Positions 1 through 64,000 of a stretch of 64,000 bases of DNA are shown here, one piece after another. Made by a program: the position numbers and the translations under genes. Position 1 is the first letter of the stretch. The number at the start of each line of letters is the position of its first letter. A model generated the notes under the pieces. That model saw only the letters and a list, made by a program, of their open reading frames with translations, was not told the DNA's origin and did not search any database. Origin of the DNA: a virus; IMG/VR virus record IMGVR_UViG_3300028829_002760, positions 45,935 to 109,934 of that record. One strand, written 5' to 3'.

Positions 1-95
1 TTCATTGTTAGCTATATATTATTAAATATTATTTATTTAGTTTAAATGTTTTGCTTTAAATGTTTTATTTTTATCTAAATATTTATTTACCTAAA

Positions 96-350
96 ATGTT
101 GTATCAACTTCCAAGTGGAAAAGTAGTTTATTTAAGTGTAGAAGAATTTCTAGACTTAACAGATGAAGATGAGCAATATTTAATGTCTTTAGACTATGGT
201 GATTATATAGTAAATCCTTTTAGTGGATCTGCAATACAAAAAAATACTAAAGAAAAGTATTATGATTTTGGGTATATAAACCCAGATGATACAGAAGATA
301 ATATGTCAGATAAAGGTGACATAGATTTCCAGAATGATATGGATACATAG
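96..350 (+). CDS. Hypothetical phage protein with acidic C-terminus
   Basis: ORF track gives 60..350; the ATG at 96 (MLYQLPSGK...) follows an A-rich run and is the more likely start. Confidence 0.6.
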   Translation: MLYQLPSGKVVYLSVEEFLDLTDEDEQYLMSLDYGDYIVNPFSGSAIQKNTKEKYYDFGYINPDDTEDNMSDKGDIDFQNDMDT

Positions 351-458
351 TTTATAGTTGCAAATATAAACTATCACTTATTCTTAAATGAGTTGCTAAG
401 AATAGAGTACAGAGAACTCAAACAATCAATTATTTATTTATTTATTAAAAATTAAGTT
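347..458 (+). promoter_or_regulatory. Structured 5' leader: hairpin, putative H-type pseudoknot, then unstructured AT-rich tract
   Basis: Inverted repeat 347-356/365-374; stem 379-386/397-404; loop TGAGTT (389-394) complementary to AACTCA (415-420); TATT repeats before ATG 459. Confidence 0.45.
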
Positions 459-944
459 ATGAACTCAAAAATCACAGTATTAGCTGATGAGGCAACAGGA
501 ACTGTTGTAAATGTATCACAAAACAACCCTGATTACGGATATATCCGTGTTCAGCAAATTAGAACCATGATTGATGATAATGGTTTCTTACGTAGAAAAC
601 CAGTATCTGCATTAATCCCAGGAACTGTTGATGAATTAAAAGCAACAGGTTTCTTTGCCAATCAACAATTAGATGGTAAAATAGTAGTGGAAGAATCATT
701 AGAGCCATTTAATGATAAAGAACCTACTAGAGATCTTAAAGTTGCTGGTGAAACTGGTATTGTATGTACTTTAGGAGGATTACCAATCTACCGAAGAACA
801 AAAATGAGCTTTGATGGTACATCTGCTGATACTTTAGTTAAGCACGATAACATTGAAGAATTGCGTCAAGCATATCAAAATGCTTCTAAAGCAAATTCAG
901 ATGTTTTGAAAGAAGCTGGTAAGAATACAGAATTTAGTGTATAA
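459..944 (+). CDS. Phage protein, possible single-stranded DNA-binding protein
   Basis: 161 aa, beta-rich, has its own leader and terminator. SSB function is an inference. Confidence 0.45.
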   Translation: MNSKITVLADEATGTVVNVSQNNPDYGYIRVQQIRTMIDDNGFLRRKPVSALIPGTVDELKATGFFANQQLDGKIVVEESLEPFNDKEPTRDLKVAGETGIVCTLGGLPIYRRTKMSFDGTSADTLVKHDNIEELRQAYQNASKANSDVLKEAGKNTEFSV

Positions 945-968
945 TCACTAATTCTTTATGAGAAGGTT

Positions 969-995
969 AAAAGGGGGATGTAATGTCCCCCTTTT
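969..995 (+). terminator. Rho-independent terminator
   Basis: AAAAGGGGGA-TGTAATG-TCCCCCTTTT hairpin with T tract after ORF 459..944. Confidence 0.85.
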
Positions 996-1017
996 ATTAT
1001 TTATGAATTAAAATTGT

Positions 1018-1509
1018 ATGATTAAAATGGGAAATTTACAAGAGCAGATTAAAAAATATCAATTGCAAAAAGGTAAAACTTATATGCAATATGAACAAGA
1101 CAAGTATTCTAAATATCAAAATTATTTGTATAAAAGAGCTTTATATGGAATTAACAGTCTTTCTAAAGAAGAAGTGACTAAAATGTGTGAAAGAAAAAAG
1201 AGAAGAATTAATAGTGTTCATTATAGAGCACAAGGTGTACTTAACATTGCAAAGCAAAAAATTAGTATTAACTACACAAACAAGTTCTTTAAAACTTTTT
1301 TTCCAGATTCTAATATTACAAATGATATTATATCGTATAACGAAGTTGATAAAAACTTCAAAAACAAGTTAACTTTTAAAGATTTAAACTTGTCAAAAGA
1401 CGATATAATTAGTATATTTATTGGTGAAGGAATACTACCAAAAAACTTTTTAAGTTTAAAAGATCAACCTATAAGTTTACCAAGTTTAAAAAATGAAAGT
1501 AAAGCTTAA
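1018..1509 (+). CDS. Hypothetical basic protein
   Basis: 163-aa ORF overlapping the next gene. Confidence 0.7.
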   Translation: MIKMGNLQEQIKKYQLQKGKTYMQYEQDKYSKYQNYLYKRALYGINSLSKEEVTKMCERKKRRINSVHYRAQGVLNIAKQKISINYTNKFFKTFFPDSNITNDIISYNEVDKNFKNKLTFKDLNLSKDDIISIFIGEGILPKNFLSLKDQPISLPSLKNESKA

Positions 1510-1903
1510 AGAATGTGATGGTTGTCAAAAGATGACTGTCATATGGAAGAACCATGAGGGATTTAGATACTGTAAGTATTGCTGGAGTTGCCATTCTAGT
1601 AACAAAAAGTCACAGAAACCAATTAAATCTGTTACCAGAATCCCTCGGGTTTCTTCTAAAAGGAAGAAGAAAGATCAAGAATATCTTAGATTAAGAGAGA
1701 AATATTTAAAAAAAAATCACTTATGTACTGTAAATGTTAAAGGTTGTGCCAATGGTGCAACTGATATACATCATACATATGCTGGTAGTAATAGAGAAGC
1801 ATTTTATTTAGTTCAAAGCACCTGGTTACCAGTGTGTAGGAATTGTCATGATTGGATTCATGCAAATCCTAAAGATGCTAGAATTATGAAATGGTTAAAA
1901 TAG
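1493..1903 (+). CDS. HNH endonuclease with zinc-binding motifs (NinG/Rap-like)
   Basis: N-terminal CDGC/CKYC; C-terminal C...C..DIHH...VCRNCHDWIH HNH-type pattern. Confidence 0.7.
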   Translation: MKVKLKECDGCQKMTVIWKNHEGFRYCKYCWSCHSSNKKSQKPIKSVTRIPRVSSKRKKKDQEYLRLREKYLKKNHLCTVNVKGCANGATDIHHTYAGSNREAFYLVQSTWLPVCRNCHDWIHANPKDARIMKWLK

Positions 1904-1909
1904 ATTATT

Positions 1910-3007
1910 ATGACAAAAGACGAAGTACAAATAAAAGCCCTTAAAGCAACAGATAATAAACAAAGATGTGGAATAGTATTAGGTACTGGTGTTGGTAAAA
2001 CTTTAGTAGGACTTAATCACATTGAAAACAATACTACATCTTTAATGAAGTGTTTAATTGTAGCACCCAAAAAGTCAATAATCCAATCTTGGATAGATGA
2101 AGCGGGTAAATTTAATAAAGAACACTTACTAAAAAGAATGACATTTAGTACTTATTTAAGTATTAATAAACATGATCCAAATAATTATGATGCTGTTTAC
2201 TTAGATGAATGTCATAGCTTATTAGATAATCATAGAGGGTTTTTACAACTCTACAAAGGTAAAATACTTGGTTTAACTGGTACACCACCTAAAAGAATTT
2301 ATTCTGAAAAAGGTAAGTTAGTTAATGAATTTTGCCCTATAGTATTTACTTTCAAAGCAGATGATGCTATTGAAAATAATATACTTAATGATTATCAAAT
2401 CATTGTACACCAAATAAATCTATCATCAGAAAAGAATTATTGTGTTAAAATGAAAAACAGAAAATCTTGGATGACTACTGAAGAACAAAATTATACTTAT
2501 TGGTCACGAAGAATTGATGTTGGATCGGGAAATATGCATATGCTCAGAGTAATGAGAATGAAAGCAATGATGGAGTATCCAAGTAAAGAAAAATATACTA
2601 AAATTTTACTTAGGAATATTCCTACAAAATGTATTGTATTTGCAAATACTCAAGAACAAGCTGATAAATTATGTAGTCATAGTTATCACAGTAATAATTC
2701 TGATTCAGAAGAAAATCTTATTGCATTTAAGGAAGATAAAATAGATAAATTATCTTGTGTATTACAATTAAGTGAAGGTGTAAACATCCCAAATCTTAAG
2801 CAAGGTATTATTTTACATTCATATGGTAATGAGAGAAAAGCAAGTCAAAGGATTGGTAGACTTCTAAGATTAAACCCTAATGATAAAGCTATTGTGCATA
2901 TATTATGTTATATGAATACAATAGATGAAAAATGGGTTAAAGATGCCTTAGAAGGGTTTGACCAGTCTAAAATTTTATGGAAAGATTATAAGGTAGGCTT
3001 AAGCTAA
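1910..3007 (+). CDS. Superfamily 2 (DExH) helicase
   Basis: Motif I GTGVGKT, II LDECH, III GLTGT, V LSEGVNIP, VI QRIGR. Confidence 0.9.
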   Translation: MTKDEVQIKALKATDNKQRCGIVLGTGVGKTLVGLNHIENNTTSLMKCLIVAPKKSIIQSWIDEAGKFNKEHLLKRMTFSTYLSINKHDPNNYDAVYLDECHSLLDNHRGFLQLYKGKILGLTGTPPKRIYSEKGKLVNEFCPIVFTFKADDAIENNILNDYQIIVHQINLSSEKNYCVKMKNRKSWMTTEEQNYTYWSRRIDVGSGNMHMLRVMRMKAMMEYPSKEKYTKILLRNIPTKCIVFANTQEQADKLCSHSYHSNNSDSEENLIAFKEDKIDKLSCVLQLSEGVNIPNLKQGIILHSYGNERKASQRIGRLLRLNPNDKAIVHILCYMNTIDEKWVKDALEGFDQSKILWKDYKVGLS

Positions 3008-3035
3008 CCTTATAATTTTTTATTATATTATAGTA
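2985..3035 (+). promoter_or_regulatory. Hairpin plus T/AT-rich tract (possible terminator and/or promoter)
   Basis: Perfect 10-bp inverted repeat ATTATAAGGT/ACCTTATAAT (2985-2994/3007-3016) followed by TTTTTATTATATTATAGT. Confidence 0.4.
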
Positions 3036-3036
3036 T

Positions 3037-3291
3037 ATGATTAATGAAAAAACACACAAATTAGTATTATTTAATGATGACATGCATGATTTTGCATATG
3101 TTACAGCATCTTTAATAAAATACTGTGATCATACAAATTTACAAGCCGAACAATGCGTAGTTATAGCAGATGGAGTTGGTAATTGTACAGTTAAAGAAGG
3201 TAGTTTTTTAGATATGATGGAAATTAAAACCAGTCTAGAAAGATTAGAATTGATAACAGAAATTGAAGATCATGAAAGTTATATGTATTAA
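3037..3291 (+). CDS. clpS: ClpS-like N-degron adaptor protein
   Basis: HKLVLFNDDMHDFAYVTASLIKYCDHT..QAEQC...G.CTVKEG closely follows the Bacteroidota ClpS pattern. Confidence 0.8.
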   Translation: MINEKTHKLVLFNDDMHDFAYVTASLIKYCDHTNLQAEQCVVIADGVGNCTVKEGSFLDMMEIKTSLERLELITEIEDHESYMY

Positions 3292-3580
3292 TTCACAAGG
3301 TAAACCTGATAATATATCATTTAATGAATGGATCCAAGAAGGTGCCGTTTATACAGTATATCAAATAGATAAAATGGGTTTACAACATGGTAAAATAGGT
3401 TTTAAATTAGAAGAAATAGAACTCACAGATGAATCATTTCCTTATGAGTTTTATGATGCTGAAAGATTTAAACCTGTCACTCCCGAAATTTTAGAAACAC
3501 TAAAACAAATGTTTGACTCTTTAACAGAATTAGAACAAACTGATTTTGGAGAAGAAGATGCAGATTTAAATAAAATATGA
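3272..3580 (+). CDS. Hypothetical protein
   Basis: ORF track 3263..3580; MKVICIN at 3272 is the likely start; acidic tail. Confidence 0.65.
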   Translation: MKVICINSQGKPDNISFNEWIQEGAVYTVYQIDKMGLQHGKIGFKLEEIELTDESFPYEFYDAERFKPVTPEILETLKQMFDSLTELEQTDFGEEDADLNKI

Positions 3581-4026
3581 GAGATTATACTATTGAAGAA
3601 GTAGTTAAATCTTTATCAGAAATCAAGAAAAAATCCAGAAAAAGAGTATTAGTAGACCAAAGAAGTTATTTAATTGGCATTCTTGTACACAGATTTCGTC
3701 TTACAGAACATAATGTAGCTAGATTAACTGGTTATAATAGAGATACAATCCATTATAATAAAAAATTACCTATAAGATTGTGTTCTGATTCTATATATAA
3801 ATCAAACGTATGTATTTTTGCAAATTTATATCCGTTTGATTTTGAAATATATTCAAAAACTCTAGAAGAAGAGAAAGAATTAAAAAAAAATATAAGTGTA
3901 TCTCTAGTAATAGATGCTAAAACTTATAAAAGACTAAAATCTGCTGGATGGTTGAGAGGACATAAAGATGTAAGAACTACAATTAAACAATTAATTGATA
4001 AAACATTAAGAGTATGGGACGAATGA
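3577..4026 (+). CDS. DNA-binding protein with DnaA domain IV-like HTH and possible C-terminal ribbon-helix-helix
   Basis: SRKRVLVDQRSYLIGIL...LTEHNVARLTGYNRDTIHY resembles the DnaA C-terminal domain; SVSLVIDAKTYKRLK...VRTTIKQLID is RHH-like. Confidence 0.5.
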   Translation: MRDYTIEEVVKSLSEIKKKSRKRVLVDQRSYLIGILVHRFRLTEHNVARLTGYNRDTIHYNKKLPIRLCSDSIYKSNVCIFANLYPFDFEIYSKTLEEEKELKKNISVSLVIDAKTYKRLKSAGWLRGHKDVRTTIKQLIDKTLRVWDE

Positions 4027-4271
4027 AAGAATTGTATATAAAAATATTAGAAGCAAATAATGATAAATTACCATATAATTTGACCTTATCAGATGTTTCT
4101 AAAATGAAAGAATTAGATATTTACGAATGGTATGCATATAATAAAGCTATTTCTAAAGAAAGTAGTTTTCATATAAAAGACAAATTTGAAGTTTATATAA
4201 ATGAAGATTCAATAAAAATTAGAAAAGATCATGAATCTAATTTAAGAAGAAAAAATGAGTCTGGTTACTAA
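4014..4271 (+). CDS. Hypothetical protein
   Basis: 85-aa ORF overlapping both neighbours. Confidence 0.6.
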   Translation: MGRMKELYIKILEANNDKLPYNLTLSDVSKMKELDIYEWYAYNKAISKESSFHIKDKFEVYINEDSIKIRKDHESNLRRKNESGY

Positions 4272-5121
4272 AGTTACCAGAAAGTCTATGGTAATTAGAC
4301 CTTCTGGTAGATCTACAGATTTTATTTCACCAAGTTTTGGACACGGCTGTCTTTACAATTGTAACTACTGTTATATGAAAAGACACAAACCTGAAGGATT
4401 AAACATAGCAAAGAATTATACAGATATATTATCTGAAATAAATTCACATGCTACTTTTGATACTACAGAAAAACCTAATCAAACTCATGATGAGTATATT
4501 ACTTATGATATAAGTTGTAATGAAGATTTTGCATTACATTCTAAATATCATAAATGGAAAAAAATATTTGATTTTTTCCTAGAACACCCTAAAGCAATGG
4601 GATCATTTGCAACAAAGTATGTTAATAAAGACTTTCTTAATTATGATCCTAAAGGTAAAATTAGAGTTAGGTTCAGTCTTATGCCTGAAAAATGGAGAAA
4701 GATATTAGAGCCAAATACATCTACTACATTTGATAGAATTATGGCAATTGACTATTTTATAGAAGCTGGTTATGATGTTCATATAAACTTTAGTCCTGTT
4801 ATAGTAAATAATGATTGGTTAAAAGAATACAAAGTTTTATTTGAAAACATTAATTATTCTGTAAATAATAAATACAAAGACAGAGTAAAAGCTGAAGTAA
4901 TATTTCTTACTCATAATGAAAGTAGACACAAATATAATTTAGATAATAAATTACCTGGAGAAGATTTAATTTGGGATCCTGAAATACAGGAAACTAAAAA
5001 ATCTCAATATGGTGGGAAAAATTTAAGATACAAACATGATTTCAAAGCAGAGTATATTAAACAATGGACAGAGGTTCATAATAATATTATACCCTGGAAT
5101 ACAATAAGATATATATTTTAG
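4255..5121 (+). CDS. splB: Spore photoproduct lyase-family radical SAM protein
   Basis: GCLYNCNYCYM CxxxCxxC motif; DISCNED (Cys matching the SplB catalytic Cys region); FATKYVN, RVRFSLMP, EPNTS, GYDVHINFSPVI. Confidence 0.8.
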   Translation: MSLVTKVTRKSMVIRPSGRSTDFISPSFGHGCLYNCNYCYMKRHKPEGLNIAKNYTDILSEINSHATFDTTEKPNQTHDEYITYDISCNEDFALHSKYHKWKKIFDFFLEHPKAMGSFATKYVNKDFLNYDPKGKIRVRFSLMPEKWRKILEPNTSTTFDRIMAIDYFIEAGYDVHINFSPVIVNNDWLKEYKVLFENINYSVNNKYKDRVKAEVIFLTHNESRHKYNLDNKLPGEDLIWDPEIQETKKSQYGGKNLRYKHDFKAEYIKQWTEVHNNIIPWNTIRYIF

Positions 5122-5123
5122 TT

Positions 5124-5522
5124 ATGATAACACATTTTAAAGACAAACAATTAAAAAAACTTGTAGAAGATATAGCAAAAGAACATTATGATATAACTAG
5201 TGATTTAGGTTTATCTAATTTATCATATTTATGGTTTATGTACGCTAATGGATCTAAGAAAGGTGATTTTAAACCTTTTATATTTTTAGCCGAAGTTAAT
5301 TTATTAGTTAGATTAAATTATCTAGATAATGAAGAAAAAAGAAACATAATAGGGTTAATGGTTAGTTCTGATGAAGATAACATATACATAGCAGGCTTAT
5401 CTATCCTTGAATTAAGGAAACAAAGAATAAAAGATTTGGGAAAATATACTAAAGATAATAAACACTATGAGTTAGTAGATTATCATAAAGAAGTAATAAA
5501 TACTGATGATTTTAAACATTAA
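5124..5522 (+). CDS. Hypothetical protein
   Basis: 132-aa ORF; contains the S-x-D-x-x-N-x-x-x-A helical motif shared with two other ORFs. Confidence 0.7.
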   Translation: MITHFKDKQLKKLVEDIAKEHYDITSDLGLSNLSYLWFMYANGSKKGDFKPFIFLAEVNLLVRLNYLDNEEKRNIIGLMVSSDEDNIYIAGLSILELRKQRIKDLGKYTKDNKHYELVDYHKEVINTDDFKH

Positions 5523-5549
5523 TAATAAAAATTATAATCTAAAATAAAA

Positions 5550-5636
5550 ATGAGTAAAAAACTATACATAAAAAGAAGATGGATAAGACATCTAATAAAA
5601 GTAAGTAATAAACTCAGTTTTAGATCAAAATTATAA
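5550..5636 (+). CDS. Small basic hypothetical protein (28 aa)
   Basis: Hand-translated MSKKLYIKRRWIRHLIKVSNKLSFRSKL; A-rich upstream; fills the gap. Confidence 0.3.
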   Translation: MSKKLYIKRRWIRHLIKVSNKLSFRSKL

Positions 5637-5648
5637 AAAAGTTAAAAT

Positions 5649-5762
5649 ATGGATAAACCTTGTTACAGTTGTCATGTTATAAAAGACACATCAGACATGG
5701 AAGAACTTGGAGTATGGGTGTGTAAAGATTGTTTAAAGAAAAAAAAGACAAAAAGTAAATGA
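5649..5762 (+). CDS. Small zinc-finger protein (37 aa)
   Basis: Hand-translated MDKPCYSCHVIKDTSDMEELGVWVCKDCLKKKKTKSK; two CxxC; ATGA overlap with the next ORF. Confidence 0.6.
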   Translation: MDKPCYSCHVIKDTSDMEELGVWVCKDCLKKKKTKSK

Positions 5763-5950
5763 GCAAGGGTAGAAAAAAAGGTAGTAAAAATAATGTAAGG
5801 AATGCTTCTAAAATAATTAAGAACTCTAAAACTAAGAAAATAGATAAAGAAAAAATTAAAAAGTTAATAGAGTTAGCAAATGCTATTATTATTCCAGCAT
5901 CTGAAATCTTACCTGAAACTTATAAAAAAAATATAAAATATGAGAGATAA
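5759..5950 (+). CDS. Small basic protein with AT-hook-like GRKKGSKN motif
   Basis: 63-aa Lys-rich ORF. Confidence 0.55.
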   Translation: MSKGRKKGSKNNVRNASKIIKNSKTKKIDKEKIKKLIELANAIIIPASEILPETYKKNIKYER

Positions 5951-6275
5951 ACTAATCATTATAATAGAAAAACATGGTCTATGGTTCTTTGCTTTATGGT
6001 GTGTATTTTTAGTAATTGCTTTAACGAGTTGTTCAGAAAGATTTCAAAATTCAGATCAAAGATTAGAGAAAAGAAATAATGCTGAGGTAATTAATGCAAA
6101 GATTTATAAAACTGAGATTCATTCAGACATTATAGAAACATTTGAAATGGATGGCTATAAAGTTATATTATGGCATAACGGATATGGTAGTGATATGGAA
6201 GTTATTCCAATTGAAAATTCTACAATTAATAGTAATTGCTTTAACAAGCTAAACCAAAACAAAGATGGTGAGTAA
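5940..6275 (+). CDS. Putative lipoprotein
   Basis: Hydrophobic stretch WFFALWCVFLVIA followed by lipobox-like LTSC. Confidence 0.6.
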   Translation: MRDKLIIIIEKHGLWFFALWCVFLVIALTSCSERFQNSDQRLEKRNNAEVINAKIYKTEIHSDIIETFEMDGYKVILWHNGYGSDMEVIPIENSTINSNCFNKLNQNKDGE

Positions 6276-6657
6276 AGAATTTATACCATATGAAGAAGCA
6301 TTAGCTTTGAAAGAGTTAGGATTTAATGAAAAAGAATGTTTGGGATTTTGGAGTAAAATTCACGGGTTGTTCATTACCAAAACAACAGGTGAGTTAAATG
6401 AAAATGCTGGTGAATGTAAAGCACCACTATACCAACAAGCATTTAGATGGTTTAGAGAAAAACATAGTCTATTTCATGTTATCACAATAGCAGATCTTGG
6501 AAAATATGAGACAGGTGATCCTGACTTTCAGTGTGCTATTTATAGTAAAGATCCTGTAGTAATTACAAATATAGATACTTGTAATACATATGAAGAAGCA
6601 GAACTTGAATGTCTTAGAAAACTAATTGAAATTGTAAACCAAAACAAAGATGGGTAA
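6265..6657 (+). CDS. Hypothetical phage protein
   Basis: 130 aa, KEFIPYEEALALKELGF...APLYQQAFRWFREK; bounded by junction repeats. Confidence 0.75.
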   Translation: MVSKEFIPYEEALALKELGFNEKECLGFWSKIHGLFITKTTGELNENAGECKAPLYQQAFRWFREKHSLFHVITIADLGKYETGDPDFQCAIYSKDPVVITNIDTCNTYEEAELECLRKLIEIVNQNKDG

Positions 6658-7063
6658 AGAAACATTATTAGAGTTTAGATTAAGATTAAATAAAGACGTA
6701 CCAGCGTATCACCAAAAGGGTTATGAAGATACTTTCTATATTAGTATTGAAAGTTTAGCAAGAGTACCAATAGATAACCACTGGGATATTATTAGTGTGA
6801 TGGGTAAACTAATTCTAAAAAGAAAATTAAAAAATTTGTATATAGAAATCCAAAATTACAAGGGGTATGATTGTGGGCATAAAATGATGTTAATTATTAG
6901 TAGTGACTACTATAATTTAGTAAAGTCATTTAATGACGTAGCAGATAAACTGTCTAAAATGGATAAAGACTGTCCTAAATTTAGATTTGAATTAGAAGAT
7001 AGAACTGCTGATATTGATGAAGATATGCCAGGAGAATTTGTAAAAATAAAAGAAGATGAGTAA
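6650..7063 (+). CDS. Hypothetical protein
   Basis: 137-aa ORF starting in a junction repeat. Confidence 0.7.
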   Translation: MGKETLLEFRLRLNKDVPAYHQKGYEDTFYISIESLARVPIDNHWDIISVMGKLILKRKLKNLYIEIQNYKGYDCGHKMMLIISSDYYNLVKSFNDVADKLSKMDKDCPKFRFELEDRTADIDEDMPGEFVKIKEDE

Positions 7064-7199
7064 ATTATATTTAACAGCAAATAAAGAAGAGTTATTAAAA
7101 AAATATCCTAAAATGACACTTAAAGAATTGTATAAAAATAAAATGATACAGGATAAACCATTTATAGAACAAACAGGTAAACCAATAAAACCAAAATAA
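7056..7199 (+). CDS. Small hypothetical protein (47 aa)
   Basis: Hand-translated MSKLYLTANKEELLKKYPKM...GKPIKPK; ends within a junction repeat. Confidence 0.55.
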   Translation: MSKLYLTANKEELLKKYPKMTLKELYKNKMIQDKPFIEQTGKPIKPK

Positions 7200-7201
7200 A
7201 G

Positions 7202-7321
7202 ATGAGTGAATTAATAAGTCTTTGTTGTAATGAGGAATTAATTTTAGTTGCATCTATTGATACAAGAAGATTATATAAATGTAGTAAATGCAAAAACTAC
7301 ACAAAACCAAAACAAAGATGA
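7202..7321 (+). CDS. Small Cys-containing protein (39 aa)
   Basis: Hand-translated MSELISLCCNEE...YKCSKCKNYTKPKQR; bounded by two junction repeats. Confidence 0.6.
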   Translation: MSELISLCCNEELILVASIDTRRLYKCSKCKNYTKPKQR

Positions 7322-7401
7322 CTGAATATAAAACAGTATTTAAATTTAACATATTGGGTTATAAAATAAGGATCTATAAAAAAAGATATAAAGATGGCTG
7401 A
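7318..7401 (+). CDS. Small hypothetical protein (27 aa)
   Basis: Hand-translated MTEYKTVFKFNILGYKIRIYKKRYKDG; starts in a junction repeat and overlaps ATG 7394. Confidence 0.45.
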   Translation: MTEYKTVFKFNILGYKIRIYKKRYKDG

Positions 7402-7744
7402 TAAAGATGTTATAAAAATGTGGACTGATAAAGACATGTTAGATTTTGCACGTATTTCTACTGAAGGTCCTTACGGTGACTATAGTGGTTGCAGAACAAT
7501 AGAAAGTAAGTTAAGTAGGTATAAAAAAATACAGAAAGAAATGATTAACAGTGGTAAAGAATGGAATTGGATGGATAATTATCCTAATAACTATCTTAAG
7601 TTAAAAAAAGAAAAAAAAGAAAAGGAGATAGTTGAACTAGCAGAAGAGATTAGTTTTAGACTATTAGCTACAAAAAAACATCCAGAACATAAATGGCTAA
7701 TTAAAAAATTAAGTAAGGTTATTAAATCATTAGAAGATAAATAG
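7394..7744 (+). CDS. Hypothetical protein
   Basis: 116-aa ORF. Confidence 0.65.
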   Translation: MADKDVIKMWTDKDMLDFARISTEGPYGDYSGCRTIESKLSRYKKIQKEMINSGKEWNWMDNYPNNYLKLKKEKKEKEIVELAEEISFRLLATKKHPEHKWLIKKLSKVIKSLEDK

Positions 7745-7833
7745 AAGAACACAAAGAAAAAAAGCTTACTTATTTGCTTGCATTAGTTTATTTTTGAAGA
7801 TTATTATAATGTATTTAATTTTAACTAGATAGT

Positions 7834-8010
7834 ATGGATGAAATAAAAATAGAAATTCAAATTAAACAATTAAAAAGTAAACTAACAGGAAATTTACTTA
7901 TTGACTCAGAAATTCATCAAGAAATTTATGAGCTAAAGAAAATTTTAAATCCTAAAATTGTTGAACAACCCGAGCTAGATGATGATGAATGTCTTTCATG
8001 TGGTTCATAA
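7834..8010 (+). CDS. Small protein (58 aa) ending in DDECLSCGS
   Basis: Hand-translated MDEIKIEIQIKQLKSKLTGNLLIDSEIHQEIYELKKILNPKIVEQPELDDDECLSCGS; not in the ORF track. Confidence 0.7.
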   Translation: MDEIKIEIQIKQLKSKLTGNLLIDSEIHQEIYELKKILNPKIVEQPELDDDECLSCGS

Positions 8011-8020
8011 TATTTAAAGT

Positions 8021-8413
8021 ATGAGTAAAAATCAGAAATCAAGTAATAAACAATATAATGAGCATGGTAGAGAATATGCTCCATATAATGATGATATTAT
8101 TATTGCACATTTAAATGGAATGTCAGATTTAGAAATAGCTAATGTTTTAGAGAGAAAAGTAAAAAATCTTTCTAAACAAAGAACAAGAGTAATTCGTGAT
8201 TTTGTATTAAATAATATAAGATCAATGAACTATTTTGTTTGGATGGCACATAAGCATAAGTTGGAAAATGATTTATTAATTGAAAAATTAAATGCTGTTG
8301 GAATTAAAATTGAAGTTGAAGTTTGTGATAAAGATATATCAGATGATATTAAAAATAATTTTAATACTGTTTCAAATGGTAAAAAAATTAAAGATCCAAA
8401 ATGGGAAGTATAG
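8021..8413 (+). CDS. Hypothetical protein, possible HTH
   Basis: 130 aa; GMSDLEIANVLERKVKNLSKQR is HTH-like. Confidence 0.6.
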   Translation: MSKNQKSSNKQYNEHGREYAPYNDDIIIAHLNGMSDLEIANVLERKVKNLSKQRTRVIRDFVLNNIRSMNYFVWMAHKHKLENDLLIEKLNAVGIKIEVEVCDKDISDDIKNNFNTVSNGKKIKDPKWEV

Positions 8414-8661
8414 CAGAAACAGATTTAATTAAACTTGGCTTTGAAAAAATCATAGTTAAGAATGAAGAAAGTCAAAACGGTTTTGATTACTATTATTATA
8501 TTAAAGAGGTTTGTAAAAATGTCTTACTACATAGTACAGATAGTAAGGATGTTAAAAATGATAACTGGGAACTTAAATGTTATGAGATCCCTAGTATTAA
8601 AATTTCTAATATTTATAATTTTAATCAATTTATAGAAGTGTTGAACAATATAATTTGTTAA
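8401..8661 (+). CDS. Hypothetical protein
   Basis: 86-aa ORF overlapping its neighbours. Confidence 0.65.
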   Translation: MGSIAETDLIKLGFEKIIVKNEESQNGFDYYYYIKEVCKNVLLHSTDSKDVKNDNWELKCYEIPSIKISNIYNFNQFIEVLNNIIC

Positions 8662-9017
8662 TAATGTTTAGTGGAAAATTTATAAAGAAAGACGGTAAAA
8701 TTGTATATGATTCCCCAAAAGATAAATTATCCTATGAGATTTTTATAGGTAAGTTAAAAGAGGGTCAAAAAGTTGAAATGTATATAGATTTGGCTAGTTC
8801 AGATAAAAGTACAGCACAACTTGCAAAAGTACATGCGTGTATTAGAGAATTAGCAAAAGAATCTGGTAATACATTTGACGATATGAAAAATATTATAAAG
8901 AAAGAAGCAGGATTTGAAGATAAATCTTTTGCTGACTGTAGTAAAGATGAATTAATGTTTGCTATTGAAGCTTGTATAGATTTAGGTAAAAATTATTTTA
9001 ATCTAAACCTTCATTAG
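8655..9017 (+). CDS. NinB/Orf-like protein
   Basis: KSTAQLAKVHACIRELAKESG...SFADCSKDELMFAIE resembles the NinB pattern; start may be at 8664. Confidence 0.5.
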   Translation: MLIMFSGKFIKKDGKIVYDSPKDKLSYEIFIGKLKEGQKVEMYIDLASSDKSTAQLAKVHACIRELAKESGNTFDDMKNIIKKEAGFEDKSFADCSKDELMFAIEACIDLGKNYFNLNLH

Positions 9018-9333
9018 ATTCAAGTTTAGGTTCTTCATATCCTTCATCACCAGGTTGAAGAACTTCTTTTTCTATAAATAAGTTATTTTCAGTAGCTTGT
9101 TTTTCTATTTCAGCTAGTAAAAGAACAATAGTATAAAATGCTCGTTGATCATCATCAAGATTTTCATATTTATCATTCATGATTTTCTTAAAATACTCAT
9201 CACCATTTTCTTTATCTGGAATATTCATTCCTTTTAATATTGTGTAAGATGCTGCTTTTGCCATCATATAGTAACTTTTATTTACTTTTACGTCAAGCAT
9301 TGCATCATCTTTTAACTCTTTTACTTTTATCAT
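8998..9333 (-). CDS. Hypothetical protein (only minus-strand gene in the early block)
   Basis: ORF track 8998..9468 overlaps ung; likely true start MIKVKELKDD at 9333; fills an otherwise empty 320-bp gap. Confidence 0.7.
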   Translation of the reverse strand: MIKVKELKDDAMLDVKVNKSYYMMAKAASYTILKGMNIPDKENGDEYFKKIMNDKYENLDDDQRAFYTIVLLLAEIEKQATENNLFIEKEVLQPGDEGYEEPKLESNEGLD

Positions 9334-9364
9334 AATAATGAATTTTAACAAAAATAATAAAAAT

Positions 9365-10063
9365 ATGCAATTAGAAGAAATTAAACTTAAATTGTTTGAA
9401 AAATTAAAACCTAGTGGGTGGGATAGAGTATTTAAATCTTTTATATTTAGTAGTGACTTTGACAACATAATTAAAAAATTATGGGATCTCAGTCAATCAG
9501 ATAAAAGATTTACTCCTCCATTAAAACAAGTCTTTAGAGCATTTGAAGAATGTCCTTATAATGATTTAAAAGTTGTTATGATAGGACAAGATCCCTACCC
9601 TCAATTAGGAGTTGCAGATGGTATAGCTTTTTCTTGTTCTAATACAGGAAAAGAAAAACCATCTTTAAGATATATTTTTAAAGCAGTTGAAGACACTGTT
9701 TATCCTGGTGAAGGTCATTCTTGGGATCCAGATCTTAAAAGATGGTCTAATCAAGGTATTCTTATGTTAAACACAGCGTTAACAGTTGAGGTAGGTAAAA
9801 TAGGTAGTCATTATGATATATGGAAACCTTTTACTGCTTATTTACTTGATTGGTTAACTAATTATAATACTGGATTAATTTATGCCTATATGGGAAAAAA
9901 AGCTGAAGAATGGTCTGAACTTACTAATGACAATAATCATAAGTTTTTTGTTAAACATCCTGCTTCTGCTGCTTATAACGGGTCTAAGTGGGATTGTGAT
10001 AATCTATTTACTAAAGTATCTAGCTTATCGAATAAATTAAATGGAGAACCTATAATTTGGTAA
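9365..10063 (+). CDS. ung: Uracil-DNA glycosylase (family 1)
   Basis: VFRAF, VVMIGQDPY, GIAFS, PSLRYIF, QGILMLNTALTV, HPAS motifs; start probably MQLEE at 9365. Confidence 0.95.
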   Translation: MQLEEIKLKLFEKLKPSGWDRVFKSFIFSSDFDNIIKKLWDLSQSDKRFTPPLKQVFRAFEECPYNDLKVVMIGQDPYPQLGVADGIAFSCSNTGKEKPSLRYIFKAVEDTVYPGEGHSWDPDLKRWSNQGILMLNTALTVEVGKIGSHYDIWKPFTAYLLDWLTNYNTGLIYAYMGKKAEEWSELTNDNNHKFFVKHPASAAYNGSKWDCDNLFTKVSSLSNKLNGEPIIW

Positions 10064-10065
10064 TT

Positions 10066-10653
10066 ATGAATGAAATATTTAATTTATTGATTAAAGAGAA
10101 TTTAACACCAAATTCTTTTTATATTTTATATTGTATAAAAGAAAATATAGTACCCTCTAAAATAGTATCTAAAGAGCTAGAATGTAAGAGGTTAAGTAAT
10201 CAAGAATGGATTGATGATAATTTGGAATTGACTACGAAAAGTATTATTTTTATGACTAAGATTGATGCTTACTTTAAGAAATCTAAGAAGAAAACTTCTA
10301 AAATTTTAATGGGTGATAATTTCATGCAGAATATAGATGCATATGTAAAATTATTCCCTAATAAAAAGTTATCATCTGGTAAATATGCAAGAGTACCTGC
10401 TAAAAGTTTGGAAAATGCTTTTAGATGGTTCTTTGAGAATTATGAATATGATTGGCAAACTATATTTTCTGCAACTCAGAAGTATATTGGTGAATATGAA
10501 ACTAAGAATTATGATTATATGAGGACATCTCGTTACTTTATTAGAAAACAGAATGTGGATAAATCTTGGGACTCTGATCTAGCTGTCTATTGTGAGTATT
10601 TAAATGATGCTCCTGAAAATGATGAAAACCCTTTTGAAGAATTAATTATATAA
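10066..10653 (+). CDS. Hypothetical replication-region protein (possible initiator/helicase loader)
   Basis: ORF track 10057..10653, directly upstream of DnaB; function inferred from position only. Confidence 0.55.
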   Translation: MNEIFNLLIKENLTPNSFYILYCIKENIVPSKIVSKELECKRLSNQEWIDDNLELTTKSIIFMTKIDAYFKKSKKKTSKILMGDNFMQNIDAYVKLFPNKKLSSGKYARVPAKSLENAFRWFFENYEYDWQTIFSATQKYIGEYETKNYDYMRTSRYFIRKQNVDKSWDSDLAVYCEYLNDAPENDENPFEELII

Positions 10654-10663
10654 ACAAATTAAT

Positions 10664-11671
10664 ATGCCAAAACTCTTTGATGGTGCTAAGCACTTATTAC
10701 CAGTTAGTGAAAGAGAGAGTCTAGAAAAAGGTCTTATTAAAATGAAAGCAAGAAGAGAAGGTAAACTACCTTCTTTAATAAGTTCTTGGCCTAAATTTAA
10801 TGATGCTTTTTGTGATGGACTTGAATGGAAAACAATTACTGTAGTGGGTGCAAGACCTGGTACTGGTAAAACACTTTTTATGGACCAATTAGTTTCAGAT
10901 ATTGTTAAGATAAACACTAATCAAGTGTTTAGAATTCTTAAGTTCCAAATGGAAATGGTAGATGAAACTAGTGCTATAAGAAAGTTTGGTCTGATTACAG
11001 GTGCTGATTATAATACATTAATGAGTAAAGATGGAAAATTAGTTGATAGAGGTATTTATGACAAGTGTGTAGATTATTATAAAGAAAGTTCTAGGAATGA
11101 TATTATAAATGTAATCTATGATGTATGTACTGTTAAAGAGATGTGCGCTTCAATTCATTATGAATTTGAAAGACATAAAAAATCTAATGGTGCATATCAG
11201 AACATGCTAGTTACAATAGATCATTCAGCTTTATTTGCTGTAGACTTTGGTCAGAAAGATAAATTTGCAATGTTAAATGCATTAGGAGAAGCATTGACTA
11301 TGATGAAGAAAAACTATCCTGTTGCTTTTGTAGTATTAAGTCAATTAAATAGGAATATTGATGATCCCAAAAGACAGATAGAAGGTACGTATGGAAACTA
11401 TGTTTTAGATTCTGATATTTATGGTTCAGATGCTTTATTACAACATGCAGATATAGTAATGGGGATAAATAAACCTTCTATAAGAAAAATAAGAAAGTAT
11501 GGACCTGAAAAATTTATCATTGAAGACCCTGATACTTTAGTGTTTCATTTCTTAAAATCACGTAATGGTCTTATTAGAACTAGTTTTTTCAAATTAGATA
11601 GAACTACAATGAGAATAGAAGAAATGAATACTCCAGGTAGAGAAACAATAAAAACAATGAACCAATACTAA
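10664..11671 (+). CDS. dnaB: DnaB-like replicative helicase (RecA-fold domain only)
   Basis: GARPGTGKT, FQMEM, TIDH, LSQLNR, SDIYGSDALLQHADIV, LKSRNG. Confidence 0.9.
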   Translation: MPKLFDGAKHLLPVSERESLEKGLIKMKARREGKLPSLISSWPKFNDAFCDGLEWKTITVVGARPGTGKTLFMDQLVSDIVKINTNQVFRILKFQMEMVDETSAIRKFGLITGADYNTLMSKDGKLVDRGIYDKCVDYYKESSRNDIINVIYDVCTVKEMCASIHYEFERHKKSNGAYQNMLVTIDHSALFAVDFGQKDKFAMLNALGEALTMMKKNYPVAFVVLSQLNRNIDDPKRQIEGTYGNYVLDSDIYGSDALLQHADIVMGINKPSIRKIRKYGPEKFIIEDPDTLVFHFLKSRNGLIRTSFFKLDRTTMRIEEMNTPGRETIKTMNQY

Positions 11672-11681
11672 ATACTATGAA

Positions 11682-12278
11682 ATGAGTAAAAGAAAAGAAA
11701 AAGAAAGAGAATTTTATACACAACATATGGATGCTTTTAAAGCAATAGGTATTGCTGATCCATTTTTTACTATTAAAACAGCCTTTTTTAAGAAAGGTAA
11801 ATATGGTAGACAATGTCAATTTTTTGAATGGGAATTGAAAAAAGAAGAGGATATATATATTGAGTTCTATGATAATGTTTATGATGATAATGGGAAGAGT
11901 ACAGATATGATCCCCATGAATGATGATAGACAGTTATTTAAGCTAAAGTATAATCCGTACTATAATGAAGAATATGATTGCATTGAACAATATGATTCTA
12001 AAGGTAATCCAGATAAGAAGTTTCTGGTACCCGTAAATGAAATGTCAGTAGTATTAAGAAGTGGGCAAGAAATTAGTCATAGCTTATATGAAAAAAGAAA
12101 AGAAGATGCTAAATCAGAAATTCCTGAACTACAAAAATCTACTACATTGTTTCCTGATTTTGAAGAAGAGTTTCCATCTAATAAAGTAATAAATGATGAT
12201 GAATTTAAAAAAGCTTTAATAGATTTTGCACATAATTTGAAAAATGCAAGTGATGAATTAATAAAAAGAATATCATGA
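11682..12278 (+). CDS. Hypothetical protein
   Basis: 198-aa ORF in the replication cluster. Confidence 0.75.
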   Translation: MSKRKEKEREFYTQHMDAFKAIGIADPFFTIKTAFFKKGKYGRQCQFFEWELKKEEDIYIEFYDNVYDDNGKSTDMIPMNDDRQLFKLKYNPYYNEEYDCIEQYDSKGNPDKKFLVPVNEMSVVLRSGQEISHSLYEKRKEDAKSEIPELQKSTTLFPDFEEEFPSNKVINDDEFKKALIDFAHNLKNASDELIKRIS

Positions 12279-12997
12279 GTACAATAGTATTACCAACAAA
12301 AAAAGTAAAAGCTGAAAGAGTAAATCCAAAAAGATTATTAGTTTATTCTAAGCCTAAAACAGGTAAGACAACTGCATTTGCAGGTCTTAAGGATAATTTA
12401 ATTTTGGATTTAGAAAATGGTGCTGAATATGTAGAAGCATTAAAAATAAAAATTACTGATCTGCAAGAACTATTAGATACTGGTAAAGCAATTAAAGAAG
12501 CTGATAAACCATATAAATATGTAACTGTAGATACTGTAACAGCATTGGAAGAAATGATAATGCCTTTAGCAATAAAACAATATAAACAAACTCCCATGGG
12601 TAAAAACTATAGTGGAGATAATTTAACTACCTTAGCAAATGGTGCAGGATATTTATATATCCGTCAAGCATTTTTTCAAGTTTTAGATTTTATTGATACT
12701 TTAGCACCCACAATTATTTTATCTGGACACATCAAAGACAAAGTTGTTGATGATAAAGGAGAAATGGTTATGTCTGCTAATATTGATCTTACAGGTAAAA
12801 TTAAATCTTTAATTTGTGCCAATTCAGATGCAATAGGGTATATGTATAGAAAGGGTAACCAAACTATTATGTCTTTTAAGACTAATGATGAAGTTACGTG
12901 CGGAGCTCGTCCAGAACACTTACGTAATGAAGAAATAGTAATTACCGAAATGATTGATGGTGTTATAAAAACATCATGGGATAAAGTTTTTGTTTAA
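12275..12997 (+). CDS. AAA_24/Sak4-like P-loop ATPase (putative recombinase)
   Basis: YSKPKTGKT, ILDLENG, VTVDTVT, ILSGH, DAIGY. Confidence 0.8.
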   Translation: MSTIVLPTKKVKAERVNPKRLLVYSKPKTGKTTAFAGLKDNLILDLENGAEYVEALKIKITDLQELLDTGKAIKEADKPYKYVTVDTVTALEEMIMPLAIKQYKQTPMGKNYSGDNLTTLANGAGYLYIRQAFFQVLDFIDTLAPTIILSGHIKDKVVDDKGEMVMSANIDLTGKIKSLICANSDAIGYMYRKGNQTIMSFKTNDEVTCGARPEHLRNEEIVITEMIDGVIKTSWDKVFV

Positions 12998-13020
12998 TAA
13001 TTAAAAAAAAAGAAAAAAGT

Positions 13021-13698
13021 ATGGCTTTAAGTACAGAAGACTTGGGAACTGGATCTGGATCTGGTTTACCAAAAACAATTAGTCCAGGAAATAACATTTT
13101 AAAAATTAATAGCATTACACTAGATGTATTTAAATTTATTGATAATGCTTATCATTTAATGTTACATGTAGAAACTAAACCTATTGATGGGTTTGATGGT
13201 TTTTCTATTGATCGTAATAATCCAGATGCAGGAAATTATTCTGGACAAATTGGTAGAGTAAAAGCTAGTCAATATGCATTTGCAGATGGTGAAACTAAAT
13301 CTGGGATTAAAATCCAAAGAGATAGATCTATTCTAATATTCCTACAAAATCTTTGTAAGAATTTAGGTATAAATGATTGGATGGCTAATCAGCATAATGA
13401 GCATGAAACAATTGAAGATTTTGTTAAAGCGTTTAATGATGAAGCACCATTTAAAGATAAATATCTTGAATACTGTGTGGCAGGTAAAGAATATGTAGGT
13501 AAAACAGGTTATACTAATTATGACATGTGGTTACCAAAAGCACAAAATGGAAAGTATGCATTTGGTCAAGTTGAAAATGGTAAAGTTATTACCTATGATG
13601 AGAATACTCATTTAAAAAAACTTGAAAATAAACCAGTAGAAAGTTTTGGGGATGACTTTTCTAAAAAGAAATCTAATAAAGATTTTTCTCTAGACTAA
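13021..13698 (+). CDS. Putative ssDNA-binding/annealing partner protein
   Basis: Follows the Sak4-like ATPase; ends DFSLD; followed by a terminator. Function inferred from context. Confidence 0.5.
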   Translation: MALSTEDLGTGSGSGLPKTISPGNNILKINSITLDVFKFIDNAYHLMLHVETKPIDGFDGFSIDRNNPDAGNYSGQIGRVKASQYAFADGETKSGIKIQRDRSILIFLQNLCKNLGINDWMANQHNEHETIEDFVKAFNDEAPFKDKYLEYCVAGKEYVGKTGYTNYDMWLPKAQNGKYAFGQVENGKVITYDENTHLKKLENKPVESFGDDFSKKKSNKDFSLD

Positions 13699-13711
13699 TA
13701 AATTAAGTATA

Positions 13712-13742
13712 GAGGGGAATCATATGGTTCCCCTCAACTTTT
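13712..13742 (+). terminator. Rho-independent terminator
   Basis: GAGGGGAAT-CATATG-GTTCCCCTC hairpin then AACTTTT. Confidence 0.75.
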
Positions 13743-13754
13743 AAAATTTAGTCT

Positions 13755-14732
13755 ATGATTTCAACAAAAATAATTATTAATGACCTTAATCAAATACCTA
13801 GAGAATGGGTGTTTGAATTTTATTTAAATCTTACTGAAAGACTTTCTGGTCAGAGTTTAAAGATTAAATCTGTATTTAGTAGTAAAGATAAAGTACCTTC
13901 TATGTGTATCTATATTGATAACAATGGAAGATATAAATTTAAAGATTTTTCATCAGGATATGGTGGGGACGGTTTAAATTTAGTTATGCATTTATTCAAC
14001 CTAGAAAATAGAGGTAGAGCTTCTTTTAAGGTAATGGATGATTATAACGAGTATATTTCTAATAATACTTATGTACCTCTTGAATATAAACCTGAAAGTA
14101 AATATGCAATTTCTGATTATGAAATTAGACACTGGACAACATTAGATAAATCTTATTGGCAGATTTATAAATTAAATTCTACTGTTTTAGGTAATTATAA
14201 TGTTCATCCGTTGTCTTTCTATAAAATGATTAAAGAAGATGAAGGTAGAATATTAGACTCCTTTAGTATAAAAGGTAATTTTATTTATGGATATTTTAGA
14301 GAAGATGGTTCTTTATATAAGATCTATACTCCTAAAAATAAAGACAACAAGTTTATTAAAGTTTCTGATTATATACAAGGTAGTGATCAAATAAAATTTG
14401 ATTTTAAATATCTTATAATACTTTCATCACTGAAAGATTTAATGTGTTTTAAATTATTGCAAATTGGTAATACTGAATGTATTGCTCCAGATAGTGAGAA
14501 TAGTATAATCCCTACTAATTTTATGAAAACTTATTTAGATAAGTTTAGTAAAATTATTGTATTGTTTGATAATGATGAGCCTGGTATTAAATCAGCCAAA
14601 AAATATCAAAAACAATATAAGATAGATTATATAAATCTAGAATTATCAAAAGATCTTTCAGATTCTATAAAAGATCATGGTATAGATAAAGTTAGATCAG
14701 AAGTATTTCAATTACTAAAAAATAAATTATGA
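13755..14732 (+). CDS. dnaG: DNA primase (TOPRIM)
   Basis: SSLKDLM, APDSE, VLFDNDEPG, KDLSD; N-terminal degenerate zinc-binding-like region (PSMCIY...FKDFSSG). Confidence 0.85.
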   Translation: MISTKIIINDLNQIPREWVFEFYLNLTERLSGQSLKIKSVFSSKDKVPSMCIYIDNNGRYKFKDFSSGYGGDGLNLVMHLFNLENRGRASFKVMDDYNEYISNNTYVPLEYKPESKYAISDYEIRHWTTLDKSYWQIYKLNSTVLGNYNVHPLSFYKMIKEDEGRILDSFSIKGNFIYGYFREDGSLYKIYTPKNKDNKFIKVSDYIQGSDQIKFDFKYLIILSSLKDLMCFKLLQIGNTECIAPDSENSIIPTNFMKTYLDKFSKIIVLFDNDEPGIKSAKKYQKQYKIDYINLELSKDLSDSIKDHGIDKVRSEVFQLLKNKL

Positions 14733-15157
14733 GTTGGTTGTATAAAGCAGTAGAATTTACTGATGAAATGATTCCTGAAGAAGCTATAGGTTTTGTATAT
14801 GAGATGGAAGCAATTGTTGATGGTAAACCTGTACGTTATATAGGTAAAAAAAACTTTTTTAGTAATAGAAAGAAAAAATTTGGTAAAAAGAAATTAGCTG
14901 CTGTTAAAGATAAACGTAGTAAAAAGTATGAAATAATTACCAAGTTAAGTTATCAAAACTATTATAGTAGTAATAAAGTTTTACAAGATGCACATAAAGC
15001 AGGAGTCCCGATAAAAAGATATATAGTAAGAATATGTTTTTCTAAAACAGAATTAACATATTATGAAACTAAATTTCAATTTCAAAGGGAAGTCTTAGAA
15101 AAAGAAGAATACCTAAATGGAAACATATTAGGTAAATTTTACAAATTTAAATCATAA
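14729..15157 (+). CDS. GIY-YIG family nuclease
   Basis: GFVY...RYIGKK...NYYSS...E...YLNGNI. Confidence 0.75.
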   Translation: MSWLYKAVEFTDEMIPEEAIGFVYEMEAIVDGKPVRYIGKKNFFSNRKKKFGKKKLAAVKDKRSKKYEIITKLSYQNYYSSNKVLQDAHKAGVPIKRYIVRICFSKTELTYYETKFQFQREVLEKEEYLNGNILGKFYKFKS

Positions 15158-15163
15158 AAAGTT

Positions 15164-15592
15164 ATGGAAAAAAAGGTTATAGAAGAAACAGATATTATGG
15201 CAATCCTATTTGAACTTCATCAAGCAGGTGTTACAGGAGTAAATATATATTATGAAGGTAGTGGGGATAGTGGTTGTATTGAATCTGCAGTGTTTACAAA
15301 AAATAAATTAAGTGATGTTGAAGATACGGCATTTGATGAAATAACTCAAATAGATGCGTGGGATGGTGCAGGAAGTTTAGGTAAAGTATTTCCAGAGATA
15401 TATGTAAAATTAGAAGAATTTGTTACTGATTGTATCTTAGATGATATTGAAGATTGGTGGAACAATGATGGTGGGTATGGTACTTTATGTATAATAGTTC
15501 CTTCTGGTAAATATAAAGTATATAATAGTATACGTTATACTAAAACAGAAGACTATTACCATGAAGGTGAGCTACTTGAAAAAACAAACTAA
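15164..15592 (+). CDS. Conserved hypothetical protein (DUF6878-like)
   Basis: IYYEGSGDSGCIE and WWNNDGGYG motifs; family assignment from memory. Confidence 0.6.
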   Translation: MEKKVIEETDIMAILFELHQAGVTGVNIYYEGSGDSGCIESAVFTKNKLSDVEDTAFDEITQIDAWDGAGSLGKVFPEIYVKLEEFVTDCILDDIEDWWNNDGGYGTLCIIVPSGKYKVYNSIRYTKTEDYYHEGELLEKTN

Positions 15593-15594
15593 TT

Positions 15595-15936
15595 ATGGCA
15601 CATCCTAACATACATGCTAAATCCTCTGTAAAAAAATGGGGTGGTAAACCTGAAGATTATATTCATATACACGAATGGTTTGATGCAACTAAAGCCTGGA
15701 TAGGTCATAGTAAGCATAGAATGTTTAGACATCATTCAGAAGGTATATTTGAATGTGAAGAATATTTTGGTAAATCATTTACAAATTCAGATGGTAAAAC
15801 TGTATATACAAGATATGTTGGGGAACAACATGTAAAAGAAGACTGTAATAACTACATACCTTCTGCAAAAGAATGGGTAGATAATATTAATGAACCTGTT
15901 AAATGGATGGTTAAAACACTAAAAATTGAAGATTAA
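15595..15936 (+). CDS. Conserved His-rich hypothetical protein (DUF6915-like)
   Basis: MAHPNIHAKSSVKKWGG.PEDY..IHEWFD...HRMFRHHSEGIF...VGEQHVKED; family assignment from memory. Confidence 0.65.
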   Translation: MAHPNIHAKSSVKKWGGKPEDYIHIHEWFDATKAWIGHSKHRMFRHHSEGIFECEEYFGKSFTNSDGKTVYTRYVGEQHVKEDCNNYIPSAKEWVDNINEPVKWMVKTLKIED

Positions 15937-16328
15937 TGATTTTTGACAAAGAAGAAACAAGAAATATTTTAAATATGTTAAGATCTCCAGATAAGGAGAA
16001 TCATACAATTGCATTTGAAACATTAAAAAATGCTGATTTTAATAAATACATGGGAGAGTTAATTGTGATATACAAGTATAGTGGTCATTTACTTGAGTAT
16101 TGGCAAGAAGGCTGTCTTGATGCATATAAAATTTTAATTAATACCGTACCTGATCATTCATTAACAAGTCCTAAAACGTTAAGTCTTGTTAAAGAAATGA
16201 AAGGTTCTTCTACTGCAGTAGAAGTTTTTATGGAATATTTTATTAAAGATATGACTAAAATGTTACATGCAATTGGATATCCAACTGATGCGTTTGAAGT
16301 TAATATAAAATTAAAAGAAAATGAATAA
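15936..16328 (+). CDS. Hypothetical helical protein
   Basis: 130-aa ORF; TAATG coupling with the previous gene. Confidence 0.7.
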   Translation: MIFDKEETRNILNMLRSPDKENHTIAFETLKNADFNKYMGELIVIYKYSGHLLEYWQEGCLDAYKILINTVPDHSLTSPKTLSLVKEMKGSSTAVEVFMEYFIKDMTKMLHAIGYPTDAFEVNIKLKENE

Positions 16329-17502
16329 ACAAAGAAGTTTAAGTAAAGTTAGTAAAGATTTAATGCTTAAAGAACCTTATTATGGGTTCTTTCTTATTAT
16401 GCTTAATAAAGTATGGAGTAATAATCTTCCTACAGCAGGTGTAAGTAAACAAAATATAAATTTTCAACTTGCAATTAACCCTGAATTTTGGGAAAGTTTA
16501 TCTGAAAATCATATGATGGGTTTATTAAAACATGAACTACTTCATATTGCTTTTAATCATCTTACTACATTTAGTATGTTTCAAGATAAAAAACTTGCTA
16601 ATATAGCAATGGACATGGAGATCAATCAATATATTGATAAAGACTATTTACCTGAAGGTGGTATTGATATAGATACTTATTCACCTGAATTAGATCTTGA
16701 TAGACGTGCTGGTAGTAGATATTATTATGATAAACTAAAACAATTCCAAGATAAAAAAGATCAAAATGGTAGTTGTGGTTGTGAAGATATGGATGGTTTA
16801 TTAGATGATGTAAAAAATGGTAAAGGTCCTGATCATAGTACTTGGGAAGAATTTGAAGACTTACCAGAAGCTGAGAAAAAGTTAATTGAAAAACAATTAC
16901 AAAAAGTTCTTAGTGATGCTAAAGAACAAACTATTAAAAAACAAGGCAATATTCCAGGTGAAATGCAAGGTAGAATTATTGTAGAAGAAATAATTCCACC
17001 CAAATTTGATTGGAGAGGGTTTATTAGGAGGTTTACAGGTGTAAGTACCAAAGTTTTTACTAAAAAGATTAGAAGAAAAGAGAATCGTAGATTTGACGAT
17101 AATCCTGGTCTTAAAGTAAAAATGAGACAGCATATGTTATTAGGTATTGATACTTCAGGATCTGTAAGTAATAATGAACTTAAAGAATTTATGAATGAAA
17201 TTCATCATATTTATAAATGTGGTGTGGACATAACCATAGTTCAATGCGATACTCAAATTAAATCAATTGAACCTTACAAAGGTAAAAATGATTTAGAAGT
17301 ATTAGGTAGAGGAGGGACTTATTTTGACCCTGTTTTAGAATATTTTAATGCTAATCTAGGCAAGTATACAAGTCTTGTATATTTTACTGATGGTGAAGCA
17401 ACTGCATATGTAAAACCTAGAGGTCATGTGTTATGGGTTCTATCCGAGCAATCTTATTTAAATGAAGATTTACCAGGTAAAGTAATAAAATTAGAATTAT
17501 GA
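16321..17502 (+). CDS. Metallopeptidase plus vWA domain protein (DUF2201-like)
   Basis: HELLH zincin motif with NIAMDMEIN; MIDAS DTSGS, GRGGT, FTDG. Confidence 0.85.
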   Translation: MNKQRSLSKVSKDLMLKEPYYGFFLIMLNKVWSNNLPTAGVSKQNINFQLAINPEFWESLSENHMMGLLKHELLHIAFNHLTTFSMFQDKKLANIAMDMEINQYIDKDYLPEGGIDIDTYSPELDLDRRAGSRYYYDKLKQFQDKKDQNGSCGCEDMDGLLDDVKNGKGPDHSTWEEFEDLPEAEKKLIEKQLQKVLSDAKEQTIKKQGNIPGEMQGRIIVEEIIPPKFDWRGFIRRFTGVSTKVFTKKIRRKENRRFDDNPGLKVKMRQHMLLGIDTSGSVSNNELKEFMNEIHHIYKCGVDITIVQCDTQIKSIEPYKGKNDLEVLGRGGTYFDPVLEYFNANLGKYTSLVYFTDGEATAYVKPRGHVLWVLSEQSYLNEDLPGKVIKLEL

Positions 17503-17687
17503 TTTGTTGTATATGTGATAATGAATTTGACCAATATGAAGAAACAACTATTGGTCAAATGACAGTTAGAAATAAAGGTGGACATAATCCTTCTCCTGTT
17601 AAAGAAGAAGGAAGATGTTGCACAAAATGTAATTTTGAAGTAGTCATTCCAAAAAGACTAGAAGTAATAACTAATACAGAAAAATAA
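17499..17687 (+). CDS. Small zinc-finger protein
   Basis: CCIC...GHNP.P....RCCTKCN...V.P.R. Confidence 0.7.
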   Translation: MICCICDNEFDQYEETTIGQMTVRNKGGHNPSPVKEEGRCCTKCNFEVVIPKRLEVITNTEK

Positions 17688-17691
17688 TAAA

Positions 17692-18864
17692 ATGAGTGAT
17701 CAAACACAATTAAACGTAGGAGAATTAAAAGACTTTATTAAACACATGGTTAAGAATAACCAGCAAATACAAGCTGAAGGTAAAGTTCCTGTAGCTATTA
17801 ATATTGAAGGTGATGCGGGTCTTGGTAAGACTTCTGCTATTATGCAACTTGGTAATGAATTAGAAATGCAAGTTGTAAAGTTGAATTTATCACAGTTAGA
17901 AGAATTAGGTGACCTTGTTGGTTTTCCTGTAAAAGAATTTCAAATTCAAAATAAAGAAGGTCAAACTACTTGGATCAATGAATCTCAAATAAATGCGGCA
18001 AGTACAAAAGGTTACAAAGTAATTAGTAAAAGAATGTCTCATGCAGCACCTGAATGGATTGAAGGTAAAGGTGAAGGTGGGTTTTTAATTCTTGATGATT
18101 ATACTCGTGCTGATGCAAGATTTATGCAAGCAACTATGGAAATCTTAGATAGACAAGAATATGTCTCTTGGAAACTTCCAAAGAACTGGCATGTAATCTT
18201 AACTACTAATCCAGATAACGGAGACTATAATGTAACAAGTCTTGATGTAGCTCAGAAGACTAGATTTATATCTGTAGAGTTAAAATATGATGCTGAAATT
18301 TGGGCTAAGTGGGCAGAGCATGCAAGTATTGATGGTAGATGTATAAACTTTATGTTAATGCATCCAGAATTAGTTACTCAAAGAGTAAATCCAAGATCTA
18401 TTACTACATTTTTTAATGCAATTAGTTCTGTTGGGAAGTTTGATGAAGAACTCCCTCTTATTCAAATGATCGGTGAAGGTTCTGTTGGTGTTGATTTTAG
18501 TTCAATCTTTACTAGCTTTATTAATAATAAGCTAGATAAGATTATTGGTCCTAAAGACATCCTGGAAAAAGATGAACAATATGTATTAAATACATTAGTA
18601 TCTGCTGTGGGTAAAGATGATGCATTTAGAGCTGATATTTCTAGTGTTATTGCTACCCGTGTAATTAACTATTCTTTAACTTTAGCTGAGAAAGGTTCAA
18701 TAGGAAAAGACGTAATTGATAGATTAGCATTACTTTCTACAGAATCTGAGTCTTTTACAGATGATCTAAAATACTATATGATTAAAGAAATAGTAAACGG
18801 AAACAAATCTAAATTCCAGAAATTGATGATGAATCAAAAGGTGGTGAAGATGGCTGTAAAGTAA
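17692..18864 (+). CDS. MoxR-like AAA+ ATPase
   Basis: GDAGLGKT, DLVGFP, LILDDYTR, TTNP, LDVAQKTRF, NPRS; adjacent to the vWA gene. Confidence 0.85.
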   Translation: MSDQTQLNVGELKDFIKHMVKNNQQIQAEGKVPVAINIEGDAGLGKTSAIMQLGNELEMQVVKLNLSQLEELGDLVGFPVKEFQIQNKEGQTTWINESQINAASTKGYKVISKRMSHAAPEWIEGKGEGGFLILDDYTRADARFMQATMEILDRQEYVSWKLPKNWHVILTTNPDNGDYNVTSLDVAQKTRFISVELKYDAEIWAKWAEHASIDGRCINFMLMHPELVTQRVNPRSITTFFNAISSVGKFDEELPLIQMIGEGSVGVDFSSIFTSFINNKLDKIIGPKDILEKDEQYVLNTLVSAVGKDDAFRADISSVIATRVINYSLTLAEKGSIGKDVIDRLALLSTESESFTDDLKYYMIKEIVNGNKSKFQKLMMNQKVVKMAVK

Positions 18865-18919
18865 ATCAACCATAGAAGGTTACCACTTTAAAGAATCAAA
18901 ATTATAATTAAAAACTAAG

Positions 18920-18950
18920 ATAAAGGGGGGTAATTCCCCCTTTATTTATT
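18920..18950 (+). terminator. Rho-independent terminator
   Basis: ATAAAGGGGGG-TAAT-TCCCCCTTTAT hairpin with T-rich tail. Confidence 0.8.
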
Positions 18951-18961
18951 AATAAATAAAA

Positions 18962-20278
18962 ATGACAAAAGCTTTTAAATTATCTATATCATGTGATTCA
19001 GATCTTAACTCTGTTGATTGGATTGAATGTAACACATTTATTATTGAGGATGATAATAAAAACATACTCGATATATCTGAAAAAGAATATATTCCTACAA
19101 AAGGAGACAAGTTTTATTTCTTACCTGGTGTAAGTATACCAAGAGTAAAACTGAAGGATTTAACAAAGGATTATGGTATAAAAAGTACCAGATTATTAAA
19201 AGATGCAACGCATATATTTGCAGGTAGAAGTACTACAAATAAAGTTTGTGAAAGACTATGGTCATATAGAATACCTACATCAGCAATTGAAATGTTATAC
19301 AATCATCTAAAAGAAAAAGAACTTGATAAGTATTACTTAGAAAAACTTGAAACTGCATTATTATATAATGAACATGACTTTGTATATATAGATTATAGTG
19401 TAGCTGGAATATTTAGAAATAATCAAACTGAAATTTTTGAAACGATTCGTGAAACACCAGAAATATTGAATCTTTTAAAAGGTAGTGATTACATAACTAC
19501 AATAGACTCTGATTATGTAGAAGATTTACTTGAAATAGAATCTTTGCAAATACCTATTCTAGATGAATCAGAACTATTAAAACATATAAATGGTGAAGAT
19601 GCTACTACTATAGATGAGGATGTGTATTCACAACTTAAAACTATGTTTGATAGTAGTGATACTGATAATCATATATTAGCAATGGAAATTCTAGCAAATT
19701 CAAATTACATAGATAGTTTGATGTATATAGAAATGTTATTTAAAACTCATGCGTTTTGTATGGAAGGATCTAGAACTAAAAATCATGTGAATTTTAAAGG
19801 TTTATTAGCATTTTTAGGTAAAGATAGAAGTAATATGAGTACATCAATAGATGACATCGTAAATTCTTTACGTCTTAATAATGTATTAACTATAGATAAG
19901 TTAAAGTATTTATTAAATGAATATTCTGATGAAATATCTAACGGGGGTAGTACAGAGGTGTTTAAAATTAAAACAATAACTGTTAATGAAGATATACTAA
20001 AAGAAATAGATCATAATTTTAAGTATAAATTAATTGATGATTATGTTTCTGAAAATAGTGCTGAATTATTTGATGAAAATGCAGAGTATCATAAACTTCA
20101 GCCTGAAAATGAAGATGAGATCCTAGAAGAGGTAATTGAAAATAACACTAATGAAGATACTATAGATCCATTAGACGTTAATCAAGATACAGTAGACATA
20201 ATAGAAGTTAATGAAATTACAGGACCGTCCCTGGAAACAAATACAAATAATGATGAACAAAACTTTGATTGGTTCTGA
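18962..20278 (+). CDS. Hypothetical protein with BRCT-like N-terminal segment and acidic tail
   Basis: FYFLPGVSIPRVKLKDL...GIKSTR..KDATHIF is BRCT-like; ends NFDWF. Confidence 0.6.
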   Translation: MTKAFKLSISCDSDLNSVDWIECNTFIIEDDNKNILDISEKEYIPTKGDKFYFLPGVSIPRVKLKDLTKDYGIKSTRLLKDATHIFAGRSTTNKVCERLWSYRIPTSAIEMLYNHLKEKELDKYYLEKLETALLYNEHDFVYIDYSVAGIFRNNQTEIFETIRETPEILNLLKGSDYITTIDSDYVEDLLEIESLQIPILDESELLKHINGEDATTIDEDVYSQLKTMFDSSDTDNHILAMEILANSNYIDSLMYIEMLFKTHAFCMEGSRTKNHVNFKGLLAFLGKDRSNMSTSIDDIVNSLRLNNVLTIDKLKYLLNEYSDEISNGGSTEVFKIKTITVNEDILKEIDHNFKYKLIDDYVSENSAELFDENAEYHKLQPENEDEILEEVIENNTNEDTIDPLDVNQDTVDIIEVNEITGPSLETNTNNDEQNFDWF

Positions 20279-21287
20279 AGAGCTCGACAAGTTCTATAAA
20301 GATAAATTTTATTTTAGTTATAGTGGTTTAAATAAACTACTATACTCCCCTACATTGTTTTATACTCATTATATACTCAGAGAAAGAGAAGATAGTGTTG
20401 ACCCCCACCTCGTAGGAGGTAGGGTCTTACACTGTTTACTATTTGAGCCTGATAAATATGATGAAAACTTTATTTCCTTAAATGGAAAACTGCCAACTGA
20501 TAGCCAAAGAAAAATTATTGATAATATTTTTAGAAATTACTTAAATATTGAAAATAATTATTTACTTTTGGAAGACTACTCACAAGATATACTTACAGAA
20601 TTACTTTACGCAAATCTTTATCAATCATTAAAAGATACCAAAGATGGTACTGGTGATGAGAAACGTTTAAAAAAGATTCTTACACAAGAAAATAAAGAAT
20701 ACTTTAAATTTCTTATAAATAGTCAAGGTAAAACTATAGTAGATCAGCCAACTTTAGATAGTTCTAAAGAACGGGTTGAGATACTAAAAAATAATAGTGA
20801 TGTAAGAGCATTACTACAACTTGACAAAACTACAGAAGATACTCATATAGAAGTTTATAATGAACTATTTCATAAAATGGATCACGAAAAGTTACCTTTT
20901 GGTTTACACGGTGTTCTAGATAATGTTGTAGTTGACTCAGATTCTAAGACAATATTTATTAATGACTTAAAAACAACTGGTAAATCAATTGGAGATTTTG
21001 CTGATGCTGTTGAATATTACAAATATTGGATACAAGGTGCTATATATTTTATATTAGCAGGCAACAAATTTTTAAAAGATTTACCAAACCCTGACACTTG
21101 GAATATACAGGTTACGTTTATTGTAATAGATAAATATAATTTAGTGTACCCTTTTCAAGTTTCAGAAGAAACTATGAGTGTATGGAATACAAATTTTCTT
21201 GAAATTATTAATATTGCCACATGGCATTATGATAACAAAAGATATGATCTTCCATATGAATTAGCAAAAGGTAACTTTAAATTGTAA
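20250..21287 (+). CDS. PD-(D/E)xK exonuclease (RecE/exonuclease VIII-like)
   Basis: FSYSGL, G...HCLLFEP, GVLD.....INDLKTT, YWIQGAIY. ORF track start is 20211; MMNKT near 20250 is more likely. Confidence 0.8.
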   Translation: MMNKTLIGSEELDKFYKDKFYFSYSGLNKLLYSPTLFYTHYILREREDSVDPHLVGGRVLHCLLFEPDKYDENFISLNGKLPTDSQRKIIDNIFRNYLNIENNYLLLEDYSQDILTELLYANLYQSLKDTKDGTGDEKRLKKILTQENKEYFKFLINSQGKTIVDQPTLDSSKERVEILKNNSDVRALLQLDKTTEDTHIEVYNELFHKMDHEKLPFGLHGVLDNVVVDSDSKTIFINDLKTTGKSIGDFADAVEYYKYWIQGAIYFILAGNKFLKDLPNPDTWNIQVTFIVIDKYNLVYPFQVSEETMSVWNTNFLEIINIATWHYDNKRYDLPYELAKGNFKL

Positions 21288-21295
21288 AATAAACT

Positions 21296-21892
21296 ATGGC
21301 TTTAACTTCTATTTATAGTAAATACTTTCAAAAGTCAAAAGTGTTTTTATATCCACTTTTAGGCATTAAACGAGGTTTAAGTGTTGTTCCCAAAGAAACA
21401 TATATAGCTTGGGAAGGGCACTACAAACCTGAAGATATGAAACTAATATGTGTTTATGATTATAGAAAAGATGAAGAATATCAAAAGATTGAAAAGAATC
21501 TTCTTTTAGAACACAATAGATTATCTGATTATAAAAGAGTTAAAAAAGAAGCTATTATTGTATTTGATTTTTCTGATTTAGATGACAACTGGTTTCATTT
21601 TATAAATGGTAAGTTTAGTCAGATAGAAATAAAAGTCAAACAGAAAATTTTAGGATTTTTTGATGTACATGGTGGAAATTATGCTTATATGCATAGTTAT
21701 TTAATACCTGAAAAATATTATGATAATTATTCAGAAATTTTAGGTATAGACACTGAAGTATTAAAAGAAGTTGTAGAATTATGTGACAAACCAAACATTA
21801 ATAAGGAAACATTGATTTTAGATATTGCTGATTTAAATAACATACAAGAAAATAATTTGTTAAATTTGACAAAACCAAAAGAAAATGAGTAA
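21296..21892 (+). CDS. Hypothetical protein
   Basis: 198-aa ORF. Confidence 0.75.
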   Translation: MALTSIYSKYFQKSKVFLYPLLGIKRGLSVVPKETYIAWEGHYKPEDMKLICVYDYRKDEEYQKIEKNLLLEHNRLSDYKRVKKEAIIVFDFSDLDDNWFHFINGKFSQIEIKVKQKILGFFDVHGGNYAYMHSYLIPEKYYDNYSEILGIDTEVLKEVVELCDKPNINKETLILDIADLNNIQENNLLNLTKPKENE

Positions 21893-22250
21893 ATCAATGA
21901 TGCTAGTAAAATCATCTTGGCAAGATGATGAGACATTTAAACTAATGCCTATCACCGAATCATGTCCATATGTAGAATGTATTTTTGATCCACAATCAAA
22001 AGTTTTTGTGGTAATATCAAAAATTGTAAAGTCAAGTCTACACATGCTACCTAAGTTAGATGATTATGGTCAACCAATGAGTGGTGCAAAAGGCGGCAAA
22101 CAAACAAGAAATAAAATAGATGTATTTCAAGAATTTTATATTGGAGATACAGAAGCAATAGAAGAAATAATTAATTTATTTGCAATAAATTCAGAAAAAT
22201 TTGATTATAAGTCTTTTATGAAAAAAAAGAAAATAACAGAAAAAAAGTAA
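21885..22250 (+). CDS. Hypothetical protein
   Basis: 121-aa ORF followed by a terminator. Confidence 0.75.
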   Translation: MSKSMMLVKSSWQDDETFKLMPITESCPYVECIFDPQSKVFVVISKIVKSSLHMLPKLDDYGQPMSGAKGGKQTRNKIDVFQEFYIGDTEAIEEIINLFAINSEKFDYKSFMKKKKITEKK

Positions 22251-22268
22251 CTATTTACAGATATAGTG

Positions 22269-22303
22269 AAAGAGAGGGTAAATTACATACCCTCTCTTTT
22301 TTT
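22269..22303 (+). terminator. Rho-independent terminator
   Basis: AAAGAGAGGGTA-AATTACA-TACCCTCTCTTT plus T tract. Confidence 0.9.
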
Positions 22304-22341
22304 CACTAAAATTGGGGGAACAGCTTAACTGAACAAATCTT

Positions 22342-24276
22342 ATGAGAACACATTGGGTAATGGACTATGAAACTATGGCCAATTTATATGTAGCCGTGTT
22401 TCAAGATTATGTTTCTAACGAAACACACATTTTCAAAATACATTCTTCTTTATATAACGATATCAAACCTTTAATAAAGTTTCTTAAAAGAAATAAAAGT
22501 CTTAAAGAGAAACATATATCTTTTAATGGATTATCATTTGACTCTCAGATAACTGAGTTTATTATGAGAAATTCTAATAGATTAATTAAAATGGATCAAG
22601 CAGATATTGTTGATGAGATTTATGCAACTGCACAAGAAACAATAGAACTAAGTAATAGTGGTGAGTTTTCTAAGTATCCTGAATGGAAATTAAGTATTGA
22701 TCAAATTGACGTATTTAAAATTAATCACTGGGATAACCGTAATAAAAGAACAAGTTTAAAATGGACTCAGTTTAGTATGGATTGGCCCAACTTACAAGAC
22801 ATGCCAATTCATCATACTACTAAAGTGACTACTATTGAAGAGATAGATATGATTACTGACTATTGTATAAATGATGTAGAATCAACTAAAAAGATTTTAC
22901 ATTTATCTAAACCCCTAATTAATGTAAGAAGAAAAATTAAAGAAAAGTATGGTCTTGAATGTATGAATTTTTCTAATACTAAACTTGGATCACAATTATT
23001 ATTAGGACTTTATTGTAATGCAACAGAACGTGAGAAAAGAGAAGTAAAAGATTTAAGGACATATAGAAATGGCATTCCTATAAAAGATATTTTATTTGAT
23101 TATATATCATTTCAAACTGCACCTTTTCAAACTTTTCTAGAAAAATTAAAAAATAAAACAATTTACAATACTAAAAGTGACTTTAAATTTAAACTTAAAT
23201 TCAAAGGATATGATTTTTATTATGGTGCGGGTGGTATTCACCAATGCATTAAACCAGATAAATACCTTGCTGAAGGTGATATTATAATTAAAGACTTAGA
23301 TGTTGCATCACTATATCCTAGTATTGCTTGTATGAATAACATGTCTCCTGCTCATTTAGGAGATGAGTTTTTTCAAGTTTATAAAAAAGATATTGTTGAT
23401 GTCAGACTTGCAGAAAAACAAAAATCTAAAGAAGACAGAGATGTTGCTATTATTGAAGGATTTAAAGAAGCCGCTAATGCATCTTATGGTAATAGTAATA
23501 GTGAATATTCTTGGTTATTTGATCCTCAATATACTATGCAAACAACCATTAATGGTCAGTTGTTATTAAGTATGCTTGTTGAAGATATACTAATTAACAT
23601 ACCTGACTCAGTATTATTACAAACTAATACTGATGGTGCAACTTTCCAGTTTGATAAAAAATATATAGACAAATACAATCAGATTTGTAAATTATGGGAA
23701 GAGAAAACTAAATTAGTTCTTGAGTTTGCAGATTATTCTGCAATGTATATCTGGGATGTAAATAATTATATTAGTGTTTATACTAATGGAAATACCAAAT
23801 GTAAAGGTAGATTTGAGTGGGAAGATTTACAAAATCATAAATACACTCACTTACATAAAAATAAAAGTCATCTAGTTGTAGCAAAAGCTATTTATAATTA
23901 TTTTGTAAATGGACTTGATCCTGAAACTTATGTAAAAAAACACAATAATATTTATGATTTTTGCGCAGGTGTTAAAATTAAAGGAAACTGGACATTTTAT
24001 AGATCTGCAATTGAAGAAAATAAACATGTATATGAATCTCTACAAAAAACTCTGAGGTATTATGTATCCAATAAAGGTTCTAAAATCTTAAAAATTAATA
24101 ATAGTGATAAAAGAGAAATACAAGTAGAAGCGGGAAGATGGCAACAAACTATTTTTAATAATTACATAGAAAAGCCATTTGAAGAATATGATATAAATTA
24201 TGATTATTATCTAGGAAATATAAAGAAAGAAATAGAAATCCTAGAACCTATATTTAAGCAATTAAAATTATTTTAA
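22342..24276 (+). CDS. Family B DNA polymerase with 3'-5' exonuclease
   Basis: ExoI DYET, ExoII FNGLSFD, ExoIII YCINDV; motif A DVASLYPS, B KEAANASYG, C NTDG. Confidence 0.92.
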   Translation: MRTHWVMDYETMANLYVAVFQDYVSNETHIFKIHSSLYNDIKPLIKFLKRNKSLKEKHISFNGLSFDSQITEFIMRNSNRLIKMDQADIVDEIYATAQETIELSNSGEFSKYPEWKLSIDQIDVFKINHWDNRNKRTSLKWTQFSMDWPNLQDMPIHHTTKVTTIEEIDMITDYCINDVESTKKILHLSKPLINVRRKIKEKYGLECMNFSNTKLGSQLLLGLYCNATEREKREVKDLRTYRNGIPIKDILFDYISFQTAPFQTFLEKLKNKTIYNTKSDFKFKLKFKGYDFYYGAGGIHQCIKPDKYLAEGDIIIKDLDVASLYPSIACMNNMSPAHLGDEFFQVYKKDIVDVRLAEKQKSKEDRDVAIIEGFKEAANASYGNSNSEYSWLFDPQYTMQTTINGQLLLSMLVEDILINIPDSVLLQTNTDGATFQFDKKYIDKYNQICKLWEEKTKLVLEFADYSAMYIWDVNNYISVYTNGNTKCKGRFEWEDLQNHKYTHLHKNKSHLVVAKAIYNYFVNGLDPETYVKKHNNIYDFCAGVKIKGNWTFYRSAIEENKHVYESLQKTLRYYVSNKGSKILKINNSDKREIQVEAGRWQQTIFNNYIEKPFEEYDINYDYYLGNIKKEIEILEPIFKQLKLF

Positions 24277-24277
24277 C

Positions 24278-25531
24278 ATGCCAAGAAAAATTGAAAATAC
24301 AACAAAAGCACACTTAATTAGTGTGCCATTACCACAACATGGTGCTACTTATACTGTAATTAGTCATCAATTTGTTATGGATTATGCAGTTCAGCAGCTA
24401 CAAACTGCTGGATTTACTATTTCAGATGCACAGTACAGATGTACTGCTGATGGACAGATTGCTCAAGGTATCTATAGATTAAGTTATAATCAAGATCCTG
24501 AGTTATCAATGATGTTTGCTTGGACAAACAGTTATAACAAACAAGTAAAATTTAAGTGTGTAGTTGGTGCTTATATAAATAACACAGGATCCGTGATGGT
24601 ATCAGGTGATATTGGTAATTGGGTTAGAAAACATACAGGTACTGCAGACACTGAAACTAAAGATACTATAGATGATTATATTACTAATGCACATATGTAT
24701 TATAATCAATTATTATCTGATAAAAAAGTTATGGAATCAATAGATCTTAATAGGAGAAAACAATCTCAATTATTAGGTGTGTTGTTTGCTGAATATGAAA
24801 TCCTTACTACAGAACAAGCAAGTATGGTTAGAGACCAAATGAAAAAACCTTTACATGTATTTGCAAGCTCTGATAGTTTATGGGCATTTTATAATTATGT
24901 AACCGTAGCTCTTCAGAAATCTCATCCTAGAACTTGGATGGAAGATCAAAGAATTCTACATTTCTTTATATCTACAATTGGAAAATTTGAAACAATAGCA
25001 CAGCCTCAAGTTTCACAACCTGTAACGACTCCTGTTATTGAAAATAATACAAATGAAGACACTGAAGAATTTGTAGACCCAAATCAAACATCAATTTTAG
25101 ATCAGATTGATTCAGTAGATGTAGAAGAAGCTGACGAAGAAGTTGGTGAACTTATAGTTACTGGAGATGCTGTACTTGATACAGAAGAAAATGTAGTTGA
25201 TCTTGATGCTGAAGAAGATGTTACATCTGATAACGATGATAATTGGGATTTAGAAAACCCCGTATATGATGAAGATCAGATTGCAGAACGTATCAGAGAA
25301 GATAAAGCAAGAGAACAAGAAGCTACAGAAGTTGTTGTTGAAGAAGCAACAGCAGAAGCTGATTTTAATGCTGATGTTGAAATGCAAGAGATAAAAACTG
25401 AAGAGGTTATTAAAGAAAAAATAACTGAAGATGAAGTTATAGATGAAAAATTTGCAATAAAAGATGATTTTAGTCTAGACTTCAATGAAGAAACTGATAG
25501 TGATCAGGATAACGTACCTGATTTCTTTTAG
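24278..25531 (+). CDS. DUF932-like protein with long acidic tail
   Basis: YTVISH...WTNSYNK...RKHTG...SLWAFYNYVT; about 170-aa Asp/Glu-rich tail ending PDFF. Confidence 0.6.
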   Translation: MPRKIENTTKAHLISVPLPQHGATYTVISHQFVMDYAVQQLQTAGFTISDAQYRCTADGQIAQGIYRLSYNQDPELSMMFAWTNSYNKQVKFKCVVGAYINNTGSVMVSGDIGNWVRKHTGTADTETKDTIDDYITNAHMYYNQLLSDKKVMESIDLNRRKQSQLLGVLFAEYEILTTEQASMVRDQMKKPLHVFASSDSLWAFYNYVTVALQKSHPRTWMEDQRILHFFISTIGKFETIAQPQVSQPVTTPVIENNTNEDTEEFVDPNQTSILDQIDSVDVEEADEEVGELIVTGDAVLDTEENVVDLDAEEDVTSDNDDNWDLENPVYDEDQIAERIREDKAREQEATEVVVEEATAEADFNADVEMQEIKTEEVIKEKITEDEVIDEKFAIKDDFSLDFNEETDSDQDNVPDFF

Positions 25532-25549
25532 TGTGTAAATTAATGTTTC

Positions 25550-25582
25550 AAAGGGAGCCCTAACGGGTTCCCTTTTTTTTTT
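25550..25582. terminator. Terminator between the converging blocks (probably bidirectional)
   Basis: AAAGGGAGCCC-TAAC-GGGTTCCCTTT hairpin with a T10 tract, between convergent stop codons. Confidence 0.85.
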
Positions 25583-25728
25583 CAGTCCCAATTAAACTGT
25601 ATACTTATTATTGTAAAGAATAATTCAAAAGTATGATAATTTTCTTCATCGTCAGGTTCTAAGTAACTCCAACCTAATAAACATCTTGAATGAGGCCATG
25701 TAATATGTATACGTATGTCATATCCCAT
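25582..25728 (-). CDS. Small hypothetical protein (48 aa)
   Basis: Hand-translated MGYDIRIHITWPHSRCLLGWSYLEPDDEENYHTFELFFTIISIQFNWD; TAATG coupling to the upstream giant gene; ends at the terminator. Confidence 0.6.
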   Translation of the reverse strand: MGYDIRIHITWPHSRCLLGWSYLEPDDEENYHTFELFFTIISIQFNWD

Positions 25729-28700
25729 TATTGTCCTAATCTAGTTTGTGATTTTATCATATTTTTTATAGTATATTCTGGATCTTCAGAAGAACCTGTA
25801 CGTCCAAATACTTTACGGAACTTAGCCCATATTTTAAGGTCTCCTTTTTCTTTCCAACTCATTGTACCTACATCTCTCTTGTATCTATCCATCTCAGAAA
25901 AAGTTACAAAGTCTAAAACGTCCCCCATTATATCTGCATAAAGAACTATTGTATTATACCAAGCACTAGTTGTTTGTGTTATCATTTTAGTATAATCATC
26001 CATACCCAGGTTAAGACCTTTTATAGATGGTAGTGGAACAAATGCAGATGACTCAGCTTGAGCACCCAGTATTAGTAAAAGCATATGGTTAGATAAAAAT
26101 CCATAAGTATTAAATGTATCTTGTCCATATGCACCTGATCTCTTTTTAATTTTATCCCATTTATCATCATCTTCTGGATCAAATCCAAATAACATTAAAG
26201 CAAGTAAACTTAATCCTATTACTGCCATTCCTTCCCCAGCCATTTTTCTTAGTGATACTTTTTCTTCTGTAGATAAGTAAGCTGCATTTCTACCTGCAGA
26301 TTTTATTGTTTTAACTAAGGCCTGAAATGCTGTAACATAAAAACCTTTACCATATGATGTAGTTGCCCAATCATATCGTTCCCCTCCACGAGTCCATGTT
26401 GCAGTTTTAGAATCAAATCCAAATCTATTCATAAACATTGGAGTAAACCATTTTCTCATAAAGAAAAACATTTTATAAAGTAGTAACTTATTACCTTCAG
26501 CTTGTCCTATTGCATCATATGTACCAAATAGTTTACGTGATGTACCTTGAATTCTATTTTTTAATCCAAGAAATTTTTCTGACTTAGCAATAATTATTTC
26601 TTGACCATCTTCTAACTGTACAGCAGTTTTAATTCTATTTTTAGCTTTAAGTTCTTCTACAGGTATGTAATACTTTTTAGCTATCTCTTCTAAAGTTTCC
26701 CCTCTTTGATACTCATGAAATACTGGAAGATTACTCCACCCAGGATGTATCCCAGACTTTAATCTAATAATACCTTCCGCATCTTTTTCCCAAGCATCTA
26801 TATATCTCATTGTTTTTTTAGTACCATCAGTAAGAAGTTGATCTATTTTTTGACCAAACATAAAGGCCCCAAATAGAGAAACAGACACTTGCATCTCACC
26901 AAATTTTCTGTGCATATACATCCACTCCCCATTAGCTAGATCTTTTATTAATGATCTTTCTATTTCTTTACCAAACTGATCTTTAGATTTAAATACAGGA
27001 TCAAAAAATTGAATTAATTGAGTAGAGATGGCCCCTGGTCCAGTTTGATAAATTCCTTTAGTAGTCCACTCTAACATGGATTTTTCTGCCCAAGGTCTTG
27101 CAAGTGCAAAATCTTTAAGTGTAATAAATTCAGCTCCTAAACCTTCAATAAGAACTTGAACATATGCTCCATACTTGTTTTTTAAATCCGATGGGATATT
27201 AACCGCGAGAGATCCCATTGCAGATAAACCTTGCAAAGTTCCCATCATTTTACCAAACACAGGATGAGTTTCTTCAATACCTTCTACCAATCTACCAAAG
27301 TATTCTCTTTCTATTAAAGATTTAACTTGACCTAATCTATTGTTAGTAGAAAATTTCTTTTTAGCTTTTTGCAGCTGTCCTTTTAAGTTAAAGATACCTT
27401 TATCAAATTTTTCTAATTCTTTAGGAGCATTAGCTGGATCTTCTAATGTATCTAAGATAGAGTTAACAAGAGGTAAGCTTTCTAATAATTTAGATTGTGT
27501 TTGTACAGACAATGCATATCTAAATAATCCACTGAATGTATCTGCATCAGTAATTTCTTGATCTATATTATATATACCTGAAACAGGAACATAAGTAATT
27601 TGATTACCATCAAGATTAGTATTTACTAAGTTATTTTTAGCATCATAATTAAAATCTAATTCAGCATCCACTTTTGTTTTTACAAAAGATTGTCTAACCC
27701 ATTCTTTTACATTTCTACCAAGCTCTCCAAATCTTTTACCATAAGTTCCTTTTTGCATAGCTTGCCAAATATCACCTCTTTTTAAAGCATATCTAGGCAT
27801 ATCTAAGTAAAGCTTACTATAATTACTTACACCTTCTTGATTAGCTAAATGATATTCTGTAATAGCATCAATTAATTTATATTCAGCGTTGTTAGCTGAT
27901 TTCATCTGGAAGTATTTTTCATTTATAAACCTTCCATCTTTAGCACTATACTTTTGACCTGGTTGATATAATCTAGGTAACCATTGATTTTTATTATCTA
28001 TATACTTACCTACATAATCTGCTTTTTTAGCACCAAATGGTATAGTTCTGTATTCATCTTTAACTTCATTTCTTGAATGTCTAATACCAGGAGCTCCTTT
28101 TAATAAAATTGGCTCACCTGTATTTTTATCAATGATTTCAGTAAACTTAATGTATTTTTCATCAGTTGGTGATGATACGTTATTTGCAGAGGTTCTTTTA
28201 AAATAACTTTCATATGCTTTAGTTTCTCTATTATACTTTTGTATTGTATAATGATTTATTTCAAACCACTCTCTAAGCTTTTGATCTTCTTCTAATAGTT
28301 CTTGAAACTCATCTCCATTAACTACATCTTCAACTTCATCTTCTGATACTTCTTCTATATCTAATCTTGATAAATTATAGTTTAATGCTTCCATGTAATA
28401 TATAGTAGGAAGTTTCTCAGTCATTGATCCTAACTCAGCTATAATTTGATTCATTCTAGTAACATCCTGTCCAGATATACCAGTCTCTTCTACTTTATCA
28501 AGTAAATAAAAATATCTTTCTGCTTCAGGACTTCCACTTTCCAATGCACCGTCCGTGGCTTTTTGTGATAATCTATTAAACTCATCTGCATCATCTCTAG
28601 TTAATCCAGTTCTACTATCTATATTTGCTCTATAATCAGATATTTCTTGTTCTAGATCTCTAACTCTTTCAAGTCTATCATTACCCATATCAGAACTGTT

Positions 28701-31700
28701 TGGTTCTCCAGCTTGATCTTTATAAGTAAAAACTAAGTCTCCAATTATTTTATAAGCACCTGCTACATCAAACTGATTTCTACCAGTTTCTTGTATTCTT
28801 TCTTGTATTTCTCTAAGCTCAGTGAGAAGATCATTTTTCATTTCCCAATACTCAGGATCAATATCCATTCTTAGGTTTTGTCTTTCCCACATTTTCATTT
28901 CACGTTTATACTCTTTATCACCTGGAAGTATGTCTTTAGTAGCTAATAGATCTACAAATTCATTGTATGCACTTTGTAGCATTCCTTCCATAGGTCTCCG
29001 CTCATAAAATTCTTTTGTAGCTTCTCTGTGTTCTTGAAGTACATTTGCAATACTTAAATCATATATACCTTTAGCTTCATCATCTACTTTAGGTGTGCCA
29101 TCTTCATATGTTAATGCAAATAATTGTTGGTACTCTCTAAATGCTGCTTTTATAGTTGAGTATTCTTGAAACCTTTCTAACTCATTTTCCATTGAGTTTA
29201 CAAGGTTGTTATATGCAGCTAGTTTTTGTTTTCTTACATAGTATGCTAATTTACCTGCTTTAGATTGTTTAAATATATCATCTTTTTCATAAAACTCTGG
29301 AACAAAATCTTGCCACATATAATCTTTTTTAAATGTGTCAAATTCAAATTGTGCATCAGCAATTTTATTTACATCTTCACTCTTTTTAGCTTCTTCTAAA
29401 TTATATTCTAATAGATCGTAATGATATCTATAATCTTTAAAAGCCCCGTGATAAGACCATATTTTTTTTTCAATAGGTTTACCTTCTTTATCTACCCAAA
29501 ATACTGTATCTAAAAACCCTAACTTTTCCCTCATAGCAGGAGAATTTAATTTGGAAAATCCTACAGCAGGTAGTAGTTTTTCAAGTTTTTTTCTAAATTT
29601 TAGAGACTTTTCCCAAACAATATTTTCTACCTGTGACTTTTCATTCTCTATAAACATAGATAATGGGCCCACAACTACATCATTAGAAGAACTATAACTT
29701 TCTAACCATCTATTAAACCAAGTTATATCATGTGCTCCTCCAGTAAGTGCTTCAGTTATTTTATCTTTATCTATAACAATATCTTTGTATTCTTGTAAAA
29801 AACCTTTTAGTATATCTTTAGGAACTCCTTTTTCAATTAATGCGTCTATATCAGAATCTTCAATTGTATTTGTAGTTACTTTATAATAAAGATCATTTAC
29901 AGCATTTTCTAATTCAACAGGGTTTAATGCTCTTTTTAAAGCTGTACCAAGATTTTCTCTAAGTCTTTTTTCAACATACTCAGACATGTATCCTGTAATC
30001 TCTACATAAAACTGTACGTTGTTAGTTTTTAATAAGTTTGCAATATTAGTATTTACCCTAGTTATATTTTGTACAATTTCATTTAGATTGTTATAAAATG
30101 GATTTGATGAATCTATTATCTTTCCATCTATACTCAATGCTTCATTTATCTCTTCAACCATCTTTAACCAGGCTTTAGAGTTCTGCTTGTACAACATTAA
30201 TAAAGCTATAGTACTTCTATTATTAATGTTAGACTTATTTATCTTATTAATGTTGGACAGCATATTTTTTAACATGCTGTTTGTAGTGTCTAAAGTATTT
30301 ACTAATGCAGTTGCTCGTTGAAGATCTGCATCTAAAGATTCTTTTACGGCATCCAGTGCATTTTGAATTTTTTCATTTTCATCAAACTCCTCTACATCCG
30401 TGTTAAGGTAATCTTTTAATGTGCTAGTTACTTCTCTTAAGTATCTAGTAGTTCCTTTTTGAAATAATGTTTCTTTTAACATTGTTCTAGAAACCTTATC
30501 TCCTTTAAAATTTTCAGCCTCAGTTAAAACTCGTTTAGTGGTCTCATAAATCTGATCTATCATTTTTTGCATAGATTCTTTATCAGAGAACTTATCTAAT
30601 TCTTTAGCTCTAGCAAGTACATCTCTACCGAACATCACAAGATCTTCCTCTTTTAAGTTATTGGGAATATCTATATCTATTTCTTTTTCAAGGAGCATTT
30701 CAGATAAATCCTCTATTGAAGTATCCACATCTAGTTTAGAAATTTTTACTTTACTACCAAAAACTTTTCTAAGTATTTGCTTGATTGCGTTCAGTAATCT
30801 ATTAATAAAACTATCAAATCCCTCTGTGTTGATTTGATCGTTCATCTTATTGATTGCTTTTAATTGTAGTGCGTATGCTAATACTTCCTCCTTAAATAGA
30901 TCAGTATTTTGATCTAGTTCAGGGTATTGAGATTCTACATAAAATTTTATACCTTGACCCTCCTCAGTTGAGATAGCTTCTTTATAAAGTTTTTGGAATA
31001 AGATATTGTTCTTCATTCTTAATCCTTGAAGCAGCGGGTGTGAAAACTCATGTAATACTGTTCTAGGAGTTATGTTTTCTCCTACTAGATATACAGTACC
31101 TGCGTAATAGAAACCAGGTTCACCGTTATATTTGACCTGTCTGTTTTGTAATATCTTTGAGGCTTCTTCCTTAGTTATATTTTCGTATCTTACATCTAAA
31201 CCTACCGATAACCTTTGTGCAAGCATTTCAGCTAGTTGTTTTGATCTTTGATTTTGCAATTGTTCTACATTTAGTGATACAAAATCTACCCCATAAATAG
31301 CAGTATCTGTAACTTCTTTTGTAGTTTCTTTAGATTTAACTTTTTGATTAGCCGATATATCACCTTTTTTAATTTTAGCTAAAGTTTCATTAGCTTCTTT
31401 TAAAGCTTCTTCTTTAGATAGTCCAAGGTCATTTTGAAAACTCATTGTAGCCTGAATAACATCTTCTAATTGTTCTAATGCATTAGAATAATTATTTATA
31501 TTAAATAACCTTCTTATAAAGTCTAATAGTTCTTCAAATAAATTAGAAAACTCTTTTTTATTCATTGGAGGAACTTGTCTTAATAGCTCCTGAAACTCTG
31601 GATTTGTTAATGCTTCTGCAAATAATTCATCTGTATTTGTAAACCCATAAGGCATTGAAAACTGATATGCACCCATTAAAGATTTATCTTGCAATATTAT

Positions 31701-33389
31701 TACTTGATCTTTTAAGTACTTTAAAAACTTATCATAAGGATTTCTATCTGCTCCCTGCAATTTTTCCCTTCTTGTTTTATTAGGTAGTGCATCAAATTCT
31801 TTTTTCTTAAGTGTATCAACTCTATAGGATTCTGCTGCAATTGCAATTGTACTTAGTGAATGAACAATTTCATGCATTACTAATCTTTCTGGATCTACTC
31901 TAAATCTTTCACTATTATGATGTAGGTTTATATATTGTCCTGTAATATAACTAGCTTCAACATCAGCTATAAATGTATATTTATCATTTAATCTTTTAAC
32001 TTTAGCATTATAATATGCTGCAGTACCTTTCTTTTCTTCTGAAAATAAATGTAATACGTTTATAGGAATATTATTTTTTTCAGCAAATGGAATTAATTTT
32101 TTAGCTAAATCTTTATATTCACTATCAGGGTTATTAGCTATGTTTTGTAATATAGTTACAGTATCTGAAGTAGCAGGAATATGTAGGGATGAGTCATAAT
32201 CTGGAAATATTTTTTTAATCTTTTCTTTAGCCTCAATAGGAAGTACATCTTTTTTGCTAAACTCTATTTCTTGATTCATCCATGTTGAAGCCTGAAACAA
32301 CTTCCTCATTAAAATAGCCTTCTCTATATTAGGATTTTGTTGTAACTCTCTATTTTTAAATTCTAAAATTCTTGTTACCTGATTGTCAATTCTATCATTG
32401 ACTAATTGTTTCCAGTTAGGTATAATTTTTATAAAATTAGATAAGGTTTCAAGTTTTTTAGTTTTAGATTTTATAGCATTGCTATAAGTAAAAACTTTAT
32501 TTTTTGTAAATTTAATATTAGATTTTATTTTTTTTACAGCATTTCTACCTAAAAAAGCAATTGCTTGAGCATCACTTTTGAATTTATTTTCTTCATATAA
32601 AGATTTAAAATATTTTTTAATTGTAGCTTGATTCTTTTTTGAATAACTAGATATCTTACTTTTGTCTTTATATTTAATAAAACCATTTATAACATTTAAT
32701 TCTAATTCAAGTTCTTCAACTGCTTTTTTAGTATTATCTATTGCTTCTTTTAGATAATAATCATTTGATTTTATATCTTTTAATGCTTCTTTTATAGCAT
32801 TTGGAATTTCAGTAGATTTATTAAAAGCTTCTAGTCTTTCAGTAAGAGAAGACTTTCTATCTAATTGTTGAAGTTTTGTTTGTCTTAAAACTTCTCGACC
32901 AAATATATTTTCAAGTAAATTTTCTACTATAGTAGACATAACATAAGCGTCATCGTTATACCAAATATCTCTTTTAATACCTTTTCTATTTCTCATGTAA
33001 TAAGGTCTTTCTTTTAAAGAAAGCTTATTCATTATCATATTTGATACATCTTCTACTTCATCAAAAGACATTATAGATCTAACATCTTCTTCAGACATAA
33101 ACTTAATTCCAGGTGCAATTTTTTGAGATACATTTATAGAATTAAACTGAACTGAATTAAAATTATCCTGAAAAATTTCAAAAAGAGCTTCATTGGGAAC
33201 TGCTTCTGATAATCTTAAATTAAATAGTTTTTCACCAAGTGGTCTTAAACCATACTTTATCTCTGCTAAAGATGTCATCTTATCATTTAGATCATCAAAT
33301 AGCTTTTCATCGACTACTTTATTAACTTCATCAATAGCTCCTTGCTTTTGTAGATAGTTTACTGAATTTATTTGTACTTCACAGGCCAT
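25728..33389 (-). CDS. Giant virion cargo/ejection protein (2553 aa): two zincin-like domains, LysM, C-terminal hydrophobic segments
   Basis: HEIVH...ELFAE, HEFSH...EEVLA; LysM-like YQRGETLEEIAKKYYIPVEELKAKN...LEDGQEIII; hydrophobic MAVIGLSLLALMLFGF. Confidence 0.8.
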   Translation of the reverse strand: MACEVQINSVNYLQKQGAIDEVNKVVDEKLFDDLNDKMTSLAEIKYGLRPLGEKLFNLRLSEAVPNEALFEIFQDNFNSVQFNSINVSQKIAPGIKFMSEEDVRSIMSFDEVEDVSNMIMNKLSLKERPYYMRNRKGIKRDIWYNDDAYVMSTIVENLLENIFGREVLRQTKLQQLDRKSSLTERLEAFNKSTEIPNAIKEALKDIKSNDYYLKEAIDNTKKAVEELELELNVINGFIKYKDKSKISSYSKKNQATIKKYFKSLYEENKFKSDAQAIAFLGRNAVKKIKSNIKFTKNKVFTYSNAIKSKTKKLETLSNFIKIIPNWKQLVNDRIDNQVTRILEFKNRELQQNPNIEKAILMRKLFQASTWMNQEIEFSKKDVLPIEAKEKIKKIFPDYDSSLHIPATSDTVTILQNIANNPDSEYKDLAKKLIPFAEKNNIPINVLHLFSEEKKGTAAYYNAKVKRLNDKYTFIADVEASYITGQYINLHHNSERFRVDPERLVMHEIVHSLSTIAIAAESYRVDTLKKKEFDALPNKTRREKLQGADRNPYDKFLKYLKDQVIILQDKSLMGAYQFSMPYGFTNTDELFAEALTNPEFQELLRQVPPMNKKEFSNLFEELLDFIRRLFNINNYSNALEQLEDVIQATMSFQNDLGLSKEEALKEANETLAKIKKGDISANQKVKSKETTKEVTDTAIYGVDFVSLNVEQLQNQRSKQLAEMLAQRLSVGLDVRYENITKEEASKILQNRQVKYNGEPGFYYAGTVYLVGENITPRTVLHEFSHPLLQGLRMKNNILFQKLYKEAISTEEGQGIKFYVESQYPELDQNTDLFKEEVLAYALQLKAINKMNDQINTEGFDSFINRLLNAIKQILRKVFGSKVKISKLDVDTSIEDLSEMLLEKEIDIDIPNNLKEEDLVMFGRDVLARAKELDKFSDKESMQKMIDQIYETTKRVLTEAENFKGDKVSRTMLKETLFQKGTTRYLREVTSTLKDYLNTDVEEFDENEKIQNALDAVKESLDADLQRATALVNTLDTTNSMLKNMLSNINKINKSNINNRSTIALLMLYKQNSKAWLKMVEEINEALSIDGKIIDSSNPFYNNLNEIVQNITRVNTNIANLLKTNNVQFYVEITGYMSEYVEKRLRENLGTALKRALNPVELENAVNDLYYKVTTNTIEDSDIDALIEKGVPKDILKGFLQEYKDIVIDKDKITEALTGGAHDITWFNRWLESYSSSNDVVVGPLSMFIENEKSQVENIVWEKSLKFRKKLEKLLPAVGFSKLNSPAMREKLGFLDTVFWVDKEGKPIEKKIWSYHGAFKDYRYHYDLLEYNLEEAKKSEDVNKIADAQFEFDTFKKDYMWQDFVPEFYEKDDIFKQSKAGKLAYYVRKQKLAAYNNLVNSMENELERFQEYSTIKAAFREYQQLFALTYEDGTPKVDDEAKGIYDLSIANVLQEHREATKEFYERRPMEGMLQSAYNEFVDLLATKDILPGDKEYKREMKMWERQNLRMDIDPEYWEMKNDLLTELREIQERIQETGRNQFDVAGAYKIIGDLVFTYKDQAGEPNSSDMGNDRLERVRDLEQEISDYRANIDSRTGLTRDDADEFNRLSQKATDGALESGSPEAERYFYLLDKVEETGISGQDVTRMNQIIAELGSMTEKLPTIYYMEALNYNLSRLDIEEVSEDEVEDVVNGDEFQELLEEDQKLREWFEINHYTIQKYNRETKAYESYFKRTSANNVSSPTDEKYIKFTEIIDKNTGEPILLKGAPGIRHSRNEVKDEYRTIPFGAKKADYVGKYIDNKNQWLPRLYQPGQKYSAKDGRFINEKYFQMKSANNAEYKLIDAITEYHLANQEGVSNYSKLYLDMPRYALKRGDIWQAMQKGTYGKRFGELGRNVKEWVRQSFVKTKVDAELDFNYDAKNNLVNTNLDGNQITYVPVSGIYNIDQEITDADTFSGLFRYALSVQTQSKLLESLPLVNSILDTLEDPANAPKELEKFDKGIFNLKGQLQKAKKKFSTNNRLGQVKSLIEREYFGRLVEGIEETHPVFGKMMGTLQGLSAMGSLAVNIPSDLKNKYGAYVQVLIEGLGAEFITLKDFALARPWAEKSMLEWTTKGIYQTGPGAISTQLIQFFDPVFKSKDQFGKEIERSLIKDLANGEWMYMHRKFGEMQVSVSLFGAFMFGQKIDQLLTDGTKKTMRYIDAWEKDAEGIIRLKSGIHPGWSNLPVFHEYQRGETLEEIAKKYYIPVEELKAKNRIKTAVQLEDGQEIIIAKSEKFLGLKNRIQGTSRKLFGTYDAIGQAEGNKLLLYKMFFFMRKWFTPMFMNRFGFDSKTATWTRGGERYDWATTSYGKGFYVTAFQALVKTIKSAGRNAAYLSTEEKVSLRKMAGEGMAVIGLSLLALMLFGFDPEDDDKWDKIKKRSGAYGQDTFNTYGFLSNHMLLLILGAQAESSAFVPLPSIKGLNLGMDDYTKMITQTTSAWYNTIVLYADIMGDVLDFVTFSEMDRYKRDVGTMSWKEKGDLKIWAKFRKVFGRTGSSEDPEYTIKNMIKSQTRLGQ

Positions 33390-33390
33390 G

Positions 33391-36300
33391 TTATGAACAT
33401 TTAAATGGATCTTCTTCTAGCTCCAATTGTAATAATATTTCTTCATCGGTGATACCTTGTACGATACCAACCATTTTATTTATTTCTTCAAACTTAGTTG
33501 AACCAGGGTTTACGAACTGAAAGTCTTCAAACAACCTCTTACTTAAATATACGAATAATTCTTGAGGCATTGTATTTCTATCTCCTAAACCATACTCAGG
33601 AAATGCTATTTTACCATTTTTTTCTTGAATCTTTTTTACAGTGGCAATTCTATTTTCCCAAATCTTTTTTAGATTATCATATTCACTAGGAGGTAATTCT
33701 ACTTTACGTCCATCTTTAATATGACTGTATAGATCAGTTGGGAAGTTTATAGACATGTCTCCTACCTCTGTCATAAAGTATGATGATCCACCTAACACAA
33801 TTCCATTATCTTTTTGTTCTGGTCTAATCTCAAAAACACTTGTATTATGTAAAAATACTACGTCTGGATTATTTTTAGATATATTAGAGTAATAGAAGGT
33901 ATTAGTTGCATTATTATCATTGTAAGTATAAACATCAGTTTCTTCTGTATTTCTCAAACCTAATCTTCTTTTAACAACTTCAGTATCCATATTAGTAGTG
34001 TCTATAACAGTTTTAGCACCTCTATCTAGTAAAGCATTTTGTGCAAGTTTCAATCCTTCTAGAAAAGCTTTATCAATAACATAATTTGTGTTATGAGTAA
34101 ATTTTTCATATTGTAATAATTTTGTAGCAGCTTCAGAATTACGATTTTGTAAAAATGATTCTACTACAAGATCTTTCATAAGTTGTAAATTATCAAAACT
34201 TTTTTTAACCTTTTTACCTCTTATTTTAGTACCGTATCCACCAGCATCAATATATTTATCATATGTTGATTGATCAAACTCACCTGATTTATTAGATTGA
34301 TATGCATGCTCTACACTTCCATATTCTCTACCTTCCCAAGTAAATGTTCTTGGTGCAAGATTAGATAATATTTTTGTAGAAGTTTTAGATTCAGCTTGAC
34401 CCCAATATACATTAATAGTTCCTGTTGGTTTAACACCAGTTTCTAATTCAGTTGTTTCAGTTGTTTCAGTTGATTTAACAGTATCAAGTTCCATATCTGA
34501 TATATAATCCTTAAATCTGTTTTTATTTTGATTTGTTCTAGCATTAATATCAAGGAACATATCATAGAAATTACTTAATATACCCTGACCATTTTTTTCT
34601 AATGCTGAAATAAAGTCTTTAGATTCATTTTCAAGTATTGATAAAAAGTTATTATAGTCTACTACATTTGTAAAGTTTAACTTTGTTTTATTTAAACCTG
34701 TTTGTAAAAAAGAATATAAGTTTAAGTAATCAAACATCTTACTTATTCTTAAATTTTCAATTGGATCCTCAACTTTAGAATATCCAGGGTTAGCTAATTT
34801 TTTTAGATCATCAGTATATAAGTTAGACTTATCACTATCAAAATCTTTATCTGCTAAATATATATTGTAAACACCATCTTCCTTACCACCATCTAATTTG
34901 AATTTCTTAACTACGTTATATGTTCTACCTAGTTCAGGATTATCTTGTAACATAATCATAAATCTAATAGCAAATGCATTTTCACTCTCAAATAAATGGA
35001 ACATATTAAATGAATTATCTAATGCTTCAATAGCTAATAGTTTTTCATAAGCATATCTTACAGCTTTTTCTTGAGTTAATTCAGGCATTATTTCTTTAGT
35101 AAGATTTAACTCATCTTTAAAAGTTTTAGTTTTAGCATAATCTTTAGTAAGAGGGTTTAGATACCTTAAATATTCACGTTGAGCTACAAATTTTAAGTAT
35201 TCATCGAAATTTGTTTGAGAATTAGTTCTAAAAGTTGAAGGGTGTAATGGATATAATCCACGATCTTCATATGAATTTTTCACATCAGAATCTTCTTCCC
35301 ACGCACTTTTCTTAAATTCTTTTTCAAGTTGTTTCATGTCCATATACAGAACACCATCTTTTATAAAAGCACCTCTATTAAGCTTTTTAACTAATTTAGT
35401 AGGTATTTTAGTTTGAAGATCTAAAGACATAAAACCGTCTTTACTATTATATTTTCTTATAGCATTTTGTAGTATAAAGCTTACTATATCATTTCTAAAT
35501 ACATTACTAAACATTTCCACATTTTGACCTGGGAATGTATTTTCTAGATCCATTCTAATACTATCTTTTTTAGATATTAAGAACCTACTGATCTCAGGAT
35601 GATATCTTAATTCAAATAGTGGTCTACTTACTGCTAATGCTAGTGGTCCATTAAAGAATGATCTTAATATTGAGTCATTCCTCATAGCATTTACAACTTC
35701 CAAAGGCACTCTTGAATCATAGAATAATTCATCTAAATTAGCTTCAGTTTGCTCTACATCAGATAAAGTAGTCTTAGTACTTGTATCTGGATTAGATGCC
35801 ATTTTAAGTTTAGTATATCCACCAATCTGTTGTTCAAGTTCTAAATAATGTAAAAACATTGATTTAACTAAATCACTCTCTGTATCATTTTCCTTAATAG
35901 CTTTAAGCATTTGAGATTCAGTAAAATGATTTTTTCTTTTTTTACTAAAGAATTTATCAAGTAATTGTTGACCTTTATTATATCTAGCATCATTTTTACT
36001 TCTAGGTGACAACTCATCAAAATCAAAATATTTACGTATTACTTCAGATGCAGCTTTATATTTTGCTAATCCAGATGCACCAACATCTTTTCCTAATGCT
36101 TCAGCAAATGTAGATTTAAATAAACGTTGCTCAGTTACATAATCTCTAACTAGTGGATTAGATACAAAGTATATTGCTTCTTTAACAGGTACACCAGCTT
36201 TAATCATATATAACAATGTTGGAGCTACTTCATAGTTACCTTGTATAAAGAATACCCATGCATCTTTCTCAACATCAACCCAACCGTTCATCATTTGAGA

Positions 36301-39300
36301 TATAACATCAGCAACTTTATTTACACCATCAACATCATACATATCTGATATAGATATTACTTCATCACCATTTTTACTGGTCATTTTATTATGTCTCAGT
36401 CTCATGTTACTTTCCCTTAATACTTCTTTAATTTTATAAGTATTAGGCATGTATGCTCCAATGGCATTCATAATAACATTAAATGTATTTTCTATAGCAC
36501 CAAGACCAAGTGTCTTTTTACCTACAATATTTGACTCATGTTTATATACATTATATAATGCTTCTAAAACTCTGGTAGGACTCATCTCACCAGTATCTTT
36601 AGTCATTTTATTTTTCTTAGGATTGTATTTAGAAACATATTGAGCAAGTTGATCAGCAATACCCTTTAATATAAAAGTACCGTTAGGCATAATAAGTGAT
36701 GCGTAGTTATCTGGTAATTCTAAAATTTCTTTAATATCATTTATAAGTTCATTTTCTAATGCTGCTTTTTGATTTTTCACAGCTCCTAGAAAATTATCTG
36801 TACCTCTTAAATCTTTTATAGATTGTAAATCACTATAAGATCTTTTTATAACTGAACCATCTTCATCTAAAGTGTTCATAAAAATTGTCAACTTATCAAT
36901 ATCAAAGTCACCCCCTGATTTAGCAACTATTTCTGCTGGAGGTACTATAATATTTCCTGCTTGTGGAGGTAAGAATTCAAATACTTCAGCAAATTCCATA
37001 GAGTTAAGACCCTGAACTGGTATTCTAACACCTACTAATGTTATTGCTTTTCTGTTAGCTCCATTATTAGCATCTAACCAAGAATCATCTTTAATTTTTT
37101 CATTTAATCTTTCTAAAGATTTGTCCATATTAAGTTCATTATCTTCATTATAAACACCTATACTTTCATCATTCTCATATTCTAAATTAAATAGATTATA
37201 ATAAGTACCTTGCATAGCTATCATAACTTTAGCTGCTGCAGTATATCCATCTGATTTTTTATGATAAGTTGGTAACAAGTAAGATGCTGAAGCCCACTTA
37301 GCTATTTCATCTTTAGTTGCTTTTCTTAAATCAGGTTTAGCAAACTGATTTTGGAACATTCCAACTGAAACTTGTACTAATGGTTCCCCATTTACTTTTT
37401 GTTTAATTACTCTCTTATTAATCATAGAGAGAATTAACTTTTCTATTTTACCAGACTCTGGATGGAAAGATAAATCATGTTGTATTTTACCTGAGTTATC
37501 AAATACATCTATAAATTCAATTAAATCATCACTAAGAACATCTTCTCTTTCAAGATTTGTTCTAATTATATTTAAAAGCTTAGCTGTACTTGATTTATCT
37601 TTTGCTTTATATTGACCTGGGCTTGTTTCTTCATAACCCATTTCTTCTAAAAGCTCAAGCTTTAATAGTTCTGTATATTCTTCTACATGATCTATATAAC
37701 GTTTAACTCTTTCATTTGTAATCTCTTCATACTTAGTAGATTTAATTACACCTCTTTCATAAAGTCCTTCTAGAATTAATTTACGTAACTGTGTAGAGAA
37801 TATAGTTTTAAATTTATACTCTGAATTAACTTCTGTCTGATTCTTTAAAAATTCTGCATATATTGTATTTACTGTAAACTCAGAGTCTTTATTAAAACTA
37901 CCATCTTCATTAAGTACTACATCACCTGTTCCTATATGAGATACTTTAGAACCTGATTCCATTAATACATAATCCATTTGATCTTTCATCATTTTTTGAT
38001 GTAAATCATATAATGGTGTACCAGCTTTTGCTACTCCAGGTATTAATGGTGCAAGTGAAAACTTATGAAATGAATTAACAGGTAGTCCTGTAGCCTCTAT
38101 ATTTCCAAAGTATTGCAGCTTATATGATGGGAAAAATTCTACTATATCTTCAGCTGTAATATTTTCTCCCATAGCAACTCTTCTATATAATTGCTCTTGT
38201 TCTGTACTCCAATTACTTTCAAGTTCTTTTAATTGTCTATATGTTTCAAATGAAATCCATCCTTGACCATCAGCAATATCCATTTTACCATACTCTTCTA
38301 TAGCTTTATCTGCTATATTTTTAGCAACAGTTTTACTACCAGTTCTTTCATATACAGAATCATAAATAGACTTTCTATATTCGTCAAACATTTCAGACTT
38401 TATAGTAATTTCCTTTAAGATTGCTGTTCTAAAAGTTCCGTCATAATTTCTTGACTCATAACCTAATCTATCTGCATAATATTTCTTTAAAGAACTTACA
38501 TATATTTGCGCTCTTTGATCAGCTCTAAATCCTTTTCCACCTGATGCAAGACCTGCATTTCTTTTATGAAATTCTTCTTTAGCATGATTATACTGTACTA
38601 GATCACCATATGCTAAAGCTACAGTTTCCATTTTATGAATAAAAGAGTTATATGTATATGCTGACATTAATGAAGTTTCTATATCCTTTTGAGTTAAACC
38701 TGGGTTAATAAGTTCAAATCTTTGATATAATCCTTCGTCTATATATTTAGCTTCTTGTAATCTTTCATAATTTTCTTTAGTGTCCTTACTAAAATATTCA
38801 TAAACATTACTTCTAATTTTTTCTCTTAAATCAAATTGGTCATCTAATTCATCCATTAGATTAAAATTATTATTAACATCTTTAGAAGCTTTATCTAATA
38901 TTTTATATAACTCATCTTGAACGTCTTCCTTTAAAACATCATCAAATGCTGTAAATGCTTGACCTGCCATTACAGTGGTTTTATTCTCATCTTTTCTTTT
39001 AACTTTTCTATTATACCCAGCATAGTTTTTAAACTTATCTTTCTGTTGCTGAAATCTTACTATTCTATTAGCTTCTGCAGCAATATATCCTTCAATAATA
39101 TCATATGCTTTTATTTCACCATCAGAATATCCTACAAAAGATTCTATGTCTACATAAAGTTTATTGTCTTTTTTACCGTTATATGTTTGGATAGTACCAT
39201 CTACTGTCATTCCTAATGCAGTATTTTTGGAAGCATGTCTCATAAACTCCTCAACTCCATTCAATAACATTGTATGGATTTCTTGTAAAAATTTACTTGT

Positions 39301-42300
39301 TGCATCCATAGAAGCTGTACTATCACCAGTATAATTTCCTTTAACTTTAGTCTGTGTACCTGCTACATGTTGTAATGTAATTTTAGTATCAGATAGTTTT
39401 TCTCCATATGTACTTGACATTGGATTTAAGTCAAAGATAGAACCAAGTAATTTTGAAAATACACTAAATGTATTATTAGCTTCATTTAACCACCTCATAT
39501 GTTTAAACTTACCGTTTAAATCTGCTTCATCAGTAGTTAACTCTTGCCAGTTCTTAGCAGTATTAATTGCATTAACAATTCTTGTTACTGAGCTATCTAC
39601 CATATGTTCCCAAACTCTTGTTCCTTCAGGAGTTTGAACACTAAAATTAGAATAGGAATCAGAAAACATACTTTGTATTTCTGCTAGTGTTCTAAGTCTA
39701 CTAGATACATCTTGACTTTGAGATTCATCTTCTCTTAATGATTCTGGTAAACCAGTCATAAGCATTGATATAGGATCTTTTTTAAAGTCAAGAGCTGCGG
39801 GCTCATCACTTTTATTTACAATCTTAACAACCTCATACATTCTATCTACACCAAACCTGGTACTAAATGGGTTTTCAGTGCTTTCTATTATTTCTTCTAT
39901 GGCTATGGAAGATTCATCTAGTACAATACCAATAGCTTTAAGAAAGTCATTTGCTTTCCTGTAATTAAATACACCATTTTTTCCAAAGTCTTTTACAACT
40001 TTAGCTGTATTTAATATATTAGTTTCAATACCATTTACACGAACCGTTTCTATGTATGGATTTGAAATAGGATCAGAAGTAATAAAATTAGATTTCCAAT
40101 CTCTAGTAACTTGATATGTATCAAAATTAGCTCTACCTAACTTAGCTTTATATTCATTGTCTTCATCTTTTTCTAAGTTAAGTTGTATATAAGGTATTCT
40201 TGGCTTTTTAAAGTCCTGCCAAAAAGCAGTTTCTAATTTAAACTCTTCTCTTGATGAATATTCTGGTCCATTTAAAACTCTAAATGGGTTTGGTAATACA
40301 TCTAGTAATTGTTGAAGCTCTGGATAGTTATCCATATTATCAAATATTCTAATGTACATATCCATTTCATCATATGAACCTTCTAATATTTTTGCAAGCC
40401 TGTTCCAAGTTATATCTACATCTTGAAGTTCAGGTAATCCAAATAAACCTCTTTTTCTTACAGATTGATCATTTTCTATTTCTGTTTTAAATAAACTAGC
40501 TAACAACATCATAGTTTCTTCCTTAGCTAATTTTTTAGCTGAAACACTATTATCATCTTTTAATTTAAATAAACTACTTTCACTAATATTAGTAGGATCT
40601 TCTACTTCAGTATATTGATCTCTTAATACCTTAAATCTAGATTTTTCTAAATGATATGCTATAACATTCTCTTTTTCACCGCCTTCAAATACATCATTAG
40701 GACCTATATAATTATCTGTAATCTTATCTAATAATTCTAATTCTTCAAGAAATTTAGGATCAGAAATTACTTCTATATCCTCCTCAACTTTTTTGATATA
40801 TGACAATCGAAGTCTTTCAAATTTGTCATAGATATCTCTATAGAGTTCTTTTTTATTATCCTCATCTTTAAGTAAATCAAATGCTCCTGTTGTAGTATTA
40901 AAATCTTGGTTATACTGTTCAAATATAAGAGATGCCATGCTATCCATAGCATCAACTACTTGTTTTGACTCTTGTATAGAAAAGTTTTCATTAATAGTTT
41001 TGGCTCTATTTAATTCACCAAACATTACATTATCCATAGAGGGTGTAAGGTTTGATAATAGTTCAGGATTCTCAGATGCTCTATATAGTTTATCGTAAAG
41101 TTCTTTTACAGATTCTACATTCATTAGATCTGTAGTAACCTCATTCTTAGTTGTCTTACCAAATAATCTTTGTAAAAATTTATAAATCTTATCAAAAATT
41201 CTAGCTAGGAAACCTTTTACTTTACCTTTACCTTTTGATTTAGCATATGTTCTAAATTGTTCAGCAAGATCTTCTTCTATTTGAAAGAAGCTTTTGTTTT
41301 TGTATTTATCTAAAGATTTTATTTCTTGATATAAATTTACTTTCTCATCTTTAGTTAAAAATAATTGTGAAAAACCATGCCATGCCTCATGATAAACATC
41401 TACTGAAGTACCACCATCTCCTTCAAATAATGTAATACCATAACCAGACCATCTAGCAAATGCATTAGAGTTTGTTATTTCAGTAATTCTTTCTAGGCTA
41501 ATATATTTACTTAATGGAGAACTTGCCCACCACTTTTCTGCTGCTTTTCTATCTGCTTTAGATGTGAATATTTTATCAAGATACATGTCTTTAGCTCTGT
41601 CTAATCCTTTTTTCTTGTAACGTGTCTCACTAGACTTACTGTCTTTCAAAACATCATCAAGTAAATGATTTCTAGTAGCTGGATTATCTTTTATATCTTG
41701 TTCTTTTGCTTGAGATTCAGTTTCATCTTCACTAAGCCTTCTTTTAAAACCTATTTTCTTTTTCTTTTTAGACTTAGGAGCTACCTTATCTTTATCTGTT
41801 TTAGGTTTCCTTTTACGTTTAACTGTAAATCTTTTACCAGTATTTTTCTTTTTAGGTGTAGTCTTTTTTTCTCTTAGTACCCTTGCTCTACCTACTTCTA
41901 TATCAGTAACATCTTCTAATAGTCCTTCTGGTATAGTATAATTTAAATATGCATTTAGACCTTTTTCATAATCTAAAAGATCTTCAGTATATTCTAGTTT
42001 AATGTATTTTTTAATTGCATCAAAATGTTTTACAGTTTGTGTTTTAATTACATCACCCTCAAAAATATAATCAGTAAAAGTTTTACCTTTTAATGAATTT
42101 TTATAATGTACATTAGCAGGGAAGTATCCATTTTCTCCTTCTTTCTTTTGACCCGCTTTTAATTTTTTAGGTATTGCATTTAATAAATGATTCTTAATCA
42201 TTTGTTTACCTTCTTCAGTAAACAAAACATCATTTGAAATTGGTTTACCGTTTATATATACTTTATAATCTTTTCTTTTAAGTTTTTCTAAAACCTTAAC

Positions 42301-43764
42301 TTGGATTCTATCTCTATTTATGTTAGAATTTTCTACTCTAGCATTATTGATAAAGATTTCAAAATAATCTTTTCTTTCTTCAGGTGTTAACTCTCTACCT
42401 TTTAATTTAGCTGTAGTAGTAAGAACTTCTGCAATTTTATCTGCTAATTGCTCATCCATATCTCCTCTTTGAAGTTGGAGTTTAAATGGTTCAGTATTTT
42501 CAGTTCCAGGTATTTTTCTTTGTACAATAATATATTGACTACCTTGTCTTTTACCTACTGTTTCTGCAGTATAGTTTTTTAATTCTTCTTCAGTTACATT
42601 AGCTTCTTGTAAAGTTACAGCAACCTTTTTACGATTAGATTGTCCTAATGTTCCAGATACAATAGGTAATATAATAGTCATGTCGTCATTTTCCTCAATC
42701 GTTGTTCTTAAAGCATAAAGAGTATTTAACTCTATCTTTTGACGTTCAGCTATTACATCTTCTAATTTTTGTAATTGTTTCTCAGTTACTTTACCACCAT
42801 TATTTTCTATAAGTTCTGCTTGTTGTTGAGCTAATACTTTTGGCTCTACCATATTGTATTTTCTATAAGCAGTGTTTGATAATAAAAGTTTACCTTTTTC
42901 CTTAACAACTCTTCTAAGATATTGATATACAATTCTTCCCTCTTCTGGATTATCAGTTAAAGTGCCATCTTCTCTAAAATAAAGAAAGTTACCTTCTTTA
43001 TCAGTTATAACAGCAGTAATACCTCGACTTTTAGTCTCTTTGTTAAGATATGCTTCATCCGATGTAGTTAATAGTTTAGGATCAATATTTCTTGTTTGCA
43101 TAGCAGTTAATGCTATTTCAACATCCTCATACATAATAGGTTCAGTAATATCACTTCTGTTCCTAGCTATAAGACCTATTGCCTTTACTACGTCTGAAAA
43201 TAATTTTTTTTCTGGATCAATTCTATCTTTATCTTCTTCTGAAACAGTTTCTGGATTAGCAGCTATAGCAATTTGATATGTGGTTGTCCATGCACTTGTT
43301 ACTTTTGCACCATTAAATTGATTAAATGACCAAAATAATAATTCGTCAATTGGAGGATTTGGATCTATAGATGTATCTTTTCTTGTCTTATTAGCATCTT
43401 TTATTTCAGCATCTATTTCATCTTTAGATTTTTTTTTGGTTGCTAATGCTTTACCAACTTCAGTAAGATCTTTAAAATTTTTCCTTTGTTTATTAAGGGC
43501 TGTAAAATCAAAATCTTTATCAACCAGATAATCATTTACTTCTTCATCAAGATTTACTAAGTTAAAGATGTCTGGAATAGCTTGAGCATAGTACAAAGCT
43601 TTTACCTCATCCTCTGAAGCTTCTTTAACTGCAGCATAGATATCTTTTATAGTTTGATCTAAATCAAACTTAGGCAGTCTGTTATCATTAATTCTATCTA
43701 TTATTTCTCCATATAGAATTTTATATACATCTCCTACTTGCTTTTCATTTAAACTACAGGCCAT
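33391..43764 (-). CDS. Virion-packaged two-barrel RNA polymerase (crAss-like vRNAP, 3457 aa) with zincin and NADAR-like accessory domains
   Basis: ADGQGWIS, HKFSL, ESGSKV, GVRIPVQG and catalytic GGDFDIDKL (about 36890-36915), as in phi14:2-type vRNAP; HEAWH...EEDLAE; C-terminal LSNLA...SVEHAYQ. Confidence 0.92.
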   Translation of the reverse strand: MACSLNEKQVGDVYKILYGEIIDRINDNRLPKFDLDQTIKDIYAAVKEASEDEVKALYYAQAIPDIFNLVNLDEEVNDYLVDKDFDFTALNKQRKNFKDLTEVGKALATKKKSKDEIDAEIKDANKTRKDTSIDPNPPIDELLFWSFNQFNGAKVTSAWTTTYQIAIAANPETVSEEDKDRIDPEKKLFSDVVKAIGLIARNRSDITEPIMYEDVEIALTAMQTRNIDPKLLTTSDEAYLNKETKSRGITAVITDKEGNFLYFREDGTLTDNPEEGRIVYQYLRRVVKEKGKLLLSNTAYRKYNMVEPKVLAQQQAELIENNGGKVTEKQLQKLEDVIAERQKIELNTLYALRTTIEENDDMTIILPIVSGTLGQSNRKKVAVTLQEANVTEEELKNYTAETVGKRQGSQYIIVQRKIPGTENTEPFKLQLQRGDMDEQLADKIAEVLTTTAKLKGRELTPEERKDYFEIFINNARVENSNINRDRIQVKVLEKLKRKDYKVYINGKPISNDVLFTEEGKQMIKNHLLNAIPKKLKAGQKKEGENGYFPANVHYKNSLKGKTFTDYIFEGDVIKTQTVKHFDAIKKYIKLEYTEDLLDYEKGLNAYLNYTIPEGLLEDVTDIEVGRARVLREKKTTPKKKNTGKRFTVKRKRKPKTDKDKVAPKSKKKKKIGFKRRLSEDETESQAKEQDIKDNPATRNHLLDDVLKDSKSSETRYKKKGLDRAKDMYLDKIFTSKADRKAAEKWWASSPLSKYISLERITEITNSNAFARWSGYGITLFEGDGGTSVDVYHEAWHGFSQLFLTKDEKVNLYQEIKSLDKYKNKSFFQIEEDLAEQFRTYAKSKGKGKVKGFLARIFDKIYKFLQRLFGKTTKNEVTTDLMNVESVKELYDKLYRASENPELLSNLTPSMDNVMFGELNRAKTINENFSIQESKQVVDAMDSMASLIFEQYNQDFNTTTGAFDLLKDEDNKKELYRDIYDKFERLRLSYIKKVEEDIEVISDPKFLEELELLDKITDNYIGPNDVFEGGEKENVIAYHLEKSRFKVLRDQYTEVEDPTNISESSLFKLKDDNSVSAKKLAKEETMMLLASLFKTEIENDQSVRKRGLFGLPELQDVDITWNRLAKILEGSYDEMDMYIRIFDNMDNYPELQQLLDVLPNPFRVLNGPEYSSREEFKLETAFWQDFKKPRIPYIQLNLEKDEDNEYKAKLGRANFDTYQVTRDWKSNFITSDPISNPYIETVRVNGIETNILNTAKVVKDFGKNGVFNYRKANDFLKAIGIVLDESSIAIEEIIESTENPFSTRFGVDRMYEVVKIVNKSDEPAALDFKKDPISMLMTGLPESLREDESQSQDVSSRLRTLAEIQSMFSDSYSNFSVQTPEGTRVWEHMVDSSVTRIVNAINTAKNWQELTTDEADLNGKFKHMRWLNEANNTFSVFSKLLGSIFDLNPMSSTYGEKLSDTKITLQHVAGTQTKVKGNYTGDSTASMDATSKFLQEIHTMLLNGVEEFMRHASKNTALGMTVDGTIQTYNGKKDNKLYVDIESFVGYSDGEIKAYDIIEGYIAAEANRIVRFQQQKDKFKNYAGYNRKVKRKDENKTTVMAGQAFTAFDDVLKEDVQDELYKILDKASKDVNNNFNLMDELDDQFDLREKIRSNVYEYFSKDTKENYERLQEAKYIDEGLYQRFELINPGLTQKDIETSLMSAYTYNSFIHKMETVALAYGDLVQYNHAKEEFHKRNAGLASGGKGFRADQRAQIYVSSLKKYYADRLGYESRNYDGTFRTAILKEITIKSEMFDEYRKSIYDSVYERTGSKTVAKNIADKAIEEYGKMDIADGQGWISFETYRQLKELESNWSTEQEQLYRRVAMGENITAEDIVEFFPSYKLQYFGNIEATGLPVNSFHKFSLAPLIPGVAKAGTPLYDLHQKMMKDQMDYVLMESGSKVSHIGTGDVVLNEDGSFNKDSEFTVNTIYAEFLKNQTEVNSEYKFKTIFSTQLRKLILEGLYERGVIKSTKYEEITNERVKRYIDHVEEYTELLKLELLEEMGYEETSPGQYKAKDKSSTAKLLNIIRTNLEREDVLSDDLIEFIDVFDNSGKIQHDLSFHPESGKIEKLILSMINKRVIKQKVNGEPLVQVSVGMFQNQFAKPDLRKATKDEIAKWASASYLLPTYHKKSDGYTAAAKVMIAMQGTYYNLFNLEYENDESIGVYNEDNELNMDKSLERLNEKIKDDSWLDANNGANRKAITLVGVRIPVQGLNSMEFAEVFEFLPPQAGNIIVPPAEIVAKSGGDFDIDKLTIFMNTLDEDGSVIKRSYSDLQSIKDLRGTDNFLGAVKNQKAALENELINDIKEILELPDNYASLIMPNGTFILKGIADQLAQYVSKYNPKKNKMTKDTGEMSPTRVLEALYNVYKHESNIVGKKTLGLGAIENTFNVIMNAIGAYMPNTYKIKEVLRESNMRLRHNKMTSKNGDEVISISDMYDVDGVNKVADVISQMMNGWVDVEKDAWVFFIQGNYEVAPTLLYMIKAGVPVKEAIYFVSNPLVRDYVTEQRLFKSTFAEALGKDVGASGLAKYKAASEVIRKYFDFDELSPRSKNDARYNKGQQLLDKFFSKKRKNHFTESQMLKAIKENDTESDLVKSMFLHYLELEQQIGGYTKLKMASNPDTSTKTTLSDVEQTEANLDELFYDSRVPLEVVNAMRNDSILRSFFNGPLALAVSRPLFELRYHPEISRFLISKKDSIRMDLENTFPGQNVEMFSNVFRNDIVSFILQNAIRKYNSKDGFMSLDLQTKIPTKLVKKLNRGAFIKDGVLYMDMKQLEKEFKKSAWEEDSDVKNSYEDRGLYPLHPSTFRTNSQTNFDEYLKFVAQREYLRYLNPLTKDYAKTKTFKDELNLTKEIMPELTQEKAVRYAYEKLLAIEALDNSFNMFHLFESENAFAIRFMIMLQDNPELGRTYNVVKKFKLDGGKEDGVYNIYLADKDFDSDKSNLYTDDLKKLANPGYSKVEDPIENLRISKMFDYLNLYSFLQTGLNKTKLNFTNVVDYNNFLSILENESKDFISALEKNGQGILSNFYDMFLDINARTNQNKNRFKDYISDMELDTVKSTETTETTELETGVKPTGTINVYWGQAESKTSTKILSNLAPRTFTWEGREYGSVEHAYQSNKSGEFDQSTYDKYIDAGGYGTKIRGKKVKKSFDNLQLMKDLVVESFLQNRNSEAATKLLQYEKFTHNTNYVIDKAFLEGLKLAQNALLDRGAKTVIDTTNMDTEVVKRRLGLRNTEETDVYTYNDNNATNTFYYSNISKNNPDVVFLHNTSVFEIRPEQKDNGIVLGGSSYFMTEVGDMSINFPTDLYSHIKDGRKVELPPSEYDNLKKIWENRIATVKKIQEKNGKIAFPEYGLGDRNTMPQELFVYLSKRLFEDFQFVNPGSTKFEEINKMVGIVQGITDEEILLQLELEEDPFKCS

Positions 43765-43765
43765 T

Positions 43766-46700
43766 TTAACATTCTTTAGAATTATCTTTTAAATCATTGA
43801 ATCTAGAATTAACATCAGAGTTTCTAGAGTCCTCTTTAAGTTTATTAGTTAATTTAGTGTCATTAGCTAAATCTTTTACAATATCTTTTGACTCATTTGA
43901 TCCCTCTATATCTACTGGATCTACCTCTACTTCTGGAATAGGTTGAGTTGCTTCTTTTGTTGTTTTATCAAAATTATTCATTAGATCTTCTTCTTTAATG
44001 GTAATCTGTTCATTACTTAATATATTTCTTAAACGTACAGATTGTTTGTTGACTCTTACAATTTCAAAAATTGTATTTTCTTCGTTGTCAAAGATAGGAT
44101 TTTTAAGAATAAGATACTCACCTTTACTCACAGTATCTAAAGACATCTGTGTATTTAATTGCTCTATCCTAGCATCATATGCATCTTTAAGAACACCAGC
44201 ATTTTCTTTATTTTTTAATACCTCTAAAACAGCTGCTTGATAGACTTCTTTAATATTATCTAGGTTAGCACTATTAATCTTTTCAACTAACTTATCAATG
44301 TCTGTCTCTGTTTTTATAGGTTCAGATTCTGTTGATAAAGTTGGATCTACTTGAGTTCTTGCTCCTTTTACTATCTTTTTGAGTTCTTCTCTTGAAGATT
44401 GTCCAGGAACGTCCTCTGGTTTTCCTGATTCAGTCCTTTCATTCTTAGATACACGAGTCCTTTTCTGTACTTTTTGCTCTCCTGTGAAGATTTTTTGGAC
44501 TTTTCTGAAGTTTTTGATTTTGCCATCTTTTGTTAATTTAATTAGTTCAAGATCATTTTGTAATTCTAATAAAGCATTTATTTGATTTTGTATGTCATCA
44601 GTAAGATCACCTCTATTTAATATACTATATCCTAATTGATATAGTTGCTCTACTGTATCTTCTATCCATAATTGAATTTTAAGTAAATCTGTAGAATATA
44701 CAGGAGACTTAACATTTCCATCTAATAATCTATCTAATGCTTCTGGATAATTCTCTGCTAGTATTTCAGTAATAGATTTAGATACAGCAGCAGACAAAGA
44801 TAACTTATCTATTTCTTTTAAGTCTTGTATTTCATCTAGTTTATTAGACTTAGCAGTTAATCTTTGGAAATTATTAGGTAATCTGTTTAATGCAAAAATA
44901 TAATTGTCAGCATTAGAACCATATATATATGTTTTCTTATTACTGTCGTATAAAGATTTTCTTCTAGAACTTAAAGAATCTATTTCAGATTTTAATTCTG
45001 ATATCCTACTTAAAATTTTATTTCTTTTAAACTCATCTGTTTCGTTCTGAAAATTAGATCTAAGTCTTCCAATCTTATTACCTAATTCACCAATTTCTTT
45101 ATCTATTTTAGACATATCAGCATCATTAGACATATATGACAATGCTGTGATTTCTCCTGTTTGATTTCTTAGTACATCATATCTTACACCATTAATACTT
45201 GCTACAGTATCTTCTGCATTAGAAAATGATGCATCTACAACCTCTCCTTCAATAACAGATACTTGACCAATATTTTCTACTGGTGCCATTATTTGCAATC
45301 CTACATCAGCAAGTGTAAGTTTTTCATTAACTATATTGACATTTAGCTTTTCTATTGGGAATACTTCAAATAAACCTTCCTGAGACTCAATTGCTTTTTC
45401 AAGTTTCTCTATCGTAGAATCAAGTTCATCTAACTCTTCTTTACTTCCATATTCTTGTGCTGCAATTCTATCTAATTTAAAAGTATCTAAAGTCATTTGC
45501 ACTAACTCTAGATCTACTTTAGTAGCAACTTCAATAGCAAATGTTCCATCTGCCATTTGAATAAGTTTCCCTACACGTCCTTTGTACATTACATTTTTAC
45601 CTATATTATCTTCTAATGTAAGTTTTGAAGGATCTGTTCCCTCATATCCTGGGGTAGATTTAGTAGTTTCTTTAGTTCGGACAACAAGATTTTCAGGTTC
45701 AGTTTTTACTACACCAAACTCTTCTATTTCAGGTAAGTATTCTAGATCAACTGTATCTTGACCAGTAGGAACTATACCTGCTAATTCTATATCCTCTATA
45801 TAACCAACTCTTTTCTTTTTAGTTTTATCTAATGTAAGACTAAAAGGCATTAGTTTCAATTCTGGAGTAATTCCAGTACTATTATGGAACATATAACCAT
45901 ATATAGATTGCTGTGCCCTAAAATATATAGACTTCTCATATTTACTTTGATCTGGCTTACCAAAATTTTGCCACTTTCTTTCAGTACTTGTTTTAATATC
46001 TACAATAGCAACTGTACCATCTTCCTTAACAAGAATTAAATCAACCTCACCAGTAATACCATTATCTCTTAAAGTTCTATCAAATAGTTTTACATTCTCC
46101 GATAATATTATATAACTACCATCAACAATACCAAGTCTAAATCTAGTTACAATACCACCACCACTTTCTGTAGATACTGGAGCAAATAATTTATCAAATG
46201 CTTTTCTTGACATAACATCTGATATTTTTGTCATTTTACCTTTTATCTCTAACTCAGAGTCATAAGTAAATTCACTAAAGTTAGATTTAGTAGATGCATT
46301 AGGAGTTAGAAATATTCTTATTAAATCATCAACAACATTACCTGCATCAGAAGATTCCCTAAATGCTTCTCTTTTTAAGATTTCTTTTAACCCTTTAAAA
46401 CTACCATCTGTTTCTAATGAATTTCTAATAGCAGCAAGTTTTTCTGGATAAGCAAATGCAGGATAACCTGGACTTTCTCTAGTACCTTTACGATAAACTC
46501 TTTCTTCAAAAGCTATCATAAATGCATTTACCTTATCTTCTGGAGCTACACTATCATCATTAAAAATTTGATCATACAGTTTTTCTATTGGGGACTTTTT
46601 AAGAATTTCACCCGTCTCTTCATCTACTTCATCTTTTAACCCTTGGTAGATAAAAGCATCTGTTTGTTTTATATCATTCTCAACTTCTTCTGCTACTTTA

Positions 46701-49700
46701 GTTGTTCTTTCAGGTCGTGCTTCTGAGTCTTTAAACTTTCTCCCAATCTGATTACCATCTTCATCATAAATAGGTTCAAGCTCATCTTGCTTGTTAATAA
46801 TGTTATCTTGTATAAGATTTACAGTTTCCTCTGCAATATTTCTTGGTGCAGCAACATCTACTCTTGCTTTTAAATATCCTTTTAATGAAGCTAAATCTGA
46901 TTCAATATCTTTAATATTTGCTTTAGTAAGTTTTACTTTTTTACCTGATTTATTAGGATATGATCCATCTTTAAGAAACTTTTCAAATATTTTTATTACT
47001 TGAGCTATTTCATATGTAGTATTTTCAGCACCAATCTGTTTATTAATAAACTTTAACTTAGGAGGTTCAGCTAATCTTTTTGCTTTTTCTTCAGCTTGAA
47101 GTTTAGATTTTTCATTGATGTTTGTAATCAATTCTCCCTGACCCTCTAACCAATTTTTTCTTAATCTTTCATATTGAATCGGATCATTATCTTTAAGTTC
47201 TATATCCTCTTCTAAAGTATCTACTAAATACTCATCAAACAGTTTTGTTATCTCATCTTGATACTCTTGATCAAAATCATCAAATTCTGTTTTAGTAGTA
47301 TATACTTTAGGAGTAAATTCATCTACACCTTCTTTTTCAAACTCAGCTTTAACATCTGCTATAAGTTGATCATATTTTTCATTTATTTGATCAACAGCTT
47401 CTTGAAACTTAATATAAGGTTCAGTTTCTTCAATGTTAATTGTTTTTTTAGAAGGTTCTTTATTTAGCTCTAACTCTACTTCAGATAATTTGTTAGCTGC
47501 ATAATCTCTATATTCTAAAGCCAATAAAGTAGTAGTAACCCTTGTATCAGTATCAGTAATATTTTCAAATTTTAAACTTAACTCTTGTGCTTCTTTTATT
47601 CTTTCTGGATTATTTGCAAACTCACGTTCTTTTTGTGCAAGAAATTCAGGACCTTTTATATTGTCCTTTCTCATTATTTTATCTGCAATAACGTCAGCAG
47701 CTGCTTGTATTTCTACAGCATCAATAGATTCTCGTAATGTTTTTAATGCATCTTCTAAAATCTTTTTATCAGCTTCAAGTTCTGCTCTCCTATCTTCATT
47801 AAGAGTTTCACCTGCAATACGTTTTTTCTCTTCAGACTCATATTCATCTTGAGTTATTCCAAACTTCTCTTCAAACTCTTTGTTGTATTTATCTGTCTCT
47901 TTTTTAATTAAAAGATTTCTTTCATCATTTAATTCTTCAATTTTTTTATCTAACTTTTCTCTTAAACTAAGTTTTTCACCAGCAGGTCTTTTTTCATCTA
48001 ATATTGCAGCACGTCTTAAAACATCCATGTAATCTTCATATAGAAGACTACCTTTATTAATCATTCTATTAGTCTTTACGTCTATAAAATATTCTGGATA
48101 ATAATTATGATCCTCAACCCATTTAGCAAATTCTTCTAAGTCTAGATAAATACCTTGGTCAGCCAAAGTGTTTAAAAGAGTGTTTCTTTCTATGGCAGAA
48201 ATTTCTTGATTAACTATATCTTTAACGAGATCTTCTCTATTATCGTATAGTTTTTTCATAAACCTGAAGTTTCTAACTACATGTTCATAAAAACCATTTG
48301 GACTAGATAGTAATGTTACATAACTATTTAGTACAGAATTTTCATTTCTTAAAAGAAGACTATCAAGTAATGCGTCATACATAACATCTATACCACCTTG
48401 ACTATCAATCTCATTTTGTATGTTAAGTCTATCTTGATTAGTCTCACCTAAACCAATTAATAAATTTTTAAATGATTCCTTAAATGTATCTTTATTTTTA
48501 GTTGATCCTTTTTCAAATTCATCAAGAATTTCTTTAAAGATTTTTAAACTTACTTCTTCATCTTTACCTTTAACATCATCAAGCTGTTCAATTTCCTCTA
48601 TTTTCTTTTTTAGAAGTTCACTACTGGTAAATAGTTTATATGCTCCTTCTAAATTTTCATTATATCTAGTATATAATTCTAAAAGTTCTCTTTTATTACT
48701 TAATTCAGCAATTGCTTCTTGTGTTGTTACAGACTCTAAAGTTTCTATATCAGTTTTTAACATTTCAATTTCTCTAACTAAACCTTGAGGATCAATTAAA
48801 ACACTCATGTCATTCATAGGTGTTTGTCCCAAACTAGTTATAGAATTAAACTGTTTATAAAGTGAATTAATTCTACCTAAGTTATCATCAAAAGACTCAT
48901 GTAAAAAAGTATATGTATTCAGCGCAAGACTAAATGCTTTATTATATACTTGAGCCATTCTATATTCCTCAGTATCTTTCTCATAATTATTAAGATCAAT
49001 TCTGAGATCTTTCATTTTTTCTTTAGCTGTGTTATATCTAAATGCAGTTTTTTCTGCTTCTTTCAATGTTTTACCAAATCTTTCTAAAGCTTTTTCACCT
49101 TGTCCTGGTTGTAAATCCCATGCTTCTTCAATATCACGTGCAGAAGCTTGTTCATATTTTTTATAATGTTCCAAGAACATATTGAATGTGCCTCTTTCTA
49201 AAGATGAATATAATGCAGACTGAAATGCTGCAAACTCAGTATCTCTTATTTCTTTTGTAGTATGTTCTTCAGGATTATCAATTACTTTGGACATTAGTCC
49301 TTGTTGAGCATGATTACTAATTCTAGGATCAAAAAAGAAATTTGCATTTTTATATAGAGTATTTAATTCACTTACTATATCATCTGCCATCTGCTCTCTA
49401 TCATTCATGTAAGTTTTAAACTGAGCATCTTTTTTAAAGTAATCATTATACCCAACTGTAGCATATGATTTAATTTTACCAGGAGCTTGTAGTATTGTAC
49501 CCATTAAAAAACCTGACATAAATACTTCAAATCCTTGAGCACTCCATTGTTTAGCAATAGCATCTCCTAGTATACCTGATGCATATCTTATGTTTCTAGA
49601 ATCAGGATTTTTAAAAGCTTCTAAATAATAATGTTGTGTAGCTTCTTGTAAAACATCTTGAGCAACCTCTTGAACACCTTCCATTACATTAGCTTTAAAG

Positions 49701-51139
49701 TAATTTAAACCTACTTTACCATATGTAGATGGTTTAACTAATGATTTTATAGCATTAACTAAATTAATCTTTTGTTTTACAAATTGACCTTCTAAAGCTT
49801 TTTTACCAGGTTCAAATAATACTTGATACTCTTTACCTACAGTAGTTATAGTTTTACCAAATGCAAACTTAGGTACACCTTTTAAAAAACTAGCTTTTGT
49901 TATAGAAGGGAAAACTAACTTATTAGTATAGTATATTAAAGCAGTATTATTATGTGTATTCCACCAAGATCCTGCTGAAGACTCAAGCATTAACTTTTCC
50001 TGCTCTTCTAAATTTGGAGCTCTATTTTCTTTTTCTACAAATGCATTATATAACTTATCATATAATTCATTTTTTGTAAAACCACCTTCTAATTTACCTT
50101 CTGACAATGCTAAGTTCATAGCCATAACATCATGCCAAAATGCACCAGCAGTTGTAGTACTTCTTGCTACATTACTTAAATTACTAGTATTTTTTAAAGC
50201 AGTAGCTGTATTTTGTAAGGGGTTTGCAAAATTACCAAAGTTTGTACCAGCTTTTTTCCAATATTCTTTTGCTTTAGATATATTAGTATAAGATTTAACA
50301 TCGTCTAATAGTTTAGCTGTACCTTTTGCAAGATTTGCAAAACCTTTTGGTAAGTTTAATAATTTTCTTAAACCAGTAGAAGCACCAGCTGCAGCACCAC
50401 CAGGTCCTCCAAATAAACTACCAATTAATGCACCCTCCATAGCACCTTCTGTTAAGATACCCATAGAATAAGATGCAGAGTTTAAAAGATTTACTGTAAA
50501 TCCTCCAAATCCACCTTTAGTAGATTGAGCTAATGCATTATAGTATTGATAATCTCTAGCTCCTTCAGGATCAGCTGCAAATAATCCATCACCACTTATT
50601 ATACTTTTGTAAGATTTAATAGGATCAATTATACCTTTAGTAAACATTGGCCAAGCAGAGTGTGTTGCCCATCTACTTAAATCATCACCAAATGTAGTAT
50701 TTTGATTAAACCAGGTTTCATTATCTATTAAAGGGTGGAAACCTACTTTATTAAATGTTTCTTGACCGTAAGCTTTATATCTATCTCTAAATGTACCAGT
50801 AGGTGATGCATCATAAGCATAGGGTTCAGCATAGTTACTATAATCTGTAAGACTATTTATATTTTGCTGTTGTTTAGCAATCATAGAAGCAAAAGGTGAC
50901 ATTGCACCTTGTTGACTTAATTGATTTATAGCAGATGGAGGTACATTAGGTGATACACCTGCAGTACCATCTTTAATAAAATTGGTAGGATTGACAAAAT
51001 TATCCTGCCACTTTAAAGTTGGATCTATAGGTTGCTCAATTTTAGCAGGATCTAAAAAATCACTTTGTGCTGCTAATTGATTAATTTGAGCATTTTGATT
51101 ACCTAAGTTTTCTGCACCTTCTATTGTTTCTTCAGCCAT
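43766..51139 (-). CDS. Giant virion cargo protein (2457 aa) with N-terminal Gly-rich hydrophobic region, coiled coils and a PD-(D/E)xK nuclease domain
   Basis: GALIGSLFGGPGGAAAG; SEN...GEVDLILV...IVDIKT...QQSIY (about 45890-46110). Confidence 0.8.
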   Translation of the reverse strand: MAEETIEGAENLGNQNAQINQLAAQSDFLDPAKIEQPIDPTLKWQDNFVNPTNFIKDGTAGVSPNVPPSAINQLSQQGAMSPFASMIAKQQQNINSLTDYSNYAEPYAYDASPTGTFRDRYKAYGQETFNKVGFHPLIDNETWFNQNTTFGDDLSRWATHSAWPMFTKGIIDPIKSYKSIISGDGLFAADPEGARDYQYYNALAQSTKGGFGGFTVNLLNSASYSMGILTEGAMEGALIGSLFGGPGGAAAGASTGLRKLLNLPKGFANLAKGTAKLLDDVKSYTNISKAKEYWKKAGTNFGNFANPLQNTATALKNTSNLSNVARSTTTAGAFWHDVMAMNLALSEGKLEGGFTKNELYDKLYNAFVEKENRAPNLEEQEKLMLESSAGSWWNTHNNTALIYYTNKLVFPSITKASFLKGVPKFAFGKTITTVGKEYQVLFEPGKKALEGQFVKQKINLVNAIKSLVKPSTYGKVGLNYFKANVMEGVQEVAQDVLQEATQHYYLEAFKNPDSRNIRYASGILGDAIAKQWSAQGFEVFMSGFLMGTILQAPGKIKSYATVGYNDYFKKDAQFKTYMNDREQMADDIVSELNTLYKNANFFFDPRISNHAQQGLMSKVIDNPEEHTTKEIRDTEFAAFQSALYSSLERGTFNMFLEHYKKYEQASARDIEEAWDLQPGQGEKALERFGKTLKEAEKTAFRYNTAKEKMKDLRIDLNNYEKDTEEYRMAQVYNKAFSLALNTYTFLHESFDDNLGRINSLYKQFNSITSLGQTPMNDMSVLIDPQGLVREIEMLKTDIETLESVTTQEAIAELSNKRELLELYTRYNENLEGAYKLFTSSELLKKKIEEIEQLDDVKGKDEEVSLKIFKEILDEFEKGSTKNKDTFKESFKNLLIGLGETNQDRLNIQNEIDSQGGIDVMYDALLDSLLLRNENSVLNSYVTLLSSPNGFYEHVVRNFRFMKKLYDNREDLVKDIVNQEISAIERNTLLNTLADQGIYLDLEEFAKWVEDHNYYPEYFIDVKTNRMINKGSLLYEDYMDVLRRAAILDEKRPAGEKLSLREKLDKKIEELNDERNLLIKKETDKYNKEFEEKFGITQDEYESEEKKRIAGETLNEDRRAELEADKKILEDALKTLRESIDAVEIQAAADVIADKIMRKDNIKGPEFLAQKEREFANNPERIKEAQELSLKFENITDTDTRVTTTLLALEYRDYAANKLSEVELELNKEPSKKTINIEETEPYIKFQEAVDQINEKYDQLIADVKAEFEKEGVDEFTPKVYTTKTEFDDFDQEYQDEITKLFDEYLVDTLEEDIELKDNDPIQYERLRKNWLEGQGELITNINEKSKLQAEEKAKRLAEPPKLKFINKQIGAENTTYEIAQVIKIFEKFLKDGSYPNKSGKKVKLTKANIKDIESDLASLKGYLKARVDVAAPRNIAEETVNLIQDNIINKQDELEPIYDEDGNQIGRKFKDSEARPERTTKVAEEVENDIKQTDAFIYQGLKDEVDEETGEILKKSPIEKLYDQIFNDDSVAPEDKVNAFMIAFEERVYRKGTRESPGYPAFAYPEKLAAIRNSLETDGSFKGLKEILKREAFRESSDAGNVVDDLIRIFLTPNASTKSNFSEFTYDSELEIKGKMTKISDVMSRKAFDKLFAPVSTESGGGIVTRFRLGIVDGSYIILSENVKLFDRTLRDNGITGEVDLILVKEDGTVAIVDIKTSTERKWQNFGKPDQSKYEKSIYFRAQQSIYGYMFHNSTGITPELKLMPFSLTLDKTKKKRVGYIEDIELAGIVPTGQDTVDLEYLPEIEEFGVVKTEPENLVVRTKETTKSTPGYEGTDPSKLTLEDNIGKNVMYKGRVGKLIQMADGTFAIEVATKVDLELVQMTLDTFKLDRIAAQEYGSKEELDELDSTIEKLEKAIESQEGLFEVFPIEKLNVNIVNEKLTLADVGLQIMAPVENIGQVSVIEGEVVDASFSNAEDTVASINGVRYDVLRNQTGEITALSYMSNDADMSKIDKEIGELGNKIGRLRSNFQNETDEFKRNKILSRISELKSEIDSLSSRRKSLYDSNKKTYIYGSNADNYIFALNRLPNNFQRLTAKSNKLDEIQDLKEIDKLSLSAAVSKSITEILAENYPEALDRLLDGNVKSPVYSTDLLKIQLWIEDTVEQLYQLGYSILNRGDLTDDIQNQINALLELQNDLELIKLTKDGKIKNFRKVQKIFTGEQKVQKRTRVSKNERTESGKPEDVPGQSSREELKKIVKGARTQVDPTLSTESEPIKTETDIDKLVEKINSANLDNIKEVYQAAVLEVLKNKENAGVLKDAYDARIEQLNTQMSLDTVSKGEYLILKNPIFDNEENTIFEIVRVNKQSVRLRNILSNEQITIKEEDLMNNFDKTTKEATQPIPEVEVDPVDIEGSNESKDIVKDLANDTKLTNKLKEDSRNSDVNSRFNDLKDNSKEC

Positions 51140-51152
51140 TTTAATTAACTAG

Positions 51153-54100
51153 TTAATAAGCCCAAAAAGACTTGTTTATTGATGTACCAAAAGCTTGTTC
51201 AGCTTTTTCTTTAGCTTCGGCATCACCACTATTTACTATATTTCTAAATGTTTGGAAATTTGCTTCGGTAGCTAATTGAATTGTTTTCCACATTTCTAAC
51301 TCTCTAGAATCTATTTCTTTACCAGATTTACTATCTAGGTCAAAATTCAATGAGTGTTCTATAATGCTTCCATCAGGTGTCAATTCTTTGTACACTCCTG
51401 TACCCATATAATTACCTTCACCTGCTACTTTTGTTATTTTATAAAAACCATTACCAGCTGGATCTTCATATGTTATAGGTTGATTTTTTAATACTATTTC
51501 AGTAGCTGTTGGGAATTGTTTACTATACAAAGGATTCCCTAACCATACTGATTCTGGTGCAATAAATGTTAAACCATTTTGAGATATACTATCTATATAA
51601 GTACTTATAGCAGTTCCATTAACACCATCTCCTAAACCTTCTATAACTTCTTTTAGTAATTTCTTTGGTGCATATAATGTCATTGAACCAAGATCTTTAC
51701 TTTCCATAGATACGGAACTTGCTCCAATACTAAATGGATCTAAATCTTGATTCTTTTTTAACATTCTACTTCTAAGTGCTCTAATAATAGAAAGTGCTTG
51801 TTGTTGAGTTATCCCAGAATCGTCTTCAATATCTTCAGGTCTTATATTACCTTGAGTTGTAACTCTATATTTAGTATTATCCTGATTCCAATTAGTACCT
51901 AATACAATGTCAAACATATTTCTTGCTGCAACATTACCTGGATCAACCCACACACTTGGTGATACCTGCATAACTGTACTCTCAGATGCTATACCAAATC
52001 TATCTGAAGTAGATTCATCCATCTTACTTCTTATTTCATCTGCAAAATATGAATTTAATTGACCTTCAGAATTAGGGTTAAGTATTTTTTGTTCATATGC
52101 TAAATCATAAATATCTTTAACCCATGAAGCTGGTTTTTTAGTATCTGTCCTATCTCCTTGAAACATACCCGTCCACGGCATAACATAATTATACCATTTT
52201 GCATCTCTTTCTGCATTAACATTCATTGCAATATTAAACCCAAGAATATTATTAACTTCATCATCTACTTCAGCAGCCATTTGATCAAATGCAGTTTGAT
52301 CTCCTTTAGAGTCAAGAGTATATCTAGTCATTAATACATCTACAGCAGCATCAATTCTTTCCTGATTATATACAATGTTAGGATTAGAGTCAGCTGCCAT
52401 TTTTGTAATGTCTTGTATAGATTTAGTTACCTCTTCTTCAATTAATGTATAATTCTTAATATCTATATCTTGCATTGCAATATCCATTCTATTAAGTTGT
52501 TCCATTTTTAACATTGCTTGATCTGACAAATATGTATTTGATATGCCTGAACCTTTATGTTTACCAACCCAATTTTGTAATGATTTATTTAAAACATGTA
52601 TTCTACCATCTTTAACAACATTTTTACTAAACTTACTTGGATTTGAAATATAGTCACTAAATATATTATCCCATACTTTTTTAATATCTTGATAAGTACC
52701 TTTAGAACCTTTACTATCTAATATTAATCTAGCTGTTCTATCACTAGGGTTAATTTGTTCTATAAATTGTGCTAATTGAGCTTTACTAAATGATTTCTTT
52801 TCATCAACTCCTGTTTGAATCATTTTCATTATATGATCAACTCCATTAGTAGCATCATATTTAGCCATTACTCTATCAAATGATCTTTCTTGAAGTTCCT
52901 GAAAAGACATTTCATCCCCTTCTCTACCACCAGTACTTTGACCAGGATCTCCAGCTTCTTCTGTAGCTAAGTTAAACCCATTCATTTGTGGAGATTTAAT
53001 AACTTTTCCTCTAAAGTCACGATGCCAATATCCTTTTTTAAGCATATCATCTTCCATTTTTTGATATGCTTTATTACTAGCTATTTTATCAATTTCTTTA
53101 TTTCTTAAATCAGATCTATATTTAGCTAGTCCAACTTGATTTACTTTGTATGTAGATGAGCTAGTTATATCTGCATAATTTCTTGCTGCTTCTAATATAT
53201 CTTGTTCAGCAAATATAGATGCGTAACCAGCATCAACTTTCATTCTTGCTAAATCTATATCTCCAATATCATTAGAGTCTTGATAACCTTGTACAGTTGC
53301 TGTAGATTGATCATCATTTAATTGATCATTTATCCTTCTAGTATCATCAGCTATTGATGCTTCTACAGCAAACAGTTCTTCAAGAGATTTTCCATAGTTA
53401 GTTTGTTGTGGGTTTACATGACCACTTTTAACTTGTTGTTCTAATTGACCTTGTAAATCTTGTGTAGTTTCTAAATTATCTTGTGCCGTGTTATTTTTTA
53501 TTGAGGCATTCTTTCTTAACCAATCCATCTTACCACGGATATAATCTTTTTCAGCTTCTGCAGAATTACCAAACTTTTCTGAATTTTGATATGCATAATT
53601 CATTCTTTCAACAAATGCTTTTTCTCTATACATATCTTGTATGTCAGGTCTATTAGCATATTCAGCTGAAAACATTTGTTGTAAAGTTGGTAAAATAACT
53701 TCACCATTTTTCTTTCTAACATAATATAATCCAGAAGGATGTGGTATATCTACAGTTTTGCTAACGTTATACTTCTTAGCTAAATCCATGTACTCTGTTA
53801 CAGCATTTACAAAAGGGGTATACTGTGCATTTTTAAAATTTAAAGTCTCTTCAATATTAGAATCTTTAAACATTTGTCTTCTTAACTCTAATCCTTGTAC
53901 ACCTGTAGACCAGTATTGTTTTCTCTGATCTTTATCTTGTGATGTTTTTAAAGCATTAGAACTATTATAAGTATTTACCCAGTTTTTAGTCCAAGCCATA
54001 TCTTTCATAAGATATTTATCCTCATAAAAAGGTCTAAATACTTGCATAGCTTGATTAACATTTTGCTCTAATGATAAATCTAAACCAGAAACTCTTTTTA

Positions 54101-54323
54101 AATTAAAATCAATTTGTTTTATTAATTCATCTTTCTTTTTAATATTAGTATCATGAGTAAGTTCAGAACTATATAATTGACCATATAAATTATTTAATTG
54201 TTTCCAATTAGTATCATATTGTGTTTGCTTTGCTTGTAAAGCATTAGCATAGAAATTATAATCAGGTTGAAAAGGCTGATAATCTGGTATAAAATCTGTT
54301 ACTCCTTGTAAATACGTTGCCAT
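51153..54323 (-). CDS. Putative virion cargo protein (1056 aa)
   Basis: Long ORF in the cargo cluster; N-terminus MATYLQGVTDFIP.YQPFQPD; no cysteine seen. Confidence 0.7.
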   Translation of the reverse strand: MATYLQGVTDFIPDYQPFQPDYNFYANALQAKQTQYDTNWKQLNNLYGQLYSSELTHDTNIKKKDELIKQIDFNLKRVSGLDLSLEQNVNQAMQVFRPFYEDKYLMKDMAWTKNWVNTYNSSNALKTSQDKDQRKQYWSTGVQGLELRRQMFKDSNIEETLNFKNAQYTPFVNAVTEYMDLAKKYNVSKTVDIPHPSGLYYVRKKNGEVILPTLQQMFSAEYANRPDIQDMYREKAFVERMNYAYQNSEKFGNSAEAEKDYIRGKMDWLRKNASIKNNTAQDNLETTQDLQGQLEQQVKSGHVNPQQTNYGKSLEELFAVEASIADDTRRINDQLNDDQSTATVQGYQDSNDIGDIDLARMKVDAGYASIFAEQDILEAARNYADITSSSTYKVNQVGLAKYRSDLRNKEIDKIASNKAYQKMEDDMLKKGYWHRDFRGKVIKSPQMNGFNLATEEAGDPGQSTGGREGDEMSFQELQERSFDRVMAKYDATNGVDHIMKMIQTGVDEKKSFSKAQLAQFIEQINPSDRTARLILDSKGSKGTYQDIKKVWDNIFSDYISNPSKFSKNVVKDGRIHVLNKSLQNWVGKHKGSGISNTYLSDQAMLKMEQLNRMDIAMQDIDIKNYTLIEEEVTKSIQDITKMAADSNPNIVYNQERIDAAVDVLMTRYTLDSKGDQTAFDQMAAEVDDEVNNILGFNIAMNVNAERDAKWYNYVMPWTGMFQGDRTDTKKPASWVKDIYDLAYEQKILNPNSEGQLNSYFADEIRSKMDESTSDRFGIASESTVMQVSPSVWVDPGNVAARNMFDIVLGTNWNQDNTKYRVTTQGNIRPEDIEDDSGITQQQALSIIRALRSRMLKKNQDLDPFSIGASSVSMESKDLGSMTLYAPKKLLKEVIEGLGDGVNGTAISTYIDSISQNGLTFIAPESVWLGNPLYSKQFPTATEIVLKNQPITYEDPAGNGFYKITKVAGEGNYMGTGVYKELTPDGSIIEHSLNFDLDSKSGKEIDSRELEMWKTIQLATEANFQTFRNIVNSGDAEAKEKAEQAFGTSINKSFWAY

Positions 54324-54381
54324 AACTTTCTTTCTGTAAAAATATTAAAATTTTATAAGTTTATTAAACTTGTAAAGTTTA
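54324..54381 (-). promoter_or_regulatory. Intergenic element with TAAACT-N5-AGTTTA palindrome (candidate late promoter or processing site)
   Basis: 54365-54381 matches 62048-62064 at 15 of 17 positions. Confidence 0.45.
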
Positions 54382-57300
54382 CATGTCTTCATTAAACCAT
54401 GGATTAAAATATACATAACCTGCATTAACTTCACCACCATCTCTAAACTCTCCTGGATACATATTTGGATGCATTGCTGGTGAAGAGTTACTATTACCTT
54501 TTTGCACATTTATCATTCTTTGAGCACATGCAGAAGGATTACTATCACCATTATCCTTACACCATTGAAATGCTTCTTGGAAGGTCATACCTCCTGAAGT
54601 TGGACTAGGTTTTCTATAATTAGGTGTATGATGCATTTGCCCACCTATTGAAGGATCTACAGCATAGTCTGGATACATCTGATTCATAGCATCTGTTTTC
54701 CATCTATTTGTAATTGCATTAGTATAATGATTTCTTACATTGTTTCTCATAGCTAACTTAGCATTATCAAACTGTTGGTTAGCAACTGTATTCTGATCAT
54801 ATAATCTTTGATTAGTTGCTTGTCTCAACATGCTTTCCTGATTTCTAACATCAGTTGCTTTAAGTTCAAATTGATTTGCTATGTTAACATTAGCATTATT
54901 ATACTTAGATAATACATCTGCAGCATTTTTAGCAGCTTGTCCTTGTATACCAGATGATCTTGCAGATAATGCTTGAGGTCCAGCAAACTGTGCCATACCT
55001 TGTGTTTGTATATTTGCTTGTTCTGCATTAGCTGCCAACTCTCTAGTAGGATCTAAAAATGTAGGTCTTGGTTCTTCCAAGTCTACACCTGGTGCCCACG
55101 GCATATATTTTTTAATACCCATTAAGTCTCCAAAAGCACCTGTAGTTTTTATAGTATCTTGCAACCACCATGGTGCATATCCTCCTGGAGTTTCTATTGT
55201 CACATCCTCTTCACAAGGAGGACACTCTCCAGTATTTGGATCAGGTGTCATTTCTATAGTTCTACCATCAGGATATTGACATGGGCATTTTTTAGCTTTT
55301 GTTGTATCTTCACAAGTACAATCTCCATTATCATCTTTATAAGGTGAATAGTTAGGAGCTTGAGGATCATCACATTGACAATTTTCAGGTACAAAATCTT
55401 CAAACTTAAGTCCGTGATGTGCTACAATCTCTCCTTGTGATGTATTGTTATATTCACCATCAATTGGTGATATATTTATTTCATCCATACTAGTTTCATC
55501 CCTGAAACCAACTTGTTTACCATAAGGTTGATATCCTGCAAAACTTGTAATACCCAATAAAGCATATCTTTCCTTATCGTTAAACCCTGTACCATCATCT
55601 GATTCAAGCTTTTTCATTAACTTATCTGCAGCAATAAATCCAGCTTGTTGTAAATAAGCTTCTTCATTATTAACACCAGAAGTCATAGGTAAACCTATAT
55701 CACTTGAAATTTGACTAAGACTTTTATATTCATTTATATTAAGAGCATCATACATTGATTCAGCTTCAGCTCTGGTTATACCAGAGTCTGCTTGCATAAC
55801 TGCTTCTACAAAACCTAAATTATCACCTGTACCTGTACCTGTCTTTTTTCTTAAGTCACTACTACCATCTTTATACATCCAAGAACCAAAAGGATATTGT
55901 TTACCATCTGCACGAGGAGAAAGTCCTGCAAAAGCTTTACTACCCATGGTAGTTGTCTTAAGGTTTCTTTCTTGCATCCTTAAGAATTTATCAACTATCT
56001 CCTGATCACTTAAATCATCTACAGAACCAAATCTATCTGCATAGGTAGGAGAATACCTCCCACTCTTTCCCTTATAGTTTTCTTCATTTTTTAATGCAGT
56101 TCTTACTTGGTTTGCAAAAATTGTTTTAGCTTCATCATTCTCAAAAGTTTGCTTCATTGCTGTAAAAGTTGCAGCAGCAACTTGGTTATCATTCCATGCA
56201 GATGATAAATCTGAACCAGTATATTCTGTATGACCTGTAGCAGATATATTTTGTCTATATCTTTTACCATCACTTTTTACGACATATACTGTACCTTTTG
56301 AACCTACTTCAGCATAAGCTCTTCTTAATGCTTCTTGAAATCCTGCAGTATCTCCAGCATAATCTTCTTCTTTAACTTCTATTTCTCCTCCATACGGCAT
56401 CATTGTCATACCATACTTTGCCATAGGTTGTTGAGGTGCTTGTTGTTGCTGTTGTTGTGCAGCAGCCATAGATTGTTCTACCAATCCTACTGCTTCTTCT
56501 TGTGATGCACCTAATTGAGTAAATATACCCACTATAGTTTCAGGTGGAACTTGATCATGTAATAATGCTTGTATAACTTGTTCTGGAGCAGCACCTTGTT
56601 CTAATGCAGATTGCACTTGTTGTGCAAGTTGCATCGTTTGTTGCTCAGCAGCTTGTTGTTGTTGCATTTGTTGTCTATACACATCAGAATAACCACCCCC
56701 ATCTTGCATCATAGGTTGTGGTGCAGGTTGAATTTGTTGAGGAGGTCCCTGCATAGGTTGAGGTTCAGCTACAGGTCTTCCTTGGTTCATACCCATAGCT
56801 TCATTAAGCATATTTTCATTACCACCTTGAGATTGAGCCTGTTCTTGTTCCTTTTGTTTTTCTAATTGATTTTTAAGTGCTTCTAATTCTTTACTAGGTA
56901 GAATATCTTCTTCTGCAATTCCTTTAGCTTCCATACAAGGTTTTGCTACAATAGGTATACCCTGTGGAAAACCTTTCATAGATTCTTGTTTTAATGCAAG
57001 ACATCCTAGCTTAACTACATAATTTTTGATCATTAATTCAGCAGTCTTTCTTTCTACTGCATTAGAATCAGGATCTTCTAATATAAGTCTATATTTTTGT
57101 ATATCATATTGCTTAGCAAGTTCTGCTGGTGTATATGATTTTTTACCACATGGTTTACCAAACATAGTTAAGATTTCACAATCTTTTATTTTCATTGATC
57201 TTGTATCACTAAAAATAAAAGTATCTTCAGGAAGATTTAGTGGTACACCACCTTGAGCATGTCTTGGTCCTTTAATAATTTGTGCTTCAGGAAAAAAGTC

Positions 57301-57519
57301 ACCATTAATGTCTCCATATACTATTTCCCCTCCTTCAGCTTCTACATTAGATTCTTCTCTAGGATCTGCAGTAATATATCTACTTTCTCTAAGTTTAGGG
57401 GCACTTGTACTTTTGTTATAATCTGCACCACCCATTGGGGCAATGTCATTAGCAAGAGCACCATCTACTTGATAACCTGTCTTAGCTTTAACTTGTTTTT
57501 TAATTCTTACTTTTATCAT
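54379..57519 (-). CDS. Putative virion cargo/structural protein (1046 aa)
   Basis: EAEGGE...GPRHAQGGVP...IFSD motif, Gln/Pro-rich linker, Cys-rich segment, Gln/Asn/Ala-rich helical region, xxGG repeats. Confidence 0.7.
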   Translation of the reverse strand: MIKVRIKKQVKAKTGYQVDGALANDIAPMGGADYNKSTSAPKLRESRYITADPREESNVEAEGGEIVYGDINGDFFPEAQIIKGPRHAQGGVPLNLPEDTFIFSDTRSMKIKDCEILTMFGKPCGKKSYTPAELAKQYDIQKYRLILEDPDSNAVERKTAELMIKNYVVKLGCLALKQESMKGFPQGIPIVAKPCMEAKGIAEEDILPSKELEALKNQLEKQKEQEQAQSQGGNENMLNEAMGMNQGRPVAEPQPMQGPPQQIQPAPQPMMQDGGGYSDVYRQQMQQQQAAEQQTMQLAQQVQSALEQGAAPEQVIQALLHDQVPPETIVGIFTQLGASQEEAVGLVEQSMAAAQQQQQQAPQQPMAKYGMTMMPYGGEIEVKEEDYAGDTAGFQEALRRAYAEVGSKGTVYVVKSDGKRYRQNISATGHTEYTGSDLSSAWNDNQVAAATFTAMKQTFENDEAKTIFANQVRTALKNEENYKGKSGRYSPTYADRFGSVDDLSDQEIVDKFLRMQERNLKTTTMGSKAFAGLSPRADGKQYPFGSWMYKDGSSDLRKKTGTGTGDNLGFVEAVMQADSGITRAEAESMYDALNINEYKSLSQISSDIGLPMTSGVNNEEAYLQQAGFIAADKLMKKLESDDGTGFNDKERYALLGITSFAGYQPYGKQVGFRDETSMDEINISPIDGEYNNTSQGEIVAHHGLKFEDFVPENCQCDDPQAPNYSPYKDDNGDCTCEDTTKAKKCPCQYPDGRTIEMTPDPNTGECPPCEEDVTIETPGGYAPWWLQDTIKTTGAFGDLMGIKKYMPWAPGVDLEEPRPTFLDPTRELAANAEQANIQTQGMAQFAGPQALSARSSGIQGQAAKNAADVLSKYNNANVNIANQFELKATDVRNQESMLRQATNQRLYDQNTVANQQFDNAKLAMRNNVRNHYTNAITNRWKTDAMNQMYPDYAVDPSIGGQMHHTPNYRKPSPTSGGMTFQEAFQWCKDNGDSNPSACAQRMINVQKGNSNSSPAMHPNMYPGEFRDGGEVNAGYVYFNPWFNEDM

Positions 57520-57525
57520 TGGTTT

Positions 57526-60500
57526 TTAGTATAAGTATTCAACTTGTCCACCAGCGGCAAGATAATTATCTAATTCTTCTTGAGTCATATAAGTTACCTC
57601 ATCTTGTTCATAATGTTTATGATCTGAGTTACGCATATTCAAACCATTGTACATTTTATGAGTTCCACCTTGTCCCATAATATATCCTCCAAACTGAGTC
57701 ACATCAGATGACACACCACTTGCATCTTGACCCGTTTGATCAAATCTAAATGCTCCATGCTGTGGCCCCATAGTAGCAATATAATTACCTTTATTTCTTC
57801 CAGTTGTAGTTGGAGCATTTGCTTCAGTAGACATTTTTCCCATCATGTAAGTTTTATTGCTATTTGCATTTTTATTTTTATCTAAATAGCCAGCAATCGG
57901 TCTTGCAATAACATTATTAAATACATTAAGACCAGCTTGAAAATCTACTGGCCTCATTCTTTTACTTTCCTTATCTACACCTATTAAACCTGGATTATAA
58001 CATTCACTAGTAGGGTCCATTAATTCTTCTTCAGTAGCATTAGCACAAGGAGTTTCTTTTTGTGGAATTACATTTTGTGCTTGTTGATTTAAAGTTGCTC
58101 CAGTATCTCTTGTTTCAGCATATGAACCTGTACCTGTTGGTGTAATAAATGAGAAAGGGTTAAGATTTTGATTATTAGCTCCCCAAGTATCTCCTCCAGA
58201 CAATTCATTTTCAAATTCAGTTTGTGGAGAAAATTGATTATATGCAGATGATTTATCACCCATACCAACACCAAAACCTGTATTAGAATCAAATGCACCA
58301 AACCTAGCTTGAGGTAAATATCCTCCTAGTTGTTGTGTATTTAAATTTCTTCTAAGTTTTTTGAGTCTTCTAGCTTCTTGTCTATCTGATCTATTTATCT
58401 CCCTCTCTTTCTCTCTTGTAAGAGAATTTATTTCTCTATCTTCTTGTCTTTGAATAGATCTAGCATCTCTAAATCTTTCTTTATCTTCCCGAGCATATAA
58501 TTTATCTAGTTGTTTTTGACTTTTTGGCCCTGGTATACCATATGGTGTAGCAGAATCAGCAACATATGGATCATACGTTTGATTAGGTGCATGTCTCCTG
58601 TCTTCATCTGCCCAATAATCTTCTCCATATTTATCACCTAAATACTTAGAATATCTTCTATCTTTTCTACTTTGTTTAAAATCTTTTATACCTTCACTAG
58701 CATCTTGAACAAGATTAGTAGCTGCGTCTGATATATTATCAATCATGTTATCATTCTCACCTCTATCTCTTCTTTTACGTCTACCATCACTTTGATTATT
58801 TTGCATAAGTTCAAGCATCTCAGGTGTTATACCTTTACCAGAAGGATCATAATATTCAGTCCACTTTTTAGGTCTTCTACCAAATAATGTAGACTTATGT
58901 ACGTCTTTCATTACCATTGGTCCTAACTCACCTATGTAACCATCACCTGTATTTGTAAAATAAGGAAGACTTGTTTGTTGAGTCCAAGGCATCCCTCTTC
59001 CTATTGATTGATTCCAAGGAGCTAGATTATTAAACAAACCACCCCTTGTTGTTCTACCTCTTTGATAATGTGGATGATATTGCATCATTGGTATACAGCT
59101 ACCATATGTAGGATTATATACATGTCCAGGAGGACAATTTTGTTCCATCCCTTCATGAGCTTGAGGTATATCATATGGTTCATATGACTCTGATTCCATA
59201 CCACCTGAAATAAACCTAGTAAGAGGATTTTCAGAATTCATATTTACAAAGCCTCCACTTTGTGTTTCCATATTATTAAAGTAATTTATATAATCATCCA
59301 TATTTATACCATATTTAGCTGCTTGTATCTGTTGACCCTGATCTTCAGCTAAGTTTTCTTTTAACTGTCCATCAGACATTAATGTTTGCATAATTTCAGG
59401 ATTTCCCTTTGCTAACTCATATATTTCACCTGTCGTAGCTTTATTTGAACCTTCTTTAAGATTGCCTACAAAGTTAGGTACTATTTTTCCAACTTCCCTA
59501 GTTCCAGTATCCATTCTATTACCTTTACCAATAGTATTAGGATCATTTGGATTTGCACCACCTTCTTCATAAAATGATAAAAACTGTTTACTAAACTTTC
59601 TTTTACTAACCTTACCACCTTCTTTTTGATTTTCAGGAATAGTATCCCAATCCATATTATCTAAAGTATTATATCTATTTCTGTTAAAAATTCGTGAATT
59701 AACATAATCATTATTAATACCATTAAGAGAATCGGGAAGTTGTAATTGAAACGGATCATTCATAGGAAACTCTTGAGGTTGAGTTCTAGGTAATAAATTT
59801 CTTAGGGGTCCTAGTGGTTCAGCATCTGGTTCACCATACATAGCATCATAACCTTTATAACCTAAATAAGCACCTAACCCACCTAAAAGAGATGCATTTC
59901 TACCTTTTCTACGGAAGTAGTTTGTATTATTCATAATATCTTCAGCCACATTTACATCATCTAAAGGAGCAGTAATGTTTTTACTAGTATTTCCATATGA
60001 CAATGTAGGCTCACTAATATCTATAATATTTTTACCTCTAGTTCTAAGAGGGTTATATCCTAACATACTTGAAATTGCACCAAAAGGAAATGTTCCGTAT
60101 TGATATCCTAATTGTTCTATACCTCTACCAATTTGATTTTTTGCACTTAAATCACCCCAGGCTTTAGGTGGTATAGATGTTACTTCTTGACGACTAATTA
60201 AACTTCTAGGAAAACCTGAAGTTCTTAATCCAGGTCCTGTACTAATCCCTAACGGGTAAGATGAACCCAAAGTACTACTTGCTTTACTAAATAAACTTTC
60301 ACCAAGTGTTCTACTTAATGAAGGTACTAAAGGTCTAGTTACTTTAAACATGTTATTCATTCCCGTAACTAATGGTTCACCCATACCATCAAATATCTCA
60401 AAAACACCACTTTCACTAGGTTTATAATAGAATCTATTTCTAAACTTAACTGGTTTAGCATCACTAGCAATAGTAAAATAGCTAGTTGGATCACCAGGTT

Positions 60501-62004
60501 TATATGAAGTAGATATGTCAAAGAATTTATTACCAGCATCATCTTGACCCATGCTAATTTTAGACTTTCCAGGATAAATACCACCAATTGTCCCTTCTCC
60601 CTCAACAACATCATCTAAATTAAAAGAAGACCTACCTTCTGTATTACCTTTAGTTATAATGTTTTGTAAATCTTCAGTAGCAAATACTAATCTATCTACA
60701 TTTAATTCTTCAGGGTTAGATAGATTTTTACTAAATAATTCATTACCTGTAGATGTACCTTGAGTAAGGTTTTGAAGTCCTATAATATTTTGACTTAAAT
60801 ATGAATCTTGTTGAGGACCTTTTTTCATTCCAGTCAACCAATTTAAACCTGGCGTTTTATGTAAACCATACCCTAATGCTGTAAATGCAGGTGCAATTTT
60901 TCCTAAAGTAGATACATTTTGAAATTGTGGTAGTTTATTATACCAGTCGTATCCTTTTTTAAGTCCTGAGAATGGTTTTGTAATTAAACCCATGTCGGCT
61001 TTAGGAAGTTCAGGGACTGCACCACCTTTTTTAGCTAACCAGTTTTCATTGTTCCATGAAGCTATAGAATTATAATCAGGTAAATAGCTAGATATGTTTG
61101 TACCTTGTGGATTAAACAACTGTACACCCGCTTGATTCTGAATCATCTTATCTAAAGAAAAGTTAGGTTCATCCATTTGCCCAGCTCTATCATATTGATT
61201 TAAAATAGGATCTTGTGTTGACCCACCTTCATCATAAAAACCACCATAACCAAAGTTTGCATTAACCTTTCTATTATTTTGATATCCTAATCCTGTTTCT
61301 TCTTCTTGTTTATCTTGTTCACTTCTTAGTTTATCAACTAAAGCAGAACCACCAGCAGTACCTGCTAATGCAGCAATTTTTTCTGAATTATTTAAACTTG
61401 CCCATTTATCTTTTAATCTTTTAAAATCAAAAGCTGGTACACTAACGTTTATATTTCCTATTTTTAAAGTATACTTTTTAAATGGAGGATTACTACCACC
61501 AAACTTAAAAGCTTGTTCTTGCATAGATTGCTCATCAAAACTGTCTTCATTAGCATAGTTATATATATGAGAATTATCTTCATCCATTTCAGACATAGCT
61601 AACTCTTCTTCATCTTGTTGTTCTAACATTTCTTCTTCACTAAGTCCTTGTTGAGTTGGTTGACCCTCTTCAGCTGCTTGTTCTCCAGTTTGATTTTGCA
61701 TCTCTTCTGGATTTATATAACCTTCTTTAACTAATTGTTGATATGCACCTTGTATAATCATACCAGCTGTATTAGCATCAACACCATAGTCACGAATAAT
61801 ATCATAATATACAACATCTGCTGGAGCATCATTCATTAAACTATTATATGCAGTTGTAAACATTTGCTGCATTAATTGTTGCTGTTCTCCATTATTGTCA
61901 ACAGACATTCCTGTTTGAGCTTTTTTAAGAAATTGCTTTGTCTTATTTATATAACCAGGAGTCTCTCCTTTTTTTGCTTTTCTTATTTTTACAGTTTTTT
62001 TCAT
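57526..62004 (-). CDS. Low-complexity modular virion protein (1492 aa) with many xxGG motifs
   Basis: Long ORF with repeated FKFGG/YDEGG/AKKGG/QKEGG/YEEGG/TQSGG/QQLGG/TQFGG motifs. Confidence 0.7.
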   Translation of the reverse strand: MKKTVKIRKAKKGETPGYINKTKQFLKKAQTGMSVDNNGEQQQLMQQMFTTAYNSLMNDAPADVVYYDIIRDYGVDANTAGMIIQGAYQQLVKEGYINPEEMQNQTGEQAAEEGQPTQQGLSEEEMLEQQDEEELAMSEMDEDNSHIYNYANEDSFDEQSMQEQAFKFGGSNPPFKKYTLKIGNINVSVPAFDFKRLKDKWASLNNSEKIAALAGTAGGSALVDKLRSEQDKQEEETGLGYQNNRKVNANFGYGGFYDEGGSTQDPILNQYDRAGQMDEPNFSLDKMIQNQAGVQLFNPQGTNISSYLPDYNSIASWNNENWLAKKGGAVPELPKADMGLITKPFSGLKKGYDWYNKLPQFQNVSTLGKIAPAFTALGYGLHKTPGLNWLTGMKKGPQQDSYLSQNIIGLQNLTQGTSTGNELFSKNLSNPEELNVDRLVFATEDLQNIITKGNTEGRSSFNLDDVVEGEGTIGGIYPGKSKISMGQDDAGNKFFDISTSYKPGDPTSYFTIASDAKPVKFRNRFYYKPSESGVFEIFDGMGEPLVTGMNNMFKVTRPLVPSLSRTLGESLFSKASSTLGSSYPLGISTGPGLRTSGFPRSLISRQEVTSIPPKAWGDLSAKNQIGRGIEQLGYQYGTFPFGAISSMLGYNPLRTRGKNIIDISEPTLSYGNTSKNITAPLDDVNVAEDIMNNTNYFRRKGRNASLLGGLGAYLGYKGYDAMYGEPDAEPLGPLRNLLPRTQPQEFPMNDPFQLQLPDSLNGINNDYVNSRIFNRNRYNTLDNMDWDTIPENQKEGGKVSKRKFSKQFLSFYEEGGANPNDPNTIGKGNRMDTGTREVGKIVPNFVGNLKEGSNKATTGEIYELAKGNPEIMQTLMSDGQLKENLAEDQGQQIQAAKYGINMDDYINYFNNMETQSGGFVNMNSENPLTRFISGGMESESYEPYDIPQAHEGMEQNCPPGHVYNPTYGSCIPMMQYHPHYQRGRTTRGGLFNNLAPWNQSIGRGMPWTQQTSLPYFTNTGDGYIGELGPMVMKDVHKSTLFGRRPKKWTEYYDPSGKGITPEMLELMQNNQSDGRRKRRDRGENDNMIDNISDAATNLVQDASEGIKDFKQSRKDRRYSKYLGDKYGEDYWADEDRRHAPNQTYDPYVADSATPYGIPGPKSQKQLDKLYAREDKERFRDARSIQRQEDREINSLTREKEREINRSDRQEARRLKKLRRNLNTQQLGGYLPQARFGAFDSNTGFGVGMGDKSSAYNQFSPQTEFENELSGGDTWGANNQNLNPFSFITPTGTGSYAETRDTGATLNQQAQNVIPQKETPCANATEEELMDPTSECYNPGLIGVDKESKRMRPVDFQAGLNVFNNVIARPIAGYLDKNKNANSNKTYMMGKMSTEANAPTTTGRNKGNYIATMGPQHGAFRFDQTGQDASGVSSDVTQFGGYIMGQGGTHKMYNGLNMRNSDHKHYEQDEVTYMTQEELDNYLAAGGQVEYLY

Positions 62005-62064
62005 AAGATATATTATATATTAATATACTAAATTTAAATTTAATCTATAAACTTATATAGTTTA
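62005..62064 (-). promoter_or_regulatory. Intergenic element with TAAACT-N5-AGTTTA palindrome and AT-rich box
   Basis: Minus strand reads TAAACTATATAAGTTTA...AAATTTAGTATATTAA upstream of ATG 62004. Confidence 0.45.
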
Positions 62065-63999
62065 AACATCCTCTATAATGTAACCATTTTTAGCATACTC
62101 AGCTATTTGGTTTTCATCTAATTTCAAGACCATACCACCCATTTTCTTAGGTTCAATATATTCATCTATTTTTTCATCTATTTTTTCTATAACATTCCCT
62201 ATAGGTTTATATATTTTTTCATTATAGATATCATGAACTGGATTATCACCACCTAACAATGATACTCCAGCACCTGCTGCACCGAGATACCCAAGTCTTT
62301 CAATTAAACTTTGAGTATATCCACCCAACGTTCTCCAATCAAACTCATCAGCTCTAAGTTTATCCATATTAATTGGGGTGTACTTATTAGAAAAAGGAAG
62401 TCTTCTATGTAAAGTTACTCCAGGATCCATAATAGAGTTAAAAGGTTTTCCAAAACCTTCATTAACTAAAACACCATCTCTATCTTTAAATACCTGTGTT
62501 TGTATATTAGATCCAGGTGCATAAGGATCAAAAGCAGCCATAAACACTCCTGGATACTTTTCATTAATATAACCTTCCTCACCCCAGTTACCTTCATTTA
62601 CTATTGTATTTTTACCCATCCTAAATTTAGCTCCATGTTCAGGAGAAATGATACCTGAATTTTTAACACCACCTAGATCATCACCCATTTTTCTAAACAC
62701 TATACCATCTAATTTATTTGATTCACTAGTTGGGTAATGTTGACCATAAAAAGGTAAACTACTTAAAGGACTTCCTGTAAACGGACCTACTCCCTCAATT
62801 GGAGCACCTAGCACAATTGCTCGAGCTGGATGACCCATTACAGGTGCTATTAGTTTAGCAAAACTATTTACAGTACCTAAACTTTGTGTATTTATATCTC
62901 TAAGTAATTTTTTTGTAGAATTAGGAACATATACAGCATTAGCAGCATTTTTAAATTTTTCATAGTCTTTATTAGCCTTAGTAAATACTTTAAGACTCTT
63001 AGTTATTAAACCTTTATCTGCTCTTGGTATTACTCCACCATCTTTTTCTTGATTTTGAAATAAATCATCATCAGAAGGAGGAGGAGAATCTGGAAATATA
63101 AGTTCTTTTAATGACTTTTTAGAATCTGTATATATCTGTTTATCTTTCATGAGCTGTAAACTTTTTGGACCCTCCTTACTAAAAGGATGAAATTGTTGTA
63201 AAGCGTTTAGTTTATCCCACTCACTTGACCAAGCTTTATCATAAATATCCTCCCCTACTTTATTAGCATTATGATATGGTAAAAGTACATCAGTATCATA
63301 AGGATGCTGTACACCAGAAAATTTCCACCCTGGACTTAATCCAAATAGTTTATATGATAAAGGAGAGTCTTTATATGCATCAATTTTTAGTTGATCATTA
63401 GCTTTTTGAAGATTGAATCTATCTAACCAATAATTCATTCCTTCATATTCTGATTTTACAATATTTTGACTTTGATTAGAAATCTTACTTAAAAGTTCAT
63501 AAGGAACATTTTGCATCGTAGATGCTGTAAATGGTACTGGATTCTCACTTATATATTTATTAAATAATGTAATAGCATTTTTATATTCCTCACTATTCTC
63601 TGGATAGGTACGAATAGCATCTGAAAGTTCATTATATATTTTCATATAATCATGAAACTCTTCAGTTGCTTTAGCTTCATATTCATTATAATTATTAATC
63701 TGTAAAGCTTTGTCCTGTAGAAGTTTTTTATCTCGTTTAGCAAAATCTTCCCAAGCAGTAATATTATTTAGCTGCATATCTCCCATCATATTTAATTGGC
63801 CAAGATCTGCTGATGGGTCAAGAAATTTTTTAAAATATGGATTCCATATTTTACCTACATCACCTTTCTTTATTTTTACTCCAGTAAGAGCTGGAACATT
63901 AGTTAAATCTTTTATTTTTTTTAGTGATTTAGTAATTAAACCTTTATCTGCCTTTGGTAATTCACCACCTAAGTCATATCTTTTTCTATTCCACTTATT
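62062..63999 (-). CDS. Modular virion protein, 5'-truncated by the window edge
   Basis: The frame stays open from ORF-track start 63789 to the edge (NKWNRKRYDLGGELPKADKGLITKSLK...); two GG-xx-(L/I)P(K/R)ADKGLITKSLK modules. Confidence 0.75.
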   Translation of the reverse strand, partial: NKWNRKRYDLGGELPKADKGLITKSLKKIKDLTNVPALTGVKIKKGDVGKIWNPYFKKFLDPSADLGQLNMMGDMQLNNITAWEDFAKRDKKLLQDKALQINNYNEYEAKATEEFHDYMKIYNELSDAIRTYPENSEEYKNAITLFNKYISENPVPFTASTMQNVPYELLSKISNQSQNIVKSEYEGMNYWLDRFNLQKANDQLKIDAYKDSPLSYKLFGLSPGWKFSGVQHPYDTDVLLPYHNANKVGEDIYDKAWSSEWDKLNALQQFHPFSKEGPKSLQLMKDKQIYTDSKKSLKELIFPDSPPPSDDDLFQNQEKDGGVIPRADKGLITKSLKVFTKANKDYEKFKNAANAVYVPNSTKKLLRDINTQSLGTVNSFAKLIAPVMGHPARAIVLGAPIEGVGPFTGSPLSSLPFYGQHYPTSESNKLDGIVFRKMGDDLGGVKNSGIISPEHGAKFRMGKNTIVNEGNWGEEGYINEKYPGVFMAAFDPYAPGSNIQTQVFKDRDGVLVNEGFGKPFNSIMDPGVTLHRRLPFSNKYTPINMDKLRADEFDWRTLGGYTQSLIERLGYLGAAGAGVSLLGGDNPVHDIYNEKIYKPIGNVIEKIDEKIDEYIEPKKMGGMVLKLDENQIAEYAKNGYIIEDV

Positions 64000-64000
64000 A

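Follow-up and report, generated by a model that had tools for sequence, protein, structure and literature searches.

Cysteines at the facing termini of three giant proteins

Three giant proteins, A, B and C, encoded by adjacent genes in the window (the whole 64,000-nucleotide stretch of viral DNA analyzed here), are devoid of Cys except at the termini by which they face one another, and these facing Cys probably form disulfides that join A, B and C into an unbranched chain of packaged cargo. A preliminary description of this DNA had claimed, from inspection by eye, 4 Cys in 8,467 residues, placed at the facing termini and absent from the outer ends, and a computed count agreed on every point: the sole Cys of A is residue 2457, B contains Cys3 and Cys3456 only, the sole Cys of C is residue 3, and every codon is TGT. 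The genes and their relevant parts are as follows.

51153..54323, minus strand: upstream protein, 1056 aa, zero Cys, outside the putative chain (computed Cys count)
43766..51139, minus strand: gene A, putative chain member 1, 2457 aa (ORF list and computed Cys count)
43769..43771, minus strand: A Cys2457 codon TGT, C-terminal residue (...NSKEC) (computed Cys count)
33391..43764, minus strand: gene B, putative middle chain member, virion RNA polymerase (vRNAP) homolog, 3457 aa
43756..43758, minus strand: B Cys3 codon TGT (MACS; start ATGGCCTGT) (computed Cys count)
41377..41391, minus strand: B HExxH (zincin-type) motif, residues 792-796 (motif match only)
36895..36909, minus strand: B DFDID catalytic-type motif, residues 2286-2290 (motif match)
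33397..33399, minus strand: B Cys3456 codon TGT, penultimate residue (...PFKCS), inside the invariant C-terminal DPF[KT]C motif
25728..33389, minus strand: gene C, putative final chain member, 2553 aa (ORF list and computed Cys count)
33381..33383, minus strand: C Cys3 codon TGT (MACE; start ATGGCCTGT) (computed Cys count)
31860..31874, minus strand: C first HExxH motif, residues 506-510 (motif match only)
31038..31052, minus strand: C second HExxH motif, residues 780-784 (motif match only)
26589..26708, minus strand: C LysM peptidoglycan-binding domain, residues 2228-2267 (Pfam PF01476)

At the Cys content of the window's 33 plus-strand ORFs (1.23%), ~104 Cys would be expected in the trio versus the 4 observed (Poisson P(<=4) ~3e-39), and four Cys would come to lie at random within 3 residues of precisely these four ends with a probability of ~2e-12. 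Chance is excluded as the source of the pattern. The same suppression of Cys, 4 versus ~104 here, is a feature of the ejected N4-type polymerase, whose Cys-free nature, assumed in the preliminary description, is stated in the literature (PMC11445570).

In the ORF map, A, B and C are co-oriented and follow the tail/muzzle genes, while the replication module is convergent on them, with a DNA polymerase on the opposite strand whose end adjoins C; the gene layout of phage phi14:2, including its giant gene trio and convergent replication module, is the same. The spacer from stop codon to the next ATG is 1 nt at both the A|B and B|C junctions, and the B and C genes start with the identical 9-mer. 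B matches the phi14:2 g066 ‘catalytic RNA polymerase subunit’ (tblastn, E 7e-7) and has tblastn matches in about 30 Crassvirales records, and DFDxD is a named vRNAP signature in a preprint (bioRxiv 10.1101/2020.03.07.982082). Sequence searches of PHROGs, Pfam and the PDB assigned no family to the B polymerase core or to A, for which the Pfam search gave a weak, sub-threshold PD-(D/E)XK match. The LysM match in C is above its cut-off (E 3.5e-5, 24.1 bits versus 20.9), and no zincin profile match was found in C, its two HExxH being motif matches only. Megablast against a phage collection returned no close DNA relative of the A-B-C block, and a scan of 19 further window proteins detected no thiol oxidase or thioredoxin.

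Conservation of facing Cys pairs in related loci

The pattern was followed in two sets of viral loci, comprising 43 loci with 30-76% identity (set 1) and 80 loci, 14 of whose contigs are also in set 1 (set 2). The preliminary description had asked whether in orthologous trios a C-terminal Cys is always paired with an N-terminal Cys in the next gene, and this pairing was found, over >100 related contigs, at 74/76 and then at 134/134 junctions. In set 1, 150 of the 155 Cys among 294,953 residues are located within 10 residues of a terminus, and the two junctions that depart from having Cys on both sides involve frameshifted gene copies. Set 2 contains 134 junctions with both Cys, 16 with neither, and none with Cys on one side only; 15 of the 16 are the boundary of the upstream ~1050-aa protein with A, and the other is found in L172. 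Cys is never present at the outer ends of the chain in either set, and A-type proteins contain a Cys no more than 10 residues from the C-terminus in all related loci where this end is complete. The exact position is variable. Downstream proteins have the junction Cys at residues 3 to 6, upstream proteins have it 0 to 9 residues before the C-terminus, and junction spacers are -8 to 18 nt. The B Cys3456 and C Cys3 columns are invariant in alignments A1 and A2, respectively. Selection on the junction Cys, which had been surmised from their retention in the window alone, is borne out by the keeping of the rule in the 43 + 80 related loci and, as judged from these comparisons, the terminal-Cys pattern is under strong selection.

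Several apparent counter-examples were rejected. The ‘split’ B without Cys in L016 and the B without N-terminal Cys in L025 are both the result of a frameshift, and L002, which had appeared to be a locus without A, contains a truncated A end (...NSKTC).

A wider sample was obtained by searching 1.84 billion representatives with a profile built on the C-terminal domain of B and counting matches of at least 2000 aa. A Cys is present in the last 10 residues of all 54 of these long B-type cluster representatives, whose 187,558 residues include 15 internal Cys. Against the chain model stand the absence of Cys from the first 10 residues in 8 of the 54 representatives, and the 2-15 internal Cys tolerated in gut lineages. 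For one of these 8 representatives (P0122), a related-locus search of viral and metagenome contigs gave no match.

Inserted members, moved modules and gene fusions

The preliminary description had also raised gene splits and fusions as a test of the pairing, and here too the pattern held, with extra members carrying Cys at both ends and fused seams lacking the pair. Inserted chain proteins (242-261 aa in six loci, 655 aa in L043 and 754 aa in L119) contain Cys at both residue 3 and the last residue. In a sister clade, the C-terminal module of the extra members is fused to B, and the fused protein is without internal Cys. One module is found within B (L026), as a separate protein (L043) or within C (L033), and the Cys track the protein ends rather than the module. 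The 655-aa protein of L043 was rejected as an independent split, since its junction is the same as that of L018 with a 430-aa insertion, and it is therefore not counted as a separate event.

Fusions are also found in the giant RNAP polyproteins of two families, in which the modules and their order are the same as in the window. Suoliviridae have a fused A and B and retain the B|C Cys pair alone, while Intestiviridae have a fused B and C and retain the A|B Cys pair alone. In these polyproteins a peptide bond replaces the Cys pair at the seam, whereas the window genes are all separate, and the window therefore carries both Cys pairs. The removal of adjacent Cys pairs by fusion fits a pairing of A with B and B with C, and not of B with B or A with C. 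One fused protein (cr273_1), in which the last Cys is 49 residues from the end, counts against the chain model. The phi14:2 preprint already mentions phages in which the three proteins are fused.

Comparison with characterized phages

The terminal-Cys pattern is common to the window and to the cultured crassviruses phi14:2 and crAss001, which likewise contain a three-gene block after the tail genes (g067-g066-g065 and gp47-gp50-gp49, respectively). In phi14:2, Cys are present at residue 1797 of 1797 in g067, residues 3 and 2179 of 2180 in g066, and residue 3 in g065. In crAss001 they are present at residue 2339 of 2341 in gp47, residues 5 and 2404 in gp50, which has another at 1334, and residue 5 in gp49. 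The crAss001 gp47 gene is separated from gp50 and encoded on the opposite strand, yet its C-terminal Cys is kept; since the rule holds despite the move of the first gene, it is not a nucleotide artefact. The middle proteins are homologous, as indicated by the tblastn match and DFDID, and A and C are the positional counterparts of g067 and gp47, and of g065 and gp49, respectively. The window proteins are much larger (2457, 3457 and 2553 aa, versus 1797, 2180 and 1421 aa) and ~24% identical to their cultured homologs over a ~300-residue core.

The homologs are virion proteins by mass spectrometry in both phages, according to record annotations for phi14:2 and a published study for crAss001, where gp47, gp49 and gp50 are virion cargo, are thought to require partial unfolding for passage through the tail, and occupy a region of the capsid that could accommodate ~six copies of each (PMC10172136). 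Disulfides are present in the crAss001 virion, both within the tail and in the dimer of gp57 (PMC10172136). The crAss001 atlas considers the protein order to be set probably by packing and mutual interactions, and names no mechanism; neither the atlas nor the phi14:2 vRNAP preprint mentions terminal Cys, and the Cys pattern is not mentioned in searchable papers on the two phages.

A directly observed bond of this kind is found in cyanopodophage A4 (Anabaena phage A-4L), where cryo-EM revealed a disulfide between gp27 Cys1715 and gp26 Cys5 in the virion (PNAS 2025, PMC12002296). These two ejection proteins resemble the window proteins in being large, encoded by adjacent genes and free of Cys except for facing terminal residues, the only Cys of gp27 being residue 1715 of 1717 and that of gp26 residue 5. 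By contrast, A4 has a single link, compared with the two or three putative links of crassviruses, lacks an RNA polymerase among the linked proteins, and belongs to a different family (Saffermanviridae, with a T7-like core). A comparison of A, B and C with A4 gp27 and gp26 by blastp and phmmer gave no match at E <= 1, and the relationship is therefore one of functional analogy, not family membership. The A4 study treats the bond as a local stabilizer and formulates no rule on termini, gene fission or fusion. The preliminary description knew of no account of such a linkage, a claim that proves too strong because the A4 structure contains exactly such a bond. Its interpretation of the trio as a disulfide-linked chain is partly supported: its comparative predictions were borne out and A4 provides a physical precedent, the bond in crassviruses, ordered threading through the tail and release by reduction being hypothetical.

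Suppression of Cys in N4-like ejection proteins (vRNAP gp50 and DEV gp71-73) has been discussed (PMC11445570). The N4-like vRNAP, an injected protein, resembles the window trio in being giant and Cys-suppressed, but it is one ~3,500-residue polypeptide for which terminal Cys pairs are not reported, whereas the window cargo consists of three proteins (up to four in relatives), with each split marked by a Cys pair. The polymerases also differ in type, N4 gp50 having a T7-like single-subunit core and the window protein matching the crAss two-barrel type. In T7, gp15 is without Cys, as is gp16 in the part covered.

Predicted contact between B and C

Complex prediction with the C-terminal end of B and the N-terminal end of C gave a score of 0.37, compared with 0.00 for the best of 3 controls, with at least 22% of contacts shared between runs and a partner pLDDT of at least 60. 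The pass mark used was reached by 58/80 solved complexes and 2/110 mismatched pairs, and passes scoring <=0.60 comprised 7/80 solved complexes and both passing mismatches, so that the prediction lends weak support to a contact between the two ends.

Alternative explanations

The pattern could in principle be a nucleotide-level signal at the junction (translational coupling or restart, TGT-stop-ATG-GCC-TGT) with no role in the protein, as might be imagined from the window, where both spacers are 1 nt and both downstream genes start with ATGGCCTGT. We attach almost no probability to this, the main reason being the rearranged locus of crAss001, where gp47 keeps its C-terminal Cys with no chain gene following. 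In addition, spacers, Cys positions and sequence contexts all vary among relatives, and the adjoining junction with the upstream 1056-aa gene is without Cys. The candidate motif ATGGCCTGT occurs only at the two starts, but its one-mismatch 9-mers are no commoner than in shuffled sequence. It is improbable, though less so, that the terminal Cys serve another partner or chemistry, such as homodimers, a ring of B combined with an A-C bond, attachment to the portal or another virion component, or a metal site that they share. The even number of Cys is compatible with such schemes, since the total is even whatever the scheme, but the loss of adjacent pairs on fusion is not what a B-B plus A-C arrangement predicts, as each fusion would then break both bonds. 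Independent homodimers would not predict Cys-free outer ends and 0/150 one-sided junctions, two thiols are too few for the usual zinc site, and the A4 bond is between neighbors. Lipid anchoring was dropped, there being no signal peptide or lipobox, as was native-ligation-type chemistry, the Cys not being residue 1.

The strongest competitor, which we nevertheless regard as unlikely, is that the disulfides only brace folded cargo in the capsid, in the style of the A4 pre-ejectosome, and are opened or bypassed before ejection, with no linear threading or ordered pull-through. In A4, the bond stabilizes the gp27 C-terminal helix inserted in a cleft of gp26, and is part of a portal-bound pentameric ring rather than of a demonstrated linear thread (PMC12002296), which speaks for bracing and against the chain reading. 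The space for ~six copies in the crAss001 cargo zone and the conservation of ~70 residues at the start of C and of the C-terminal domain of B, as would be expected of docking surfaces, point the same way, as does, weakly, the predicted contact between B and C. However, a bracing bond could sit anywhere in the interface, whereas the Cys lie 1-10 residues from the ends at >200 junctions and are exchanged for a peptide bond in lineages with fused genes. Placement at the ends and exchange with a peptide bond fit the need for an unbranched chain. Against disulfide formation itself, the host cytoplasm is reducing, and the bonds could therefore form only after assembly or lysis; in addition, gut crassviruses live without oxygen.

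Proposed mechanism and implications

In the disulfide-linked chain that we favor, A, B and C would be the block of cargo proteins packaged by an uncultured crAss-like phage, kept Cys-free like ejected phage proteins generally, save at the ends that face a neighbor. Inside the particle, disulfides would connect the C-terminus of A to the N-terminus of B, and the C-terminus of B to the N-terminus of C, giving one chain of ~8,500 residues with A first, B second and C third in the N-to-C direction. This chain would correspond to the single polyprotein encoded by other crassviruses. The pattern, its conservation and the way it tracks gene fission, fusion and rearrangement are established, whereas we infer the bond in crassviruses, A4 being the only phage in which such a pair has been seen bonded in the virion. 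The linkage may serve to hold the proteins at 1:1:1, end to end, for exit through the narrow tail as one thread, and reduction in the host cytoplasm would release them, while the fused forms would require proteolysis instead.

A more far-reaching version, which is conceivable but which we hold with less confidence than the disulfides themselves, is that crassvirus cargo forms a redox-cleavable ‘pseudo-polyprotein’, a disulfide thread of 8,000-10,000 residues that would be ejected in gene order from N to C, its parts, including the RNA polymerase, being freed by reduction in the host. At the seams, gene fusion and fission would freely exchange disulfides for peptide bonds and the reverse, and the same trick would have arisen in unrelated podophages (A4).

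The question addressed by these findings is how megadalton cargo is ordered, counted and passed through the few-nanometer channel of a podophage. The rule can be read from sequence, as one Cys pair per protein seam that is lost once the seam is a peptide bond, and is of practical use in locating where genes of crAss-like phages truly start and end, and in distinguishing real junctions from frameshifts or introns. If true, the proposed linkage would explain why the RNAP blocks of crassviruses vary so freely in gene number, from one to four.

Gene organization and cysteine placement

The source record of the window is an IMG/VR virus of 109,934 bases and ~92% completeness, of which the window covers bases 45935-109934. 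Three adjacent giant genes of this crAss-like phage, designated A, B and C in gene order, are arranged as follows:

43766-51139, minus strand, gene A, 2457 aa, Cys at 2457 (last residue)
33391-43764, minus strand, gene B, 3457 aa, Cys at 3 and 3456
25728-33389, minus strand, gene C, 2553 aa, Cys at 3

A computed count bore out every detail of the preliminary description, which had claimed four Cys in 8,467 residues, placed at the facing ends of A, B and C; all four codons are TGT. From the Cys content of the window's plus-strand genes (1.23%), ~104 Cys are predicted for the three proteins (Poisson P(≤4) ~3e-39), and the probability of the observed placement by chance is ~2e-12. The A|B and B|C junctions (43756-43771 and 33381-33399) have a spacer of exactly 1 nt between stop codon and next ATG, and B and C share the identical 9-mer start ATGGCCTGT, which uses the Ala codon GCC, uncommon in DNA of 28-30% GC.

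In tblastn searches, B matches g066, the catalytic virion RNA polymerase (vRNAP) of Cellulophaga phage phi14:2, as well as giant proteins of ~30 Crassvirales records. It contains a DFDID motif at residue 2286 (...AKSGGDFDIDK), DFDxD being named as the signature of crAss-type vRNAPs in a preprint (bioRxiv 10.1101/2020.03.07.982082). C scores above the Pfam cut-off for a LysM domain and contains two HExxH motifs (by motif match) and one hydrophobic helix, and no family could be assigned to A from family searches. The A-B-C layout is that of the phi14:2 block g067-g066-g065, whose products are present in the virion by mass spectrometry. The crAss001 proteins gp47, gp50 and gp49 are also virion proteins by mass spectrometry, assigned to the capsid cargo zone (PMC10172136).

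Several other features of the window were recorded. A GC-rich hairpin (GGGAACCC GTTA GGGCTCCC, 25553-25572), preceded by an A run and followed by a T run, sits where gene C and a plus-strand 417-aa gene end convergently, and resembles a bidirectional terminator. Two further virion-module proteins without family match, of 1056 aa (51153-54323) and 575 aa (62062-63789), lack Cys altogether and may be further ejected cargo; a 1046-aa protein encoded between them has 14. A 288-aa protein (4255-5121) matches a Pfam family of spore photoproduct lyases (PF20903, E 6.5e-25), repair enzymes unusual for a phage.

Conservation across relatives

The same Cys pattern was found in all 43 viral-contig loci of a first set retrieved with B as query (30-76% identity). 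Their chain members contain 155 Cys in 294,953 residues, 150 of them within 10 residues of an end; Cys are present on both sides of 74 of 76 junctions, and the outer ends always lack Cys. The two remaining junctions, considered as counter-examples, proved to be frameshifted copies, and one further seeming exception is explained by truncation at a contig end. A second set, obtained with a profile built from more divergent B proteins, comprises 80 loci (14 contigs common to the first set), with 134 junctions having both Cys, 16 having neither and none being one-sided. Thus, the predicted pairing of a C-terminal Cys with an N-terminal Cys in the next gene holds in relatives, with no true one-sided junction in either set. 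The junctions with neither Cys are the boundary between A and an upstream Cys-free ~1050-aa protein, which therefore lies outside the chain, plus locus L172.

A search of 1.84 billion cluster representatives with a profile built on the C-terminal domain of B found 165 proteins, in every one of which the domain lies at the C-end. All 54 matches of at least 2000 aa have Cys in the last 10 residues, with 15 internal Cys in 187,558 residues in total. In 14-row alignments, DPF[KT]C is invariant at the B C-end, as is Cys3 of C, inside ~70 conserved N-terminal residues. Eight of the 54 long representatives (P0022, P0063, P0072, P0120, P0122, P0123, P0133 and P0147) retain the C-terminal Cys and have none in the first 10 residues. 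Four of these form one clade (37-39% identity, alignment A3), and two scans found no loci related to P0122 in viral or metagenome contigs. Other exceptions include gut lineages with 2-15 internal Cys, and the fused protein of cr273_1, whose last Cys lies 49 residues before the end.

Extra members, fusions and rearrangements

In six loci, B and C are separated by a fourth protein (242-261 aa) whose third and last residues are Cys. The L043 version, 655 aa long through an inserted module, occupies the same junction, and L119 has an additional 754-aa member, Cys-tipped at each end. In a sister clade in the tree, B and the C-terminal module of the fourth protein make up one fused protein, which lacks internal Cys. 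One module is variously placed in B (L026, L041), in a separate protein (L043) or in C (L033), the Cys remaining at protein ends.

In the Suoliviridae cr1_1, cr50_1, cr118_1, cr7_1, cr56_1 and cr114_1, A and B form a single protein of 4272-5443 aa whose C-terminal Cys is 0-3 residues from the end, the next protein having a Cys at residue 3-6. Across eight A+B fusions (these six, cr273_1 and cr108_1), no Cys occurs within ~100 residues of the estimated A/B seam in seven. The comparison across gene splits and fusions that the preliminary description proposed came out in its favor: extra members are tipped at both ends, and the seam pair is missing. The eighth, cr7_1 (L102, 5533-21864), is a stop-recoded fusion with Cys 2570 and 2625 flanking the estimated seam (~residue 2610); these two are possibly left over from an earlier junction pair, but with 13 Cys in the protein they could also lie there by chance. 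In the Intestiviridae cr110_1 and cr271_1, the fused pair is B and C; A retains its penultimate Cys, the fusion begins MSC, and its C-end lacks Cys. For the 4417-aa fusion in cr110_1, the annotation probably places the start 14 codons upstream of the true one; translation from the next Met gives MSCTVK, in line with the Cys-at-3 rule (L104, 14050-14100).

Both cultured reference phages display the pattern. In phi14:2 the rule is obeyed exactly (g067 Cys 1797/1797; g066 Cys 3 and 2179/2180; g065 Cys 3). In crAss001, gp50 (Cys 5 and 2404) and gp49 (Cys 5) are accompanied by gp47, encoded on the opposite strand and apart from gp50, with Cys 2339/2341 retained. In cr108_1 (L098, 21807-22096), an insertion of ~290 nt that carries stops in every frame, probably a self-splicing intron, splits the polymerase gene exactly inside its catalytic motif (...AKAGSD / ..DIDK), and this pseudo-junction has no Cys. 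The annotated giant genes of cr7_1, cr56_1, cr114_1 and cr273_1 (L102, L103, L106, L108) contain 36-148 in-frame stops under table 11, and these four phages therefore translate a stop codon as an amino acid; three of them still obey the terminal-Cys rule.

Comparison with known phage systems

In N4-like phages, Cys are suppressed in ejected proteins, a proposed reason being passage via the periplasm, which catalyzes disulfide formation (PMC11445570). T7 gp15 has no Cys, and gp16 none in the portion examined; the only Cys of T7 gp14 (L109, 729-1319) is residue 2, with no facing partner evident. In the crAss001 atlas, disulfides are described for the tail and the gp57 dimer, cargo Cys go unmentioned, and extrusion order is attributed probably to packing and mutual interactions (PMC10172136), while the phi14:2 preprint describes fusion of the three proteins in some phages and does not mention Cys. 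Full-text searches pairing crassvirus or crAss-like with cysteine or disulfide found the pattern described nowhere in the searchable literature.

The closest precedent is the cyanopodophage A4, where cryo-EM revealed a disulfide between gp27 Cys1715 and gp26 Cys5, stabilizing a C-terminal helix docked in gp26 (PMC12002296). In the Anabaena phage A-4L genome, these are the sole Cys of gp27 (1717 aa) and gp26 (1114 aa), neither of which resembles A, B or C in sequence. Thus, an unrelated podophage already provides one physically observed link of this kind. The preliminary claim that nothing of the kind had been described was therefore too strong for a single link; the multi-link polymerase chain and its fission/fusion rule are not described in the literature searched.

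Proposed mechanism and alternatives

The comparative pairing, the fission/fusion pattern and the A4 bond favor, as the most likely reading, disulfides between the facing Cys of neighboring proteins within the particle, which would tie A, B and C together as one unbranched chain. The preliminary interpretation is supported in part. Complex prediction for the last 161 residues of B and the first 260 of C (14-row alignment each) weakly suggests docking of these ends, with a score of 0.37 (best of three controls, 0.00) in a range, ≤0.60, that holds only 7 of 80 solved complexes, yet both of the mismatched pairs that pass; the pass mark is met by 58/80 solved complexes and 2/110 mismatched pairs. 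Contact agreement between runs was at least 22%, and partner pLDDT at least 60.

The main rival, a purely static brace of the packed assembly, is described for A4 (PMC12002296), but is considered rather unlikely here. That the terminal Cys serve other partners or other chemistry fits the data poorly and appears less likely still. From the Suoliviridae and Intestiviridae fusion patterns it follows that Cys are lost as adjacent pairs, which, at the level of gene comparison, fits A-B and B-C pairing, but not ring closure of B or independent homodimers. A nucleotide-level artefact of the junctions merits almost no credence, since crAss001 gp47 keeps its terminal Cys despite relocation to the other strand, excluding a purely nucleotide-level cause.

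For the disulfide-linked chain, an unbranched linear topology appears to matter, because the Cys lie strictly at the tips and are freely exchanged for a peptide bond; a narrow tail passage would require just such a chain. The chain would be threaded through the tail in order, and reduction in the host cytoplasm would free the parts. The A-B-C chain would be the equivalent of the polyprotein of other crassviruses, and is directly testable in two cultured phages.
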